A stretch of DNA of 64,000 nt from Clostridia bacterium (lineage in GTDB: Bacteria; Bacillota; Clostridia; Oscillospirales; CAG-272), in assembly GCA_017462485.1 (NCBI GenBank), contig JAFTRA010000035.1:168-64167 (forward strand), given 5' to 3'. The stretch's first letter is position 1. Every line of letters begins with the position of its first letter. This document shows positions 1-64,000 of the stretch, in pieces. The translations under genes and the position numbers were made by a program. The notes beneath the pieces are model-generated. The model saw only the letters and a program-made list of their open reading frames with translations, had not been told where the DNA came from and made no database searches.

Positions 1-302
1 TACTTTATGAGGAATCACGGCATCTGCTTAAAGCTGACATCGTGCAAATGGCACACCACGGACATATGAATGTCGGAATGGAGGTTTATGCCGCCATTAT
101 GCCAGAAGCTTGCATGTGGTGTTGTGCGGATTGGCTGTACAACGAGCCCGAGATACCATCGTATCTCGAAAACCGCAAAAAATTGCGTGATATGCAGCGT
201 GAGCGTATGTACGGCACAACCGTAACGCGAAAATGGATGGATATTCTAGGCGTCAAGAAGCATTACGTTACCAAAGACGGAACTCACGCAATCGAGCTTT
301 GA
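1..302 (+). CDS. 3' end of a CDS that begins upstream of the window; function uncertain (possibly MBL-fold hydrolase C-terminus)
   Basis: The frame is open from base 3 to the stop at 300-302, so the listed 42..302 ORF is only the tail of a longer gene. ADIVQMAHHGHMNVG resembles the late HHG motif of ComEC/MBL-fold hydrolases. This is a motif-only guess. Confidence 0.3.
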   Translation, partial: LYEESRHLLKADIVQMAHHGHMNVGMEVYAAIMPEACMWCCADWLYNEPEIPSYLENRKKLRDMQRERMYGTTVTRKWMDILGVKKHYVTKDGTHAIEL

Positions 303-350
303 TATACGTATAACGACCCCAGAAAAATTGATAATTTAAAGGACATAAAC

Positions 351-986
351 ATGAAAAAGATATTGCTTATCGGTGACTCAATAAGAATGGGTTATGACAA
401 GTATGTAAAAGAGGCGCTTGCTGGTACTGCTGAGGTTTATTATCCCTCGGAAAACTGCAGATTTGCAGCGTATACTTTGAGATATGCACACGAGTGGAAA
501 AAGAAGCTTGAATTATCCGATGATGTCGACCTCGTTCACTGGAATGCGGGCCTTTGGGACGTTATAGAGATTATGGGTGACGAGCCTATTTCAACGCCCG
601 AATACTACGAAAACGTGATAAAAAGGATTGACAAAAGGCTCCGAGTGCTCTTTCCAAAGGCAAAAATCATTTTTGCAACCTCGACGGCGGTTGACCAGCC
701 GAAATGCACGTTCAGACATAACACTATCATAAAGCAATATAATGATATAGCTATAGAGGCTCTCAGCGGCACGGATACGATAATAAACGACCTTTATAAA
801 ATTACCGTTAATTGCCCGCCCGAGCTTCACTCCGACTCAGTTCACTATTACACTAACGGCGGAACTGAGCTTATAGGCGGAAAGGTTCTTGCGGTTATAT
901 GCAAAGAGCTTCGTATTTCCGCATCAGAGGTGAATTTAGAGAACTTTTCACCCGAAAATTACGATAAAGACAATATAGGATACTAA
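351..986 (+). CDS. SGNH/GDSL-family hydrolase (esterase)
   Basis: 211-aa ORF with SGNH block I near the N-terminus (LLIGDSIRMGY) and a block V-like DSVHY near the C-terminus. Confidence 0.85.
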   Translation: MKKILLIGDSIRMGYDKYVKEALAGTAEVYYPSENCRFAAYTLRYAHEWKKKLELSDDVDLVHWNAGLWDVIEIMGDEPISTPEYYENVIKRIDKRLRVLFPKAKIIFATSTAVDQPKCTFRHNTIIKQYNDIAIEALSGTDTIINDLYKITVNCPPELHSDSVHYYTNGGTELIGGKVLAVICKELRISASEVNLENFSPENYDKDNIGY

Positions 987-1013
987 TTCTTTATACAAGG
1001 AGTTTAAAGATTT

Positions 1014-1661
1014 ATGAAAACCATCGCATTTTTAGGAGACAGCATTACCTTTGGATACGCTTTATCCGATAAGGGCAAAAAATACTCAACTCTTCTCTCT
1101 GAAAGAATGGGACTTACCGAGGAAAACTACGGAATTACAGGAACTCTCGTCGCAAAGGCGGGACTCAATATTTCCGACGGGAAGGACTTCGTCAGCAGAA
1201 TGACTCTTATCGACAACGCTGACGTTGCCGTAATTTTCGGCGGAACTAACGACTATTTCTGGAGTGACAAGACGATTTCAGGTGAGGATAACGACTGCTA
1301 TTTCGACCACGCTCTCGATACTATTTGCCAACACATAAAAGAGGCGAGAGACGGAAAGATTACTCTCTTTGTTACCCCCTATCCTCACAACGGAATAGGA
1401 AACTATGAGGGCGGCGCAAAGTGGAATGACTCAAACAGACACGACACAAACGCTCTGAACTTCAACGGTCACAAGCTTGAGGACTACGTTTCGACTATCG
1501 AAAAGGTTGCGACAAAGCACGGTATTCCCTGCCTGAATCTTCACAAGGATTTCGAGTTTGATTGGCGTGAGCATACGACCGACGGCTGCCACCCGAATGA
1601 AAAGGGACACGAGCTTTTGGCTGCTGCTATTTTTGAAAAGCTGAACTCTTTAGCACAATAA
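1014..1661 (+). CDS. SGNH/GDSL-family hydrolase (esterase)
   Basis: 215 aa with block I FLGDSITFGY, block III GGTNDY and block V DGCHPNEKGH. AAGGAG RBS upstream. Confidence 0.9.
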   Translation: MKTIAFLGDSITFGYALSDKGKKYSTLLSERMGLTEENYGITGTLVAKAGLNISDGKDFVSRMTLIDNADVAVIFGGTNDYFWSDKTISGEDNDCYFDHALDTICQHIKEARDGKITLFVTPYPHNGIGNYEGGAKWNDSNRHDTNALNFNGHKLEDYVSTIEKVATKHGIPCLNLHKDFEFDWREHTTDGCHPNEKGHELLAAAIFEKLNSLAQ

Positions 1662-1665
1662 CCTT

Positions 1666-1688
1666 AACGGTAAAATACCGTTTTTCTT
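1666..1688 (+). terminator. Possible weak intrinsic terminator after the second SGNH gene
   Basis: AACGGTA-aaa-TACCGTT hairpin followed by TTTCTT, immediately after the stop at 1661. Confidence 0.45.
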
Positions 1689-1727
1689 GAGTTTAATAAT
1701 AGAATATTTACTTTTGAGGTGAAAAAA

Positions 1728-2954
1728 ATGAGCGAAATACATGAGAATTTAATCGAAATAACAAATTATGAGCTTCTCGGAAAGCTCCCTAACCCCTTCA
1801 TCTTCGACGACGGAAAAGAGATGGTAAGCCCTGTCGAGTGGCCTCGTCGAAGAAAGGAAATCTACAAAAGCGCTATTGAGCTTCAATACGGAACTCTTCC
1901 GCCCGAGCCCGAATTTTTAGAGGTTGAGCCGCTTTGCCTTGGCGGTGTCGGTCTTCCTCTTAACAGCTACCGTATTAAAACCGGAACGAGAGCTAACCCC
2001 GTAATATTCACTATGTATGTGTGGAAAGGCGCGGCGTTTGGCGCTCCTGCAGTTGTTTCGGGTGACCTTTGCTTCAAGTATCCCTTTGACTTGAACTATA
2101 TAAAAACGTTTTTAGACAACGGAATAAGCTTCGTTGCCTTTAACAGAACCGAAATTGCACCCGACGTTGCGGGATATAACCTTAACAGAATCGCTAAAGG
2201 CACGCGCGAGCACGAGCTTGGAAGCGAGGTTTACAAGTCGCTTTGCGAAAAGGACTGCGGCGGTCAGCTTAAAGCCGCATACCCTGAATATAGCTTTGGC
2301 GCTATCGGAGCTTGGGCTTGGGGCTATTCAAGATGTGTTGACGCTCTTGAAATTCTAGGCTTCACAAATATGAACGCGATAGCATTCACAGGTCACTCAA
2401 GAGGCGGTAAGACTGCTGCTCTTGCGGGCGCTGTTGACGAGAGAGCCGCAATAGTCAACCCCAACGCTTCCTGCTGCGGCGGTTATTCCTGCTACCGAAT
2501 AAATATAGAGGCAAAAACCGAGAGCGGAACTATTGAAAAGAGCGAAGACCTCGCTCACATATTCAGAATTTTCCCCGCTTGGATGGGTCCAGATATGAAG
2601 GAGTACATAGGCAGAGAAGCAGAGCTTCCCTTTGACGCTCACTATCTCAAGGCACTCGTTGCTCCGCGTGTTCTTTTCGTTTCCGAGGCGGCAAGCGACA
2701 TTATGGCCGACCCCGTAGGCTCTTGGCAGACTACTATTGCGGCAAGCGAGGTTTATAAGTTCCTCGGCTGTGAGGAAAACCTCATTTGGTACTACCGCTC
2801 CGGCGGTCACAATCATAGTTACGAGGATATTTCGCAGCTCGTTAACGTTATAAAGCACGTAACCGAGGGTGAGCCGCTTAACGACAAATACTTTAAGACA
2901 CCATTCAAGAAAATGCCGCTCGCTTTCGACTGGAAAGCGCCAAGCTCCAATTGA
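1728..2954 (+). CDS. Alpha/beta hydrolase, CE15-like glucuronoyl esterase
   Basis: The ORF is open from GTG 1719, but ATG 1728 follows a GAGGTG RBS. The nucleophile motif FTGHSRGGKTA matches the G-x-S-R-x-G-K signature of CE15 esterases. Neighbouring genes are carbohydrate esterases. Confidence 0.65.
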   Translation: MSEIHENLIEITNYELLGKLPNPFIFDDGKEMVSPVEWPRRRKEIYKSAIELQYGTLPPEPEFLEVEPLCLGGVGLPLNSYRIKTGTRANPVIFTMYVWKGAAFGAPAVVSGDLCFKYPFDLNYIKTFLDNGISFVAFNRTEIAPDVAGYNLNRIAKGTREHELGSEVYKSLCEKDCGGQLKAAYPEYSFGAIGAWAWGYSRCVDALEILGFTNMNAIAFTGHSRGGKTAALAGAVDERAAIVNPNASCCGGYSCYRINIEAKTESGTIEKSEDLAHIFRIFPAWMGPDMKEYIGREAELPFDAHYLKALVAPRVLFVSEAASDIMADPVGSWQTTIAASEVYKFLGCEENLIWYYRSGGHNHSYEDISQLVNVIKHVTEGEPLNDKYFKTPFKKMPLAFDWKAPSSN

Positions 2955-2971
2955 CCGTAGGGGGTAAGAAT

Positions 2972-3673
2972 ATGAACTGGCTGGGAAAGAAAAAAGCGTT
3001 AACGTTCAGCTACGACGACGGCGTAACGCAGGATATAAGACTCGTAGAGCTTTTCAATAAATACGGAATGAAGTGCACCTTTAACATAAATTCCGAGCTT
3101 CTCGGAAAACCGGGTGAGCTTAAGATAGAGGGTAAACCCATTTCGCACGTAAAAATTGCTCCCTCTGACGTTTGCAGTATATACGAGGGGCACGAAATAG
3201 CGGCGCACACTCTGACTCATCCTCTTCTCGTCAGGGTACAGGATGACGACGAGGTTGTTCGTCAGGTAGAGGAGGACAGGAAGAAGCTCTCCGAAATGTT
3301 TGGATATAACGTCGTTGGCTTTGCCTATCCCGGAGGAGGCGTAAACTTCGACTCGCGCTTATCTAAGCTTATACGTGAAAGGACGGGCGTTAAATACGCA
3401 AGAACAACTCAAACCACGAAAAGTTTCGACCTGCCCGACAACCTTTACGAATTCAAGCCCACGGTTCATCACACGGATTTTGACGAGCTTATGCGCCTTG
3501 GAAAAGAATTTTTGAAGCTCGACACGGATTCCCACGCCCTCTTCTACATATGGGGTCACTCTTACGAGTTCGACGTTCACGACTCGTGGGAAAGATTTGA
3601 GGAATTTCTTAAGATGATGGCGAACCGCGACGACATATTCTACGCAACGAACAAAGAAGCTTTTGGACTTTAA
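2972..3673 (+). CDS. Polysaccharide deacetylase (NodB/CE4 family)
   Basis: ATG 2972 follows a GGGGGTAAG RBS; the ORF is open from TTG 2951. CE4 motifs TFSYDDG and HTLTHP are present. Confidence 0.85.
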   Translation: MNWLGKKKALTFSYDDGVTQDIRLVELFNKYGMKCTFNINSELLGKPGELKIEGKPISHVKIAPSDVCSIYEGHEIAAHTLTHPLLVRVQDDDEVVRQVEEDRKKLSEMFGYNVVGFAYPGGGVNFDSRLSKLIRERTGVKYARTTQTTKSFDLPDNLYEFKPTVHHTDFDELMRLGKEFLKLDTDSHALFYIWGHSYEFDVHDSWERFEEFLKMMANRDDIFYATNKEAFGL

Positions 3674-3683
3674 ATTTGCGAAA

Positions 3684-3974
3684 ATGAAAAAAAAGAAAAA
3701 TTCAAAAAAGAGTAAAGCTCTTGAAATAGTTCTTGAGATTATTCTGGAAATTGCCATCACCGCCGTATTTTTTGGCATAGGTTATGCGGTATTGAGACTC
3801 TTTGGCTGCGAGGCGGACGCTATGGAGTACGACGTTGACGGAGTTGCTCTTATCGGATTTGCCGTGATAGCCGCTGTCTGTATTATAGCTTTTATTTTGT
3901 TTAAAGCGGTGAGAAGAAAAAGCGTTCCGTCAGCAAACGATAACAATAAAAATGAAACGAAAAAAGGAGATTAA
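3684..3974 (+). CDS. Small membrane protein, unknown function
   Basis: Lys-rich N-terminus followed by two hydrophobic helices. ATG 3684 lies just past the CE4 stop. No recognisable domain. Confidence 0.5.
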   Translation: MKKKKNSKKSKALEIVLEIILEIAITAVFFGIGYAVLRLFGCEADAMEYDVDGVALIGFAVIAAVCIIAFILFKAVRRKSVPSANDNNKNETKKGD

Positions 3975-3976
3975 AA

Positions 3977-4993
3977 ATGGCGAAGAAAGCAAAGCTTTGC
4001 ACTAAAATCCTTTTGAGCACCGTCTCTTTGATTTTAATATTTATGGTAGTTATAAATCTCATACCGCCAAAGAAAAACGTTTCCGAAAATCCCTTCGTCG
4101 TCGCTGACGGAGAGCTTCCCATGATAGCGGCGCACAGAGGCGGCGGAGACAACAATCCCGAAAATACCATGCTCGCTTTCAGAGAAGCTGTAAGAACTAT
4201 CGGGGTTGACATAATAGAGAGCGACCTTTATCTTACCAAGGACGGATATCTCGTTTACAACCACGACTCTTATATAGACGAAACCTGCAACGTAAACGGT
4301 GATATTTCCAAAGACGAGGTTCTGGAGCTTTGCAAAGACAAGGCTAACAGACATTACATAAAGGATATGACACTTGCCGAGCTTGAGGAGTATAACTTCG
4401 GCTATTACTTTGAAAACGAAGAGGGCGAGAGAATATATAAGGACGCAGAAAACGTAGAGGAGCTGGGGCTTCAGATAGCAACGGTAGACAAACTTTTCGC
4501 TGAATTCTATGAGAGCCATCCCGACTTGCTTTTCATTGTTGAAATAAAGAACGAAGGAGAGCTTGGCTACCGTGCCTGCGAAATTCTTTACAATACCCTC
4601 TCACAATACCCCGAATATATGAAAAACATCGTCGTAGGAACCTTCCACGACGAGATTGAGACAGAGCTTAAAGAAAAATACCCCTCTCTTTTGAGAGGAG
4701 CTCCCACGGGTACGGCGGCGAAGTTTATTCTCACGCAGTTTCTTCGCGTGAACATTTTTGACAATAGCGATTTCGCTTGCTTACAGATACCTATGGGCTA
4801 TGACCTTGGAATTGAGCTTGACCTCGCGAAGAAAACCATAATCAAGCGAGCTCACAGAAGAAATATTGCAGTACAGTTTTGGACTATCAACGACCCCGAC
4901 GAGATGCGCGAGCTTATCGAGCTTGGGTGCGACTGCATTATGACGGACAATCCTAAGTTACTAAAGCAAGTGCTTGAGGAATACAAGAACTAA
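3977..4993 (+). CDS. Membrane-anchored glycerophosphodiester phosphodiesterase (GDPD family)
   Basis: N-terminal hydrophobic anchor, then the GDPD signature PMIAAHRGGGDNNPENTMLAFREA and ESDLYLTKDG. AAAGGAG RBS. Confidence 0.9.
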   Translation: MAKKAKLCTKILLSTVSLILIFMVVINLIPPKKNVSENPFVVADGELPMIAAHRGGGDNNPENTMLAFREAVRTIGVDIIESDLYLTKDGYLVYNHDSYIDETCNVNGDISKDEVLELCKDKANRHYIKDMTLAELEEYNFGYYFENEEGERIYKDAENVEELGLQIATVDKLFAEFYESHPDLLFIVEIKNEGELGYRACEILYNTLSQYPEYMKNIVVGTFHDEIETELKEKYPSLLRGAPTGTAAKFILTQFLRVNIFDNSDFACLQIPMGYDLGIELDLAKKTIIKRAHRRNIAVQFWTINDPDEMRELIELGCDCIMTDNPKLLKQVLEEYKN

Positions 4994-5048
4994 CTTAAGC
5001 ACGTAAAAAAGAGCATATCGGCTACTACAAACAATTTTGGAGAAACTT

Positions 5049-5291
5049 ATGAAAAAGAAACTTTTGAAGCTTTCGCTTATTATGCTTATCGTCGCAGTTT
5101 TCGTCTTTATTTTCAATTACTTCTTTTTCCACTTCGTAACCGACGACGGAATTACGCTTACGTGGCAGCCCGAGGCAGGAAAGCCATTCGTTGCTTCGAT
5201 GATATCTACCCTCGGCGTGCTCTTTTTCTTCGGAAGCGCGGCAAGCCTTATGACAGCACTCGTGCTGTTTGATGACAAGGAGCAGAGATGA
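5049..5291 (+). CDS. Small membrane protein, unknown function
   Basis: ATG 5049 follows GGAG; the ORF is open from TTG 5037. Two hydrophobic segments. Its stop overlaps the next start (ATGA at 5288-5291). Confidence 0.5.
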   Translation: MKKKLLKLSLIMLIVAVFVFIFNYFFFHFVTDDGITLTWQPEAGKPFVASMISTLGVLFFFGSAASLMTALVLFDDKEQR

Positions 5292-6274
5292 AAAAACATT
5301 ATTTAAAGCTAAGCGAAGAGCCGTTTTTGCTAATAAAAGTTGGCGAAAAGACGATAGAACTGCGTTTGTATGACAAAAAAAGACAGGCTCTTAAGATAGG
5401 AGATATCATAGAATTCTCCAACACTTCTGACCAAAATCAAAAAATCAATTGCAAAATTTCAGCTCTCTACGTATATAAAAGCTTCGAGGAGCTTTACGCA
5501 TCTCTTCCGCTTGACAGATGCGGATACACTGAGGAAAACATCTCTCGCGCCTCGCACCTTGATATGCGCGCCTACTACTCCGAGGAAGACGAGAGAAAGT
5601 GGGGTGTCGTCGGTATCGAGCTTAAGCTTCTTAATACTGATAACATATATGTCTTCGACCTTGACGGCACGCTTATAAACTCTATGCCCGCCTGCCGCTC
5701 GGCAATTCAGGCTATGACTGCCGAGGACGGAGTAAGCTACAGTGAGCAGCTTTTAAAGGAAATAATTCCTCTTGGATTCGCCGGAGCGTCAAGATATTAC
5801 ATAGAGCATTTCGGACTCAACGAAGGCTTTGAATCAGTATCTATACGTTTAGGCGCTCATTTCTTGCACGCATATGAGAAGAATATTCCTCTGAAAGAGG
5901 GAGTTTTTGAATACCTCTCTCGCCTTAAAAGTGATGGAAAGCGTCTTTTTATTCTCACTGCGAACTCACATGTACTTGCCGACGCTTGCCTCAAGGGTAA
6001 CCGTATATACGAGCTTTTTGAGTCGGTATGGTCCACCGATGATTTCGGTATGAATAAGGCTTCGTCTGACATTTATTTCACTCTCGCTGAGAAAATAGGC
6101 TGCGATGCGTGTGAAATTAACTACTTTGACGACAGCGTTATAGCTGTAAAATCCGCAAGCGACGCAGGATGCTTATCCTATGGCGTTCACGAGTCACAGA
6201 GCGACTGTGATATTGCGCTTATGAAGAACGTGTGTCACAAATTCATATATAGCTTTGAGGAACTCATAAAATGA
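5288..6274 (+). CDS. ASCH-domain / HAD-superfamily hydrolase fusion protein
   Basis: The N-terminal ~115 aa look like a PUA-like ASCH domain (LIKVGEKTIELRLYDKKRQALKIGDII). The C-terminal half has HAD motif I (VFDLDGTLINS) and a later FDDS motif. Confidence 0.75.
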   Translation: MKKHYLKLSEEPFLLIKVGEKTIELRLYDKKRQALKIGDIIEFSNTSDQNQKINCKISALYVYKSFEELYASLPLDRCGYTEENISRASHLDMRAYYSEEDERKWGVVGIELKLLNTDNIYVFDLDGTLINSMPACRSAIQAMTAEDGVSYSEQLLKEIIPLGFAGASRYYIEHFGLNEGFESVSIRLGAHFLHAYEKNIPLKEGVFEYLSRLKSDGKRLFILTANSHVLADACLKGNRIYELFESVWSTDDFGMNKASSDIYFTLAEKIGCDACEINYFDDSVIAVKSASDAGCLSYGVHESQSDCDIALMKNVCHKFIYSFEELIK

Positions 6275-7113
6275 AAAACAGGCTTCTTCTTATAGACGGT
6301 CATAATCTGCTTTTTCAGATGTTTTTCGGAATGCCTACGAGAATTCCCTCTCGAGACGGATTTGCGATACAAGGCGTTATAGGCTTCGTCGGAGCGGTTG
6401 GTAAGCTGATAAATATGCTTTCCCCCACGCATGTGTTAATTCTTTTCGACTCCGAAACGCACAATCCGAGATTTGAGCTTCTCGAGGACTACAAGGCGGG
6501 GCGACCCGATTACTCCGATATGCCCGACGATGAAAACCCTTTTACGCAGTTACCTTACATATACCGTGCCCTCAATTTTATGGGGATAGCTCACACCGAA
6601 GTAACCAACGCCGAGACAGATGACGTGATAGCGAGCTACGCTCTTACGGCAGACGCTGACACCGAGGTTTACATATCCTCATTTGACAGCGACTATTTTC
6701 AGCTCATCACAAACAGAGTAAAGATAATCCGTTACCGCGGCGACTCTTCGGTGATTTGCGACTCCTGCTATATTTTGAAAAAGCTCGGCATAATTCCCTC
6801 TCTTTACAGAGATTTCAAGGCTCTTGTCGGAGACACGTCGGACAATATCGGGGGAATTCGAGGCGTCGGACCGAAAACAGCGGCGAAGATTCTCAACGAA
6901 TACGGCTCTCTTGAGGAGCTTCTTCCGGACCCCTCTCGTATTCCCGACGAAAAGACGAGGCGGATTATTTCGGAAAATTACGACCTGCTTCTACGCAACA
7001 TAGCCCTGATAGGACTTGACACTCACGCGCCGATGCCCTTCTCGCTTGATAAGCTTCATACACCAACCGAGAGATTTCGTACTATGGACGTGATACGAGG
7101 CATCGGGCTTTAA
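6271..7113 (+). CDS. 5'-3' exonuclease / flap endonuclease (Pol I N-terminal domain-like, stand-alone)
   Basis: LLLIDGHNLLFQ, YKAGRP, ETDDVIASY, SFDSDYFQL, and the H3TH motif GDTSDNIGGIRGVGPKTAAKIL. ATGA overlap with the upstream gene. Confidence 0.9.
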   Translation: MKNRLLLIDGHNLLFQMFFGMPTRIPSRDGFAIQGVIGFVGAVGKLINMLSPTHVLILFDSETHNPRFELLEDYKAGRPDYSDMPDDENPFTQLPYIYRALNFMGIAHTEVTNAETDDVIASYALTADADTEVYISSFDSDYFQLITNRVKIIRYRGDSSVICDSCYILKKLGIIPSLYRDFKALVGDTSDNIGGIRGVGPKTAAKILNEYGSLEELLPDPSRIPDEKTRRIISENYDLLLRNIALIGLDTHAPMPFSLDKLHTPTERFRTMDVIRGIGL

Positions 7114-7202
7114 GACCTCTTAAAGCACAGGCTATATCGATAAGAAAATGCGGTGATTTTCCCATTGATTACCACTCTTTTGACGAAAAATTTACAAAAT
7201 AT

Positions 7203-7232
7203 TTGACATTTGTCAAAAAACATACATAAAAT
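7203..7232 (+). promoter_or_regulatory. Candidate sigma-A promoter with an overlapping 16-bp palindrome
   Basis: TTGACA (7203-7208), an 18-nt spacer, then TAAAAT (7227-7232). The -35 element sits inside the perfect inverted repeat TTTGACA-tt-TGTCAAA (7202-7217). Confidence 0.35.
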
Positions 7233-7282
7233 TTATGATATTATATTTATATTATGCCAAAATTATCAGGGGGGACTGAAAA

Positions 7283-8431
7283 ATGAAACACAAACTCAAA
7301 ATAGCTTTTATACTTGCCGTGGAATTCGCGGCGTTGATAACTGTGCTCGTGCTCATCTTCCTCGCGGGAAAGAAGCAATACACCGTTACCTTCGACTTAA
7401 ACGGCGGAACTCTTCTTTCGGGCGACCTTGAGCAGCACGTAACTCAGGGTCATAATGCGACGCCCCCCTCAGCTTACAAGGAAGGACATTACCTCAGAGG
7501 CTGGAGCGGAAACTATCAGAAGGTAACGGGTGACAGCAGGGTTACTGCCATCTGGGAGTACGTAACGACCGCGGGTATTGAATACACAAAAAAGAGCGGC
7601 GCTACCTATACCGAGATCTCAGGCTGCTTCAAGGCCTTATCGGGTAAGGTTTACATAGGTGCTTACCACGACAACGTTATAGTTTTTTCGGTGAGGGACT
7701 CTTCGTTCGAGGACTGCTCCAAAATCACCGATATCCATATGCTTGACGGTATCATCACCATTGGCAACAGAGCCTTTGCGGGCTGCACCTCGCTCACCGA
7801 GATAGATTTGCCGAGCACGGTAACCTCGATAGGCGACGAAGCGTTTGAAAACTGCAAGGAGCTCAAAAAGATAACTCTCCCGAAATCGCTTGAAACTCTT
7901 GGCGAGCGAGCTTTCGCCGGTTGCGAGAGTCTTGAAGAAATCTACATTCCCGACACTGTTAAATATATTTCGGAAAATGCCTTTGAGGGACTTGAAAATC
8001 TCAAAAAGGTAGTCTTCGTTGATTACGGGAACAAAAAAACCGAGAATGACAACAATACCAAAAACCCGGACAGCAACGAAGACGAGAATAGCGAAGAGGA
8101 AGAAAATATCCCCGAGCTTATAATCGGCTCTTACGCATTCTCCGGCTGCACCTCTCTCGAAGAAATAATTCTCCCCGAGGGCGTATCTTATATCGGTAAC
8201 GGCGCATTCTCCGGATGCTCCTCTCTTGCCTATATAGTTATTCCAAAAAGCGTAGAGTTTATGGGTGAGGGTGTATTTGACACGGATATCGCCATTTACA
8301 CATATATGGAAGAGGGCGACGAATTTCCGGAAGGCTTTGCTAGCGGCTGGTACACCGGTGATTCTACTCTGGTTTACGGATATAACGGAGAGGATATAAC
8401 GATAGAAACCGACGAAGAAGAGGCAGAATAA
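7283..8431 (+). CDS. Membrane-anchored surface protein with a Listeria-Bacteroides (Flg_new) repeat and BspA-type leucine-rich repeats
   Basis: N-terminal TM helix. YTVTFDLNGGTL...RGWSG...VTAIWE is a Flg_new-type repeat. Repeated units of the form I.IP.SV..IG..AF.GC.SL..I appear. An acidic, Asn-rich linker is present. Confidence 0.85.
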   Translation: MKHKLKIAFILAVEFAALITVLVLIFLAGKKQYTVTFDLNGGTLLSGDLEQHVTQGHNATPPSAYKEGHYLRGWSGNYQKVTGDSRVTAIWEYVTTAGIEYTKKSGATYTEISGCFKALSGKVYIGAYHDNVIVFSVRDSSFEDCSKITDIHMLDGIITIGNRAFAGCTSLTEIDLPSTVTSIGDEAFENCKELKKITLPKSLETLGERAFAGCESLEEIYIPDTVKYISENAFEGLENLKKVVFVDYGNKKTENDNNTKNPDSNEDENSEEEENIPELIIGSYAFSGCTSLEEIILPEGVSYIGNGAFSGCSSLAYIVIPKSVEFMGEGVFDTDIAIYTYMEEGDEFPEGFASGWYTGDSTLVYGYNGEDITIETDEEEAE

Positions 8432-8432
8432 T

Positions 8433-9179
8433 ATGAATATGCAACTTATGCTGGGCGTAGCCACGGCATGCTATTTCATAAGCCTGCTCCTGATATGCCT
8501 ATATAAACATAGAATAAACACGAAGATTTGCAACGCCGTGTTCATAGTAGCCGACATGATATTCTTCTTCTGCTGGAACTACGCATACGCTGAAAAGGGT
8601 TGGCTCGACGACGGCTTTATGACGCTTGAAAACATAAGCCCGTTCATATTCACTGTAATTCCGCTTACCCTGTTTATGAATAAAAAGACCAAGGAATTTG
8701 CTTTTTCGGCAATTGCGTTTTTGCACCTTGGCATGTTTCTCGCGCTTTTCATAAGCCCGGAATATGAGGTTATATTCCGTATGAAGACAGAGGCGACGCT
8801 TGCCTACGCAGGCGAAGCTATTTGCCACATGATAGCGTCGCTCTTCGGACTCTATCTCGTGCTTTCGGGACAAGTCAAGGCAGATTTCTCCCACTGGATA
8901 AAATCGATAGTCTTTATGCTGGGCACGATAACCTTCGGAGTTTTCTTAAACCTTACGCTTGATACCTATTGCTTTAATATGAACCCTAACAAATACTCCA
9001 TTTATATGATTAATATTTTTGACAGCTTTGAGGCGACCATGGCGGCATACTATCTCGGAGTTTTCCTCGTGCTTACACTCGGTATGCAGTCAGCTTACGC
9101 ATTCAACAAGCTCGTTGATAAGCTTCATATTCAGCACAAAGCTTATAAAATTGTTCAGTCAAGAAAGAATAAGGCTTAA
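8433..9179 (+). CDS. Polytopic membrane protein, unknown function
   Basis: 248 aa with about 7 hydrophobic segments. The start lies 2 nt after the LRR gene stop, suggesting co-transcription. Confidence 0.6.
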   Translation: MNMQLMLGVATACYFISLLLICLYKHRINTKICNAVFIVADMIFFFCWNYAYAEKGWLDDGFMTLENISPFIFTVIPLTLFMNKKTKEFAFSAIAFLHLGMFLALFISPEYEVIFRMKTEATLAYAGEAICHMIASLFGLYLVLSGQVKADFSHWIKSIVFMLGTITFGVFLNLTLDTYCFNMNPNKYSIYMINIFDSFEATMAAYYLGVFLVLTLGMQSAYAFNKLVDKLHIQHKAYKIVQSRKNKA

Positions 9180-9187
9180 AAATTTAC

Positions 9188-9223
9188 GGCGGTCTGCTTT
9201 AAGTCAGACCGCCCTTTTTATTT
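9188..9223 (+). terminator. Intrinsic terminator
   Basis: GGCGGTCTG-ctttaagt-CAGACCGCC perfect 9-bp stem followed by CTTTTTATTT. Confidence 0.8.
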
Positions 9224-9361
9224 ATATATTTCACTGCGTGTCATATGCTTTATATAGATTTTGCATAAGCTTTGCTTTTTTTCGCTATCTATTGATTTTA
9301 TTTTAAGCTTGTGGTAAAATACTATAAACGTATAAATTTTAACTACTTGAAAGGAAGCAAA

Positions 9362-9913
9362 ATGAATCTGAAAAACGCTCTCTGGATACTTTTTATCTCT
9401 ATGATTCCGCTTATAGAGCTAAGAGGCGCAGTTCCCGTGGGAACGGTGCTTGGACTTCCATTTTATATAAATTTTGCCGTAGCGGTTATAGGAAACCTTA
9501 TACCCGTACCGTTTATTCTTCTGCTTATACCAAAGGTTCTCGACTTTATGGAGCGATTTGAATTTTTGAAGCCTATAGTAAGATGGGTAAGACGCCGAGC
9601 GGAGAAAAATCAGGGCAAAATCGAAAGTAGCGAAAGCAGCGAGCCTATTATCGAAATAGTTGACGAGGGCGGCAAGACTATTGCTACTACGGGAAAGAGA
9701 AAAATGAGTAGAGCGACTTTTCTCGGGCTTATGCTTTTTGTTCTTCTGCCGATTCCGGGGACAGGTGCGTGGACAGGCACTTTGGTCGCCTCGCTCTTTG
9801 AATTTCCAAAGCTTAAATCCTTCCTATCCATCGTGCTTGGGGTAGTAGGCTGCGGAGTCATTATGTGCCTTGCGAGCTACGGAGTGCTTGGTTTTCTCTC
9901 ATTCTTACTTTAA
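9362..9913 (+). CDS. Small multidrug-export-like membrane protein (COG2426 / Sm_multidrug_ex family)
   Basis: ATG 9362 follows a GAAAGGAAG RBS; the ORF is open from 9311. The family-typical N-terminus IPLIELRGAVPVG is present, with 4-5 TM segments and a hydrophilic central insertion. Confidence 0.7.
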   Translation: MNLKNALWILFISMIPLIELRGAVPVGTVLGLPFYINFAVAVIGNLIPVPFILLLIPKVLDFMERFEFLKPIVRWVRRRAEKNQGKIESSESSEPIIEIVDEGGKTIATTGKRKMSRATFLGLMLFVLLPIPGTGAWTGTLVASLFEFPKLKSFLSIVLGVVGCGVIMCLASYGVLGFLSFLL

Positions 9914-9965
9914 ACGAGTAAAACAACCTTATAAGCAAACTATAATTTACATTTAACAATTAAAA

Positions 9966-10007
9966 ACCGCCGAGAGCAAGCGAATAAGTTCGTTTACCCT
10001 TGGCGGT
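9966..10007. terminator. Hairpin between convergent genes (probable bidirectional terminator)
   Basis: AACCGCCGAGAG ... CCCTTGGCGGTT imperfect stem flanked by an A-run and a T-run, between the + gene ending at 9913 and the - gene ending at 10060. Confidence 0.5.
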
Positions 10008-10059
10008 TATTTTATTCTTTTTTCGAATTGCCTTGGCTCAAAGTCAAATAAATATACGA

Positions 10060-12831
10060 TTATTTATCCCGAAGTCCAAAGCGCACAAGACGAATTTCGT
10101 CAATATAATCGACAAGCACGTCGTGGCAGTCCTCGCCCTTGCCGTTTGCGTGGCAAAATACGTTTGACTCACGGAAGAAGCTTCTCGGTCCTATTCCCGC
10201 ATTATCGTCCTTATTCAAATGAAGAGGACCTTGCATATTGCGAAGATTATTGAGAATTCTTACCTCAAGTGTATTCTTTCCGACGGTGAGATAATTCGAA
10301 ATATCAACGTCGTTTGGAGCAAATATTTTCGTTGCTACTTTCTTACCGTTCACCGAAATGCTGACAGAGTTCATTCCCGCACCGACAAGAGTTACGTACT
10401 TATTGGTATCGGTGAGTTCAATCTCACGCTCGAGAACAAGCTCTCCGGCAAATTCGGGGAATCCTGACTCGTCAAGCTTTTCTGCTATAACGGTCTTCCT
10501 TTTTTCCGTTATCACGGGGGTCGTGTCTATTTTATAGAGAGTTCCGTCAATAGCCTCAGGAGCTGACGGGAGCGATGCGCTGAAATCTCCGACTATGTAT
10601 ATAGGTTCTATTTCCATATCGTAGGATAGAGAGTTTTTCATAGACTCAAACGCCCAGGATTTTGAGAGATGGTCGTAGGTTTCGTCGCTTTGACGAATGG
10701 TTGAGTTAATTACTATTTCGTTTCTTCCTACACGCACCGCGTCCTTGATATCGAGGAGCTTGAAGCTCTTATCTCTGAAATCTCCGACAGGAACGCTTGA
10801 TATCTGCTTGCCGTTCAAGGTTATATCAAAGATTTCGGGAGTCTCTATACAAAGGAAAATGACCTCGGGCGCGCATTCCGTCTCAAACTCATATACCTGA
10901 GTCAACTTGACCGCACGACGCTTTTCGTTAAGCCTTGGGATAATATCGAGAACGTAGCCGCCCTTTGCTACGAGCTCTCCGTCGAAGTAGTAGTCGCATT
11001 TATCGAGGGTTATGGAGTTATAAGTAGCGCTCTTGAGAGTCCATTCTCCGAGAAGCGAGAGCTGCGTTGTTTTCTTCGCTTCGGTCATACGCTCTCTTGG
11101 GTCATGAGTATCTATCAAGACTATACTCTCTGTGGGCACGAATTTATGGCTTCCGTAGAACGCCTTTGTTTCGCCCGTTTCAATATCGAGAATAAGGTTA
11201 CCGCGGGTAAACGTTGCGTAAACGTTTTCATTAGTACTGTTGACGAAGTAGTGAACGTCAAAGTCCTCAAACTGACGCTTGGTATAAGTAAGACTATTCT
11301 CCTCTGTTATTGGGTTGGGAGCAATTTCATCAGCCGTGGTTATGATACCGCCCGAGCGCTTAAACTCGTCAAGGAGCTTTTCCGTATTGGGTAGGAGTCC
11401 GAGGTTTTCACCGATAATAACTCTCTTATATCTCATATTTCCGATGATAAGCTCGCCATCTACCACACTTCCGTGGCGCTCCATAAGAATCTCATCGCCA
11501 AAGTGGAAGAGGATATGCTTTCTCTCGAGCTTCTTCACATCCTTGATAAGCGAGGCGTTGTATTTATCCATACGCTTTATTTCTTCCGCTGTCTGCGATA
11601 TGTTTCCGCGGTAAAGCTTCCATGCGGTGCTTACAGGCTCGATAAGAAGTGTATCCGCTGAAATTTTTCCCTCCGCAAGAATCATACCAACTCTCGACAT
11701 AGAGTCAAAGAATATCTTCATATCAGGCCACCAGGGCTGTTGATAATACATAGCCGGCGGATAGTCGCGCTTTCTTATTCCGCGAAGAGAATAACCCTCA
11801 AGGTGAGTACACAAGAGGTTGACGCCTCTTACCATCTGCCACTCGTATATACGCTTAAGCTCACCGTGAGATACGTTGTGACCCGCAAGGGCAAAGGTTT
11901 CGGAAAGCACTTGATTTTTACCGAGCTGCGCTGCAGCCGAGCCGAGCGCCGTAGGAGTCAGGCAATCCTTGATAGGTCTGCCAAGCCAGTCCATTCCGGG
12001 TATGGTGAAATACTCGTAATGAGGCATGGTTGCTCCATTTGAGCGAATGAGACTCCTATATGATTCCTCACAAACGAGGTGACCTGTAAAGCCATAGCCG
12101 TGGCTGACGCACCAATCGTAAATCTGCTTGAAATAATTCTCGGAGAAAAGCTCGGTTACAAGATGCCAGAAATCAACACGGGTGCGCTCGTATTCGCCCT
12201 CATCGAAGAAAAGCTCATTTAAACGGCTGACGAGGTCGTAGCCGTACTTCTCTGAAAACTTCTTTGGAAGAGTAAAGCTCCAAGGATAGCTTCCCTCGCG
12301 GGTTATCTGCGGCTCGTCGGTAAAGAAGCCGCTGAAGGTACCCTTCATTTGCTTATCGTATTCCTCGTATATCTCTTCTATAAACTTAGCTATAACGTCG
12401 TGACTCAATACGTCAACGTAAAACTCGTTGACCTCATAGTAGTAGCGGTAGCCACCGATTTTTGCCACTGTGTTTTCAGCATTTTCATTATCCTCGGTAA
12501 GCGGCTCCATATTCAGATATTTTTGCTGATACTCAACGCCAAGACCGTTGACCTTTCCACCGCCGAAGCCCGATGGCCAACCGTTTTCATCATACGCCCA
12601 AGGATACATACCGCGCGAATTTCCCTCGTTTGATGCCGCCTTAACGTTATCAAACCACTCTTTTCCCATATAATCGGTGAGAAGTCCGCCCCTCGCATGC
12701 ATAAAGTAACCGCCAATCCCTGCCTCATCCATAACGCCTACTTGGCGCACGGTCTCCTCGACGTCAAGCTTTTCGTTCCACGACCAGAACGGTATTGGGC
12801 GGTATTTCTTGTCAATCTTTTTAAAGTTCAT
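10060..12831 (-). CDS. Large glycoside-hydrolase-like protein, family not assignable by eye
   Basis: 923 aa. The N-terminus KYRPIPFWSWNEKL and GIGGYFMHARGGL are typical of proteins annotated as glycosyl hydrolase (GH2 sugar-binding-like or GH106-like). ATG 12831 follows GGAGG and forms an ATGA overlap with the upstream M16 gene. Confidence 0.6.
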   Translation of the reverse strand: MNFKKIDKKYRPIPFWSWNEKLDVEETVRQVGVMDEAGIGGYFMHARGGLLTDYMGKEWFDNVKAASNEGNSRGMYPWAYDENGWPSGFGGGKVNGLGVEYQQKYLNMEPLTEDNENAENTVAKIGGYRYYYEVNEFYVDVLSHDVIAKFIEEIYEEYDKQMKGTFSGFFTDEPQITREGSYPWSFTLPKKFSEKYGYDLVSRLNELFFDEGEYERTRVDFWHLVTELFSENYFKQIYDWCVSHGYGFTGHLVCEESYRSLIRSNGATMPHYEYFTIPGMDWLGRPIKDCLTPTALGSAAAQLGKNQVLSETFALAGHNVSHGELKRIYEWQMVRGVNLLCTHLEGYSLRGIRKRDYPPAMYYQQPWWPDMKIFFDSMSRVGMILAEGKISADTLLIEPVSTAWKLYRGNISQTAEEIKRMDKYNASLIKDVKKLERKHILFHFGDEILMERHGSVVDGELIIGNMRYKRVIIGENLGLLPNTEKLLDEFKRSGGIITTADEIAPNPITEENSLTYTKRQFEDFDVHYFVNSTNENVYATFTRGNLILDIETGETKAFYGSHKFVPTESIVLIDTHDPRERMTEAKKTTQLSLLGEWTLKSATYNSITLDKCDYYFDGELVAKGGYVLDIIPRLNEKRRAVKLTQVYEFETECAPEVIFLCIETPEIFDITLNGKQISSVPVGDFRDKSFKLLDIKDAVRVGRNEIVINSTIRQSDETYDHLSKSWAFESMKNSLSYDMEIEPIYIVGDFSASLPSAPEAIDGTLYKIDTTPVITEKRKTVIAEKLDESGFPEFAGELVLEREIELTDTNKYVTLVGAGMNSVSISVNGKKVATKIFAPNDVDISNYLTVGKNTLEVRILNNLRNMQGPLHLNKDDNAGIGPRSFFRESNVFCHANGKGEDCHDVLVDYIDEIRLVRFGLRDK

Positions 12832-14102
12832 TTCAGCCTCCAAAGGATATCTTTTATTTTTTGTTTATCAACAAGCTTCGATTTTGCTTTCATAGTAAGG
12901 GTGAGATTTTGCTGCCTGAAGATTTCCGAGGCAATCTCTCTTATACGACTTGGAGTGACAGACGAATATGCGTTTTTCCTATCCTCAACCGAAGAATAAT
13001 TTGCTCCCATAATGTGATTATCATAGGAAAATGTAAAGTTTAGTTCACGGGAATCGTCATAGAGCATATAGGCATTATCGACGTACTCGGCTTTCATACA
13101 CTCTCTATCGTCAAGTAAATTTTCTTTAAGAGAATTAAGAATATCCACAACTATAGCTACCGATTCCGGTATATCCTTATCCTTTACCTCAAACGAAAAA
13201 TGGAGCGTTCCTATATTTTTATATCTTTCGGACGCGCCGCTTATATCGTAAAACAAGCCTCTGTTCTCACTCATCTCGACAAAGAGCTTCGAATTATATC
13301 CCGAAAGTAGAATATCATACAAAATGTCCATCTCGGCTATCGAGTAGCGACTCATATCAAGGTCAAAGGTGAATCTGACGAGAGCGAAATCAGCGTTTTT
13401 AACGTGTATCTCACCGTCTCTTTTGCCAAAATTATTTGGCACGGGGGCGGTGTTATCCCTTTTTTCACCGAGGAGTAGCTCGGCTCTCTCAATTTTCTCG
13501 CAAAGGCTTTTTATATCGCTTTCCGTAAAGCTTCCCGTAACGTAGAAGAATATATTCTCGGTGGTTAGTATGTCCTTTCGGTATTTTTCAAGAGCTGCTG
13601 CGCTCACTCTATCAATAGAGGCGTTCGTTCCCACTATCGACGAGGCAAGAGAGGTATTATCAAATACTATTTTATTAGTAAATGAGGCGAGAGAGCTTTT
13701 CTCGTCACTTTCTCTTATCTCTGCCTTTATGCGCTTTCGTTCAGCATCTATCTCTGATTTAGCCAAGGTTATCGGCTCGAGAAGCTTCGATATGATTTCA
13801 GCTCCTATATCGAAATGGCGGTCTGCTCCGCTTACGTAAAACTGCACCATTTCACTAAATGTCGAAGCGTTGAAATCAATTCCGTATTTGTCAAGCATCG
13901 AGTAGAGGTTCATTCCGTAAAGCTTATTTACGTTTCTTATTGCCGCGTGCTCGAAAAAGTGCGTAATTCCCGAGTATTTTTCATCTTCGTACATCACGCC
14001 CGCTCTGACAAAGAGCGATATATAGAAGCCGTGGAGCGCGGGATTTTTATAAAAATATACGTTTACACCGTTCGAGGTCTTAATATTGTTTTCAAATTCC
14101 AC
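12828..14102 (-). CDS. M16-family (insulinase/pitrilysin-like) zinc peptidase
   Basis: Inverted zinc motif HxxEH (THFFEHAAI). The ORF is open to GTG 14138, but GTG 14102 follows a strong AAGGGGGAG RBS. Confidence 0.8.
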   Translation of the reverse strand: MEFENNIKTSNGVNVYFYKNPALHGFYISLFVRAGVMYEDEKYSGITHFFEHAAIRNVNKLYGMNLYSMLDKYGIDFNASTFSEMVQFYVSGADRHFDIGAEIISKLLEPITLAKSEIDAERKRIKAEIRESDEKSSLASFTNKIVFDNTSLASSIVGTNASIDRVSAAALEKYRKDILTTENIFFYVTGSFTESDIKSLCEKIERAELLLGEKRDNTAPVPNNFGKRDGEIHVKNADFALVRFTFDLDMSRYSIAEMDILYDILLSGYNSKLFVEMSENRGLFYDISGASERYKNIGTLHFSFEVKDKDIPESVAIVVDILNSLKENLLDDRECMKAEYVDNAYMLYDDSRELNFTFSYDNHIMGANYSSVEDRKNAYSSVTPSRIREIASEIFRQQNLTLTMKAKSKLVDKQKIKDILWRLK

Positions 14103-14160
14103 TGTTGCTCCCCCTTCTTTTTTTCTTAATTCTAACACACAAATATTTTATTTGCAATAC

Positions 14161-14200
14161 TTTTTAAAAATATTGCCCGCACGCAACAGCGCACGGGCAA
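14161..14200 (-). terminator. Intrinsic terminator downstream of the acyl-CoA synthetase gene
   Basis: On the minus strand, TTGCCCG-(14 nt)-CGGGCAA followed by TATTTTTAAAAA. Confidence 0.6.
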
Positions 14201-14205
14201 CACTT

Positions 14206-15939
14206 TTAGTCAATGGTTTTATCAATTTTGAATCTGGTTATCTTTCTTGAGGTGTTCTTCGGGAACTCCTCGTTTCTTATCTTAAGCTTGCCTACGGTTT
14301 TGTAGGAAACGTTTCTTGCGTTAATCTTCTTTATTTCGTCCTCGAAATACTTCTCGGCATCGTCTATCGAATGAAGCTTCAATGCGTCAAAGTCAGGATA
14401 TATTTCAGCAACGATTACCTCTTTCGAGGGGTCGGACTTGGACTCACCCGCATAAACTACAACCTCGTTTACACCGTAAATACCCTGAATATCGGTCTCG
14501 ATTTCCTCGGGGTAAACGTTCTTGCCGTTTGAGAAGATAATGAGGTTTTTACTTCTGCCTGTAATGTATATCCACTGGTCACCGTCGATTACGCGAACGT
14601 ATCCGAGGTCGCCCGTATGGAAGAAGCCGTCATCGTCAATTACCGCACGGGTTGCTTCCTCGTCACCGAAATAGCCGAGCATTACGTTAGGTCCGCGATA
14701 GCAAATTTCGCCCTCGCCGGCTTCGTTGGGATTGGCAATTTTAACCTCGCCGCCTATGATGGGCATACCTACGGAGCCCTGCTTTCTGCACTCGTTTCTG
14801 TTGCAGGAGATAAGAGGCGCGCACTCGGTGATACCGTAGCCGTTAAGTATAACAACACCGATAGACTCGAAGAAATCTATAATATTCTGGTTAAGAGCCG
14901 CTCCACCGCAAATTATCATCTGAAGCTCGCCGCCGAAGTTCGAAAGCACCGACTCGCCAAAGAGCTTTTTGCGAAGGTCAATTCCGAGCTTGCGAAGAAG
15001 ATTTGATATCTTGATTCCCTTTTTGAGAGTATCGAGCTTACCGGTCTTTTCAGCCGTTGCCATAATTCTCTTATAGAAGGTTTCAACAAAGAGAGGCACG
15101 AGAATAAGGTGAGTGGGCTTGAAGAGCTTAAGCTCGTCGAGGATATAACGGATTCCCGAGGAAATATATATCTCGCAGCCCTGCGCAAAGTGACCGATAA
15201 AGTTTACCGTCGAGCCAAAGGTATGGTGAGGAGGAAGCGCAAAAAGTGTTCTCTCGGTTATGTTGAAGTTATACATTCCCTGCTCCATATCCGAGCAGAT
15301 GTTTTTAAGCGAGAGCATAACGCCTTTTCCCTTACCCGTAGTGCCTGAGGTAAACACTATGGTTGAAAGCTTTTCCGAGTCAATTTTATAATCGAAATAC
15401 GAGGTATCTCCAGCGTCAGCCTTGGCTTTACCCGCATCGACGAGAGTGAGGAGATTCTTCGCAAAGGGAACGTCCTCGTCGCCCATAGAAATGAGATTCT
15501 CAAGGGTGGAAACTTCAGCCTTTACCTCTTCGATTTTATCGCTGATTTTATTTGAGAAGAATGCGTAGGAGCAGCCTGACGTGTTGAGTATTGACGCAAT
15601 ATCAGACACGGGAAGGTCCTTATCGACGGGTACGGTTACAGCGCCTGCGGACATAAGCGCAACGTAGGAGAAGAACCACTCAACAGATGCCTGACCGAGT
15701 ATCGCTACTCTCTTGCCTTCAATATTCATCGAATGAAGCTCGGTAGTGAGATTCTTGATAAACTCACGCGCTTCGGCAAAGGTAACCTTTTTCGTCTCCT
15801 TATCCTTTGGCTCAAGCTTATACTGAAAGGCTATTTTTTCGGGGTAACGCTTTGCGACATTCTCCGTCATCTCACGGAAGTCGCCGAATTTCGTCGTTTC
15901 ATATAACGGGTAATTTTTCTTGCGGTTTTTAAATGCCAT
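14206..15939 (-). CDS. Long-chain acyl-CoA synthetase (AMP-forming, ANL superfamily)
   Basis: AMP-binding motif FTSGTTGKGKGVMLS, GYGITE and TGDLG motifs. ATG 15939 follows a GAAAGGAA RBS; the ORF is open to 15990. Confidence 0.9.
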   Translation of the reverse strand: MAFKNRKKNYPLYETTKFGDFREMTENVAKRYPEKIAFQYKLEPKDKETKKVTFAEAREFIKNLTTELHSMNIEGKRVAILGQASVEWFFSYVALMSAGAVTVPVDKDLPVSDIASILNTSGCSYAFFSNKISDKIEEVKAEVSTLENLISMGDEDVPFAKNLLTLVDAGKAKADAGDTSYFDYKIDSEKLSTIVFTSGTTGKGKGVMLSLKNICSDMEQGMYNFNITERTLFALPPHHTFGSTVNFIGHFAQGCEIYISSGIRYILDELKLFKPTHLILVPLFVETFYKRIMATAEKTGKLDTLKKGIKISNLLRKLGIDLRKKLFGESVLSNFGGELQMIICGGAALNQNIIDFFESIGVVILNGYGITECAPLISCNRNECRKQGSVGMPIIGGEVKIANPNEAGEGEICYRGPNVMLGYFGDEEATRAVIDDDGFFHTGDLGYVRVIDGDQWIYITGRSKNLIIFSNGKNVYPEEIETDIQGIYGVNEVVVYAGESKSDPSKEVIVAEIYPDFDALKLHSIDDAEKYFEDEIKKINARNVSYKTVGKLKIRNEEFPKNTSRKITRFKIDKTID

Positions 15940-16071
15940 TTTAGTATTCCTTTCTTCAAAAGAATGTTTAAGTTTTGATTTAATTTTCAAAATCGATTAT
16001 CTCTTTTTTAAGAGGAGCTTTGAGACAGCCGTTAATTCAGAGCTCTACGTATCTCAAACGCTTCCCGTAAC

Positions 16072-16100
16072 ATTTTAACACTTTTGTTAATTATTGTCAA
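16072..16100 (-). promoter_or_regulatory. Candidate sigma-A promoter for the acyl-CoA synthetase gene
   Basis: On the minus strand, TTGACA (16100-16095), a 17-nt spacer, then TAAAAT (16077-16072). Confidence 0.5.
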
Positions 16101-16190
16101 GTTTTTCAAAGCATTATAGCCTTTTTTAAAAAATTTACTTAAGAAAATTAATCTTTTTAAAACAAAAAAGCAAAGAAAAAGGGAAAAAGG

Positions 16191-16219
16191 TTGACTTGGT
16201 GGCTCAAATATTGTAAAAT
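16191..16219 (+). promoter_or_regulatory. Candidate sigma-A promoter for the methyltransferase operon
   Basis: TTGACT (16191-16196), a 17-nt spacer, then TAAAAT (16214-16219). Confidence 0.5.
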
Positions 16220-16279
16220 AATGTGTCAAGACTGCATTGTGGCAGAGAAAATGAAATTATCGGAAGGGGAAAACGCTGT

Positions 16280-17647
16280 ATGCTGCCTGAGAAATTCAAA
16301 GCCAGAATGAAAAGGCTTCTTAAAGACGAATACGAGGCTTTTGAAAACGCACTCGTAAACGAGACTGCCAAAAAAGGCTTTCGCATAAACACGTTAAAAT
16401 GCTCCCCCGAGGATTTTATCCGTGAGTGCTCGCTTGAGTCCACTCCATTAAGCTACGTGAAAAACGGCTTTATTTTAACCGGTGAAACGAGGGGGATAGG
16501 AAACACTCCCGCCCATCACGCAGGTCAGATTTATATTCAGGACCCGGGAGCTATGGCAAGTGTCGCAGCGCTTGAGGTTCACGAGGGTGATTGGATAGCC
16601 GATTTATGCGCCGCTCCCGGCGGAAAATCCACCCAACTTGCTGCAGAGCTTGGCGAGGGCGGATTTATTCTATCTAATGAATACGTTCCAAAGAGAGCAA
16701 AAATTCTCGTCAGTAACTTTGAAAGAATGGGCATCAGACGTGGTATAGTAACCTCCTTGGATACCGCCGAAATTGCAAGGCTTTACGACTCGGTATTCGA
16801 CATCGTGGTCGCCGACGCGCCTTGCTCCGGTGAAGGAATGTTCAGAAAGGACGTACCCGCAATAGAGGAATGGAGCGAGGAAAACGTTTTCGCCTGCAAG
16901 GCAAGGCAAAGCGAAATTCTTGAGAATGCCGCTAAAATACTCAAGGCAGGCGGCAGACTTCTCTACTCTACCTGCACCTACTCTACAGAAGAAAACGAAG
17001 AGGTCGTTGACGAATTTTTGAAAAGGCACGAAGACTTTGCTCTTTGCGACGTGCCTGAGGCTCTCGCCTCTGTAACGAGCGACGGCATTCAGTTCGACGG
17101 AGCTCACTCGATGGAGCTTAAAAAATGCAGACGCTTCTACCCCCATAAAGCCGAAGGAGAGGGGCAATTTATCGCTCTTATGACTAAAAAAACAGGTAAC
17201 GGTGGCGAAATTTTATACAAGGACAACGCAAAGCAGCCATCGCGAGATGAGATGAAAATTATCGAGGATTTCTTTAGAGACAACCTCATATCAAGACCCG
17301 ATGGAAAGGTTATGAAGCACGGTGAAAACCTCGTTTTAATTTCACACGGATGCCCTATTCCCCCGAAAAGCGTATTTTCGGCAGGCGTGCTTATCGGAGA
17401 GATAAGAGGTAAAAATCTCTTCCCCTCTCATCAGTTCTTCTCCGCATACGGTACGCTTTTCAAAAGAAAGCAGAAGCTCGACGAAAAAAGTGCCGAAAGA
17501 TACCTTGCGGGCGAGGAGATAGATGCTACCGATTTTTCCGACTCGGGACTTTGCTCGCTTATATACGGCGGCTCTGCTCTCGGCGGAGGAAAGGCAAGCG
17601 GAGGCAAAATCAAAAACCATTACCCCAAGGGACTTCGAGTACGCTAA
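16280..17647 (+). CDS. 16S rRNA m5C methyltransferase, RsmF/RsmB (NOL1/NOP2/Sun) family
   Basis: SAM-binding motif DLCAAPGGKST and catalytic motifs DAPCSGEGMFRK and YSTCT. ATG 16280 follows a GGAAGGGGA RBS. Confidence 0.85.
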   Translation: MLPEKFKARMKRLLKDEYEAFENALVNETAKKGFRINTLKCSPEDFIRECSLESTPLSYVKNGFILTGETRGIGNTPAHHAGQIYIQDPGAMASVAALEVHEGDWIADLCAAPGGKSTQLAAELGEGGFILSNEYVPKRAKILVSNFERMGIRRGIVTSLDTAEIARLYDSVFDIVVADAPCSGEGMFRKDVPAIEEWSEENVFACKARQSEILENAAKILKAGGRLLYSTCTYSTEENEEVVDEFLKRHEDFALCDVPEALASVTSDGIQFDGAHSMELKKCRRFYPHKAEGEGQFIALMTKKTGNGGEILYKDNAKQPSRDEMKIIEDFFRDNLISRPDGKVMKHGENLVLISHGCPIPPKSVFSAGVLIGEIRGKNLFPSHQFFSAYGTLFKRKQKLDEKSAERYLAGEEIDATDFSDSGLCSLIYGGSALGGGKASGGKIKNHYPKGLRVR

Positions 17648-17768
17648 CGAAAACAATAATTTTGCAATACAAAATTTTGCTTCAATTTCCGATTGTGCTT
17701 TTATAAAATCACACCAATTTGAGCTATTAATGTTAATAAATGTTTACAAACAAAAGGAGAATATAAAA

Positions 17769-18518
17769 ATGGAAAACAAAATTCTTGCGACAGTAGGTGG
17801 TCAGCCTATAACGTCAGTTGACGTTGACGAATTTCTTGTTGGGCTTGGTCAGAGAGGTCAAAACTACAACAATCCAGAGGGAAGAGCAATGATTTTGAAT
17901 CAGCTCATTGACTCAAAGCTTTTGCTTCTTGACGCAAAAAGAAATCTTATGGAGGGCGAGGCTGAATTCAGAGCGCAGCTTGCAAAGCTCAAGGAAAATC
18001 TTCTTACAAGCTACGCTGCAGAAAAAGCTATTGCAAACGCTGCCAAGGTAAAGGACAGTGACGTTGAAAGCTACTACAACGAGCATCTTGACAAATTTGT
18101 CAGCGGTGAGACGGTAAATGCAAGCCACATACTTGTTGACAGCGAGGAAGCAGCTCTTGCAATTTACGGAAAAATTGCAAACGGTGAGATAAGCTTCGAG
18201 GATGCGGCAAAGGAGCATTCCTCCTGCCCCTCAAAAGAAAACGGTGGCACTCTCGGTGACTTCACACGCGGTCAGATGGTGCCCGAATTTGATAATGCGG
18301 TATTCTCTATGGAGATTGGCGAAATAACTAAGACCCCCGTGAAGACGCAGTTCGGTTATCACCTTATCAAGCTTAACTCGAAGCAAGAATCAACTACCGC
18401 TCCGCTTTCCGAGGTAAAGGACACAATTAAGGCTCACCTCGAAAATGAAAATCAGCGCAAGGCATACGAGAGTAAAATCAACCAGCTCAAGATTATGTAC
18501 CCCGTTGACGTTCTTTAA
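17769..18518 (+). CDS. Parvulin-type peptidyl-prolyl isomerase (SurA-N/PpiC), apparently without a signal peptide
   Basis: ATG 17769 follows AAGGAG. Parvulin motifs ASHILV, MVPEFD and FGYHLIKL are present. The N-terminus has no hydrophobic segment. Confidence 0.85.
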   Translation: MENKILATVGGQPITSVDVDEFLVGLGQRGQNYNNPEGRAMILNQLIDSKLLLLDAKRNLMEGEAEFRAQLAKLKENLLTSYAAEKAIANAAKVKDSDVESYYNEHLDKFVSGETVNASHILVDSEEAALAIYGKIANGEISFEDAAKEHSSCPSKENGGTLGDFTRGQMVPEFDNAVFSMEIGEITKTPVKTQFGYHLIKLNSKQESTTAPLSEVKDTIKAHLENENQRKAYESKINQLKIMYPVDVL

Positions 18519-18520
18519 TT

Positions 18521-19276
18521 ATGACGCCCGAAGAAGAGCTTCTTAAAAAACGCTTACTCGAGCTTTCGCGAAAGAGCGAGGGAGGTTACTATCTTTTCTC
18601 TGATTTTCTGGGTCTCTCCGAGCAGTCGGTATTTGCGGAGATAAAAAATGCTATACCAAAAGGAGGCTTTACCCTATTTGGCGGAGCCGATGGCTGCGAG
18701 CGTATTATGGTACGCTTCGGCAATCCCGAGGAGCTCGGATACGTGGAAGACTTCCCTATCCGTATCGTAAAGATAGAGCCGAAGTCCAAAAAGTTTGCCG
18801 AAATACTTACGCACAGAGATTTTCTTGGCTCTATACTCAATCTTGGAATTGAAAGAAAAACTCTCGGTGATATAGTTATTATAGATAACGTAGGTTACAT
18901 TTTCGCTAAGGACGAGGTAGCGTCGTATATTGCCGATTCTATCGAAACGGTGAGGCGTACCGACGTTAAGGCACAAATAATAACCGAGCTTCCCGAGGGA
19001 GAGCTTTTCAAGCTTTCGAGAATCAAAATTCAGCTCTCGGGCGAGCGTCTTGACGCAGTTATCTCAAAGGTATATTCAATCTCGCGAGACGACTCGCTAT
19101 CGCTTTTCAAAAAGCGTCTCGTTTTCGTTTCCGGTCGGCTATTGGAAAACAATTCCTACACACCGAAAACCGATGATGTTATAAGCGTTAGAGGTTACGG
19201 AAGATTTATCTACCGCGGCGTATCCTCTCTTTCAAAAAAAGGCAAACTCAATGCGGATATTGACGTTTACGTATAG
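18521..19276 (+). CDS. ylmH: YlmH-like S4-domain RNA-binding protein
   Basis: 251 aa with a C-terminal S4-like segment (RLDAVISKVYSISRDDSLSLFKKRLVFVSGR) and YlmH-like overall length and architecture. Confidence 0.7.
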   Translation: MTPEEELLKKRLLELSRKSEGGYYLFSDFLGLSEQSVFAEIKNAIPKGGFTLFGGADGCERIMVRFGNPEELGYVEDFPIRIVKIEPKSKKFAEILTHRDFLGSILNLGIERKTLGDIVIIDNVGYIFAKDEVASYIADSIETVRRTDVKAQIITELPEGELFKLSRIKIQLSGERLDAVISKVYSISRDDSLSLFKKRLVFVSGRLLENNSYTPKTDDVISVRGYGRFIYRGVSSLSKKGKLNADIDVYV

Positions 19277-19302
19277 GCACCGACCAAAATGGTGCTATTC
19301 AA

Positions 19303-19340
19303 AGAAAAAATCCCGATTTCTCGGGATTTTTTTGTGTTTT
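19303..19340. terminator. Bidirectional intrinsic terminator
   Basis: AAAAAATCCCGA-tttc-TCGGGATTTTTTT between convergent genes ending at 19276 (+) and 19381 (-). Confidence 0.85.
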
Positions 19341-19380
19341 TTAGGATAGTTTTGCTTTTTTTGTATAAAGATAAAACACT

Positions 19381-20823
19381 TTATTCGAGGTCAAGTATTA
19401 TCCGCACGTCAGAAAGCTGACTCCAGAAGTATCCCGTTAAATAATCGGAATCCTTTGGCGCATGAATCTCAAACCCGTCGGCCGCTCCAACGAAATTAGC
19501 GGGGGGATTTATAGCCTCGGCATTGAATTTATAGATATACAATTCCCTAAGGTGCGAGGCGCCTAAGAATGCTCCGTTGTTCATCTGGGCTACGTAGGAA
19601 TTTTCCGGAATAACTATGCGTTCAACGTTTCCTCCGTCAAATGCGCCCTCACCTATAATCGTTATTGCCGCAGCATATCCAAGCCCCTCGATTTCAACTC
19701 CCAGAGGAATAACCAGTTCACTCTGCGTCTTACCAAGCTCGGTAAGCCCTGTTATCATATAATTGCCACTATCTAGTCTTGCGTATTCAAAATATTCCGC
19801 GCCGACAATTTTCTCGTGTACCTCTATCATTCCCGACTCAAGCATCGGAGCTTCGGGAAGCTCCTCTTTGACAAGAGTCGGACTGTCAATAGCCAAAAGT
19901 AAGTCGTTGGTAAGCTTCAAGGTTCTGTAACGCGAGCCTGTGTCATTAAGGTGGAAATTCGAATCATAAAAGTAACCGGGCGCAAGAATATAATCGTCGA
20001 TATATCCAATGAAGTCACAATTTATATTCTTTCTTAAGAGAGCGTCGAAGTCCGATATATCCGAGTCAGTCAAGCCGTCCTTTATCGCTATGCTGTTCAT
20101 CGGGCAGTAGGCAAAATAAACGCTTGCGCCAACAGACTCGCAATAGCTTATATAATCGTTAAGATACTCTATAAATTCATAGTCAATAATACTTTCGTCA
20201 AGTACTATTTCCTTGTTTGAATCGTAATAAAGCGGCATAACGTTTTTATTTCTCTCGTACTCAAGGTCACCGTATTTGTTGAAATTATTCGCATTATACG
20301 CTCCTTCCGGGTTAGGTACTCCCTCTCTCATATACTTAAGCTTACTTCCGGTATGCTCGAAGAGCGACGATAGAAGCGAAAAATAATGGGCTGTGTCTAT
20401 GTGCTTTAACATTTTGGGATTATCGTCTATTGCTTGAAGGGTGGTTTGCGAATTGAAGTACATCGACATCGTCTGACTGTCAAGCTCGGGGGATATTATT
20501 ACTATATCGCCCTCTCCTATTCCCGCTCGTGACAAATCAAGCATCACCTTAGTTCCAAGAGCGGCATAGAGACCGAAGTTCACGACGGGCATACCTGTAT
20601 ATTTTTCTATTATCTCGCTGTCGATCCCGAACACCGACGACGAGCCGCTGACAATCACTATTTTTTCGCCCTCGGTTTCGGTGAGCAAATCAAACTTTTC
20701 ATCAAGCGCTCCGACGAAGGTATTTGAATAGACGGGGGGCGTCGCAAGCCATACTCCGAGCAAAATGCCTATCGGCATAAAGAGAAGAAGCAGAGCTGCT
20801 ATTACTTTGATAAATATTTTCAT
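19381..20823 (-). CDS. Membrane-anchored DltD/SGNH-like O-acyl-transfer protein with a C-terminal BspA-type LRR
   Basis: N-terminal TM helix. IVIVSGSSSVFG (GSS nucleophile context) and YDSNFHLND motifs are shared with the C-terminal half of the 778-aa lipoprotein. C-terminal LRR units (IIGEGAFDGGNVERIVIPEN). ATG 20823 follows AAGAGG. Confidence 0.7.
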   Translation of the reverse strand: MKIFIKVIAALLLLFMPIGILLGVWLATPPVYSNTFVGALDEKFDLLTETEGEKIVIVSGSSSVFGIDSEIIEKYTGMPVVNFGLYAALGTKVMLDLSRAGIGEGDIVIISPELDSQTMSMYFNSQTTLQAIDDNPKMLKHIDTAHYFSLLSSLFEHTGSKLKYMREGVPNPEGAYNANNFNKYGDLEYERNKNVMPLYYDSNKEIVLDESIIDYEFIEYLNDYISYCESVGASVYFAYCPMNSIAIKDGLTDSDISDFDALLRKNINCDFIGYIDDYILAPGYFYDSNFHLNDTGSRYRTLKLTNDLLLAIDSPTLVKEELPEAPMLESGMIEVHEKIVGAEYFEYARLDSGNYMITGLTELGKTQSELVIPLGVEIEGLGYAAAITIIGEGAFDGGNVERIVIPENSYVAQMNNGAFLGASHLRELYIYKFNAEAINPPANFVGAADGFEIHAPKDSDYLTGYFWSQLSDVRIILDLE

Positions 20824-20892
20824 AAAAAGCCTCTTTATACACTTCATAAGTGCGGTTTTGAAAATAAATGTTTACATATTGTTTGTTTTAAT

Positions 20893-22341
20893 TTAAAATT
20901 GGAAGTAGATAAATGTGCTTGTTATATCCTGCGACAAAAGAACCGCCCACGCAAAAATTATCATCCACACATAGTAAATGAAGCTTCCGTTTTTGACAAG
21001 AAGCTCCGAGCCGTCGCGCGAGTCCTCATACACAAGAATATTATCTATCATAATCAGTGTTATAACGGAGAGTATTGACATCAAGACCCCTACCGTGTCA
21101 AGCTTCATTATATTAAGCGTTTCCGAAAGGCCTACATCCCAACCCGTGACAAATAAAGTCTTGATTAATGTAAAGGCATCGGAGATACTGTTCGCCCTGA
21201 AGAAGAGCCAGGAGAAGCAGACGAGCGCAAATACGAAAGTGCGTCTTACAAGGACAACGGCAGTGCTATTTTCCGTAAGACCTATTTTGCCCAGCGCCGC
21301 GTTTCTATGCTTTACAGTAAGAGTTCCGACTATCTGATACACACCGTGAAGTGCGCCCCAGAGAACAAAGGTCCAAGCCGCTCCGTGCCAAAGTCCCGAA
21401 ACCAAGAAGACTATAAATACGTTAAAGCACGCACGAGCCTTACCACATCTGTTTCCACCGAGTGGGATATATAGATAGTCCTTAAACCAACTCGAAAGAG
21501 ATATATGCCATCTTGACCAGAACTCCTTGATAGTCGTTGAGAGATAGGGGTGGTCAAAGTTTTTCATAAGGCGTATTCCCATAATTCTTGCGCAACCTAT
21601 CGCAATATCGGTATAGCCCGAAAAATCGCAATAAATCTGCACGGAAAACATCACGGTTGCTATGATAACTCCAATTGCGGTTGCCTCTGCTACGTTGTTA
21701 TAAATCTGATTTACGTAGATTGAAAGCATATCGGCAACGCATATTTTCTTAAAGAAGCCGACTATCATATGCTTTGCGCCCTTTATCGCATTATCCTTAT
21801 CCCAGCGATTTGCCTCCTTAAGCTGCACAATAAGATTTCCGGGACGCTCGATAGGTCCTGCGACAAGCTGTGGGAAGAACGAAACGAATAGCGCGTAAAA
21901 GAAGAAGTTCTTCTCTGTTTTGATATCACCCCTATACACGTCTATGACGTAAGAAAGTGTCTGGAAGGTGTAAAAGGATATTCCGACGGGCAATACAAGA
22001 TTCAAAATCACCGGCGAATCCATACCAAGAAGAGAGGCTATGCTTCCCGACAAAAAATTGAAGTATTTATAAAAGAACAAAACTCCGAGGCACACTATAA
22101 GCGTTAGCGCAAGACAAGTCTTACGCAGCGCTTTGCTTTCCGTTCGCTCGATTACGTTCGACGCTATCCAGGAGATAAGCGTTGTTCCAAGTATAAGGAA
22201 AATCAACTCTGCCTGATAGAATATGTAAAAGTAATAGCTCGCTATAAGGAGCATCGGCCATTTCATTTTTTTCGGCAAGAGGAAATAAAGCGCTGCCACT
22301 ATCGGATAAAAAACGAGGAATTCAAATGAATTAAATGTCAT
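20893..22341 (-). CDS. MBOAT-family membrane O-acyltransferase (DltB/AlgI/PatA-like)
   Basis: 482 aa, polytopic. MBOAT hallmark region FWSRWHISLSSWFKDYLYIPLGG and a downstream conserved His in SGLWHG. Confidence 0.9.
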   Translation of the reverse strand: MTFNSFEFLVFYPIVAALYFLLPKKMKWPMLLIASYYFYIFYQAELIFLILGTTLISWIASNVIERTESKALRKTCLALTLIVCLGVLFFYKYFNFLSGSIASLLGMDSPVILNLVLPVGISFYTFQTLSYVIDVYRGDIKTEKNFFFYALFVSFFPQLVAGPIERPGNLIVQLKEANRWDKDNAIKGAKHMIVGFFKKICVADMLSIYVNQIYNNVAEATAIGVIIATVMFSVQIYCDFSGYTDIAIGCARIMGIRLMKNFDHPYLSTTIKEFWSRWHISLSSWFKDYLYIPLGGNRCGKARACFNVFIVFLVSGLWHGAAWTFVLWGALHGVYQIVGTLTVKHRNAALGKIGLTENSTAVVLVRRTFVFALVCFSWLFFRANSISDAFTLIKTLFVTGWDVGLSETLNIMKLDTVGVLMSILSVITLIMIDNILVYEDSRDGSELLVKNGSFIYYVWMIIFAWAVLLSQDITSTFIYFQF

Positions 22342-22649
22342 ACCGCATCCTCGCTTTCACCAAGCTTCTTTATATCGCCGTCCCTTGCGCTGAGCTTTCC
22401 GTTTTTCTCAAGCTTTGACGCTACGTATGCAAACAAAGTATAGAAGAAAAGACTTATCATATAGACAAGAGTAGCTTCTTCGATAGAAAATTCATACCTC
22501 AAAAGCGGCAAAATCAAGAGAATATGCAAAGCGATATTTACATATGCGCACGCTTTTGACATCAAGCCTCGCATAAAGACGCTCAAAAAGTGCAACGCAA
22601 GAATTAACGCAAGCATGCACAAAACGAGCGGAGTTTTAAATAAAATCAT
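22338..22649 (-). CDS. Small 3-TM membrane protein, unknown function (operon partner of the MBOAT)
   Basis: ATGA overlap with the MBOAT start. ATG 22649 follows an AGAGGTG RBS. Hydrophobic. Confidence 0.55.
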   Translation of the reverse strand: MILFKTPLVLCMLALILALHFLSVFMRGLMSKACAYVNIALHILLILPLLRYEFSIEEATLVYMISLFFYTLFAYVASKLEKNGKLSARDGDIKKLGESEDAV

Positions 22650-22657
22650 ATTCACCT

Positions 22658-24994
22658 CTAGTTAAGATAATCTACTTTTTGAAGAGGCTTTCCGTCGGTA
22701 CTGTTTTCAAATATGCAGCCCTCGAAATCATCTCCAACGGAATTATATGCTTCGGGTGTCAGGCCGATAATTTCGCATATATCTACGTACATCTGATAAC
22801 TGCGCCAAGCTCTTCCCACATCGTTAAGATGGAATGCGCAGTCGTAAAAATACTCATGAGCGTATATATAGTCGGTACAGCTTCCCAGCAAGCCGTCAAA
22901 CTCGTATATTTCCGAAATCAGCGCGTCATAAGCCAGAAGCCACGATTCCTCTCTTGCCTCCGGGACTATTTTATCCGCATCGGCAGGCGCAAAGCCGAAG
23001 TAAACACGCGCTCCGCTTGATTTGGCAGACAAAATTGCCTTATTCATCGAAGAGAGCAATCTTTCAGAGTCGATGGATTCCCAGGTGACGTTGTTCGGGT
23101 CCGTATAATCCTTGTTTGCCGTCTGATTAGCAACGTCGTCCCAATTAAAGTCGTGCTTCGATTTGTAGCGATTATTCATAGTGATAAAGTAGGAATCGTA
23201 ATAGCTATCCACAAGGGATTTGCGAGCCGCGTTCTGATATTCTCCGTACTTGTTTATCCCCTTCTTAATTGCTATTACATCGTATATCGCCTCGTAGGCT
23301 CTGGGCTTTTTGGTATATCTGTACTCCTGATTGTATTCAGCAAAGGCGCCGAATACGTTCGTATAATTCGATATATCAATGTATCTGTATATATTATACA
23401 TTCCCTCAAGGTCGTTAAGAGTCTTCCAATAAAGCTCGTTTTCACCTGCCATATAGGTGCTGTTTTCCGGGGCGTATATTATGATATCGTTTTCGTGCGC
23501 AAGATATTTCATCGCCTCAAGGTATATCATTCCGTTGGTAGTTCTCGTCGTTCCGAAATTGATAACGCGGTATTCTCCGTCAAGAAGCGCTTCCATATAT
23601 TCAGACGACATTCCCTGATAAGTGGAAGAGCCTGCGATAACTATTATTCTGTTTTTATCGTTGCTCGCAAGGAGTCTCGAAAGCTTAACGGCAAAGGCGC
23701 CTCCGTTACCGTTCGTATATCTTGGAGCCATAGTGGCGTTTACGTAAAGGTGGCGAAGACTCGTATAGCTCGCATCATCAAAGCTATCGTTTGATATATC
23801 ATAAATACTGTCGGGATAATAAATAGTTTCAATTTTATCGCAGCCGACAAAAGCGCCCGTTTCTATTCTCTGTATATGCTTTGAAAGAACGAGAGTTTTT
23901 AAATCCTTATTAATAAAAGCGTCCGAGGCGATTCCTATAACGTGCTTTCCCGAAAGCTTCTCGGGAATTACGACCTTTTCTTCATTCCCTGTATAAGACG
24001 TAATGATTACACCCTCTTCTTTCCAGTGCGAAATATAGGATTTATTCGACACGGGCGACGGGTAGCTTAAATTCTCGTACGTAAAATATGAGGTGTCGGA
24101 CGCCTTTTCCCATATGCAAAACAGAACGGGAATATCGTCAATTGATGGGTCGATATAATACTTTGAGCCAAGACTGTAAGCGACACCGCTTCCGTCGGAC
24201 TTGGTATTAAACTCACGGAGAACGTATCCATCTCTCTTGAACGTTCCGTCATCAAAGAAGAGGCATACCGATTCAATTACCTCGAGGTATTTTGCGGATA
24301 TCTCCACACGGAGACGGTCACCCGAAAGTGAGGTGTTATAGTAATCGGTTGCCGAAGCAAGCCCTGTCATATTGACACTGCCACCGTTCGCATCGTAATA
24401 ATAGACGTCGGTTTCTGCATAATTTGCAAATAGCTTTATCTCTCCGCTGCCGTTTACCATATCGGGTGAAAGTCTGAAGGAAAACTCTCTTTCTTCGGAA
24501 ATCATTTTCGATTTATCTTCCGTTGCCGAGCCAACGCTCCAGCCGAGGAATATTTTATATTTTTCGTTAGCCGAAACCTTAACCAGAGTTCCCGCATTTA
24601 CGATACTGCCCGACTCAATATCGGTGGCATCAGCATCAGTCGCCTCAAACGTATATTTATAGGTTTTCGTAACGTCATAGCCGAGGTCAAGCGTGGAAAG
24701 CTCGACACGGGTGTCACGGGTGAGTCCATCAATACTGACAACTCCGTCTTTATAGCTACCGTGACTTAAGCTTTCTATAATGCAGGTGTTCGAAACAGAC
24801 ACCGCAAAACTCGCAGTCTCTCCGGGGTTTATGTACACCGGATTTTCACTGTTTACCGTAACTCCCTCGTCAAAGGCGAGAATCACCTTGATTTGAGAGG
24901 AATTCTGCGAGTCCCCGTCGCTGTCAGAAGCAAAGCAGGATACAAGCGCAAGTGACAAGGTAAGCAAGAGTAATATAAAAGTTAAGCGTTTCAA
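22658..24994 (-). CDS. Lipoprotein combining Flg_new repeats, BspA-type LRR and a C-terminal DltD/SGNH-like domain
   Basis: TTG start. Lipobox LALVSC. Flg_new-type repeats (YYYDANGGS, FNTKSDGSG...LFCIWE). LRR units (VIGIASDAFINKDLKTLVL). The C-terminal IIVIAGSSTYQG and YDCAFHLND motifs are paralogous to 19381-20823. Confidence 0.75.
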   Translation of the reverse strand: MKRLTFILLLLTLSLALVSCFASDSDGDSQNSSQIKVILAFDEGVTVNSENPVYINPGETASFAVSVSNTCIIESLSHGSYKDGVVSIDGLTRDTRVELSTLDLGYDVTKTYKYTFEATDADATDIESGSIVNAGTLVKVSANEKYKIFLGWSVGSATEDKSKMISEEREFSFRLSPDMVNGSGEIKLFANYAETDVYYYDANGGSVNMTGLASATDYYNTSLSGDRLRVEISAKYLEVIESVCLFFDDGTFKRDGYVLREFNTKSDGSGVAYSLGSKYYIDPSIDDIPVLFCIWEKASDTSYFTYENLSYPSPVSNKSYISHWKEEGVIITSYTGNEEKVVIPEKLSGKHVIGIASDAFINKDLKTLVLSKHIQRIETGAFVGCDKIETIYYPDSIYDISNDSFDDASYTSLRHLYVNATMAPRYTNGNGGAFAVKLSRLLASNDKNRIIVIAGSSTYQGMSSEYMEALLDGEYRVINFGTTRTTNGMIYLEAMKYLAHENDIIIYAPENSTYMAGENELYWKTLNDLEGMYNIYRYIDISNYTNVFGAFAEYNQEYRYTKKPRAYEAIYDVIAIKKGINKYGEYQNAARKSLVDSYYDSYFITMNNRYKSKHDFNWDDVANQTANKDYTDPNNVTWESIDSERLLSSMNKAILSAKSSGARVYFGFAPADADKIVPEAREESWLLAYDALISEIYEFDGLLGSCTDYIYAHEYFYDCAFHLNDVGRAWRSYQMYVDICEIIGLTPEAYNSVGDDFEGCIFENSTDGKPLQKVDYLN

Positions 24995-25160
24995 TTTATA
25001 AAAATTCCTTTCTAATAGGTTGTTCGCTTTATTATATTTAACTTATATATTATCATAAAGCTTTGAAATAATAAAGAGAAAAAGTCCCATATAAGAAGTT
25101 CAAAAACTTAATTTCTACGTCTTATACAAAAGGCTTTTTCTCTTTTTGTGCAAATTTGCG

Positions 25161-25829
25161 TTATTTTAAAAGCTTAATTATTTCACTCGGGTGCGAGAGA
25201 ATAACGTCCGCTCCGTTTTCAAGAAGCTCCTCTTCATCTCTGAATCCCCAAAGCACGCCTACCGCAAGAGCTGCGCCGAAATTTTTCGCAGTCTGCATAT
25301 CTGTCGAGGTATCTCCAAAATACAACACCTCGTCAGGTGAGAGTGACAGACGCTCGCAAATCGAAAGCGGCCACTCGGATAAGGGCTTCAAGGGGTATTT
25401 TTCCGAGGCGCCCTCAACGATGTCGAACCTATTCGGGAAATTCAGCTCCACGAGCTTCTTTACCATCTTGTCCGGCTTATTAGAAATAACGGCAAGCTTT
25501 ATGCCACGCTCGTAGAGGAAATCCACCGCCTCCGAAATACTCTCGTAGGGCGAGGTCAAATACTCCGGCTTCTCGTCATAAACGTCAACGTATTCTCTAT
25601 GTATCTTCCCAAGAAGCTCCCTTCCCGAGTCAGAAGAGACAGAAACACCGCCCGCAGTAAGCGCACGCTCGACAAGATTCCTTGCGCCTTTACCGACGAA
25701 GAGCTTAGTTTCTTCGACCGTAACCTCTTTTTGCCCGTGCTTTTTTAGTACGTAATTAAGGTAATATCTTATGGAAGTCAGCGTATCAAGCAGCGTACCA
25801 TCAAGGTCAAATAAGCATCCTTTTATCAT
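25161..25829 (-). CDS. HAD-superfamily phosphatase (phosphoglycolate phosphatase-like)
   Basis: Motif I FDLDGTLLDT, motif II VISNK, motif IV YFGDTSTD. Confidence 0.85.
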   Translation of the reverse strand: MIKGCLFDLDGTLLDTLTSIRYYLNYVLKKHGQKEVTVEETKLFVGKGARNLVERALTAGGVSVSSDSGRELLGKIHREYVDVYDEKPEYLTSPYESISEAVDFLYERGIKLAVISNKPDKMVKKLVELNFPNRFDIVEGASEKYPLKPLSEWPLSICERLSLSPDEVLYFGDTSTDMQTAKNFGAALAVGVLWGFRDEEELLENGADVILSHPSEIIKLLK

Positions 25830-25871
25830 ATTTGTAAATAATTCTTTCCAAAAAGTGTATTTATATGAGAT

Positions 25872-28280
25872 TTATTTTCTTTTCAGCTTTGCGAAAGTAG
25901 CCATCAGCTTTTTCTTGCCCGCAGTCTTAAAATCAACCTCGTAAAGAATATCTCCGCCCATATCCTTAAGAGTCACTATAACTCCCTCACCGAAAGTTGA
26001 GTGAATGACTACCGTCCCCGGAGCGAAGCGCTCAATTCCAAAGCTATCCGCAGTATTGCGTCTCGGTGTGCTGACGCTCGGCGCTCTTTTTATTTCTGAA
26101 CGTGATGAAAGTCCGTACCCGTGCTGTCTTTCGGGAGCAAAATACGTAGGTTCGCGGCGTGGCGGCTCACGGCGAGGCATATCCATCTCAAGCAGTGACG
26201 ACGGCACCTCACGTCTTATGAACGTTGAGAGCATATTATAGCTCGTCTTACCGTACATCATACGGTTTTTCGCATAGGTTATATAGAGCTTTTCTTTAGC
26301 TCTGGTTATCGCCACGTACGCAAGGCGTCTTTCCTCTGAAAGCTCCTCCTCGTCGTGCATATTCTGCTCCGAGGGAAAGATTCCGTCCTCCATACCCGCA
26401 AGGAATACTATCGGGAATTCAAGTCCCTTTGCCGAGTGCACCGTCATCATAACGACGGCATCGGCACCCTCGTCGTATTTATCAACGTCGCTGACAAGGG
26501 CGATATCCTCAAGATATCCCGATAGCGTCGGCTCTGTATCAGCCTCGTCGCAGCGCTTCTCATATTCCAGCGCACCGGCTATAAGCTCGTTGACGTTATC
26601 TATCTTCCCCTCGCCCTCGAAGCCCTCTGCTATAAGCATATCGTGATAACCGCTCTTTTCAAAGATAGCGGGGATTATATCCGACGGCTTCCTTGACGCC
26701 AAAGCTACGCTCTCTATCATATTAGTAAAGGCGGTTAGCTTTTCGGCACTCTTTGAAAGCGAGACGTAGTCGCCGGAGCGCTTCATAACCTCGAACATAG
26801 AGAGTCCCTCAATAGAAGCAATTTCCTCTATCGCCTCAACGGTAGCACCGCCTATCTTCCTTTTCGGCTCGTTTATTATTCTTTTAAGTCTTAAGGAATC
26901 ACTGGTTGAGTTTATGACCGAAAGATATGCTATCATATCCTTTATTTCCTTACGATCGTAGAATCTCGTTCCTCCGAGAATTCTATACGGAACTCCGCTT
27001 TTTGCAAAGGTCGTCTCAAGAGAACGCGCAAGCTCGTTCACACGATAAAGGATAGCGTAATCGGAATACTTTCTTCCTTTATTTCTTACGCCCTGATTTA
27101 TTCTGTCAATAATGTATCTTCCCTCTTCGTTCTGGTCCTGAGCCTCTCGGAGAGTTATTTTCTCTCCCTTTCCCTTATCACACCAAAGGCTCTTGCTATG
27201 CCTTTTATCATTGTGATGTATTATCGAGTTCGCCGCCTCGAGAATATTTTCGGTAGAACGGTAATTCTGCTCGAGCTTTACGACGGTGGCATCGGGGTAT
27301 GTCTTGTCAAAATTAAGAATATTCTCAATCGTCGCGCCTCTGAAACGGTATATACTCTGGTCGTCGTCTCCTACTACCATTATGTTTCTGTACTTGCCCG
27401 CAAGAAGCTCGGTCAGGGCAAACTGGGCATAGTTTGTATCCTGATATTCGTCAACGAGAACGTACTTAAACTTGTTCTGATAATAGTCTCTTACCTCCGA
27501 GTCGGTATTAAGAAGCTTTACGGTATTTACTATTATATCGTCAAAATCCACGGCATTGTTAGCCATCATTTTTTTCATATAGAGGGCGTATATCTTCTGT
27601 ATATCTCTGCTTCTCGGGTCGTGGGATACCTCAAAGCTTTCGGGAGTTTCAAGTCTGTCTTTTGCGCGGCTTATAACTCCTGCAACAGCCTTTGGCGAGA
27701 GCCTTTTTTCATCAATATCAAGCTCTCTCATACACTGAACTATCATACGCTTTGAGTCATCTGTATCGTAAATCGAAAAGCCGTCTCTATACCCAAGTCG
27801 GTCTCCGTACTTACGCAAGATTCTGAGGCATACAGAATGGAAGGTTCCCGCCCATATGGAATCGGAAACGCTTTTGTCATCAAAGCTCTTCGCTAGGCGC
27901 GCCTTCATTTCGTTAGCCGCTTTATTCGTAAAGGTTATGGCAAGCACCGACCACGGAGGGCAGGGCTCGGTTATAAACTCTGGAAGTATCTCCTCGATAT
28001 CCTCCGCAGGAAGCCTTAGAGCGTCACGAAGAGCAGCGACCGTTTCCTCGCTGACCGTTTCGGGTACGTATTCCGAGTGATAGGCGTTTCCGTATTTGAT
28101 AAGGTAGGCTATTCTGTTTACGAGAACGGTGGTTTTTCCGCTTCCCGCGCCGGCAAGAACAAGAAGAGGTCCCTTTGCGGTAAATACCGCGCGGCACTGC
28201 TCGCCGTTAAGCCGCTCTCCGAAAACCTTATCAAAAAGAGCTCTTTTGGCCTTCGTATATTCTATATTTAAATTATCCAT
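25872..28280 (-). CDS. pcrA: ATP-dependent DNA helicase PcrA (UvrD/Rep family, SF1)
   Basis: Walker A AGAGSGKTT, DEYQDTN, VGDDDQSIYRFRGA, and a C-terminal Tudor-like tail (GTVVIHSTFGEGVIV). ATG 28280 follows a GGAAAGAG RBS; the ORF is open to 28322. Confidence 0.95.
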   Translation of the reverse strand: MDNLNIEYTKAKRALFDKVFGERLNGEQCRAVFTAKGPLLVLAGAGSGKTTVLVNRIAYLIKYGNAYHSEYVPETVSEETVAALRDALRLPAEDIEEILPEFITEPCPPWSVLAITFTNKAANEMKARLAKSFDDKSVSDSIWAGTFHSVCLRILRKYGDRLGYRDGFSIYDTDDSKRMIVQCMRELDIDEKRLSPKAVAGVISRAKDRLETPESFEVSHDPRSRDIQKIYALYMKKMMANNAVDFDDIIVNTVKLLNTDSEVRDYYQNKFKYVLVDEYQDTNYAQFALTELLAGKYRNIMVVGDDDQSIYRFRGATIENILNFDKTYPDATVVKLEQNYRSTENILEAANSIIHHNDKRHSKSLWCDKGKGEKITLREAQDQNEEGRYIIDRINQGVRNKGRKYSDYAILYRVNELARSLETTFAKSGVPYRILGGTRFYDRKEIKDMIAYLSVINSTSDSLRLKRIINEPKRKIGGATVEAIEEIASIEGLSMFEVMKRSGDYVSLSKSAEKLTAFTNMIESVALASRKPSDIIPAIFEKSGYHDMLIAEGFEGEGKIDNVNELIAGALEYEKRCDEADTEPTLSGYLEDIALVSDVDKYDEGADAVVMMTVHSAKGLEFPIVFLAGMEDGIFPSEQNMHDEEELSEERRLAYVAITRAKEKLYITYAKNRMMYGKTSYNMLSTFIRREVPSSLLEMDMPRREPPRREPTYFAPERQHGYGLSSRSEIKRAPSVSTPRRNTADSFGIERFAPGTVVIHSTFGEGVIVTLKDMGGDILYEVDFKTAGKKKLMATFAKLKRK

Positions 28281-28461
28281 AAAAACGCTCTTTCCTTCTT
28301 TGTTTTTGTTTAGAAACACCAATTCGTAAAAAATACTCCGACGGGCTTTGAAAAATCTTCATTTTTGCCCCTCGTAAGACGAACGCTTTTTTCAAAAAGT
28401 GCTTCCGGTAAGTATTCTTTTCCATTATTTCTGAAATTTGAAGCGAGGACAGGCATCAAAG

Positions 28462-28592
28462 TTTTCCACATTCAAAGCTGTGGACACTGTGGAAAAATCA
28501 AGGCAAAAAACCATTGAAATTCAAGGCTTTTCAAGTTTTGGACTGAAAAAACGGGTCTTTTCCACCTTTTTGAATGTTGAAAATGTGGAAAA
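28462..28592. promoter_or_regulatory. Cluster of five DnaA-box-like 9-mers in two inverted sets
   Basis: TTTTCCACA (28462-70), TGTGGACAC (28479-87), TGTGGAAAA (28488-96), TTTTCCACC (28558-66) and TGTGGAAAA (28584-92). Each has 1-2 mismatches to TTATCCACA/TGTGGATAA. The cluster lies in the 469-bp gap upstream of pcrA. Confidence 0.45.
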
Positions 28593-28749
28593 CTTCTCCC
28601 TAGGCAAAAATATCCTTTTTCCGCTTTTTGAAAGAAAACCGTTCAAAAAAGCTTATCGTTTTCGTTTTTCGGGCAAGGTGTTTTTCTGCCGCCAATTTTA
28701 AAGCATTTTATTCGCAAAAGTTGCGAACGTTTTTGTGTTTCACTATATT

Positions 28750-30822
28750 TTACTTTTTCTTGCGCTTTCCCTGGGACGAGCTCGAAAGTCTCTCAGCCTC
28801 GCGCCTTATACGCAAAGCGTCCTCACCGAAAACTCTTTCTAGCTTACTCTTCTTTGACGAGGGCTTCACGGGTGCGGAATTATACTTTATGTTTACTTTT
28901 GCACTGCTTTTCTTACTGTTTTTCGTACTTTTGTTTGCACTTCTTGAATGTGCCATAGTGCCCTTTCCAAGAGTTCTCTGCGAACCGGTTCTTCTATAAG
29001 AGTCACCGCTCATTCCCCTAAAGGCAGGACGTACAAGGCATTCCGCTCCGTTACCTATAAGGTCCTCTCTGCCCGCAAGACGAAGCGCTTCTCTTACAAG
29101 GTTTGCATTCTCGGGGCGCGAATACTGAAGAAGCGCCCTTTGGAGCTGCTTTTCACGATAATCGGTGGTTACGCTTACACGCTTTCCCGTCATTGGGTGG
29201 ATACCCGTGTAATACATTACGGTGGATATCGTACCCGGCGTCGGATAAAAGTCCTGCACCTGCTCGGGTGAATATCCCCATTTTTTAAGCCAAAGCGCCA
29301 TATCAACGGCATCTTTCATAGTTGCTCCCGGGTGGCTGGACATAAGGTACGGTACAAGATACTGCTCAAGCCCTGCTTCGCGGCAAAGCTCAAAATATCT
29401 TTTGCGGAATTTCTCATAGACCTCAACACAAGGCTTACCCATCATAAGTAACGCATTATTCGCACAGTGCTCCGGGGCAACCTTAAGCTGACCTGAAACG
29501 TGGTCGGTAACGAGCTTTTTAAAGAATGACTCGTCCTTATCATATATAAGGTAGTCAAATCTTATGCCGGAACGGATAAACACCTTTTTTATACCCTTGA
29601 TTTTCTCAATCTCCGAGAGCATATGCATATATTCACTGTGGTCAACCTCAAGATTCTTACACGGGGTAGGCGCTAAGCACTTACGGTTAGGACATACTCC
29701 GCTCTCCTTTTGCTTCTCACACGAGGGATATCTGAAATTTGCGGTAGGTCCGCCAACGTCGTTTATATAACCCTTGAAATCGGGCATTGAAGCAATAATT
29801 TCAGCCTCTCGTACAACACTTTTCTCGCTTCTTGAGCGCACCTCTCTGCCCTGGTGAAAGGCAATAGCGCAGAAATTGCAAGCACCAAAGCAGCCTCTGT
29901 TATGCGTTATAGAGAACTTGACCTCGGTGATAGAGGGTACTCCGCCCTCCGCCTCGTAGTCGGGGTGGTAATCCCTTGCATACGGAAGAGCATACACTTG
30001 GTCAAGCTCCTCGCGCTCAAGAGGGGGCATAGGGGGATTTGCCACGAGCATTTTGTCACCGTAGCGTTCTATTATAGCCTTTCCGTGTACCGAATCTGTG
30101 TTTTTGTACTGAATGGCGAACGCCTTTGCGTACGCCTCCTTATCACTTTTAAGAACGTCGTAATCATAGGTTTCCTGCGATTCGAAATTGACACGCTCGC
30201 CATCCTTCGCAAGATAAACCGTTCCTCTGACATCACGAATCTTCTTTATTGGAACGCCCTTATCAAGAAGCTTCGCTATTCGTACGAGAATCTTCTCTCC
30301 CATACCGTAGGCAAGCAGGTCTGCTCTCGAATCAACGAGAATACTGCGGCGCACTTTATCGTCCCAATAATCGTAATGGGCAAAGCGACGAAGCGACGCC
30401 TCAAGTCCGCCTATGATAATCGGCACGTCTCCGTAAGCCTCTCTTATTCTGTTACAATATACTATTACGGCTCTGTCGGGGCGCTTACCCATTTTTCCGC
30501 CCGCGCTGTAATAGTCATAGCTCCTCTTCTTTTTTGAAACCGTATAATGAGCTACCATTGAATCTATATTTCCCGAGGTGACCAAAAAACCAAGACGGGG
30601 TCTGCCGAATCTCTTGAAATCCTCGGCGCTTTTATAATCAGGCTGGGCGAGCACGGCAATTCTGAAGCCCTCTGCCTCAAGCACTCTGCTTATGATAGCC
30701 ACACCGAACGAGGGGTGGTCAACGTAGGCGTCGCCCGTAACGTACACAAAATCAACCTCAGACCAATTTCTTTCCTCAACGTCATTTGCCGTTACCGGCA
30801 GAAAGTCTTTTCTGTCTTTCAT
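28750..30822 (-). CDS. ygiQ: YgiQ-family radical SAM protein (UPF0313) with a basic C-terminal tail
   Basis: Radical-SAM cluster motif NRGCFGACNFCAI. The long N-terminal domain is typical of YgiQ. The ~90-aa C-terminal tail is rich in Lys, Ser and Arg. Confidence 0.85.
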   Translation of the reverse strand: MKDRKDFLPVTANDVEERNWSEVDFVYVTGDAYVDHPSFGVAIISRVLEAEGFRIAVLAQPDYKSAEDFKRFGRPRLGFLVTSGNIDSMVAHYTVSKKKRSYDYYSAGGKMGKRPDRAVIVYCNRIREAYGDVPIIIGGLEASLRRFAHYDYWDDKVRRSILVDSRADLLAYGMGEKILVRIAKLLDKGVPIKKIRDVRGTVYLAKDGERVNFESQETYDYDVLKSDKEAYAKAFAIQYKNTDSVHGKAIIERYGDKMLVANPPMPPLEREELDQVYALPYARDYHPDYEAEGGVPSITEVKFSITHNRGCFGACNFCAIAFHQGREVRSRSEKSVVREAEIIASMPDFKGYINDVGGPTANFRYPSCEKQKESGVCPNRKCLAPTPCKNLEVDHSEYMHMLSEIEKIKGIKKVFIRSGIRFDYLIYDKDESFFKKLVTDHVSGQLKVAPEHCANNALLMMGKPCVEVYEKFRKRYFELCREAGLEQYLVPYLMSSHPGATMKDAVDMALWLKKWGYSPEQVQDFYPTPGTISTVMYYTGIHPMTGKRVSVTTDYREKQLQRALLQYSRPENANLVREALRLAGREDLIGNGAECLVRPAFRGMSGDSYRRTGSQRTLGKGTMAHSRSANKSTKNSKKSSAKVNIKYNSAPVKPSSKKSKLERVFGEDALRIRREAERLSSSSQGKRKKK

Positions 30823-30896
30823 TCCATGCTCCTTTCGTTTTTCTCTGAGTTTTGCAAATAACAGTTTGCATTTTCAAGCTTCCAAAGCTCAATATC

Positions 30897-30933
30897 ACAA
30901 AAAAGGCTGTTGCAAATCAAAATTTGTAACAGC
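30897..30933 (-). terminator. Intrinsic terminator downstream of hisS
   Basis: On the minus strand, GCTGTTACAAA-ttttg-ATTTGCAACAGC followed by CTTTTTTGTG. Confidence 0.75.
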
Positions 30934-31025
30934 GCTCTTTCGTATAAATCAAAGCGCCTTTTTGACGGATTTTCCCAAGTCTTAAGGGCTTTAGCAACTC
31001 AAACTAAAAGTCTTTACTGATAATA

Positions 31026-32273
31026 TTAAATCACAAAGCTATCAAGCTGAACCTCGCTCTGCGTTCCGTCCTGCATATTACGAAGCTGCGCGCGTCCTGC
31101 CTCAATTTCGCTCTCGCCTATGATAAGCGTATATTTTGCGCCTATTTTATTGGCATATTTCATCTGCGCCTTAAGGCTTCTTCCAACGATATCACACTCG
31201 CATATCTTGCCCGCACGTCTGAGTCTTTCCGATATTTCAAGCGCCTTTATCTGCGCCGCCTCACCAAGAGCCGCAACGTAAAGCGAGGGAGCTTCCGAGG
31301 GAATATTATCGAGTCCCTGCTCCTTCATAGCGAGAATTATTCTCGTAAGTCCCATACCGAATCCGATACCCGAAAGCTTAGGACCGCCGAGTGACTCAAC
31401 AAGTCCGTCATAGCGACCGCCGCCGCATACGGTAGACTGAGCTCCGATGCCCTCGGCTATAAACTCGAAGACAGCGCCTGTATAATAATCAAGACCTCTG
31501 ACTATCGAAGAATCAACAACGTACTCAATTCCCATAGCGTCAAGCGATTTTTTAAGCATATCAAACTTTGCCTCACAGCTTTCGCAAAGATGCTCGGTGG
31601 TTTTGGGAGCGAGCGTCGCTATTTCGTGGCAATCGGGATTCTTGCAGTCGAGAAGACGCAGGGGGTTTTTATCAAGTCTTGTCTTACAAGTGTCACAAAG
31701 CTTGTCCTTATATTTCTCAAAGTGAGAAACGAGAGCGGAACGGTATGCCGGGCGGCACTCCTTACAGCCGATAGAGTTTATGTGAAGCTTTACGTTCTTG
31801 AGTCCGAGACGGCGGATAACCGCAGCCGCAAGAGATATAGCGGTAGCGTCCGACGCAGGATTCTCCGAGCCGAACATTTCGGTTCCAAACTGGAAGAACT
31901 CACGGCTTCTGCCCGCCTGGGGCTTCTCGTGGCGGAAGCAAGATATTATATAGTAATACTTAAGGGGCATAGTGTCCGAGCACTTGCCGTTTTCAATTAT
32001 AGCTCTGGCAACAGACGCAGTACCCTCGGGGCGAAGCGATATGGAGCGTCCCTCGTCTCTGTCCTGGAAGGTGTACATTTCCTTCTGAACTACGTCGGTG
32101 GTATCTCCTACTCCTCGTACGAAGAGCTCTGTATTTTCAAAGGTGGGAGTTCTGATTTCTCCGTAGCCGTACTTTTCTGCCTCTTCCCTCATTATTCCCT
32201 CTATATAGCGGAACAGGGGGGTTTCGTTCGGCATAATATCCATTGTACCTTTAATTTTCTGAATCATCGTCAT
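31026..32273 (-). CDS. hisS: Histidine--tRNA ligase
   Basis: Class II aaRS motifs: GTMDIMP, EIRTPTFE, RPEGT, FRHEKPQAGRSREF, GGGRYD. Confidence 0.95.
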   Translation of the reverse strand: MTMIQKIKGTMDIMPNETPLFRYIEGIMREEAEKYGYGEIRTPTFENTELFVRGVGDTTDVVQKEMYTFQDRDEGRSISLRPEGTASVARAIIENGKCSDTMPLKYYYIISCFRHEKPQAGRSREFFQFGTEMFGSENPASDATAISLAAAVIRRLGLKNVKLHINSIGCKECRPAYRSALVSHFEKYKDKLCDTCKTRLDKNPLRLLDCKNPDCHEIATLAPKTTEHLCESCEAKFDMLKKSLDAMGIEYVVDSSIVRGLDYYTGAVFEFIAEGIGAQSTVCGGGRYDGLVESLGGPKLSGIGFGMGLTRIILAMKEQGLDNIPSEAPSLYVAALGEAAQIKALEISERLRRAGKICECDIVGRSLKAQMKYANKIGAKYTLIIGESEIEAGRAQLRNMQDGTQSEVQLDSFVI

Positions 32274-32664
32274 TTCCTCCGTTTTCTCCGTGAGCTATAT
32301 TCAAAAGCTCCTCTATTCGCTCCTCGTCTCCTATGAACGAGAGCATTCCTATGACCGCCTCGAAGCCGGTCGCCGTTCTGTAATCCTTACCCGATGCGTG
32401 ACGGGGCTTATTCAGGTGCGTGGAATTATACGCCCTGCGAAAAACGTCCATCTCGTCATCAAGAAGCTTATCTTCGATTTTTTTATACGCCTCGGATTGC
32501 GCCTCTGCGGTAACGTAGCGTAGCGCAAGCTCATTGAGCTCTCCCGATTTCGAAAGACCGCGTTTTACCAGCATAGTTCGAACGAAAAGCGAATGACGCG
32601 CGTCTCCTATATACGAAAGCGCTCCGACAGAAGGCAGAGCCGCTCCGATTATTTTACCGTGCAT
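32251..32664 (-). CDS. mrnC: Mini-ribonuclease III
   Basis: LSYIGDARHSLFVR and ATGFEAVIGML motifs in a ~137-aa single RNase III catalytic domain. Its 3' end overlaps the hisS start. Confidence 0.85.
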   Translation of the reverse strand: MHGKIIGAALPSVGALSYIGDARHSLFVRTMLVKRGLSKSGELNELALRYVTAEAQSEAYKKIEDKLLDDEMDVFRRAYNSTHLNKPRHASGKDYRTATGFEAVIGMLSFIGDEERIEELLNIAHGENGGNDDDSEN

Positions 32665-32791
32665 TTTCCGTACCGTCCCGTAAAATCATATTTCAATTCA
32701 CAATATAAACAGTATATCAAATTTCGCAAACGAAATCAATAGTTATATAAAATATTTATGAGCTTTTTCAAAATAATTTGGCACGTGGCTA

Positions 32792-32820
32792 TTGACTTAT
32801 ATGTTTATGCGTTATATAAT
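32792..32820 (+). promoter_or_regulatory. Sigma-A promoter for the EamA-family transporter gene
   Basis: TTGACT (32792-97), a 17-nt spacer, then TATAAT (32815-20). Confidence 0.65.
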
Positions 32821-32875
32821 TCTACTGTTATGAATTTCAAAGGATAAAATTCGCGGTGTTTTTTGGAGGTCCAAA

Positions 32876-33733
32876 ATGAAGCTCTGGGTAACGTTCGTGG
32901 TTATCTACGGTATTCTTAAAGGCGCAAGAGAGCCTATAAAAAAGAAAATACTTGGCGACGTTAACGTTCTCACTACACTATTTGCGTATTCCGCGGTGGG
33001 TTTTATTATGGTCGCCCCATTTTCAGTCGGGATTTTTGATATACCGATAGATATATTTATGCTGGTGCTCTTAAAATCGGCGTCAATCGTCGTCGCTTGG
33101 CTTATGATGTTTGAATCAATCAAGCACGTGCCCGTGTCGATTTACGGAATAACTGACAGCTCCCGTGTCATTTTCTCAACGCTTATGGGAGTGCTGTTTT
33201 TTAAGGAAACGTTAAAACTCTTGGGAGTCGTCAGCCTCTTGCTCGTTGCATTTGGTTTATTTCTTGCGAACTACAAAAAGAGGGCGGGAAGCAACGCTGA
33301 AAAATACGAGATAAAATACGTTTTCATAATAATGCTCGGCTGCCTTTTGAACGCTGTGTCCGGAACGCTTGACAAATATCTTATGTCCACGGGAAAAATT
33401 ACCGAATCCGCTATGCAGTTCTGGTTCATGCTCACGATGGCGGCTATGTATCTTCTTTGTATAGTCCTGAGACGTGAGAAGTTTGAGATAAAAAAGGCTA
33501 TAAAAAACCCTTGGATATATGCTTTAAGTCTTTTTCTCGTCGTTGGTGACAGACTGCTATTTATGGCAAACTCCGACCCTGAAAGCCTAGTTACCGTTAT
33601 GACGCTTATAAAGCAATCCTCCACCGTCGTGACCATAATTCTCGGCAAGGTCGTTTACAAAGAGAAAAATATGATAAGAAAATTTATATCAGCCGCAATT
33701 ATCATCACCGGAATTATGATTTCGGTTCTTTAG
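32876..33733 (+). CDS. EamA/DMT-superfamily transporter
   Basis: 285 aa with about 10 TM segments and a two-fold internal repeat typical of the drug/metabolite transporter superfamily. Confidence 0.7.
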   Translation: MKLWVTFVVIYGILKGAREPIKKKILGDVNVLTTLFAYSAVGFIMVAPFSVGIFDIPIDIFMLVLLKSASIVVAWLMMFESIKHVPVSIYGITDSSRVIFSTLMGVLFFKETLKLLGVVSLLLVAFGLFLANYKKRAGSNAEKYEIKYVFIIMLGCLLNAVSGTLDKYLMSTGKITESAMQFWFMLTMAAMYLLCIVLRREKFEIKKAIKNPWIYALSLFLVVGDRLLFMANSDPESLVTVMTLIKQSSTVVTIILGKVVYKEKNMIRKFISAAIIITGIMISVL

Positions 33734-33839
33734 TGAGACCGTATTATTTAGAGGCGTAATAAAACTGCGATAATGGAACAAGTTTTTTCGGCAGAAGCTC
33801 AATCGTCAAGCTTATATATAAAAATATTTTTTAAAAGTC

Positions 33840-33869
33840 TTGCAATTGTGCTTCACGCTATGATATAAT
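33840..33869 (+). promoter_or_regulatory. Sigma-A promoter with extended -10 for the yggS-sepF-lspA-rluD operon
   Basis: TTGCAA (33840-45), an 18-nt spacer, then TGaTATAAT (33861-69). Confidence 0.6.
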
Positions 33870-33912
33870 TATTGTTGTAAAAGTATATTTTGTTTAAAAA
33901 ACGGTATTTTTG

Positions 33913-34617
33913 ATGAACGAATTTGATTATATCACTAAAAATCTGGATAGGCTTCGCAAAGAAATCTCGGAAATAGCAAAGCGCTCTTCCGTGCCCGAGC
34001 CGAAGCTGGTTGCCGTTACAAAAAGCGGTAGCGATGAGGAACTTTTAGCTCTTGCAAAGGCAGGCGTATCCGCAATAGGAGAAAACCGCCCGGGCGAGCT
34101 TAAAAGACGAGGCGAATTGCTTATGCAAAGCGGCTTCTATCCCGAGCTTCATCAGATTGGAACTCTTCAATCAAATAAGGCAAAGCTCGTTTATGATAAG
34201 GCAACGCTTATCCACTCGCTTGACTCACACTCGCTTTTAAAGGAGCTTGAGAAGCTCGGAGCGAGAAACGGGGTAAAAATTCCCGCTCTCATTGAGATTA
34301 ACTCCGCGGCTGAGCCGCAGAAAAGCGGCGTGCTTCCCGATGATGCCGAGAGATTTCTTGAGAGTGCGCTCGAATTCAGCCACGTTCAAATCTCCGGTCT
34401 TATGACGATGGGACCTGCCGTCCCTGACCCCGAGGACCTACGGCGTTACTTCCGTTTGACAAAAGAGCTTTTTGACAAGCTTCACTCCCGTTACGGCTTT
34501 GGAGAAGCTCCTACTCTTTCTATGGGTATGAGCGACAGCTTTGGAGTTGCTATCGAGGAGGGCTCGACTCTCGTCAGAGTCGGGCGCAGACTATTTATGA
34601 AAAATCAGGAGGACTAG
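33913..34617 (+). CDS. yggS: YggS/YlmE-family pyridoxal-phosphate homeostasis protein
   Basis: VAVTKS (PLP lysine context), GENRPGEL, HQIGTLQSNK and SMGMSDS motifs. Confidence 0.9.
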   Translation: MNEFDYITKNLDRLRKEISEIAKRSSVPEPKLVAVTKSGSDEELLALAKAGVSAIGENRPGELKRRGELLMQSGFYPELHQIGTLQSNKAKLVYDKATLIHSLDSHSLLKELEKLGARNGVKIPALIEINSAAEPQKSGVLPDDAERFLESALEFSHVQISGLMTMGPAVPDPEDLRRYFRLTKELFDKLHSRYGFGEAPTLSMGMSDSFGVAIEEGSTLVRVGRRLFMKNQED

Positions 34618-34622
34618 TACCT

Positions 34623-35027
34623 ATGGCTTTTATGAAAAACTGGGCAGACAGAATTAACAAAAAACTTCAGGATTCCGAAGAGGAAATCACCTTCAAGAAT
34701 TTCGACGAGGAGAGCGAGGAAATTACCGCTCCCAAGCCCGAGCCCCAGGGCTCTACCCTTAAGGTTGACGAAAACGGCAAGGACAGCGGAATAAGATTCA
34801 AGCTCGTTAAGCCTTCCGGCTTCGAGGAGGTCAGCAAGATTGCGGACCATCTTATAGAGGGCTGCACCGTCGTTCTCAATACCGAGCTTCTCGACAAGCC
34901 GACTTGCCGCAGAATGCTTGACTTCTTAAACGGCGTTACATACACCACCGACGGCTACATCAATGCTGTGGCTCTCAATACCTACATAATTACGCCTCAC
35001 GACGTTGACGTTTCCGACGAGGGCTGA
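34623..35027 (+). CDS. sepF: Cell division protein SepF
   Basis: The C-terminal SepF core (KPSGFEEVSKIADHLIEGCTVVLN...RRMLDFLNGVTY...ITP) sits immediately after yggS, as in the dcw-distal ylm cluster. Confidence 0.9.
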   Translation: MAFMKNWADRINKKLQDSEEEITFKNFDEESEEITAPKPEPQGSTLKVDENGKDSGIRFKLVKPSGFEEVSKIADHLIEGCTVVLNTELLDKPTCRRMLDFLNGVTYTTDGYINAVALNTYIITPHDVDVSDEG

Positions 35028-35035
35028 CGCAAAAG

Positions 35036-35581
35036 ATGAATTTACCCTTCAAGCTTAAAAAGCTAAGTGCTGCGGAGTACGTCACGTATTCGGCAATAAT
35101 TGCGCTTGGCATAATTTTAGACCAGCTTACCAAGTGGCTTTCGGTAGAATTTCTCTCAAAAATCGACACGCTACCCATCATAAAGAACGTTATTCATCTC
35201 ACCTACGTTGAAAACCGCGGAGCAGCGTTCGGTATGTTTGCCGACAAACGCTGGGTGTTTATGATAACCTCTACCGTTATGATAGTGGGACTTCTCGCTT
35301 ACCTTTATCTCGGACTTTCGGAAAACAGACTTTACGCCGTATCAATCTCGATGATAATTTCGGGCGGAATAGGAAATATGATAGACCGTATCGCACTTGG
35401 ATACGTAGTAGATTTTATTGATTTCAGACTAATCAATTTCGCGGTATTTAACGGAGCGGATTCCTTCGTTTGCGTTGGCGCGGGGCTTCTTGTGCTTGCG
35501 CTCGTTCTTGACATAGTTAAGGAAGCAAAGGGAAAAAAGGCGCTCTCAGATAATACCGAAGAGGATAGCGATAAAGGATAG
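35036..35581 (+). CDS. lspA: Lipoprotein signal peptidase II
   Basis: DQLTKW, NRGAAFG, GGIGNMIDR, VVDFIDF and FNGADS motifs. Confidence 0.95.
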   Translation: MNLPFKLKKLSAAEYVTYSAIIALGIILDQLTKWLSVEFLSKIDTLPIIKNVIHLTYVENRGAAFGMFADKRWVFMITSTVMIVGLLAYLYLGLSENRLYAVSISMIISGGIGNMIDRIALGYVVDFIDFRLINFAVFNGADSFVCVGAGLLVLALVLDIVKEAKGKKALSDNTEEDSDKG

Positions 35582-35587
35582 CGATAA

Positions 35588-36535
35588 ATGACATTTACTG
35601 TTAATAAAGAAGACGTCGGCGCTCGTCTTGATGCTTATCTCGCAAAAGCTACGGGAGAATCAAGGAGCGCCGTTGTTCGTGCAATAGACGAGGGACGTGT
35701 TGAGATAAACGGCTCGTCTGACTCTAAAATCACAGACAAAAAATACAAGGTTGCCCTAGGTGACGTAATAGTATTTACCGAAGAAGAGGTTGTAGAATAC
35801 GAGGCTGTAGCAGAGGATATTCCGCTTGATATAATTTATGAGGATGATGATATCATAGTTATAAACAAGCCGTCAGGAATGGTCGTTCACCCTGCGGCAG
35901 GAAATTTTTCCGGCACGCTCGTTAACGCACTCTTACATCACTGCCGCGGCTCGCTTTCGGGTATCGGCGGAGTTATGCGCCCGGGAATAGTTCACAGAAT
36001 AGATAAGGACACCTCGGGGCTTCTCGTAGTCGCGAAGAACGATTTTTCGCACAGAGCCTTATCCGAGGAGCTTGAACACCACGGAATCGTGCGTGAATAT
36101 CACGCTCTCGTAAACGGCGGCTTCAAATCAGAGACCGGAACGGTTAATATGCCGATAGGCCGTCACCCTGTGGACAGAAAGAAAATGGCGGTCCTTCCTT
36201 TGGGAGCTGCCGGCGCAAAAAGCGCCATAACTCACTACGAGGTTATTTCTTCGTACGGCAGAATAACTTATCTTAAGCTGATACTCGAAACGGGAAGAAC
36301 GCACCAAATAAGAGTGCATATGTCGCACACCGGCCACCCTCTTCTTGGAGACACGGTTTACGGCGGTGGAAGAAGCCAATTTGAAAAGGCTCACGCAAAG
36401 CTCTTCTTTGGTCAAGCGCTTCACGCAAAGAGACTGACTCTCACCCACCCGAGAACGAAGGAAAGAATGACCTTCGAGTCGCCTTTGCCAAATGAATTCG
36501 AGAAGCTTCTTGAAATATTAAACAGTTTGGAATAA
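35588..36535 (+). CDS. rluD: RluA-family 23S rRNA pseudouridine synthase (RluD-like)
   Basis: N-terminal S4 domain (RLDAYLAK), catalytic HRIDKDTSGLLVVAK, and THQIRVH. Confidence 0.9.
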   Translation: MTFTVNKEDVGARLDAYLAKATGESRSAVVRAIDEGRVEINGSSDSKITDKKYKVALGDVIVFTEEEVVEYEAVAEDIPLDIIYEDDDIIVINKPSGMVVHPAAGNFSGTLVNALLHHCRGSLSGIGGVMRPGIVHRIDKDTSGLLVVAKNDFSHRALSEELEHHGIVREYHALVNGGFKSETGTVNMPIGRHPVDRKKMAVLPLGAAGAKSAITHYEVISSYGRITYLKLILETGRTHQIRVHMSHTGHPLLGDTVYGGGRSQFEKAHAKLFFGQALHAKRLTLTHPRTKERMTFESPLPNEFEKLLEILNSLE

Positions 36536-36542
36536 AGAAAAT

Positions 36543-36590
36543 AAAAGAGTTACCCTGGTAAAAAACACTCGGGTAACTCTTTTATTTGTA
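36543..36590. terminator. Bidirectional intrinsic terminator
   Basis: Perfect 13-bp stem AAAAGAGTTACCC / GGGTAACTCTTTT with A- and T-rich flanks, between convergent genes ending at 36535 (+) and 36636 (-). Confidence 0.85.
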
Positions 36591-36635
36591 AACAAATATT
36601 AGAATTATATTGCTTTTATAAAAAATTCAGTTAAC

Positions 36636-37481
36636 TTATAGCACCTTTGACAAGAAATCTTTTAGCCTTGCGTCCTTGGGATTATCGAAGATTTCCGCGG
36701 GAGTACCCTCTTCTTTAATAACGCCCTCGTCAACGAATATTATTCGATCGGCAACCTCTCTCGCAAATCCCATTTCGTGAGTCACGACAACCATCGTCAT
36801 ACCCTCATCGGCAAGAGTTTTAATAAGGTCGAGAACCTCGCCTACCATTTCGGGATCAAGCGCTGAGGTAGGCTCGTCAAAGAGCATAACGTCCGGATTC
36901 ATAGCAAGAGCTCTTACGATTGCTATTCTCTGCTTCTGACCGCCCGAAAGAGTTGAGGGATAAACCTCAGCCTTTTCTTCAAGCCCTATTCTGCGAAGAA
37001 GAGCATAAGCGCGCTCTTCAGCCTCCGCCTTTATCTCTTTTACCGTTTTTTCTATGGGTATAAGCTCAGATTTGTTTTTCTTGAAGACGTTAGTAAGCTT
37101 TATAAAGAAATTCTTTACGGCGCGCTTGCGATACTTGGTAACGCCTATATGTACAGGCGCCATCATTATATTTTCAAGAACCGTCTTATTGTTGAAAAGA
37201 TTAAACTGCTGGAATACCATTCCGATATGCTCGCGATGCTTGTTTATATCCGTTTTCATATCGGCTATATCCTCGCCGTTAAAGTATATCGAGCCACCCG
37301 TGGGGTCCTCCATACAGTTAAGGCAACGCAAAAGAGTAGATTTTCCCGAGCCGGAGGCTCCGAGAATTACCACCTTTTCACCCTGCTTCACGGTAAGATT
37401 TATTCCTTTGAGAACGTCGTTGCCGTCGCCAAACGACTTTTTCAAGCCCTCAACCTTAAGGATTATATTGTTTTCATTCAT
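36636..37481 (-). CDS. Polar amino-acid ABC transporter ATP-binding protein (GlnQ-like) with an internal insertion
   Basis: Walker [11 protein letters not shown]-loop, signature LSGGQKQR, Walker [13 protein letters not shown] ~35-40-aa Lys-rich segment is inserted after the Q-loop. Confidence 0.9.
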
Positions 37482-37495
37482 ACACGTACACCTCC

Positions 37496-38230
37496 TTAAG
37501 CCCGCTTTGCCTTTGGATTAGTCCTTGCTCTGTCGCTCTTGGCAAATATATTTTCAAGAAGCTTAACAAGAAGCGTAATAAGCAATACCAGAACTATATA
37601 TATCGCAGCCATTACAAGATAAGGAACCATTTTTTCGTAATTCTTGCTTCCTATCGTGCTTAGCGCGGTATAAAGGTCATAGACGGTTATAAAGCTTAAA
37701 ACCGAGGTTTCCTTAATAAGAGTTATAAACTCGTTACCAAGAGTCGGAAGTATATTCTTTACCGCCTGCGGAATAACTACCTTTATCATAGTAGTTCCAT
37801 AGCTTAAGCCAAGAGCTCTGCCTGCTTCCATCTGACCTTTATCGACCGAATTCAAGCCGCCTCTCATAATTTCAGAGACGTAAGAGCCGCTGTTCATACC
37901 AAAAACGACGATACCTACCACTATCGACTCAACTTCCTTTATTCCGAGCATAGGAAGAAGCACGTAATACGCCAAAAGGAGCTGAACTACCATCGGCGTA
38001 CCCCTGAATATAGCTACGTAAACCGTGCATATCTTATCAAGAACTCTGTTTATTCTGCTGTACTTTGGCGCAACCTTTATAACGGCTATTACCGTACCGA
38101 TTACGATACCTATTATAAGACCGAGAACGGCAACCTTTATCGTATTAAGGAAGCCGGTTAAAAGAAGCTCTCTGAAATATTCACCTTCCATAGTGGAAAT
38201 GAATTTTTCCCATTTTACTCCCCAATTCAT
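37496..38230 (-). CDS. Polar amino-acid ABC transporter permease (HisM/GlnP family)
   Basis: EAA-like loop [23 protein letters not shown] and [11 protein letters not shown]. Confidence 0.9.
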
Positions 38231-38253
38231 CTGAAAATCACTCCATTACCGGA

Positions 38254-38285
38254 GAATAGCTCAAGCCGTAAAGCTTGAGCTATTC
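38254..38285 (-). promoter_or_regulatory. Intercistronic 13-bp perfect hairpin between the binding-protein and permease genes
   Basis: GAATAGCTCAAGC-cgtaaa-GCTTGAGCTATTC. On the minus strand there is no clean U-tract after it. Confidence 0.5.
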
Positions 38286-38342
38286 TTCATATTTTTCGAG
38301 ACTGCCCTATTCTTTACACAAGTCAGCCCGTTTTCGTATCTA

Positions 38343-39206
38343 TCAGCCGTTTACCGCAGCCACGAGCGCCGCACCGGGTGCTTCGTCAACTACTACCGCA
38401 TAGATATTTCCGTTGATAAGGTCGGTAAGAGCGTCCTGCGCGGTAGCGTAGCCCTTACCCTCAAGGTTTGCAAATCCGTCGTAACCCCAATCCTCGTCAC
38501 CGTTTACATACATACCGCCGGTTGTTCCTGTCTGGTAACCGAACTTCTTGCCCTCAAGAGACTTGATAACGTTCTCAACGTCCTCTTTTGTAGTGCAGTT
38601 ATCGAAATCGGTGTTATCAGCAGCAACGATAAGCTTCTGGGAAGCTGCGTAATAGGTGTTTGTGAAATCGTAGATAGCAGCTCTGTCCTCACTCACGGTG
38701 ATACCTGCCATACCAATATCTGCGTAGCCTGCATCAACCTGGGTGAATATATCGTCAAAGCCAATGTTCTTGATTACGAGCTCAAGATTGTTTGCCGAAG
38801 CGTAAGCAGCCGCAATCTCTATATCAAGACCGTAAATCTTACCGTCATCTCCGATATACTCGAAGGGCTCAAAGGGGCAGTTGGTTACTACAACAAGATT
38901 TGCGTCGGTATTGGTAACGTCACCTGTGGTCACGGTGTATCCAACCTTGGTTCCTTCACCCTTGAAATACTTATTGACAAGAGTATCAAAGGTTCCGTTG
39001 CCCTTAATGGTGGTAAGGAATTCGTTGAAGCTATTAACAAGAGCAGTGTTACCCTTCTTACATACGAAAGCGTACTCCTCGTCGGTAAGCTTAACGTCTA
39101 CAACCTTAACTACGTCGTTATTCTCGTCCTTATTGCAGGAAGCGAGAGCGAATAATGCGCAGCAAAGAAGCGCTGCGGTGAGAATAAGTGAAATTATTTT
39201 TTTCAT
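38343..39206 (-). CDS. Amino-acid ABC transporter substrate-binding lipoprotein (type 2 PBP, family 3)
   Basis: Lipobox LFALASC. FEPFEY, GLDIEI and GYADIGMAGITV motifs typical of polar amino-acid binding proteins. Confidence 0.85.
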   Translation of the reverse strand: MKKIISLILTAALLCCALFALASCNKDENNDVVKVVDVKLTDEEYAFVCKKGNTALVNSFNEFLTTIKGNGTFDTLVNKYFKGEGTKVGYTVTTGDVTNTDANLVVVTNCPFEPFEYIGDDGKIYGLDIEIAAAYASANNLELVIKNIGFDDIFTQVDAGYADIGMAGITVSEDRAAIYDFTNTYYAASQKLIVAADNTDFDNCTTKEDVENVIKSLEGKKFGYQTGTTGGMYVNGDEDWGYDGFANLEGKGYATAQDALTDLINGNIYAVVVDEAPGAALVAAVNG

Positions 39207-39253
39207 TATTATTTCCTCTTTTTATTATTTTTGTCATTTCAGTGACGGACTCC

Positions 39254-39282
39254 ATTATATAACAAAAAATGCATAAAGTCAA
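39254..39282 (-). promoter_or_regulatory. Consensus sigma-A promoter for the amino-acid ABC operon
   Basis: On the minus strand, TTGACT (39282-77), a 17-nt spacer, then TATAAT (39259-54). Confidence 0.7.
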
Positions 39283-39485
39283 TAGTTTTTTGAATAAAAT
39301 GCATTCTTTTTGCGATATTTTAAGCTAAATTCCCCTCTTTTTATGCATATTCCAAAAAATATGCTGTATAATTATTCAAGGCGTTATGAATATATTCATT
39401 TTATTTGTCTTCTTGAGCTCTTGTTTTTTTCATATCTTTATGATAAAATAAAGCAGTTGCAAATTCAAACACAGGAAGTTTATAA

Positions 39486-41429
39486 ATGATAGCTTTATCC
39501 GTATCTGACGTTTCCCTCTCCTTCGGAATGGAAACCGTTCTTAAAAATATATCTTTTTCGGTAAACGACGGGGACAGAGTCGGAGTTATCGGAGTTAACG
39601 GTGCCGGAAAGACCTCGCTTTTCAAGGTCATCACCGGCGATTACTCAGCTGACTTTGGCGCGGTTTATCTTCAAAAGGGATATACTGTTGGCTGCCTTGA
39701 ACAGAATCCGGACCTTACGGCGCTTCCGGGCGGCACTATGTGCATAGAATATATGTACTCTGCATTCCCCCATCTTCTCTCTATGGAGAAGAAAATCTCC
39801 GCACTCGAAAATGAAATACAGATACTCTCTGAAAACAGTATGCACGAGGAGGCTGTAAAAAGAACCTCGGAGCTTACAGAGCTTAACAGAAAATTTGCTG
39901 ACGGTGGCGGTCTTGAATTCCGCTCAAGGTGCAAAAGTATGCTTCTGCGTCTCGGATTTGAGGAGGAGCTGCTAACGCAGAACATATCCACTCTCTCCGG
40001 CGGTCAGTACACGCGCCTCGCTCTTGCAAGACTCCTTGCGACAGAGCCCGACGTGCTTATGCTCGACGAGCCGACCAACCACCTTGATATAGACTCGCTC
40101 GCCTGGCTTGAGAGCTTTATCGCGTCTTACAAAAAGACCGTAATAATAATCTCGCACGACAGATATTTTCTCGACAGAACGACTAATAAAACTCTGCATA
40201 TTCAGTATGCAGGCGCAAGGCTTTATAACGGAAACTACACAGAGACGAAGGAACTCCAGGAGGCAGAGGCGGCGTCCCTCGAAAAGCGTTACAAGGAGCA
40301 GCAAAAGGAGATAGCCAGAATCCGCGCGAACATAGAGTTTCAGCGCAGGTGCAACAGAGAACACAACTTTGTTACCATCAGGGCAAAGGAAAAGCAGCTC
40401 GCAAGAATGGAAAAGGTTGAGCTTGCTCCCCCGCCGCCAAAGGACATAAGAATCAAGTTCAGCTCCGAGGAGGAGAGTGCAGGAGACGTAATCGAAGTCA
40501 AGGACCTTTCATTTTCCTACGGTGCATCGCCGCTTATTTCGGGAATTTCCTTCCTTATAAGAAGATACGAGCGCGTACTGTTTCTCGGAAAGAACGGCTG
40601 CGGTAAATCCACTCTTATGAAGCTTATCAATTCTATGCTGACGCCCGATAAGGGAAAAATCACACTCGGCTACAACATAAAAATCGGATACTACGACCAG
40701 GAAAACCGAGGTCTTTCAATGAACAAGACGGTGTTTGAGGAGCTTCACGACGAGTATCCCGATAAAAAAGACGGAGAGCTGCGCTCGGCTCTTGCGCTCT
40801 TCCTTTTCGACGCTGATGACATAATAAAGCCAATAAGCGTGCTTTCGGGCGGAGAGCGAGCGAGACTCACCCTTGCAAAGCTTATGCTGAAAAAGGTAAA
40901 CCTTCTCATAATGGACGAGCCTACAAACCATCTCGATATAGGCTCTGCAGAGGCGCTCGAAAACGCTCTTCTCGCATTTGACGGAACTATAATTGCCGTA
41001 TCGCACGACAGATACTTTATCAACAGAATTGCAACGAGAATTATAGAGCTTGACAAGGATAACGAAAGAGGTCTCGTTGACTACGCTCTTGAGGACTATG
41101 ACGACGCATACACTGAGTATATGCGAATACGCGCCGCAGCAAAGGAAAAGCGTCTCGCGCTCGAGGCTCAGGAAAAAGAGAGCCGCAAGGAAAGCTCCGC
41201 GAAGCAGGACTACGAGCAACGAAAAAGAGAGGCTGCGGAGCGCAGGGCGGAGGAAAAGAGAGCCCGCGACGCAAAGGAGAAGATAGAAAAGCTGGAAGCC
41301 GAGCTTACCTCACTTGAGGAGGAGCTTTTCGGTGAGGCGGCAACAAACTACGTCAGGGCTGCCGAAATAGAGGAAAGAAAGATGGCAATAGAAGAGGAGC
41401 TTCTCGCTCTTTACGAAATAGTTATGTAG
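39486..41429 (+). CDS. ABC-F family ATPase (Uup/YdiF-like, two NBDs plus a charged coiled-coil C-terminal domain)
   Basis: Two Walker A motifs (GVNGAGKTS, GKNGCGKST), two signatures (LSGGQYTR, LSGGERAR), no TM domain, an ~80-aa inter-domain linker and a Lys/Glu-rich tail. Confidence 0.9.
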   Translation: MIALSVSDVSLSFGMETVLKNISFSVNDGDRVGVIGVNGAGKTSLFKVITGDYSADFGAVYLQKGYTVGCLEQNPDLTALPGGTMCIEYMYSAFPHLLSMEKKISALENEIQILSENSMHEEAVKRTSELTELNRKFADGGGLEFRSRCKSMLLRLGFEEELLTQNISTLSGGQYTRLALARLLATEPDVLMLDEPTNHLDIDSLAWLESFIASYKKTVIIISHDRYFLDRTTNKTLHIQYAGARLYNGNYTETKELQEAEAASLEKRYKEQQKEIARIRANIEFQRRCNREHNFVTIRAKEKQLARMEKVELAPPPPKDIRIKFSSEEESAGDVIEVKDLSFSYGASPLISGISFLIRRYERVLFLGKNGCGKSTLMKLINSMLTPDKGKITLGYNIKIGYYDQENRGLSMNKTVFEELHDEYPDKKDGELRSALALFLFDADDIIKPISVLSGGERARLTLAKLMLKKVNLLIMDEPTNHLDIGSAEALENALLAFDGTIIAVSHDRYFINRIATRIIELDKDNERGLVDYALEDYDDAYTEYMRIRAAAKEKRLALEAQEKESRKESSAKQDYEQRKREAAERRAEEKRARDAKEKIEKLEAELTSLEEELFGEAATNYVRAAEIEERKMAIEEELLALYEIVM

Positions 41430-41482
41430 TGATAACGAAGTGACGTTGTTTAAATACACGCAAAGTATTATAACAGTCAAAG

Positions 41483-41517
41483 ACGGTTGGGATTTGATTC
41501 TCAACCGTTTTGTTTTT
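41483..41517 (+). terminator. Intrinsic terminator of the ABC-F gene
   Basis: ACGGTTG-(12 nt)-CAACCGT followed by TTTGTTTTT. Confidence 0.75.
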
Positions 41518-41547
41518 GCGAATCGGTGTGTTTTATCAAATTTTTCT

Positions 41548-41582
41548 GCGGTCACGCTTTAAAGCGCGGCCGCATTTTCTTC
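41548..41582 (+). terminator. Second GC-rich hairpin with a U-rich tail (possible tandem terminator/insulator)
   Basis: GCGGTCACGC-tttaaa-GCGCGGCCGC (one mismatch, one G-U pair) followed by ATTTTCTTC. The apex contains the 12-bp palindrome CGCTTTAAAGCG. Confidence 0.4.
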
Positions 41583-41684
41583 AGAAAATGAGACTCTGAA
41601 TCCGTGGTTAAGCGCGCCTTTCGTTTGTGTAAAATGCATAAAATCGAATACTCGCGCAGCTCTTTTTTTGGAACTAGACTGTAC

Positions 41685-41712
41685 TTACAACCGCAAAATT
41701 TCCTGATATAAT
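41685..41712 (+). promoter_or_regulatory. Candidate sigma-A promoter (extended -10) for the phage-like cluster
   Basis: TTACAA (41685-90), a 16-nt spacer, then TGaTATAAT (41704-12). It would give a ~155-nt leader before the TTG start at 41873. Confidence 0.45.
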
Positions 41713-41872
41713 GGGCTTGCAGGACAGAGAGCGCACAACCTTGCGGCCGGCTTTAGCAGGGTTTTGTGTTAGACTGTATGAATGGCTTCGTTTGACGTTT
41801 TTTAGTCACTTTCGGTGCTTGTCAGCCTATGATACGCTCTAAAGATGCATTGTTCTGCAAAGGAGGAAATTT

Positions 41873-42211
41873 TTGAAGAAAGGAAAAAAATACACCGGGG
41901 ATTTGCCAAGACAGCTATATCTGTTTTTCACAAGCTCTGTTAAGGACGGTGAAGCACCCAGCTTCTCAAAATTCGCAAGAAGCATCGGTGTAACGCTCGA
42001 GGAGCTTGAGAGCTACAGAAAGTATAAGACGTTCGAGAGGTCGTGGCGCGACTGCATTGAAATCAGAAGGGATTACCTTACAGACTCCGCATTGACACGG
42101 CGCTATGACCCGTCATTCGTCAAATTCATTCTCTCAAGCGAGTTCGGCATAGGAGCGGAAGCTCCCGAGGACAACAGCATTTCGGTATGTATTAAGGTAG
42201 ATGATTCATGA
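41873..42211 (+). CDS. terS: Phage terminase small subunit
   Basis: TTG start 6 nt after AGGAGG. HTH-like PSFSKFARSIGVTLEELESY and a C-terminal DPSFVKFILSSEFG typical of TerS. ATGA overlap with terL. Confidence 0.7.
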   Translation: MKKGKKYTGDLPRQLYLFFTSSVKDGEAPSFSKFARSIGVTLEELESYRKYKTFERSWRDCIEIRRDYLTDSALTRRYDPSFVKFILSSEFGIGAEAPEDNSISVCIKVDDS

Positions 42212-43572
42212 ATATAGACCTGACAGTTACAAAAAAACAGAAGCTGTTTCTTGACGCTACGGAATCCGAGGTCCTCTTCGGCGGCGCCGCCGGAGGCGGA
42301 AAATCCTACGGTCAGATGGTTGACGCTTTCGTATTCGCTTTAAAATACCCGGGCTCAAAGCAGCTTATTTTAAGACGTACCTTTGCCGAGCTTGACAAGT
42401 CCTTGATAAGAACCGGGCTTGCTCTTTACCCAAGGGATATATTTTCCTTTAACTCATCTTCCCACACGGGAAAATTCAAAAACGGCTCCTGCATTGATTT
42501 CGGATACTGCGCAACCGAAAACGATGTTTATCAGTATCAAAGCGCTGAGTACGACTGCATTCGCTTCGACGAGCTCACGCATTTTACAGAAGCGCAGTAC
42601 GTTTATCTCATCTCAAGGGTAAGAGGCGCTAACTCTTATCCAAAGCAAATTAAATCCTCAACCAACCCCGGCGGCGTCGGGCACGGGTGGGTAAAGGCCA
42701 GATTCGTTGACCCGAGTCCACCGAAGACACGCTTTATCGGAGATGACGGAATGGAGAGAATTTTTATTCCCTCGCTCCTTGATGATAATTCGTTTCTTAT
42801 GAAGGGCGACCCGAGATACAAGGAACGCCTGCTCGCCCTGCCCGACAGAGAACGGCGCGCTCTTCTTTACGGTGACTGGAACATTTTTGACGGTCAGTAT
42901 TTTACCGAATTCAACGTAAACGAGCACGTTTGCGCACCGTTTGAGATTCCTCGCAGCTGGAGAAAATACCGCGCCATAGACTACGGGCTTGATAGACTCG
43001 TTTGCCTTTGGATTGCGGTAGCTCCGGACGGCAAGGCTTACGTTTACCGTGAATATTGCGAGTCCAATCTCCCGATAGGCGACAGCGCAAAGGCTATCAC
43101 GGAAAGAACTCCCGCCTGTGAGGAAATATACGCGACTCTCGCTCCGCCCGACCTTTTTTCAAGAAGTCAGGAGACAGGCAAAACCAAGGCGGCTATTTTT
43201 GCGGAGCACGGCGTCACGTTCACCAAAACCTCGAACGACAGAGAAACCGGTTGGCTTGCGATAAAGGAGCTTCTTATCGACAGAGGCGGCGGCACGGGGC
43301 TTAAGATATTCTCATTCTGCACAGAGCTTATCAAATGCCTCCCCGCCCTTACGGTAGATAAGCTTCGCCCGTCTGACTGCTCAACAGAGCCTCACGAAAT
43401 CACGCACGCCCCCGACGCTCTTCGTGGCTTTGCCATATTTTACGCAAGGCCAAGGGAGGAAGAAAAAGCTGTCGTTCGGACGAGGTGGTCGCGTGATATG
43501 TGGGAGGATTACTATGCCGCTGATGAGAAGGACAAAAAATATCTAAAACTCAAATACGGAGAACCACTTTGA
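42208..43572 (+). CDS. terL: Phage terminase large subunit
   Basis: Walker A GGAAGGGKS, Walker B YDCIRFDELTHF, and RNase-H-like nuclease Asp residues (AIDYGLD, HAPDALR). Confidence 0.92.
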   Translation: MNIDLTVTKKQKLFLDATESEVLFGGAAGGGKSYGQMVDAFVFALKYPGSKQLILRRTFAELDKSLIRTGLALYPRDIFSFNSSSHTGKFKNGSCIDFGYCATENDVYQYQSAEYDCIRFDELTHFTEAQYVYLISRVRGANSYPKQIKSSTNPGGVGHGWVKARFVDPSPPKTRFIGDDGMERIFIPSLLDDNSFLMKGDPRYKERLLALPDRERRALLYGDWNIFDGQYFTEFNVNEHVCAPFEIPRSWRKYRAIDYGLDRLVCLWIAVAPDGKAYVYREYCESNLPIGDSAKAITERTPACEEIYATLAPPDLFSRSQETGKTKAAIFAEHGVTFTKTSNDRETGWLAIKELLIDRGGGTGLKIFSFCTELIKCLPALTVDKLRPSDCSTEPHEITHAPDALRGFAIFYARPREEEKAVVRTRWSRDMWEDYYAADEKDKKYLKLKYGEPL

Positions 43573-45302
43573 AAACAGAAAAGAAAAACGGCGCAGAAAG
43601 ACTTGCGTTTTTCCGCGCTCTATATGAAAGCGCAAAGCATGCGTATTCCGATATTCTCGACGAGTTTGATAAAAACATGGCACAGTACCGAGGCTCGCTT
43701 GATATAGACGGTGGCAAGGAAAAGGCCATAACCGTGCGCAATATTACCTACGAAATAGTAGAAAGTCAGGTATCCTCGGATATTCCTCAGCCTAAGGTTG
43801 ATTCCGCTACGTACAGCGAAGAAAAAACGAGAGCCGCTCATGCGGTAGAAACGCTTTGCCGCTCTTTAAGGGACCGCCTTAACTTTGAGGAAATGAACGA
43901 TATCGACGAGCGCTACACCTATATATACGGTGGAAGCGTCTGGTTCGTTGAATGGGACAGCACTGCTGATTTCGGCGACGTCACGGGCGGTGTAAGAGTA
44001 CACTGCATATCCCCGAAGGACTTCGTTCCGCAGCCTAACGTATATCATATCTCTGATATGGAATACTGCTTCTTGCGTTTTATCACCACCAGAGCGGAAT
44101 TATCCCGCAAGTACGGTGTGAAGGATACAGACACCTATCTTGCCGATTTTGAAACCTCGTCGGAATACTTCGACGACGGAGATACCGTATCTGTAATTCT
44201 CTGCTTCTACCGAGGTGACGACGGAAACATAGGAGAATTCACTTTTTCAGGCGAGCTTATCCTCTCCGATATAGAAAATTACTATAAAAGGAAAACAAAA
44301 GTTTGCAAAAACTGTGGTAACGTGCCTGATAAGTGCTTGTGCGAGGGTAAAAAAAGCTTCATTACATGCGACGTCGATTTCGAGGACGTAAATGACAAAT
44401 CAAGCGGAAGAGCTATAAAAAAAGTTCCCTATTATACCCCGAAGTCATTTCCCTTGGTAATACGCAAAAACACCTCGAGTGAAAAGAGTCTTTTCGGTCA
44501 ATCGGACTGCAAATACATAAGACCCGAGCAGCAGGCTATAAACAAAATTGAATCGAGAATACTCCAAAAGCTTCTTCGCGCGGGAGTAACTCCCATAGTT
44601 CCGGAGGACGCAAGTATTACCCTTAACAATTCCGTCTTCGGTCAGATAATAAAGATGAAGCCCGGTGAGAGCATGGCGCAATACGGAAAGGTTGACACGA
44701 CCCCCGATATTTCGCAGGATATTGCTGAGGCGGAGCGCCTTTATGAGCATTCGAAGAGAATTCTCGGTATATCCGACGCATATCAGGGAATCGGTGAATT
44801 CGCAAATGAATCCGGCGTAGCAAGACAGCTTCGAATAGCGCAGGCAAGCGGACGTCTTGAATCGAAAAAGAAAATGAAGCACACGGCATATGCCGCACTC
44901 GACAGACTTATATTCGAGCATTATCTGGCGTTTGCCGACGAGCCGAGAAAAATGCGCTATAAGGACGCTTACGGCAAGCTTCATAACGCTATATTCAACA
45001 GGTATGATTTTCTCTTTTTTGACACGGGTACGCTTTCTTTCAGATACGACGACTCGTATATGTTCTCGGTTGACCTCAACGGAGGCTCGGAATATCAGAG
45101 AGAGGCTCTTTGGGAAAGAAATCTCGAGAATCTCAAATCGGGCACGCTTGGAGACCCCACTTTACCAACTACCCTGCTTCGCTATTGGCAATGTCAGGAG
45201 CGCGCACATTATCCCTACGCACGAGAAAACGTTGAATATTTTTCCGAGCTTATAGAAAAGGAGGAGATACCGTATGCCAACGAATCCGGCACTGAAATAT
45301 AA
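43569..45302 (+). CDS. Phage portal protein
   Basis: 577 aa immediately after terL with a TTGA overlap. Size, position and N-terminal features fit a portal. It contains an unusual CxxC-x6-CxC insert. Confidence 0.75.
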   Translation: MKTEKKNGAERLAFFRALYESAKHAYSDILDEFDKNMAQYRGSLDIDGGKEKAITVRNITYEIVESQVSSDIPQPKVDSATYSEEKTRAAHAVETLCRSLRDRLNFEEMNDIDERYTYIYGGSVWFVEWDSTADFGDVTGGVRVHCISPKDFVPQPNVYHISDMEYCFLRFITTRAELSRKYGVKDTDTYLADFETSSEYFDDGDTVSVILCFYRGDDGNIGEFTFSGELILSDIENYYKRKTKVCKNCGNVPDKCLCEGKKSFITCDVDFEDVNDKSSGRAIKKVPYYTPKSFPLVIRKNTSSEKSLFGQSDCKYIRPEQQAINKIESRILQKLLRAGVTPIVPEDASITLNNSVFGQIIKMKPGESMAQYGKVDTTPDISQDIAEAERLYEHSKRILGISDAYQGIGEFANESGVARQLRIAQASGRLESKKKMKHTAYAALDRLIFEHYLAFADEPRKMRYKDAYGKLHNAIFNRYDFLFFDTGTLSFRYDDSYMFSVDLNGGSEYQREALWERNLENLKSGTLGDPTLPTTLLRYWQCQERAHYPYARENVEYFSELIEKEEIPYANESGTEI

Positions 45303-45984
45303 AGAAAAGCTCAAGGAAAACGCCAAGATGAGCTACGACACCTACATCGCGGATAACGACAATCTCGGCGAGGTGAAATATCGTGACAAGGTAAGGGAGC
45401 TTAACACGGACAAGAAGATTTCGGATACGAATTACGGCTCTCTTTCCGACTCGCTTGCCACTGCGGGACTCTCCGGCTCGGGATACGAGGATTACCTCAA
45501 AACGCAGACGGAAAAGACCTACCTTAAACAGCTTAACGCCGCTATAGGCGACCTTAAAAGAGACGAATACAAAAACACCTCTGGGTATCAAAAGTATCTA
45601 TCGAGCTTCGCCTCTCTGCAAAGCAAAATATCCGAGAGCGTAATAGATTCGATAGCCGAGAGCGGAAGCTTTGATTTTGATGCCGCCTACAAAAAGGCGC
45701 TTGATGCCGGAATTTCCGAAGACCTTGCCTTCCATACGGCAGCGCGAGGTACGGCTCTGGCAAGAAAAGCCGCTGTGGAAAACGCTATCACCTTTGCCAA
45801 GCTCAACGGTCTTTCGCCTCTCAGAGCGAAAAAATACGCCGAGGGGCTCGGACTCGAGGATATATACGCAGAGGAGGTTTACGATGCCATTTCAACCTTT
45901 AATATGTTTGAAAAGGATTACTTCGCCTCTATGACCTCCGACGGATATTACGAATACATAATGTCCCAGTCTAAAAACAATTAA
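45274..45984 (+). CDS. Phage-cluster protein, unknown function (helical; possible minor head/morphogenesis protein)
   Basis: AAGGAGGAG RBS 8 nt before ATG 45274, inside the last 29 nt of the portal gene. No recognisable motif. Confidence 0.6.
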   Translation: MPTNPALKYKEKLKENAKMSYDTYIADNDNLGEVKYRDKVRELNTDKKISDTNYGSLSDSLATAGLSGSGYEDYLKTQTEKTYLKQLNAAIGDLKRDEYKNTSGYQKYLSSFASLQSKISESVIDSIAESGSFDFDAAYKKALDAGISEDLAFHTAARGTALARKAAVENAITFAKLNGLSPLRAKKYAEGLGLEDIYAEEVYDAISTFNMFEKDYFASMTSDGYYEYIMSQSKNN

Positions 45985-45997
45985 GAAAGGAACTTCC

Positions 45998-46126
45998 ATG
46001 AAAGAAAAGAAATACTCAAATTACGCTACCAACAAGGGCGGCAGAATAGAAAGCCCCAAGGGTAAAACCCAAAACGACCCCCGTTCCGTTAAGCGCGAGG
46101 GTAACGATTTAAGAATTAAAAAGTAA
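45998..46126 (+). CDS. Possible 42-aa basic protein (below the ORF-track size cutoff)
   Basis: ATG 45998 follows AGAAAGGAA. It translates to MKEKKYSNYATNKGGRIESPKGKTQNDPRSVKREGNDLRIKK and fills the otherwise empty gap between two cluster genes. Confidence 0.4.
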   Translation: MKEKKYSNYATNKGGRIESPKGKTQNDPRSVKREGNDLRIKK

Positions 46127-46141
46127 AGGAAACGTATTACT

Positions 46142-46627
46142 ATGTCGGAATTAGAAATAAACAAAGAGCTTGACGCCGAGAGTGAAAAAGCGGCGGACAA
46201 TGCCGAAGAGACAAAGTCAACGGAAAACGAAAATATAAAAAATGAAGAGCCTGAGGCGATAGAAGCCACAAGCGAAGAAAAGCCCCCCGAGACTACCGAT
46301 TACGAGGTGCTTGCAAGAGAAGATATGAGAGAGCTTATAGCTATGTTCCCTCACCTTGCCGGTAAGACGAGCGTAGCGGAGCTTGAAAACCCCTTGAGAT
46401 ATGCGGCGCTTCGAGACCTCGGACTTTCACCGAGGGAGGCATATCTTGCGACGAGCGCGCCCATACACAGATACGATAACAGAAGTCATCTTTCGGGCGC
46501 TGTTCCAAGACGGGCAGGGTCGGCTTCCGATATGCTCGGAGCGGCAGAGCTCGCCTCTGCGAGAGAGCTTTTTGCGGATCTTTCCGACCGTGAAATACAA
46601 AAGCTCTACAAAAAAGTTTCAAAATAA
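46142..46627 (+). CDS. Putative capsid scaffolding protein
   Basis: 161 aa with a highly acidic N-terminal third, located between the portal and capsid genes. AAAGGAAA RBS. Confidence 0.55.
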   Translation: MSELEINKELDAESEKAADNAEETKSTENENIKNEEPEAIEATSEEKPPETTDYEVLAREDMRELIAMFPHLAGKTSVAELENPLRYAALRDLGLSPREAYLATSAPIHRYDNRSHLSGAVPRRAGSASDMLGAAELASARELFADLSDREIQKLYKKVSK

Positions 46628-46640
46628 GAAAGGATAATCA

Positions 46641-47045
46641 ATGTTTAAGCTTATCAAAATCATCAACTCGGGCGTTAACGTACCCGAATTCACAAAGCTT
46701 GAGAAGCCCTCTTCTCTCACAGTAAAGATGGGTACCGCTCTCGTCGTAAACGGAGGTCTTGCCGAGGTTTGCCCCGACGGAACAACTCCCACTCATATCG
46801 TCGCCGAAGCTCCCAAGGAAAACGCCGAAGAGGTGGTTTGCTACGAGGTAAACGGCAATATGCGCTTCGAGACCACCGTAAACTCCGTCCCCACCGAGCT
46901 TAAGGTAGGCAACAGAGTTTCGCTCGGCTTTGACAGCGACGGCTGCGCGGTATGTGTAGGCGCTTACAACGCAAGCGGCGTTGCAACTATCGTTGACCTC
47001 CTCGGCGCAAAGAACATCGGTGACAAGGTAACCGTAAAATTTTAA
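46641..47045 (+). CDS. Putative head decoration/cement-type protein (DUF2190-like position)
   Basis: 134-aa beta-rich protein directly upstream of the major capsid gene. Assigned from position and size only. Confidence 0.4.
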   Translation: MFKLIKIINSGVNVPEFTKLEKPSSLTVKMGTALVVNGGLAEVCPDGTTPTHIVAEAPKENAEEVVCYEVNGNMRFETTVNSVPTELKVGNRVSLGFDSDGCAVCVGAYNASGVATIVDLLGAKNIGDKVTVKF

Positions 47046-47063
47046 TAAAGGAAAGGAATTCTT

Positions 47064-48119
47064 ATGATAATTTATTCTAAATCTTCGGGTCTTGCCGACA
47101 GTGCTATCGGTAAGCTCGAAACACCTATCAAAATGGTAATTGAGCACGAAAGCGATATGCAGACCAAAAAGGGCGGTATCTGCGACTGGCTCTTCAACGT
47201 TGAAAGAAGCGGCAAGTTCGGCGAGACCATCGTCGGTCAGAACGAATTCGACGTATTCCGTGCGGCGCCTGAGGGTAGCGGAGCGGAAAACGATACCATC
47301 TCGGAAACCTACAGAAAGTTTATTGAGCATATCCAGTTTATGAAGGAGTTCACCATTACCGCAGAAATGATGGAGGACGCAAACTACGGAGTTGCGCAGG
47401 ACGCAAAGCGCAGAGCAGAAAACTTCACCCGCGCTTACTACAAGACTATGCACAAAATCTGCGAATACGCTCTTGCCTCCGGTACTCTCCTTTCGGGCAG
47501 CTTCGCAAAGGCAAAGCTTGACCTTACCGCTCCCGACGGTCTCCCCCTCTTCTCCGCTTATCACAGCTATGGCATAGGCGACAGCAAGGGCACACAGTCC
47601 AATTATTTCTTTGGTGATATATTCGGCACGGGTACGGATGGCAGACGCGCAAGCACTGCCGTCTTTGAGGAAGCGCTTGGCGAGCTCGCTGTTAAGATAC
47701 GTAATATGAAGGACGAAAACGGCGAGGTTCTCGGCTACACCGCAGATACCATAATTCTCCCCGGCAACCGTCCTCTTGCTGAGGCGGTAGCTAAAAAGGT
47801 TTGCGGCTCCGAGGGCGCTCTCGGTAACGGCTACAACGATATAAACCTTCAGTACGGTAACTGGAATATCGTCGTTATGCCCAACTGGCAGACCGAGGAC
47901 GACAGAGTTATGATAATGTCCTCCGAGGCAAACAAGAACCTCTCAGGTAATATGTTCTTCAACCGTGTTCCTCTCACCGTAAGCAACTGGGTGGATCATC
48001 ACACGGGTAACTACATATGGGGTGGCAGATGCCGTTTCGGTGTAGGATTTGGCACGTACAAGCACATTCTTCTTGCGGTTGACTCCGCAAGCTCGGTTGC
48101 GGGAGCATCGGCTCTTTAA
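47064..48119 (+). CDS. Major capsid protein
   Basis: 351 aa following scaffold-like and decoration-like genes. Strong AAAGGAAAGGAA RBS, and a terminator hairpin follows. Assigned from position, size and composition. Confidence 0.7.
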   Translation: MIIYSKSSGLADSAIGKLETPIKMVIEHESDMQTKKGGICDWLFNVERSGKFGETIVGQNEFDVFRAAPEGSGAENDTISETYRKFIEHIQFMKEFTITAEMMEDANYGVAQDAKRRAENFTRAYYKTMHKICEYALASGTLLSGSFAKAKLDLTAPDGLPLFSAYHSYGIGDSKGTQSNYFFGDIFGTGTDGRRASTAVFEEALGELAVKIRNMKDENGEVLGYTADTIILPGNRPLAEAVAKKVCGSEGALGNGYNDINLQYGNWNIVVMPNWQTEDDRVMIMSSEANKNLSGNMFFNRVPLTVSNWVDHHTGNYIWGGRCRFGVGFGTYKHILLAVDSASSVAGASAL

Positions 48120-48259
48120 TCCAAAGCTCTGCGTACCGAAAGTCAATCTAACATAAGTGTTAGATATGGTAAGAGTAATAATCGAGGCTTTAATATAAGC
48201 TTTCCAATCTCGTATTATTCTCTTGCCCGACATAAGATAACGCTTTTACTGAATTTCTT

Positions 48260-48299
48260 GGCTGTTTCAAGCTTTAATAATCTTGGAACAGCCTTTTTC
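48260..48299 (+). terminator. Internal intrinsic terminator after the major capsid gene
   Basis: GGCTGTTTCAAG-(10 nt)-CTTGGAACAGCC (12 bp, one G-U pair) followed by TTTTTC. Confidence 0.65.
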
Positions 48300-48326
48300 A
48301 AAAATGCCACAAAGAAAGGACAAAAA

Positions 48327-49169
48327 ATGACACTGAATCAACTTTTATCCGAGGTTTACGCTCTCGGCTTTGAGGACAGCTTTGAAATCAATGACGTTTT
48401 TATATTCTCGGCAAACAGAGCTTTGCGTCTTATTTTCCTTGAGCTTGCGTCGCCAAGGGTGGCAAAAATCCATGTAAGACGCGAAGACGTTTGCTATCGG
48501 CTTGATAGATATACGCACACACCAGGAACAAGCTTTGAGATAAAGACAGATTCCGCAAGGGCATACAGCTTCCGAGCCTATGGCAACGGAGAATACACGA
48601 TAATTGACAACAATGGTAGTCAAATCAAGCGTTTTACAGGAGCTGTCAGTGAATCAAGAGGAGTCTTTTCGGGCGATGGAAAAATAGTTTTCACAGGTGA
48701 TTTTTCCTATACCGTAACAGACCTTTCGCTCTTCTCTTCCCTTAAGGACGGCAACCTATCCTCAATTCCGATAGTATCGGACACTATACAGATAGACCTC
48801 AAAAAATACATAGGTGATCTTCTCTGCGCGACGAATGCTCCGACAGATGCGTCAGGTAAAGCTATCCCCGGTGCTGCTGTGCTTGGAGATACGCTTATTT
48901 TACCCGAAGACTTTTCGGGTGAGGTTACCGTTTATTATAAGCCCTCTCCAAATACAATTGGAGTTGACGACCTCAATTATTCCATTGATATGCCAAAACT
49001 TTTCGAGCCCTTACTTCCTCTTCTGACAGCGGCTTATTTATGGCTTGACGACGACGAGGAAAAGTCGCAATACTATATGAATATTTACAAGGACGAGGCG
49101 GCAAAGATAAGACTTACACTTATGAGAGCTCATAACTCAAGCTATACCGACACTACGGGGTGGGCGTGA
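48327..49169 (+). CDS. Phage-cluster structural protein, unknown function (possible adaptor/connector)
   Basis: ATG 48327 follows GAAAGGA; the ORF is open from 48258, but that stretch overlaps the terminator hairpin. 280 aa. Confidence 0.6.
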   Translation: MTLNQLLSEVYALGFEDSFEINDVFIFSANRALRLIFLELASPRVAKIHVRREDVCYRLDRYTHTPGTSFEIKTDSARAYSFRAYGNGEYTIIDNNGSQIKRFTGAVSESRGVFSGDGKIVFTGDFSYTVTDLSLFSSLKDGNLSSIPIVSDTIQIDLKKYIGDLLCATNAPTDASGKAIPGAAVLGDTLILPEDFSGEVTVYYKPSPNTIGVDDLNYSIDMPKLFEPLLPLLTAAYLWLDDDEEKSQYYMNIYKDEAAKIRLTLMRAHNSSYTDTTGWA

Positions 49170-51874
49170 TGAGTTATCTTAACAAAAACGGCTACAAAAG
49201 CCGCTCGGAATACAGCGTAGTTTACGAGGGTATGAGGGGTGTGGATTTCAGAGAAAGCGGCTCGGGGATTTCAAGAAACCGATTTGCCTATCTTGAAAAT
49301 ATGTACCGCGATTACGACGGCGACGGCGCGGGAGTTATAGAAAGTATTCCAGGATATCGAAAAATATACGATTTCGGAGAAAGAATAAACGGTCTTTACT
49401 CCTACAAAAGCTCACACGGATACGACGTTATGGTTGCGCACGCGGGAAGCGCTCTTCACGAATTTTACGTTGACGACAGAGACGCTGTTTTTTCAATCGT
49501 TAAAACAGAGGGCATCAAGGACAGAGCGAGCGACTCGTTTATTTCAAGAGATTCGCTTTTCGTGCTTGACGGAGAAAACATTTTCAAGCTTTCCGATAAA
49601 TACAGGGGAAAGGTAAACGACAGCGGCGGCGGAATTTACGTACCTACCACCTATTACAACGGTGAGGAATACGAGCAAAGAAATCTTCTTACGAGAAAAT
49701 TTTACGAAACGTACAATATCGGCTCGTGCGAATCGCTTGCCTTTGCGACGCCGTCGCTTAAATACGCTATAACAGACAGCGAGGCTCTTTTATGCAAGGT
49801 CACGGGCATAAGTGACGACAGCTCCGAGCTTTATATTCCCTCTCGCGTGCTCATAGGCGACAAATATTACTCGGTGAAGCATATTGAAGCCGGAGCGTTC
49901 AAGGAAAACAAAAGCATTACCAAGTGCTATATAGCTAACGGAATATCGACGATAGGCGCAATGGCATTTCATAGCTGTACCTCTCTTAAAAAGGTGATAC
50001 TTCCCGACAGCGTAACCTTAATAGACGCAGCCTGCTTCTCGGGATGCCTTTTACTTAACACTCTGCATTTGGGACGAGGACTTCGCAGAATAGAGACAAG
50101 CGCAACCAACAGTTGTACGGACCTCAAAGAAATAACATATTCGGGAAGCGAAAGCGATTTTCAGTCTGTAGAAAACACCGAAACCCTTGGCGAAACACCT
50201 ATAATTTACGACACTCAAATTACCGAAATCACGCTTGGAATAAAGATTTTCAGCCCTTGCGTTTCCATAGAAGAGGTAACGGCAGGCGGTAGTACGTGTG
50301 AATTTTCGGTAGTGATGAAGGGAGAGCTTTGCGACACGCTTAAAATCCACTTTGACGACAAATCTCTGTACGAAGGAAAAGACGTTAAGCTGCTCGGAAC
50401 TCTTTCGGAAAATCCCGAGCATTACACAGGCGTTCACACCGGCTTTATCACCTCTAATCATATCGAAGGAAAGAGCATCGCGGCGGCAATTCTCGGCTGC
50501 ACGGTGGCTGAAAGCTTTGACGGAAGAATATTCCTCACGGGAAACCCAAGTTATCCCGGCTTCACCTTCTTTTCAGCATTCGACACCACGGGAGAAAACA
50601 ATCCGCTTTATTACGGAGAGCTTAATTATTTCAAGGACGGAGTAGGCAGATTTGCGAACGTAGCGTTGCTTGCCACGTCGGACTCTATTGCCGTATTCAA
50701 GGAAAGAGACGACGGCGGCGGAAGTATCTATTATCACACACCCAGCGCCACGGGAGAAAATCTTATCCCTAAAATCTATCCCGTATCGTACGCGCATAAC
50801 GGATTTTCGGCAAAGGGGCGCGCTATATCTTTCTTCGATGACCCTGTGTTTATAAGCGAGAGAGGTCTTTCGGCACTTTCCAAAAAGGCGATAAACCTCG
50901 AAAGAAGCATCGCAACCAGGTCAACCAACATAAACCCGAAGCTTCTGACGGAAAACCTTTCGGAAATAAAGCTTGCGGTATGGCGAGGCTATCTCGTTCT
51001 TCTCTCGGGTGAGAGAATTTATCTTGCCGATTCGAGAGACGTATTCGTTTCAGAAAAGGGCGATATGGAGTACGAGTGGTACTTTATATCCGGAATCGGC
51101 TCGAGAAAGAACGCAAAAAATGCGCACAGATACTCCTCGGTAGCTCACACTGGTTATGCCGTTCACGAGAATGCCGACGGTATAGCGGAGGGCGAGGTTC
51201 TTGGATGCTCTAACGGAGATTATATTATAAGATACGTTATCGAAAACGGCATAAAGTACGAGGTTTATCAAACCGAAGAGCTTATTGGAGGTGAGTTCTA
51301 TCCGCCGACACATCTGTGCGCCGTAGGAGACCTTTTGTTCTTCGCTACCTCTGCCGGAGAAATTTACGTCTTCAACAGCGACAAGCGAGGTATAGCTCCT
51401 CCCACGGTTTCTCAAAATCCAAGCTTTGACAAGGAGGAATACGAGGACGCATATAAAAGACAGCTACACCCGTATTACTACTCCTTTGCCGGACACGCTC
51501 CGCGTTACGCCCTGCAAACCAAGCGCGACGACTGCTCTATCCCCCACCTTACAAAAAGCACCGTCAAAAACTCACTGACCTTAAAATGCAGGGCTATTGC
51601 CTCGGGAAAAATAAGGTGCGAGGTTGGTACGGACAACGAGGGTTACAGCGAAATATGCGCTTTCCCAGGTCACGATATGCTCTTCGCCGATATGGATTTT
51701 ACGTCTGTTTCGATGAGCACGGAGGACATATACACCGTACCCGTGCACGAAAAAAGCAAGAACTGGATAGAAAAGCAGATAACGATTTATTCTGACGATT
51801 ACGGCTCTCCGTTCGGGCTTTATACGATAGCCTACCGATTCTTCGTTAAGGGCAAAATCAAGAAAAACAGATAA
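49169..51874 (+). CDS. Large phage-cluster structural protein with an embedded BspA-type LRR module
   Basis: About 900 aa. TGATG junction with the upstream gene. The segment around 49820-50180 encodes LRR units (HIEAGAFKENKSITKCYIANGISTIGAMAFHSCTSLKKVILPDSVTLIDAACFSGC). Confidence 0.7.
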   Translation: MSYLNKNGYKSRSEYSVVYEGMRGVDFRESGSGISRNRFAYLENMYRDYDGDGAGVIESIPGYRKIYDFGERINGLYSYKSSHGYDVMVAHAGSALHEFYVDDRDAVFSIVKTEGIKDRASDSFISRDSLFVLDGENIFKLSDKYRGKVNDSGGGIYVPTTYYNGEEYEQRNLLTRKFYETYNIGSCESLAFATPSLKYAITDSEALLCKVTGISDDSSELYIPSRVLIGDKYYSVKHIEAGAFKENKSITKCYIANGISTIGAMAFHSCTSLKKVILPDSVTLIDAACFSGCLLLNTLHLGRGLRRIETSATNSCTDLKEITYSGSESDFQSVENTETLGETPIIYDTQITEITLGIKIFSPCVSIEEVTAGGSTCEFSVVMKGELCDTLKIHFDDKSLYEGKDVKLLGTLSENPEHYTGVHTGFITSNHIEGKSIAAAILGCTVAESFDGRIFLTGNPSYPGFTFFSAFDTTGENNPLYYGELNYFKDGVGRFANVALLATSDSIAVFKERDDGGGSIYYHTPSATGENLIPKIYPVSYAHNGFSAKGRAISFFDDPVFISERGLSALSKKAINLERSIATRSTNINPKLLTENLSEIKLAVWRGYLVLLSGERIYLADSRDVFVSEKGDMEYEWYFISGIGSRKNAKNAHRYSSVAHTGYAVHENADGIAEGEVLGCSNGDYIIRYVIENGIKYEVYQTEELIGGEFYPPTHLCAVGDLLFFATSAGEIYVFNSDKRGIAPPTVSQNPSFDKEEYEDAYKRQLHPYYYSFAGHAPRYALQTKRDDCSIPHLTKSTVKNSLTLKCRAIASGKIRCEVGTDNEGYSEICAFPGHDMLFADMDFTSVSMSTEDIYTVPVHEKSKNWIEKQITIYSDDYGSPFGLYTIAYRFFVKGKIKKNR

Positions 51875-51904
51875 GCGGAAATTTTAACGCTTGGAAAGGA
51901 AAAA

Positions 51905-52372
51905 ATGAACACAACTAAAATTTTAGAATCAGAAATCGCCGATATGAAAATTTCATCTCTTCCCTCAAGGCCCACCGCCCCCACGGCGTTTGGCGGAAAG
52001 GGATATACCGCAAACGAAATGAAAGCGGCGTTTGACAAGCTCCCCTTGTACATAATTGAGAGATTCAACATGCTTCTTTCGGACATCGAAGGCTCGGGAG
52101 AGGGCTCGCTTGCCGCAGCCATTCCCACAAAAATAGCCGATGGGCATACCTTAAGTCAGCTTTTTCTCGATATATGCGACGGTGTCTTTGCCTCGTATCT
52201 TTCACTGGGCGATGAAACGCTTGAGGAAATGAAGTCAAGACTCCTTGATGAAAAGGAGAGCTTCGAGGAGCGTATCGCATACTGCCTCACTCATATCGCG
52301 GACAGCGTTATAGACGGCTCGTCGCCGTCATCGAGAAATACTGAAACCGGGGAGGTGTTGAAGATTGATTAA
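51905..52372 (+). CDS. Phage-cluster protein, fibre-associated N-terminal motif
   Basis: ISSLPSRPTAPTAFGGKGYTANEMKAAFDKLP resembles a motif I recall from N-termini of prophage tail-fibre proteins. This is memory-based only. Confidence 0.5.
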   Translation: MNTTKILESEIADMKISSLPSRPTAPTAFGGKGYTANEMKAAFDKLPLYIIERFNMLLSDIEGSGEGSLAAAIPTKIADGHTLSQLFLDICDGVFASYLSLGDETLEEMKSRLLDEKESFEERIAYCLTHIADSVIDGSSPSSRNTETGEVLKID

Positions 52373-52832
52373 AAGTATTCGTCACCTATCCGGAACCGAG
52401 TCGGAATGGGACACTCATAATCTCGTTGTGCCTGACGGAGAAATCTCAATTCTCAAAACCAAGGGCGGAAACAAAAAAATCAAGATAGGAAACGGCACGG
52501 ACAGATTTTCCGAGCTACCCTCACTTACAGGCGACGCTGTAAAAACCGATGCGATAGCAATAACGCTTATGCACGGGAAAAGCTACCGCTTGGGCGTTGC
52601 CGCTGCGCTTGAGCTTTCCTTCCCCGACGTCATCGATGACGACTATTACTCTGAGATAAGCTTCGATTCCGGCACTGACGCCACCGAATTTTCGGTTTCG
52701 GGCTCGCTTCGTCTTACGGGCGATGACGTTGCCGATGAAGAGCTTTTGCCTAAGACCAACTATCATTACACCGTATTTATATGGTATGACGGAGACTTCC
52801 AAGGAGTCGTAAGAGGTTTGCCTAATGATTAA
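52365..52832 (+). CDS. Phage-cluster protein with a tail-fibre/hyaluronidase-type N-terminal domain (Mtd_N-like)
   Basis: TTG start after GGGGAGGTG. GTESEWDTHNLVVPDGEISILKT...KIKIGNGTDRFSELP matches the R-G-T-x-x-W...GE...K-I-GDG...W..LP pattern of fibre N-domains. Confidence 0.6.
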   Translation: MIKSIRHLSGTESEWDTHNLVVPDGEISILKTKGGNKKIKIGNGTDRFSELPSLTGDAVKTDAIAITLMHGKSYRLGVAAALELSFPDVIDDDYYSEISFDSGTDATEFSVSGSLRLTGDDVADEELLPKTNYHYTVFIWYDGDFQGVVRGLPND

Positions 52833-53958
52833 AGAAAAAGCCGGACTTTTTAAAAAAACACTCGTATGGCGCCATTTATCAAAGGGTATAGACGCGATAA
52901 GCTTTCCTGCCGAAGTAAAAAAAAGCAATATCGAACACTTCAAGCTTTACGGAAAAACCGTAATTTCGGACAGCGGCTCTATGGAAAGCGTCGGGGATTA
53001 CGACTCCGAGAGCGAAAAATATCTTATGAAGCTTCATATTCACGGTAAAAACTATATGAGCGGAGATGCATTCGCAGAGATTTTTACCGCCAGCGGAGCT
53101 TCAAAAACAAACACGATCGAGAGCGGGGGAAGCTTTCTGACAAAGCCGACGATATCAACAAACGGTACGGTTGTCATCAACAGAAGCCATATTCGTTTCA
53201 AGGAAAAAACCGCCTATACCATAGCCACTCAAATCAGAATGCTACACAGCGGACCGACTAGGGACTTCAGACTTAGGTTCGACTATTCCGACGGAACCAG
53301 CTATTTCCCTAAAATTGAGAGCAATACTATATTGTTAAAAGGATGCGTTTCAAGCGACCCCGAGAAAACCTTGGTTTCGCTTTCCTCTTACACGGAGGCG
53401 GATTTAAACATTCGCTTTATATTGAAGTGGTTTGGCATCTACGAGGGGACTCACACCTCTTTTAACGACACGTACGAGGCGTACAGCGGAACGTGGGTAG
53501 ATGTAAAGTTGAATGCCCCCCTGATGAGTATAGGATATACATCCGACGAGCTTGATATGCTTACGGGCCAGGTCACAAGAAAAATCGCAACTCAAAGGAT
53601 AGACTCAAGCGTTCAGTGCGCCGCAAGCTCAACCGAGGGCGTTTACATAATAATGCTTGACCATCCTATGCGCCCCGGAAGCAAATTCATCTCACCTTAT
53701 CCCGATTTCGATGCGGGTGAGGAAACCGGCATACGCGTATCCGAGGACGGCAGAATGATATATCTCAAGCTCCCGGAGAGCGTCACGATTGACAATTTAC
53801 TTGAATACCTCGAAAACAATCCCTTCGATATAACCTACGTATTAAAGACTCCTTTGACAGAAACCGTTTCTTTACCTACTCTTATTCTTAATAACGAAAG
53901 CGTTATAGAGATATTCACAAACGTAGCTCCGAGGAAAGTAGTAGCGGTATATGTATAA
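52825..53958 (+). CDS. Putative receptor-binding / tail-fibre distal protein
   Basis: 377 aa, beta-rich. HGKNYMSGDAF and the C-terminal YVLKTPLTETVSLPTLILNN...VAVY resemble jelly-roll fibre tips seen in Firmicutes prophages. This is memory-based only. Confidence 0.5.
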   Translation: MIKEKAGLFKKTLVWRHLSKGIDAISFPAEVKKSNIEHFKLYGKTVISDSGSMESVGDYDSESEKYLMKLHIHGKNYMSGDAFAEIFTASGASKTNTIESGGSFLTKPTISTNGTVVINRSHIRFKEKTAYTIATQIRMLHSGPTRDFRLRFDYSDGTSYFPKIESNTILLKGCVSSDPEKTLVSLSSYTEADLNIRFILKWFGIYEGTHTSFNDTYEAYSGTWVDVKLNAPLMSIGYTSDELDMLTGQVTRKIATQRIDSSVQCAASSTEGVYIIMLDHPMRPGSKFISPYPDFDAGEETGIRVSEDGRMIYLKLPESVTIDNLLEYLENNPFDITYVLKTPLTETVSLPTLILNNESVIEIFTNVAPRKVVAVYV

Positions 53959-54024
53959 TCAAAGGCTTTATTTTTCGAAAAATCAAACTTTTGTTCTTTG
54001 TTTTTTCGAAGAAAGGACACAGAA

Positions 54025-54447
54025 ATGATAACATTAGTTTACAAATTTATTGAATCAAAGGATTTTAACGTTCCGTCAATGTTCGTTCTTTTTGATATAA
54101 ACGAAGACGGCGGAGAAAAAATTAAAATTAGTGCTTCTGAGAAAAAATGCGAATATATTCTTATAGGCAACAATAAATACCGAATGAAGAATGGCGAGGC
54201 TGAAATCGAGCTTTCGGATATTGAGGACGGAGAGCTGAACCCGGAAATAGCCGTAGGAACGAAGAGATATCTTGCCTCTCCGTTTTCCAAAAGCGGCTAT
54301 GAGATTAAAAGATGCAACCTTTCTGCCGACACCGAGGGAGTAATGAGCAAGCTTTTGTATAGCATCTCTTTATCTCTTAATTCGGCTACCGAAAGAATCG
54401 CATATCTCGAAGAAAAAATCAAACCAAAGGATTTATTCAAATTCTAA
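54025..54447 (+). CDS. Phage-cluster protein, unknown function
   Basis: ATG 54025 follows GAAAGGA; the ORF is open from 53998. 140 aa. Confidence 0.55.
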   Translation: MITLVYKFIESKDFNVPSMFVLFDINEDGGEKIKISASEKKCEYILIGNNKYRMKNGEAEIELSDIEDGELNPEIAVGTKRYLASPFSKSGYEIKRCNLSADTEGVMSKLLYSISLSLNSATERIAYLEEKIKPKDLFKF

Positions 54448-54465
54448 AAAGAAAGGAAAAACAAC

Positions 54466-55179
54466 TTGAAACGTAAAAACTTGACACGTATATGGGCTAT
54501 ATGCCTGATTTTCGGAATTTTATGCTGCCTTTTCACTCCGATTTTTGCTTATGCCGAAAGCGGCTCAGACACTATCGAAAATGCCGCTGTGCAAGCTGAC
54601 GAAAGCGAAGACGGTGAAGCTTTGGCTGACAAAAGCACAGATAATAGCGAAAGCTTATCCGATAATGCTTCCGACACCGATAGCGGCGAGGACAAAACGT
54701 TTTTCGGATCGCTTTATAATGCTGTAGAGGAAAACGTATCCGAAATTTTATCTCTCCTTGCATTTCTCGGCTCGGTTATCATAATGCTTTGCTACAAACG
54801 CGGATTCCTACCGCTTCTAAGCGACGGAATAAAGGCTCTTATCAGCGGAGTTAAAAGCATTGGTGAGAAAACCGAAAGCTTAAACTTAACCTCGGAGGAA
54901 TTTAACGGCAAAATTAAAGAACGGATAGACACGCTCGAGGCTGTTCTCGAAAAAACCGACGGTATCTTGAAGTCAATCGAAGAAAAGCTTGACGAGGCGG
55001 AAAGCACCAAAAGCGAACGTGAACAGCTAAAGACGGTGCTTTCTTGCGAAATTGATATGCTCTATGAAGTTTTCATGGCAGCTTCTCTCCCCCAATATCT
55101 CAAGGATAACGTTGGAGAAAAAATTGCCGAGATGAAGCGATTGACCGTAGGAGCTGACAGTCATGACAGAGAAAATTAA
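54466..55179 (+). CDS. Bitopic membrane protein: signal peptide, acidic ectodomain, TM helix, coiled-coil tail
   Basis: TTG start after GAAAGGAAA. Signal-like IWAICLIFGILCCLFTPIFAYA, a Asp/Glu/Ser-rich stretch, the TM helix LSLLAFLGSVIIMLCY, then a heptad-like C-terminus. Confidence 0.6.
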   Translation: MKRKNLTRIWAICLIFGILCCLFTPIFAYAESGSDTIENAAVQADESEDGEALADKSTDNSESLSDNASDTDSGEDKTFFGSLYNAVEENVSEILSLLAFLGSVIIMLCYKRGFLPLLSDGIKALISGVKSIGEKTESLNLTSEEFNGKIKERIDTLEAVLEKTDGILKSIEEKLDEAESTKSEREQLKTVLSCEIDMLYEVFMAASLPQYLKDNVGEKIAEMKRLTVGADSHDREN

Positions 55180-55522
55180 GGCATACTTACTGATTTTCTT
55201 AAGCACTTTTATTTCGGTAGCTCCGGCTGTTATCGCAACGGTAAGCTATTTCCCCCTATGGAAAGAGAGGGGCTCAGCGGCAGTTCTTTCGGGATTTACA
55301 CTTGCGCTTCTGATAATAGCCGCCGCTCCTTTTTTAAAGTTCATAAAGCGCATATTATCCTCGCCTTCTATATTCGTTACGTGGTTTATAATATTCGTTT
55401 TATTCCTACTTTTAAAAAGCATAGCCGATGAAATGGTAGTTATCTCATTCGTCGGTTTCGTATCAAACGCCATAGGAGCGCTCATTTACAAGCTTGCCGA
55501 AAGGAAATTAAAGAAAGCATGA
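55163..55522 (+). CDS. Small 4-TM membrane protein (holin-like size and topology)
   Basis: 119 aa with four hydrophobic helices and a basic C-terminus (ERKLKKA). It overlaps both neighbours. Confidence 0.55.
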   Translation: MTEKIKAYLLIFLSTFISVAPAVIATVSYFPLWKERGSAAVLSGFTLALLIIAAAPFLKFIKRILSSPSIFVTWFIIFVLFLLLKSIADEMVVISFVGFVSNAIGALIYKLAERKLKKA

Positions 55523-56352
55523 AAGACTTCAGCCAAATTGAAGATTCAATACTTGACTCCGGAGAGATGGTCAAAAAGGCAGGGCGCGCGCTCATTGAAA
55601 ATATGGGCAAGATAATCGCTCTTGCGGTTTCTCTTATTATGATTGCGGTAACGTTTACCGACATCAGCTTTTCCTCCGTTTTCACCGAGAGCTTTGCCTC
55701 CTCACTTCTCTTACTGCTCACCTCCTCCTATATAATCTATTTTTCGCTTGAAGACGCAGGAGAAAAATGCGCTGAGAACACCGAGGAATACAAAAAGGCA
55801 AAGGAGAGATACGACAGCCTGAGGCAAAAAGTTTCGGGAAACGATATAGCCGATTTAAGAGTTTTCTGCCTTGGATATTCCGAGCGAGAGCTTGAATACC
55901 GAAAAAGCAACGCTCTGATACGAGAGGGACTATCCTCTGAGGACATGAAAGCTTTTTGCTCGGGAAAGACATTTGATAAGCGCACGGGCAGAAAGCTTAA
56001 GCGAATAGCAAAAATCAAGCCCGTCAGGCTGACTCCGAGAATGCTTCTCTCAAAGGGCAAGGCAGGGCGCTCGGGTGAGCTTGAAAACCCCGAAAGCAAA
56101 AAACTGCTTTCGCTCATAATAAAGCTCATTCCCTCAACAGTATGTATGACGGTGACGGTTTCGGTTATGTTGAGCGCAAAGGAGGGTTTAAGCTCCGCAG
56201 ACGTGCTAAACGGCATACTCAAGCTTTCGGCACTCCCTATGATAGGCTTTAAGGGATACTCCGCAGGCTATTCATACGCAAAGCACTCTCTTGCCTCGTG
56301 GTTTGAAACTAAGGCTGATATAATAGAGGATTTCTTGAAAAGCAAGGGATAA
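55519..56352 (+). CDS. Membrane protein (2+2 TM helices flanking a charged cytosolic domain), unknown function
   Basis: ATGA overlap with the upstream ORF. 277 aa. It is the last gene before the strong terminator. Confidence 0.6.
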   Translation: MKDFSQIEDSILDSGEMVKKAGRALIENMGKIIALAVSLIMIAVTFTDISFSSVFTESFASSLLLLLTSSYIIYFSLEDAGEKCAENTEEYKKAKERYDSLRQKVSGNDIADLRVFCLGYSERELEYRKSNALIREGLSSEDMKAFCSGKTFDKRTGRKLKRIAKIKPVRLTPRMLLSKGKAGRSGELENPESKKLLSLIIKLIPSTVCMTVTVSVMLSAKEGLSSADVLNGILKLSALPMIGFKGYSAGYSYAKHSLASWFETKADIIEDFLKSKG

Positions 56353-56408
56353 TCGAAACAAAAAAAAGAGCTACCGTACTTTAAATCGGGGGTTCTCTTA
56401 ACGTGTGA

Positions 56409-56448
56409 GGCAGAGGTACTGAATAAAACGGTACCTCTGCCTTTTTGT
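56409..56448 (+). terminator. Strong intrinsic terminator ending the phage-like cluster
   Basis: GGCAGAGGTAC-(11 nt)-GTACCTCTGCC perfect 11-bp stem followed by TTTTTGT. Confidence 0.85.
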
Positions 56449-56483
56449 CAGCTATGCGAATCTTTTTTGTAAGCTTGTTATAT

Positions 56484-56512
56484 TGACATTTTCCCCTGCG
56501 TGTGTTATATTT
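56484..56512 (+). promoter_or_regulatory. Candidate sigma-A promoter for the MFS transporter gene
   Basis: TTGACA (56484-89), a 17-nt spacer, then TATATT (56507-12). Confidence 0.5.
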
Positions 56513-56599
56513 AATTTATGGTGAAAGTTAACACGGGAACGGATATCATATAATCTTTCCCGAAGCGCTTTTGCAAACTTTTTTAATATTGGAGGCAAT

Positions 56600-57916
56600 A
56601 TGGATTCTGTATTCTCACGTAAAAAATGGACCGTGCTTCTGCTTTTCGGAATTATCGGTCAAATTGCATGGTCTGTTGAAAATATGTACTTTAATCTATT
56701 CGTTTTCGAGACGATAGAGCCAAACCTTAACGCAATAACGCTTATGGTACAGCTCAGCGGTATAGCCGCTACGTTTGTGACGCTCATCGCCGGAACACTT
56801 TCGGATAAGATAGGCAACAGACGCTCGCTTATCAGCGTAGGATACATAATCTGGGGAATCACGGTGCTTCTCTTCGGATTCATTTCTCCCGAATATGCAG
56901 AGACTCTGCTCGGCGTGAGCTACGAGAGCGCTGTCAAAATCTGCCTTGTTACCGTAATCGTTGGTGACTGCGTTATGACGCTCTTCGGCTCGACGGCAAA
57001 CGACGCTGCCTTTTCCGCATGGGTGACAGACAACACCGAGTTCTCTTACAGAGGCCGCATTGAGAGCGTTGTAGCAATTCTCCCTCTCGCAGCTATGCTT
57101 ATCGTGGCGGGAGGCTTCGGAATTTTGGTTTCAGCGCTTGGATATAAATTACTCTTCCTTATACTCGGTATCGTTATAAGCATATCGGGCGTAGTTGGTA
57201 TTTTTATAATCGAGGACAGTGAAAAGCTCGAGAAAAACGGCACGCTCAAGGATATGATATACGGCTTCAAGCCCTCGGTAATATCCGGTAATAAGCCATT
57301 CTATATAGCTCTTCTTATTGCCTGCGTTTACGGTATCGCTTGCCAGATATTTATGCCTTACCTCATAATTTATATGAAAACATATCTCGGATTTGGAGTT
57401 GTCGAATACAGTATAGTGTTCGGACTTGCAATTATCCTCGGCGCAACGGTTAACGTTTTTCTTGGAAAGCTCTCTGATAAAATAAGCAAGGTTAGCTCTA
57501 TGTACGTTGCCACGGCTGTTTTTGCCGCAGGACTTTTGGCGATGTATCTTGCGAAGGGGCTCTCTCATACGGCAACTCTTATAACGTTTGGCATAGCAGG
57601 CTTTGTTATGATATGCGGATACATTTATATATCCGCTCTCAGCGGTGCCGTCGTAAGAGATTATACCCCCGTATCCGACACGGGCAAGCTCCAGGGCGTA
57701 CGAATGATATTCTTCGTCCTCATTCCTATGCTCCTTGGTCCGACTATTGGAAACGCTATCAACGCATCGGCAAATATTCCTCTCACGGGGGGCGGTGCTG
57801 ACACGATGACAACGCTTTTCATACCCGCCCCGGAAATCTTCCTTGCGGCAGCATTGGTATCGCTCCTTATATTTGCTCTTATACCTCTTCTCTTAAAGCT
57901 TACTAAAAAGTCCTGA
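56600..57916 (+). CDS. MFS transporter
   Basis: 438 aa with about 12 TM segments. MFS loop 2-3 motif GTLSDKIGNRRSL. Confidence 0.85.
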   Translation: MDSVFSRKKWTVLLLFGIIGQIAWSVENMYFNLFVFETIEPNLNAITLMVQLSGIAATFVTLIAGTLSDKIGNRRSLISVGYIIWGITVLLFGFISPEYAETLLGVSYESAVKICLVTVIVGDCVMTLFGSTANDAAFSAWVTDNTEFSYRGRIESVVAILPLAAMLIVAGGFGILVSALGYKLLFLILGIVISISGVVGIFIIEDSEKLEKNGTLKDMIYGFKPSVISGNKPFYIALLIACVYGIACQIFMPYLIIYMKTYLGFGVVEYSIVFGLAIILGATVNVFLGKLSDKISKVSSMYVATAVFAAGLLAMYLAKGLSHTATLITFGIAGFVMICGYIYISALSGAVVRDYTPVSDTGKLQGVRMIFFVLIPMLLGPTIGNAINASANIPLTGGGADTMTTLFIPAPEIFLAAALVSLLIFALIPLLLKLTKKS

Positions 57917-57950
57917 AGAGCTAAAAGTTAACTTTTATTTACATAATAAT

Positions 57951-57990
57951 GCGGCAGAAGCAAAAATGCTTCTGCCGCTCTTCTTTATTC
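57951..57990. terminator. Bidirectional intrinsic terminator
   Basis: GCGGCAGAAGC-aaaaat-GCTTCTGCCGC perfect 11-bp stem with T-rich sequence on one side and A-rich on the other, between convergent genes. Confidence 0.85.
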
Positions 57991-58023
57991 GGTTTTGAGT
58001 TTAACCTTAAATACAACAGTCTT

Positions 58024-59325
58024 TTAGAATTTTGCAACGTAATTGGTATTGTAAGGTATAGCCACGGGATTTATATTTTCCCACTTATCGAGAATTTCCA
58101 CCTTAGCCGCATAGTCATTTATCATTTTCTGGCAAACGCTCGTTGCCGCAAGAGAGCTGAAATCCGAGAAGAAGCCGTTCTTATCCTCTTTTTCATATGC
58201 CGCGCTCTCACGCTCCACACGGTAGATATAGCATCTTCCGACAAATTCGAGTTGCTTCTTTTCGTCTTCCCCGTCATCTGCCATAATGCTTCCGTATTCA
58301 ACTACTCCCGCCTCGCCTATACCAAGAGACGAAGAGGTTTTTACAACGTCGGAGAACGCCTCCGAAAACTCGGTTGTAAATTTACTTCCACTCATAAAGT
58401 AGTACCCAGTGGTGAGTGCTGTATCAATATTTTCCTTATACTTGCCGTAAATCTCGGCAGCGAGAGAATCGTAATACTCGGGGGCTACAGTTCCGTCGTT
58501 AATACCTGCTATGCAAGCGTCAAGCCTCTCGATATAGGCGGCTCTTTCGCTCTTCTCTTCAGCTGTAAGTGCTCTTAAAGAGTCGTTTCCGTCACTGTCT
58601 TGAACTCGGTTTCCCGACTCGTCAAGCACGAATGTATCCTGTGTTCTTATAAAGATAAGCTTGACTCTGGCATATCCCGAATAGAAGCTCTCTAGCTCCT
58701 CGGGAAAGCTTGACATTCTCTCTCCACTGTCGCCAAAGATTCTTGACTTTATCATATACGCCTTATAAAGAATTTCTGTTGCCTTTTTGAAATCCTTATA
58801 ATCGAAGCCCATAGCCTCGGTTGCCTCGTTGAACGCCCCTTTATCTCCACCGCTCTGATAAACGAGAATTTCATTTGTTGCTTGCTCTATTTTGCTTTTA
58901 TCGGCCGACTTAAGCGTGGTATAGCTATCAAATATAACGTTTGCGGCGATTATCTGCTTTATATACTGCGTGGTTTCGTATTCAAGATAGTCCGCGTAAG
59001 TATTCTCACGAAACACCTTGGTATTCCAGAAGCTCTCCGTATCGCTGACACTGACTCCCGACGACGCAAGATTCTGCATATACATAGACTTAAATACCGA
59101 CGAAAGATATGACGCAACGCCCTCGTTTATACCTATATCCTCAAGACGCATAACGTGCGAGGCTCGGCGGACTGCCGCAACTATTCCGAGCACAGCACCG
59201 AGAACAACGGCTATTCCGACAAGCACGCTGACGAGTATTATAACTATGCGACGCGTTCGCTTAGCTCCTGAAAGTGACGCCTTTTTTGTAGGCGTTGCTT
59301 TTGCTTTTTTCTTGTTTTCCTTCAT
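58024..59325 (-). CDS. Membrane-anchored SurA-N/PrsA-like chaperone with a degenerate parvulin domain
   Basis: Lys-rich N-terminus plus a TM helix. Its position immediately downstream of mfd matches the PrsA-like gene of Clostridia. Parvulin-like segments lack both conserved His residues (VKLIFI instead of xSHILV; RCYIYRV instead of GYHIIK). Confidence 0.6.
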   Translation of the reverse strand: MKENKKKAKATPTKKASLSGAKRTRRIVIILVSVLVGIAVVLGAVLGIVAAVRRASHVMRLEDIGINEGVASYLSSVFKSMYMQNLASSGVSVSDTESFWNTKVFRENTYADYLEYETTQYIKQIIAANVIFDSYTTLKSADKSKIEQATNEILVYQSGGDKGAFNEATEAMGFDYKDFKKATEILYKAYMIKSRIFGDSGERMSSFPEELESFYSGYARVKLIFIRTQDTFVLDESGNRVQDSDGNDSLRALTAEEKSERAAYIERLDACIAGINDGTVAPEYYDSLAAEIYGKYKENIDTALTTGYYFMSGSKFTTEFSEAFSDVVKTSSSLGIGEAGVVEYGSIMADDGEDEKKQLEFVGRCYIYRVERESAAYEKEDKNGFFSDFSSLAATSVCQKMINDYAAKVEILDKWENINPVAIPYNTNYVAKF

Positions 59326-59327
59326 TT

Positions 59328-62300
59328 TTATTTCTCTTCCTTTTGACTTTGAAGTTCAGAATAGTAATCGCGCAAAACCGAAGAAACTGCTTTTAAGGGG
59401 TCCTCGGCAGATTTTAGTCTGTATATTATAGGTGCCGGTCCCGACGAGCCGACAAGCTGCCCTTTATGCATCGCAAGAACCATAGACCATATCGAAAGGT
59501 CCGGCTTCTCCATATGGAAAAGTATATTCGTTCCGCGAAGCTCTACTCTCCTTATTCTTGCCGCCTCAGCTATCGCGCGAGAGAGCGCAACGAGAAGAAG
59601 CCTTTCGACAGGCTTAGGCAAATCTCCGAATCTATCGGTAAGCTCATCGAAAATATCGTCCTTGTCGGCAGGTGACCTTATGAGCGATATCTTTTTGTAT
59701 ATCTCCATTCTTGCGGCACTCGACGATATATAATACTCGGGGATATGTGCGTCAACCCTTATGTCGATAGTGGACTCAAACGTCTCTCCAACAGACTCGC
59801 CCTTTTCCTCAAGAACGGCTTCGTTTAGAAGCTTAACGTAAAGGTCGTATCCTACGCTGTCTATATAACCGTGCTGCTCGCTTCCGAGAATATTGCCCGC
59901 GCCCCTTATTTCAAGGTCACGGAGAGCCACCTTAAAGCCTGCGCCGAACTCGGCATACTCTCTTATTGCAGACAAGCGCTTTTTGGCAATATCGGTAAGC
60001 GCCTTCCCCGGTCGATAGGTAAAGTAAGCGTAAGCCTGACGCTCGCTTCTTCCAACACGTCCCCTTATCTGATGAAGCTGGGAGAGCCCCATTTTATCTG
60101 CGTTTTCAATTACGAGCGTATTCGCCATAGGTAAGTCAACGCCCGTTTCTATAATAGTCGTGCACACGAGAACGTCAAGCTCACCCGACACGAGCGCCTG
60201 CCAGATATCCTCAAGCTCATCCTTTTCCATTCTTCCGTGAGCGTAGGCGACTCTTGCCTCGGGAACTGCCGTCGCTATCTTATCAGCTACGTATCCTATC
60301 GTGTCAATGCTGTTAAAGAGATATAAGACCTGACCGCCCCTCGATATTTCACGGCGTATGGCATCGGCTATAACTATCTCGTCGTGCTCAAGCACGTAGG
60401 TCTGCACGGGGCGTCGGTTTTCAGGTGCTTCATCAAGCACGGACATATCACTGATTCCGTTTATAGCCATATTAAGAGTTCGGGGTATCGGAGTTGCGCT
60501 AAGCGTCAAAACGTCAATATTTGTTGACATTTCCTTGAGTTTTTCTTTTTGAACGACTCCAAAACGCTGCTCTTCGTCTATTATCAAAAGTCCGAGGTCC
60601 TTAAACTCTATTTTCTTTCCAAGCAGCTTATGAGTGCCGATAAGTATATCGACCTTTCCAAGCTTTGTATCCTCTATTATCTTTGCCGCCTGCCTCGCGG
60701 TTTTGAATCGAGAGAGCATTTCTACGTTTACGGGATACCCTCTCATACGCGAGAGCGCCGTCGTGTAGTGCTGGAGCGCGAGAATCGTCGTGGGAACTAG
60801 GATAGCGACCTGCTTTCCGCCCATAATTGCCTTAAAGGCGGCTCTTAAAGCAACCTCGGTTTTACCGAAGCCAACGTCACCGCAAAGAAGCCTGTTCATA
60901 GGAGACGGCTTCATCATATCGCTCTTTATTTCCTCAATAGCAAGAGCCTGCGATTCGGTTTCAGTGTATTCAAAGCTCTCGGCAAATTCTTCCTCAAGCT
61001 CCGAATCCTTGGGAAAAGCGAAACCGGGCAAACGCTGACGCTCAGCATACAGCTTTATAAGCTTTGCCGCTATATCCTTAACGGCAGATTTAGCACGTGC
61101 TCTGGTCTTATGCCATTCTGTACCGCCCATCTTTGAGAGCTTAACCGTTCCGTCACTCTCTCTTGCGCCTATATATTTGCCTATCATCTCCAGCCTATCG
61201 CAAGGAACGAAAAGCTTATCCGTACCTGCGTAACGAATAGTTATATAATCCTTCGTTACACCGTCTATGCGAACGCTCTCTATTCCCTCGAAAAGACCTA
61301 TACCGTAATTTGCGTGAACCACGTAATCTCCGACCTCAAGCTCGGCGTAGCTCATTATTTTCTGCCCCGCTCCGCCCGATTTTTTGAGTATTCTCTGTCG
61401 ACGGCGGTGAGCCATTATCATTTTACCCTCGTCTTCTCCCATAGAGAGAAGCGCTATTTTGGGCATTATTAGGTCAAACCCCTCAAGGCTGCCGAGTGTC
61501 AAGGTAATACTCGCTCCCTCGGTAAGCTTTATATCGCCCGTCTCGTTTCTTATAACCGTATATCCCTCATCGGTGAGAAGATTGTACGTAGAATCAAGAC
61601 CTGCTTTATTTTCACATTCTATTATTATTCTGTATCCGCTCTTATAGAGACTCGATACGTCCTCTTTAAGCATAACGGGATTTTTGCCGTAGGCTATGCA
61701 CCTTTTCGTTCTGAAACCGAAAAGTCCCGAAAGCTTTGAAATTCCGGACGCGCCGGAAAAGGAATTAATATGAAGAACGACCGATGAGGAAAGATAAGCT
61801 CTGTATTCCTTGTCCGTGGCAGAATATCCTATACATCTCTCGCTGACAAGACCCGACGATAAAAGGTTTTCCGTATTGGACTTCATCTCAGAGAAGAATT
61901 TTGAAAGAAGCTCCTCCCCCTCGTTAGTTCCAACGGCAAAGACAGTCTCACAGCCGGCCGACCTCATATATGAAAGAAGAGTTTCACGCTCCTCGTATAT
62001 CAGCCCGATATATTTATCTCTTGAATCAAGAGCAAGACCGCCCTCAAGTACGGCGAGCTCGCGCTTAAGAGCTGCCATTGCGGTATCGCTAGGAGCCTTT
62101 TGTATAAGCGATTTAACCTCTTTTATAATACGCTCACGCGCTTCTCTTGACATCATCACTTCAACGGCAGGCATAAGCTTTACCGCAGATACAGGCTCTA
62201 TCGCCCTTTGAGTTAAGACGTCGAAGGATACCATTCTGTCAATCTCATCACCGAAAAACTCGACACGGATAGGGTTTTCCTCCGAGCTTTTAAAGAAATC

Positions 62301-62861
62301 TACAATTCCGCCGCGCCTTGCGTACTGACCTGCCGACTCAACGGAGTCACGTCTTACAAAGCCAAGCGCTTCAAGCTTCTGTGAAAGCGAGTCGGGTGAT
62401 ATCTCACCGCCAACCTCGAGAGTAAGGGTTAAGGCAGCAAGAGTATCGTATGGTACGGTTGATATAACTGCGGCGTCGGGCGTTGTAACAACCGCGTCAA
62501 GCTCGCCCGATACGAGTGAAAGAAGCACCGAAAGCCTCTCACGCTCTGTGTCGTGGGAGGCTGAAACGTTATGAAATACAAAATCACGCCTTTTATATTC
62601 TTTGGCGTGAAGTCCACGGGATACAAGGCAGGAGGTAAGCTTTGACCTCTCACTCTCCGAGCCTGCAAGAACAAGCACGGGTGCGCCGGACCTCTCGGAA
62701 AGCTCGCGTACGCCCTCAGCTATATAAGCGTAGTGCGCTCCCCCCGAAAGCCCGTTGACAGCTATTGGGTAACGCTCGGATTTCGCAAGCTCCTCCACCG
62801 CTGCCGCCATTGATGCGGAAAATTCTTTATCCCTGGTTATAAGCGACGTTAATCTTTTCAT
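59328..62861 (-). CDS. mfd: Transcription-repair coupling factor Mfd
   Basis: 1177 aa. Contains CarD-like/RNAP-interacting domain (VGDYVVHANYGIG), SF2 helicase motifs (GDVGFGKTEVA, DEEQRFG, QLHQIRGRVGR) and a TRCF C-terminal domain. Confidence 0.97.
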   Translation of the reverse strand: MKRLTSLITRDKEFSASMAAAVEELAKSERYPIAVNGLSGGAHYAYIAEGVRELSERSGAPVLVLAGSESERSKLTSCLVSRGLHAKEYKRRDFVFHNVSASHDTERERLSVLLSLVSGELDAVVTTPDAAVISTVPYDTLAALTLTLEVGGEISPDSLSQKLEALGFVRRDSVESAGQYARRGGIVDFFKSSEENPIRVEFFGDEIDRMVSFDVLTQRAIEPVSAVKLMPAVEVMMSREARERIIKEVKSLIQKAPSDTAMAALKRELAVLEGGLALDSRDKYIGLIYEERETLLSYMRSAGCETVFAVGTNEGEELLSKFFSEMKSNTENLLSSGLVSERCIGYSATDKEYRAYLSSSVVLHINSFSGASGISKLSGLFGFRTKRCIAYGKNPVMLKEDVSSLYKSGYRIIIECENKAGLDSTYNLLTDEGYTVIRNETGDIKLTEGASITLTLGSLEGFDLIMPKIALLSMGEDEGKMIMAHRRRQRILKKSGGAGQKIMSYAELEVGDYVVHANYGIGLFEGIESVRIDGVTKDYITIRYAGTDKLFVPCDRLEMIGKYIGARESDGTVKLSKMGGTEWHKTRARAKSAVKDIAAKLIKLYAERQRLPGFAFPKDSELEEEFAESFEYTETESQALAIEEIKSDMMKPSPMNRLLCGDVGFGKTEVALRAAFKAIMGGKQVAILVPTTILALQHYTTALSRMRGYPVNVEMLSRFKTARQAAKIIEDTKLGKVDILIGTHKLLGKKIEFKDLGLLIIDEEQRFGVVQKEKLKEMSTNIDVLTLSATPIPRTLNMAINGISDMSVLDEAPENRRPVQTYVLEHDEIVIADAIRREISRGGQVLYLFNSIDTIGYVADKIATAVPEARVAYAHGRMEKDELEDIWQALVSGELDVLVCTTIIETGVDLPMANTLVIENADKMGLSQLHQIRGRVGRSERQAYAYFTYRPGKALTDIAKKRLSAIREYAEFGAGFKVALRDLEIRGAGNILGSEQHGYIDSVGYDLYVKLLNEAVLEEKGESVGETFESTIDIRVDAHIPEYYISSSAARMEIYKKISLIRSPADKDDIFDELTDRFGDLPKPVERLLLVALSRAIAEAARIRRVELRGTNILFHMEKPDLSIWSMVLAMHKGQLVGSSGPAPIIYRLKSAEDPLKAVSSVLRDYYSELQSQKEEK

Positions 62862-62870
62862 TAAAGCCCC

Positions 62871-63494
62871 TTATCTTGAATATTTGTTCATTGCCTCTTC
62901 GGTTTTTCCCTCTAGCATAAGTCTTATCGCAGCGTTTATATCGAGGTATTTAGCCGAAAGAGTTTCTAAGTCCTCTTTAGAAAATTTGCCGAGAACGAAG
63001 CTTACGAGATCATAATCGGGAGAGGGCTTCTTGCCTACTCCTATCTTTATTCTCGGGAAGCTATCCGACGAAAGATGAGCTATGATGCTTTTAAGTCCGT
63101 TATGTCCACCGGCAGAGCCCTTACGTCTTATACGTATAACGCCGACGTCAAAGCTAATCTCATCGTGAAGAACGATAACGTTCTCGGGCGCAATTTTGTA
63201 AAATGCCGCAGCCTCGGATATAGCCACGCCCGAATTATTCATAAAGGTCGTAGGCTTCATAAGAAGAACTCGAGCTCTACCTATGTTTGCCTCGGCAACG
63301 TATGCGTGAAACTTAACACGGTCTATCTTCACACCAAGACTTTCCGCAAGCGAGTCAATCGCCATAAAACCTGCGTTGTGCCTCGTTTTATCATATTCCG
63401 CTCCCACGTTTCCAAGACCTGCTATGATATAGGTTATCGGGGTATTATTCTGCTTCGTCTCTATTTTTTTGAATAAATCGAATATGTTAGCCAT
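62871..63494 (-). CDS. pth: Peptidyl-tRNA hydrolase
   Basis: GLGNVGAEYDKTRHNAGF, MNNSG and GGHNGLKS motifs. Confidence 0.95.
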   Translation of the reverse strand: MANIFDLFKKIETKQNNTPITYIIAGLGNVGAEYDKTRHNAGFMAIDSLAESLGVKIDRVKFHAYVAEANIGRARVLLMKPTTFMNNSGVAISEAAAFYKIAPENVIVLHDEISFDVGVIRIRRKGSAGGHNGLKSIIAHLSSDSFPRIKIGVGKKPSPDYDLVSFVLGKFSKEDLETLSAKYLDINAAIRLMLEGKTEEAMNKYSR

Positions 63495-63497
63495 TTT

Positions 63498-64000
63498 TTA
63501 CGCTTCCGTATTTTCTTTCTTCACGAGAATAAGCTCACGCGCGTAAGGAAGATTCTCAATGGCCTCACAAAGTGTGTGCCACTCCGCAAGCTTATGGTGA
63601 CGGCGCGCGTAATAGATATTGATAAGCACCTCGTAATTAAGCGTCACCGTGCGGAGCTGATTGAACGACGAGGGCAAAAGCTGAATCATATTATGCCAAG
63701 CGCTCTTATCCTTCGTCTCGTTGAACTTCACTCTTTCGGTCTCAAGGAAGCTTATGAGATTATCAAGGACCGCAAGAGCCTCATCGGTAAGTCTATCGCA
63801 GGAGAAATCATCTCTTCCAAATTCCTTTGCCTGAATCTTATGCATAGTAGAGCAGGAATTGGCAACCGTTCCAACCTTATAGGTATCGAACTCCTTCCAC
63901 CAATAAAGCGGCGCCGTTATATCCATTGACACCATTATCTGACGAAGGAACTTCCTGTGGTCACTGCCCGCAACCGCAAGACGTCTTGCAAGAGAGAGGT
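63498..64000 (-). CDS. 3' part of a CDS continuing beyond the window; ThyX-fold-like protein lacking the ThyX RHRxxS motif (tentative)
   Basis: The minus-strand frame stays open upstream of the listed Met to the window edge (..LARRLAVAGSDHRKFLRQIMVSMDITAP..). The pattern of conserved positions resembles ThyX (LP...T...N...L...R...AEW), but RHR is replaced by TYK. Confidence 0.35.
   Translation of the reverse strand, partial: LSLARRLAVAGSDHRKFLRQIMVSMDITAPLYWWKEFDTYKVGTVANSCSTMHKIQAKEFGRDDFSCDRLTDEALAVLDNLISFLETERVKFNETKDKSAWHNMIQLLPSSFNQLRTVTLNYEVLINIYYARRHHKLAEWHTLCEAIENLPYARELILVKKENTEA

Follow-up and report, generated by a model that had tools for sequence, protein, structure and literature searches.

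The 64,000-nucleotide stretch of DNA analysed here (the window) carries a 14.5-kb phage-like operon at 41873–56352, with 17 co-directional open reading frames (ORFs) on the plus strand for phage head, DNA-packaging and short-tail proteins, fibre-like proteins and three membrane proteins. Is this operon the remains of a phage, a mobile element or a particle system that now belongs to its host? A preliminary description had proposed a gene transfer agent (GTA)-like or otherwise domesticated particle system, and the computational refutation tests named in it all favour domestication. We consider it reasonably likely that the locus is a GTA-like operon domesticated by its host, and that its genes come from the virion (late) module of an SU10/T7/P22-like phage with a short tail that infected gut Clostridia.

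Layout and gene content of the operon

Both an ORF check and an independent public gene call on an identical contig bear out the 17 tightly coupled, co-directional ORFs; the independent call gives the same genes, with the lengths listed here.

41480–41511, +: intrinsic terminator behind ABC-F, the next gene upstream (13-bp stem and U-tract; −19.0 kcal/mol, z = −5.3)
41548–41590, +: second hairpin with a U-rich run behind it, inside the intergenic region of 440 nt (−19.4 kcal/mol, z = −4.6)
41667–41712, +: conserved promoter (scored 10/12 with TG)
41873–42211, +: g01, small terminase subunit TerS, 112 aa (phrog_3064, E 2.6e-7; GP3_package weak)
42208–43572, +: g02, large terminase TerL, ATPase and nuclease, 454 aa (Terminase_3, Terminase_6N; phrog_979, E 3.6e-46)
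43569–45302, +: g03, portal of P22/SU10 type, 577 aa (P22_portal PF16510; phrog_156, E 1.3e-34)
45274–45984, +: g04, conserved orphan with repeated Gly/Leu/Ala motifs, 236 aa
45998–46126, +: g05, basic protein, 42 aa, in the same position in related loci
46142–46627, +: g06, acidic scaffold-like protein by position and composition only, 161 aa
46641–47045, +: g07, conserved head-module protein adjoining the MCP gene upstream, 134 aa (phrog_24113, E 3.6e-11)
47064–48119, +: g08, major capsid protein (MCP) of HK97 fold, 351 aa (AF2 model and Foldseek)
48327–49169, +: g09, head-to-tail adaptor of SU10 type (PF24175), 280 aa from ATG 48327
49169–51874, +: g10, tail nozzle of T7/SU10 type, 901 aa (AF2 and Foldseek)
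51905–52372, +: g11, conserved orphan, tail- or fibre-associated by position, 155 aa
52365–52832, +: g12, tail-fibre N-terminal domain, 155 aa (phrog_6049, tail fibre)
52825–53958, +: g13, fast-evolving orphan of the closest loci only, 377 aa
54025–54447, +: g14, fast-evolving orphan, independently called, 140 aa
54481–55179, +: g15, membrane protein by hydropathy, 232 aa
55163–55522, +: g16, small polytopic membrane protein by hydropathy, 119 aa
55519–56352, +: g17, membrane protein by hydropathy, 277 aa
56407–56448, +: strong operon-closing intrinsic terminator (15-bp stem and U-tract; −26.8 kcal/mol, z = −6.5)

The true starts are probably 48327 for g09, 49169 for g10, 54025 for g14 and 54481 for g15; for g09, the longest ORF begins at 48258, but both the consensus of orthologues and the independent call put the start at 48327. 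The tight spacing first described holds at most junctions (overlaps of 4, 8, 10, 17 or 29 nt, or gaps of 13–39 nt), the one exception being the gap 3′ of the MCP gene, which measures 138 nt to the longest g09 ORF and 207 nt to the likely true ATG. Folding energies agree with the two hairpins on the left and the strong terminator on the right. The promoter-like signal on the left, which has the form ATACTTACA-N17-TATAAT upstream of TerS, comprises TTTGGAA (41667–41673), an extended −35-like TACTTAC(A) (41682–41689), a 17-nt spacer and TG-n-TATAAT ending at 41712, and would give a 5′ UTR of ~155 nt. It lies in a host intergenic region and is unique within the window; [AT]ACTTAC followed by TATAAT 17 nt downstream recurs upstream of TerS in 33/59 loci, with 0.03 occurrences expected per 470 nt.

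Host genes lie on both sides, YggS, LspA, RluD, an amino-acid ABC operon and ABC-F to the left and MFS, Mfd and Pth to the right, much as first reported, but the genes then labelled sepF and 'PrsA-like' gave no match in family searches. The resemblance to the flanks in base composition also stands (GC 46.3% versus 44.8%): the RSCU correlation is 0.91 between cluster and host genes and 0.93 among host genes, and the codon usage of the cluster equals that of the host and is ameliorated.

The packaging genes match known families. TerS orthologues matched phrog_3064 in all 13 sequences of a pooled scan (window plus 12 orthologues) and GP3_package in nine. The Walker A (G25–S33) and Walker B (R119–F126) motifs of TerL and its nuclease residues D258, D315 and D403, noted earlier as retained, show no variation across 24 sequences, Gemmiger among them; with low dN/dS for TerL (0.084) and TerS (0.17), this suggests that the packaging machinery is kept functional. 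The portal matched P22_portal at 29.1 bits (cut-off 26.1), with a dN/dS of 0.065. Although family matches of the window MCP itself are weak, its AF2 model (pLDDT 77.2) retrieves HK97, SU10, T4 and RcGTA capsids in Foldseek at E values of about 1e-10, and its relatives carry PF25209 Phage_capsid_4.

Between portal and capsid, g04 (46–53 orthologues) found no match in Pfam, PHROG or PDB-sequence searches except designed repeat proteins, and is possibly an internal or assembly protein. The small basic ORF g05 proved to be real, with 64 tblastn matches at E<0.01 across related loci and 48–76% identity among the best 25 of them. No family matched g06, which is intact in 79/79 loci (dN/dS 0.24). The label 'decoration-like' for g07 is not supported: 10 matches in a pooled scan with 13 g07 sequences were to phrog_24113, a family whose function is not known, and one sequence matched a head-decoration family. 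In virome contig L082 a g07 homologue (32% over 137 aa) takes the equivalent place, and similar-sized ORFs take this position in the Gemmiger cluster and in the 43-kb phages described below.

Of the genes first called structural or fibre-like, three could be assigned (g09, g10 and g12), whereas g11, g13 and g14 are orphans. SU10_adaptor (PF24175) was matched by 16/25 g09 sequences (best E 7e-8). The model of g10 (pLDDT 88.9, pTM 0.82) retrieves the nozzles of cyanophage A4 (2e-19), SU10 (1e-16), T7 (gp12, 4e-16) and P22 (gp10, 1e-10), and bears an inserted BspA-type LRR domain at about residues 223–350 (LRR_5, E 1.6e-17). The earlier guess of a podovirus-like particle is borne out structurally by adaptor and nozzle, which together show a podovirus architecture. 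A pooled scan with 12 g12 sequences gave seven matches to phrog_6049. No family matched g11 (64 orthologues, dN/dS 0.16) or g14; g13, found only in the closest 10–14 loci at 20–40% identity and without a family or PDB match, is a candidate receptor-binding protein.

Hydropathy agrees with three membrane proteins at the 3′ end. The first, g15, consists of an N-terminal TM segment, an acidic linker, a second TM segment and a C-terminal coiled coil with weak Tropomyosin/Med9 coiled-coil matches (54–58 orthologues, dN/dS 0.20). With 3–4 TM segments and a basic C-terminus, g16 (intact in 57/57) is holin-like in form only and matched no holin family. The last, g17 (intact in 55/55), has an N-terminal TM pair, a basic soluble middle region and a C-terminal TM segment, and gave no PDB or family match.

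The absences first described hold in family searches: the cluster and its annotated flanks gave no match to an integrase, recombinase, repressor, primase, Rep or other replication gene, and the cluster none to a tape measure, tube, sheath or baseplate. Neither an endolysin nor a recognisable holin was found in the cluster or in the annotated part of the window (about 25.8–64 kb). A search for tRNAs, Rfam matches and att-like bracketing repeats found none.

Conservation, selection and co-divergence with the host

Relatives of the cluster occur in 191 species-level genomes of uncultured gut Clostridia, a host lineage that consists entirely of uncultured MAGs, and 80 loci were fetched, one from each of 80 assemblies. 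The preliminary description had named strain-specific presence, neutral dN/dS, frameshifted orthologues, att duplications and contiguity with integrase, lysogeny and replication modules as signs against domestication; hardly any truncated orthologues turned up, and none of the other signs was found. In about 50 complete loci (11.8–16.2 kb) gene order is kept and such modules are never contiguous with the cluster, and 20 flanking gene families from other species (of about 200), whose sampled right flanks span a mere 1–4 kb, are all cellular. TerL is full-length in 61/63, the portal in all 63 ORFs clear of contig ends, the MCP in 78/79 and the nozzle in 71/71; internal truncation affects just two core ORFs.

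Over all cluster genes dN/dS lies between 0.045 and 0.30, far below 1, and is lowest in terminase, portal and capsid. The MCP, 75–94% identical across the 80 species-level genomes fetched, has a dN/dS of 0.045, compared with 0.054 for the neighbouring host ABC-F, and is the more conserved of the two in 99% of pairs. When cluster genes and ABC-F are compared over the same pairs of genomes, their dS values are close, and the pairwise identities of TerL, MCP and portal correlate with those of ABC-F (r = 0.70–0.81). These comparisons indicate vertical co-divergence with the host under strong purifying selection.

The ABC-F–MFS interval, proposed as a unit of comparison, is conserved in part: gene order within the cluster is kept, but ABC-F is the left neighbour in only 29–31 of roughly 60 loci, that is, in about half. 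A relative whose ABC-F is 74% identical carries an AraC-type gene in place of the cluster, which occupies differing host contexts in differing sub-lineages. No free-living counterpart was found: INPHARED holds no close relative, and what IMG/VR contains of this cluster is limited to pieces of 4.5–21 kb. In no case do contigs stop at the edges of the cluster in the manner of phage genomes, whereas those of true phage relatives peak in size at 20–50 kb, with none longer.

Relation to known particles and phages

The remark that no GTA had been described in this clostridial lineage is out of date, given FpGTA of Faecalibacterium and a 14-kb candidate in Coprocola. FpGTA, of F. prausnitzii, is a podovirus-like GTA validated by TEM, proteomics and packaged DNA of 8.4–8.9 kb (Borodovich et al., Nat Commun 2026, PMC12946183); GTA-like packaging in Gemmiger was seen in the same paper. 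The present locus, known from its genes alone and compared here by description, resembles the experimentally validated FpGTA in being a chromosomal operon of a gut Clostridia host without integration or replication genes, in its order TerS–TerL–portal–scaffold–MCP–adaptor–nozzle and in its short tail of P22/T7 type, and the coiled-coil 'TolA-like' last gene of FpGTA recalls g15. However, FpGTA is split into operons of 10.5 and 5.5 kb, the second for fibre, RBP, holin and endolysin, whereas here the fibres lie inside a single 14.5-kb operon in which no endolysin was found, and the LRR insertion is in the present nozzle. The MCP of FpGTA carries an N4-gp56 family annotation, whereas relatives of the present MCP are Phage_capsid_4/Mu gpT-like, and the present MCP matched no NCBIfam MCP model. 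The locus shares the architecture of FpGTA, but not its capsid family. The Coprocola (Anaerotignaceae) candidate from murine gut, also compared by description, is likewise a core cluster of ~14 kb in a gut Clostridia MAG, with TerS, TerL and structural genes and no integration or replication genes, but its holin and endolysin genes are reported to lie apart from it, in a 3.6-kb cluster elsewhere on its contig (bioRxiv 10.64898/2026.07.08.737213).

A structural-only cluster in Gemmiger spp. (L097–L099), apparently undescribed before, is from its sequence a distant relative (TerL 52%, portal 32% and MCP 29% identical). Its gene order agrees from TerS to nozzle, its adaptor is of SU10 type, and it lies between host genes without an integrase. 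It differs in its length of about 12.4 kb, in its 617-aa nozzle (617–640 aa in Gemmiger and the phages, with no LRR family match recorded), in lacking homologues of g11–g17 and in ending 3′ in a GH25 lysozyme and Phage_holin_1 instead of three membrane proteins. Two 'Caudoviricetes sp.' phages of about 43 kb from human gut metagenomes (L101, L102) share the portal–scaffold–MCP–adaptor–nozzle module at 25–31% identity and have a 133-aa ORF at the g07 position, but use another terminase (Terminase_2 TerS and a 561-aa TerL); Bacillus phage PK1 is 42% identical in TerL and 26% in MCP. All three differ from the present locus in being complete phages, equipped with a holin, an endolysin and genes for early functions, replication and regulation.

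GTAs in general are viriforms, and for RcGTA accessory loci and regulators (GafA, CtrA) are known. GTAs of the RcGTA type resemble the present locus as head-to-tail clusters in the core genome without int or rep genes, with vertical inheritance, purifying selection and a host-embedded promoter, but RcGTA belongs to an unrelated lineage (Alphaproteobacteria) and is siphovirus-like, with tape measure and tube.

Alternative explanations and a proposed particle

A functionless, decaying cryptic prophage remnant would explain a late module standing by itself, as is common in remnants, but we regard it as very improbable, and selection and conservation effectively refute it: the genes are intact in about 50–79 species each, at the dN/dS values given, the MCP exceeds even a translation-associated ABC-F in conservation, the promoter is conserved and the genes are translationally coupled. 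Because the locus is intact and strongly selected across species and has no int, rep or lysogeny genes, a host-owned, GTA-like particle system is most likely, rather than a dead prophage. Nor do we give much credit to a mobile element, be it a satellite, a capsid-forming island or an unusual prophage in which the functions for integration and replication escape recognition, are very small or lie elsewhere. The varying host context, the close relative without the cluster beside ABC-F, the orphans (g04, g05, g11, g13, g14 and g15–g17) and the viral label that IMG/VR pipelines give to cluster fragments would fit such an element. Against it stand the lack of integrase, recombinase, primase and Rep families in the cluster and the 20 flank families, of att repeats and of a tRNA target, the origin of the 80 loci in as many assemblies, the co-variation of dS and identity with the adjacent host gene, the ameliorated codon usage and the contig ends, which set the cluster apart from true phage relatives. 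Capsid-forming PICIs, moreover, have no tail genes, unlike this locus with its adaptor, nozzle and fibres.

Somewhat less improbable, although still unlikely, is a PBSX-like or bacteriocin-like domesticated particle, DNA-filled and short-tailed, that does not deliver DNA productively and acts in killing or competition, in adhesion via the LRR nozzle or in eDNA release on lysis. The evidence for domestication fits it equally, the BspA-type domain on the nozzle is an adhesion domain, and DNA-uptake or recombination partners were not identified; the authors of FpGTA keep such an option open for their own particle (PMC12946183). Its weakness is that constraint is strongest on terminase, portal and capsid, as fits a role that depends on DNA packaging, and that the cluster lacks the contractile or long tails of known killer particles. 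PBSX and tailocins depend on such tails.

In the GTA-like reading, we infer that particles are produced, what DNA they hold and how long it is, that they deliver it, and what g15–g17 do. One transcript would start at the lineage-wide conserved promoter upstream of TerS, and the HK97-fold capsid would assemble on the portal with scaffold-type helpers. TerS and TerL, whose family includes P22-type headful packagers, would fill the capsid with DNA, and the filled head would be closed by the adaptor, then by the LRR-displaying nozzle and the fibres. Since the locus is devoid of functions for replication, integration or excision, it would neither amplify nor mobilise itself, so that the packaged DNA would be mostly host chromosome and the product a GTA-like particle of the same kind as the podovirus-like FpGTA. 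The membrane proteins g15–g17 may serve in release from the producer, in a holin-like manner, or in DNA ejection into the recipient. The sequences support the claim of a domesticated particle system, and a GTA in the strict sense, defined by particles, by the packaging of random host DNA in pieces shorter than the locus and by transfer, goes beyond it. A podovirus-like clostridial GTA is no longer unprecedented, as FpGTA has been shown (PMC12946183) and the Coprocola candidate reported (bioRxiv 10.64898/2026.07.08.737213).

Layout and gene content of the operon

The ORFs g01-g17, which the preliminary description had read as a structural-genes-only locus resembling a gene transfer agent (GTA), were recovered as the same 17 co-directional products in an independent public gene call on the identical contig. 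The features discussed here are as follows.

41667-41712, promoter directly upstream of the small terminase (TerS) gene
41873-56352, forward strand, operon g01-g17
48120-48326, non-coding gap between g08, encoding the major capsid protein (MCP), and g09
49169-51874, forward strand, g10, tail nozzle with an LRR insert
58024-59325, reverse strand, 433-aa ORF in the right flank

Spacing is tight, as described, with most junctions being 4-29 nt overlaps or 13-39 nt gaps and with GGAGG-like ribosome-binding sites. The sole larger gap, 207 nt, runs from the MCP stop to the likely start of g09, ATG 48327, which is the conserved start of this gene and has GAAAGGA just upstream; this space could contain an internal promoter or an attenuator, either of which may control how strongly head genes are expressed relative to tail genes. 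The operon is bracketed on the left by the terminator of the host ABC-F gene, a second hairpin and the promoter, and on the right by a terminator with a 15-bp stem (-26.8 kcal/mol, z = -6.5). Its composition, judged host-like by eye beforehand, is indeed close to that of the host, with a GC content of 46.3% versus 44.8% in the remaining window, and its relative synonymous codon usage correlates with that of the flanking host genes at r = 0.91, compared to 0.93 between the two halves of the host genes.

The left flank consists of YggS, LspA, RluD, an amino-acid ABC importer and ABC-F, with HisS, a radical-SAM protein and PcrA/UvrD further left, and the right flank carries an MFS transporter, Mfd and Pth plus the 433-aa protein. 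The latter, previously called PrsA-like, has no Pfam match at E ≤ 1e-5 and no meaningful NCBIfam match. A scan of the window returned no tRNA genes and no Rfam matches, and no att-like direct repeat brackets the cluster. The reported absence of mobility and lysogeny genes holds for the annotated stretch of the window (~25.8-64 kb), where neither the cluster nor the flanks give an endolysin or holin family match. None of the 17 ORFs is recognisable as a long-tail component (tape measure, tube, sheath, baseplate) or a protease, as an integrase, repressor or replication protein, or as a holin or endolysin.

Table. Gene identities in the operon and their supporting matches
g01, TerS: phrog_3064 matched by 13/13 sequences, P22 GP3_package by 9/13
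g02, large terminase (TerL): Terminase_3/6N; phrog_979, E 3.6e-46
g03, P22/SU10-type portal: PF16510 above its cut-off; phrog_156, E 1.3e-34
g07, conserved protein upstream of the MCP: phrog_24113
g08, MCP: weak family matches for the window protein; AF2 model (pLDDT 77) matching HK97-fold capsids, E ~1e-10
g09, head-to-tail adaptor: PF24175 SU10_adaptor in 16/25 sequences, best E 7e-8
g10, tail nozzle with LRR insert: structural neighbours (see text)
g12, tail-fibre N-terminal domain: PHROG matches

The catalytic motifs of TerL are kept, with Walker A (G25-S33), Walker B (R119-F126) and the nuclease residues D258, D315 and D403 invariant in 24 sequences, including a relative from Gemmiger. 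The HK97-fold matches of the g08 model include the capsids of SU10 and of RcGTA, and relatives of g08 match PF25209 Phage_capsid_4 / PF10124; an NCBIfam scan gave no capsid model for the window MCP at E ≤ 1. Orthologues of g09 in the 80 related loci (L001-L080) form two length classes, one of ~280-300 aa, to which the window type belongs, and one of ~180-200 aa (23 loci). The short class has the size of the SU10 adaptor profile; therefore, the window-type g09 carries an extra domain.

The AF2 model of g10, based on a 60-sequence alignment, has a pLDDT of 88.9 and a pTM of 0.82, and its best PDB neighbours by Foldseek are all podovirus tail nozzles, i.e. those of cyanophage A4 (2e-19), SU10 (1e-16), T7 gp12 (4e-16) and P22 gp10 (1e-10). 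A BspA-type LRR domain is inserted at residues ~223-350. This insert is clade-wide, PF13306 LRR being present in 120/120 g10 homologues among the matches listed, and no LRR family match is recorded for the nozzles (617-640 aa) encoded by the ~43-kb gut phages and by the Gemmiger cluster, both described below. In two related loci (L001 and L020), large BspA-LRR surface proteins directly adjoin the cluster.

The small basic ORF proved to be real, as its 42-aa product gave 64 tblastn matches (E < 0.01) at the same position across the related loci. No family could be recognised for g04, g05, g06 (scaffold-like), g11, g13 and g14, and searches of Pfam, PHROGs and PDB sequence profiles gave no family for the three conserved membrane proteins g15-g17. 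When profiles of g04, g09, g13 and g17 were run against PDB sequences, they found designed-repeat or chance matches only, and pooled Pfam and PHROG scans of 135 orphan-gene sequences revealed no holin, endolysin, protease, tape-measure or ejection-protein family. No usable alignment was obtained between g01 and either the HTH-bearing TerS of Bacillus phage PK1 or the 89-aa TerS of the Gemmiger cluster. The architecture runs from portal to adaptor to beta-propeller nozzle, without tube, sheath or tape-measure family matches, as in the virions of T7/SU10/P22-like podoviruses and consistent with the podovirus-like particle first proposed.

Spread, selection and promoter conservation

The MCP has 1,727 homologous 90%-identity clusters, the best 120 of which are all at least 81% identical to it, and the family counts 326 representatives in a 1.84-billion-protein library of 50%-identity clusters. 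In a scan of one genome per GTDB species, relatives occur in at least 191 genomes, which come from ruminant, cervid, yak and human samples. The cluster is not strain-specific, with 80 loci taken from 80 different assemblies, most of them obtained from the gut or faeces of animals or humans, and MCPs that are 75-94% identical. All except one are labelled as MAGs of uncultured Clostridia, Eubacteriales or Oscillospiraceae. The L019 genome (CAVEOF010000004.1) is labelled 'Coriobacteriaceae bacterium', and its MCP gene is 97% nucleotide-identical to that of L016, a Eubacteriales MAG; it is probably a mis-binned or mislabelled contig and not a transfer to Actinomycetota.

About 50 loci contain the complete cluster; they keep the g01 to g17 order over a length of 11.8-16.2 kb (median 14.4 kb), and nearly all orthologues are intact. 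A divergent variant on an IMG/VR contig with 55% GC (L090, IMGVR_UViG_3300031993_004062, 80-14133) has an MCP that is 75% identical and all other shared genes at 25-38%, with a 1043-aa protein, not a portal, upstream of the scaffold gene and with terminase and portal absent from its 16 kb; it is either a rearranged cluster or a recombinant.

Table. Full-length orthologous ORFs in related loci, and dN/dS (Nei-Gojobori, close genome pairs)
TerL: 61/63 (one internally short, one cut by a contig end); dN/dS 0.084
Portal: 63/63 not touching a contig end; dN/dS 0.065
MCP: 78/79; dN/dS 0.045
Nozzle: 71/71
Scaffold: 79/79
g16: 57/57
g17: 55/55
Remaining cluster genes: dN/dS 0.10-0.30
Host neighbours: dN/dS 0.054 (ABC-F) and 0.069 (MFS)

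Across the cluster genes dN/dS ranges from 0.045 to 0.30, showing purifying selection. The dS of the cluster tracks that of ABC-F in the same pairs (0.14 versus 0.16, 0.35-0.46 versus 0.44, and 0.75 versus 0.80), and in the 27 genomes with an adjoining ABC-F, pairwise identity correlates with that of ABC-F for TerL, MCP and portal (Pearson 0.75, 0.70 and 0.81, respectively), the MCP being more conserved than ABC-F in 99% of pairs. Selection together with co-divergence marks the cluster as a set of host genes and fits neither a prophage nor a remnant in decay.

The left neighbour is ABC-F in 29-31 loci, with other neighbours elsewhere. We annotated representatives of 20 other flanking families, all of which are cellular (2/20 without a family match) and none of which is an integrase, recombinase, repressor or replication gene. 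They include a DinG-type helicase, cysteine synthase, a sigma-70-family factor, DUF554, a MutS2-like protein, GroEL, UDP-GlcNAc 2-epimerase, topoisomerase, oxidoreductases, a Na/Pi transporter, a DprA fragment and BspA-LRR surface proteins. A metagenome scan with ABC-F found three close relatives: one with the cluster, one without, and one on a contig that was too short. The metagenomic contig JAEIGA010024847.1 (L103) has the same yggS-lspA-rluD-ABC-F synteny with an ABC-F that is 74% identical, and an AraC-type gene (7166-8017) lies directly downstream of ABC-F in place of the cluster; thus, the position or presence of the cluster is not universally fixed.

A sigma-70-family factor of 245-292 aa (regions 2, 3 and 4) lies beside the cluster in four divergent loci, immediately right of g17 on the same strand in L070 and L077 and in the left flank in L021 and L031, and L040 and L075 have a short ORF with a DprA domain (DNA_processg_A) as their left neighbour. 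Either placement could be due to chance, or could reflect a connection with regulation or with DNA uptake.

Upstream of TerS, 33/59 loci share the heptamer [AT]ACTTAC followed 17 nt downstream by TATAAT, often TG-extended, and a TTTGGAA element ~9 nt upstream of this -35 heptamer; the chance expectation for the motif is 0.03 per 470 nt. The window promoter has no other copy in the 64 kb. The consensus is TTTGGAA-N9-(T)ATACTTAC(A)-N17-(TG)nTATAAT, in which the heptamer is invariant by construction, as the aligned promoters were picked by it, while the -10 and the upstream element were not used for selection. Downstream of the -10 the sequence is unalignable across loci. From its sequence, the motif is predicted to be a sigma-A-like promoter whose extended -35 is strongly conserved and departs from the consensus. 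Because the -35 is non-consensus yet conserved, it suggests that a dedicated activator or sigma factor may drive the operon.

Relatives outside the clade

Among 50,697 phage records (INPHARED), no close isolated relative was found; MCP matches are at most 28% identical, and portal matches are confined to two unverified virome contigs from human faeces. Among cultured phages, Bacillus phage PK1 is the nearest (TerL 42%, MCP 26% identical); it is complete at 41 kb and carries genes for an antirepressor, SSB and a sigma factor. IMG/VR holds only 14 fragments of the cluster (4.5-21 kb), one of which includes the ABC-F neighbour. Three contigs of 7-11 kb from human faecal samples are recorded in INPHARED as 'UNVERIFIED: Bacteriophage sp.': MT836833.1 (L081) and MT837280.1 (L082) are fragments of a Gemmiger-type cluster, and MT836592.1 has a match to TerL alone (47%). 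All three are more likely to be chromosomal loci, possibly packaged host DNA, than phage genomes.

It was through L081 and L082 that the sister family in Gemmiger was found (L097-L099, e.g. GCA_016901715.1, JACJKT010000001.1, locus coordinates ~4878-17261). This cluster of ~12.4 kb has host genes on both sides and no integrase. It encodes, in order, TerS (89 aa), TerL (462 aa), portal (608 aa), four small or scaffold-type ORFs, MCP (334 aa), an SU10-type adaptor (198 aa), nozzle (617 aa), a 398-aa fibre-like protein, a GH25 lysozyme, a 101-aa protein, Phage_holin_1 and a 246-aa protein. Its TerL, portal and MCP are 52%, 32% and 29% identical to those of the window cluster, respectively. We found no paper describing either the Gemmiger cluster or that of the window's clade.

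The same capsid family also occurs in genuine phages, on contigs of ~43 kb with early genes, a holin and an M15 endolysin, so the structural module stems from a Clostridia podophage lineage. These phages have a different terminase (a Terminase_2 TerS and a 561-aa TerL) and lack the type common to the structural-only clusters of the window and Gemmiger. From this common terminase type (TerL 52% identical between the two), a tentative and rather unlikely proposal is that both clusters descend from one ancient domestication. They would then form a large GTA superfamily in gut Clostridia, of a breadth comparable to the RcGTA family of Alphaproteobacteria. In that case, the classical lysozyme/holin cassette would have been replaced by g15-g17 in the lineage of the window, implying a different release or DNA-ejection mechanism, and the nozzle would have acquired a host-type LRR adhesin domain as a receptor-binding device.

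Comparison with known particle systems and interpretation

GTAs are phage-derived head, tail and terminase genes in the chromosome, without genes for self-propagation, vertically inherited and under purifying selection. They package random host DNA in pieces shorter than their own locus and deliver it to recipients under host regulation, and the lysis functions for release are often unlinked; the TerS of RcGTA lacks a DNA-binding domain. The window cluster consists of phage-derived genes in a host chromosome, has no autonomy, since integration, excision, replication and lysogeny genes are missing from the 17 ORFs, the annotated flanks and the 20 flanking families of other species, and is vertically inherited under purifying selection across many species. 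As for the packaging of random host DNA, its terminase matches families that include P22-type headful packagers, which is a hint in this direction.

In gut Ruminococcaceae, Oscillospiraceae and Christensenellaceae, GTA-type packaging yields discrete 4.6-8.9 kb fragments with even host coverage, and it ranks among the major routes by which DNA is mobilised there (Borodovich et al., PMC12946183). FpGTA, the podovirus-like GTA of Faecalibacterium, has a 10.5-kb operon encoding, among others, a TerS with no evident DNA-binding domain, TerL, portal, scaffold, MCP, adaptor and nozzle, and a 5.5-kb operon (fibre, RBP, holin, endolysin), with capsids of ~40 nm, DNA of 8.4-8.9 kb (~9 kb) and an MCP of the N4-gp56 family (RCH50849.1) (PMC12946183). 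Coprocola has a 14-kb terminase-plus-structural candidate and a separate holin/endolysin cluster (2026 preprint, bioRxiv 10.64898/2026.07.08.737213). Gemmiger shows GTA-like 8.4-8.9-kb packaging, with no FpGTA homologue and no encoding locus found (PMC12946183); thus, the Gemmiger cluster is a concrete candidate for this role.

The window cluster shares with FpGTA the short-tailed TerS-TerL-portal-scaffold-MCP-adaptor-nozzle layout. In contrast to the N4-gp56 MCP annotated for FpGTA, the window MCP matches neither that family nor any NCBIfam capsid model, and whereas FpGTA has its second operon, the fibre-like g11-g14 of the window are part of its one operon, and neither the cluster nor the annotated flanks yielded an endolysin. 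As far as testable against the published annotation of FpGTA, the window locus would fall outside its family. It would work like the FpGTA and Coprocola systems in all respects that can be read from sequence. It belongs to this recently established kind and is not categorically new; its breadth, unusually tight constraint, lineage-wide promoter and LRR-bearing nozzle make it a strong candidate.

Other particle systems compare less well. An integrated temperate prophage has an integrase or recombinase, a repressor, a replication module and an att duplication at its borders, none of which we found for the cluster. Selection, synteny and gene content led us to reject a prophage remnant, and a dead locus is extremely improbable. 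The same evidence speaks against a satellite: capsid-forming PICIs carry an integrase, an alpA-type regulator and a rep/pri module, with head but no tail genes, and depend on a helper, whereas the window cluster has no int or rep and has its own adaptor, nozzle and fibres. A mobile element or satellite of an unrecognised type is very unlikely. A PBSX-like particle without DNA transfer is an unlikely alternative in which the operon would still build particles; PBSX-type defective prophages and tailocins have a contractile or long non-contractile tail (sheath, tube, tape measure, baseplate), and the window tail is of the nozzle type with no long-tail families.

The best-supported reading is that the locus is probably a host-domesticated, podovirus-like, GTA-like particle operon, and the earlier interpretation is upheld, as a domesticated particle system that is GTA-like. 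Of this reading, the data show the gene content, the virion architecture, the lack of autonomy, vertical descent, purifying selection and the conservation of the promoter. Such an operon would form particles, package host DNA by a headful mechanism and deliver it to recipients. For g15-g17, two roles may be considered: release in the manner of holins, an analogy drawn from where the lysis cassette lies in Gemmiger, or DNA ejection by membrane-inserting proteins such as those of podoviruses.

At present, IMG/VR classes window-type loci as 'viral', and GenBank lists related ones under 'Bacteriophage sp.'; the 75-94% conserved MCP together with the ATACTTACA-N17-TATAAT promoter would provide markers for their re-annotation. 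If the particles carry host DNA, part of the bacterial DNA in viromes would be explained, the FpGTA result on DNA mobilisation in the gut would extend to a new and much more species-rich family, and a large uncultured clade of Clostridia in mammalian guts would own a dedicated, vertically inherited device for DNA exchange.
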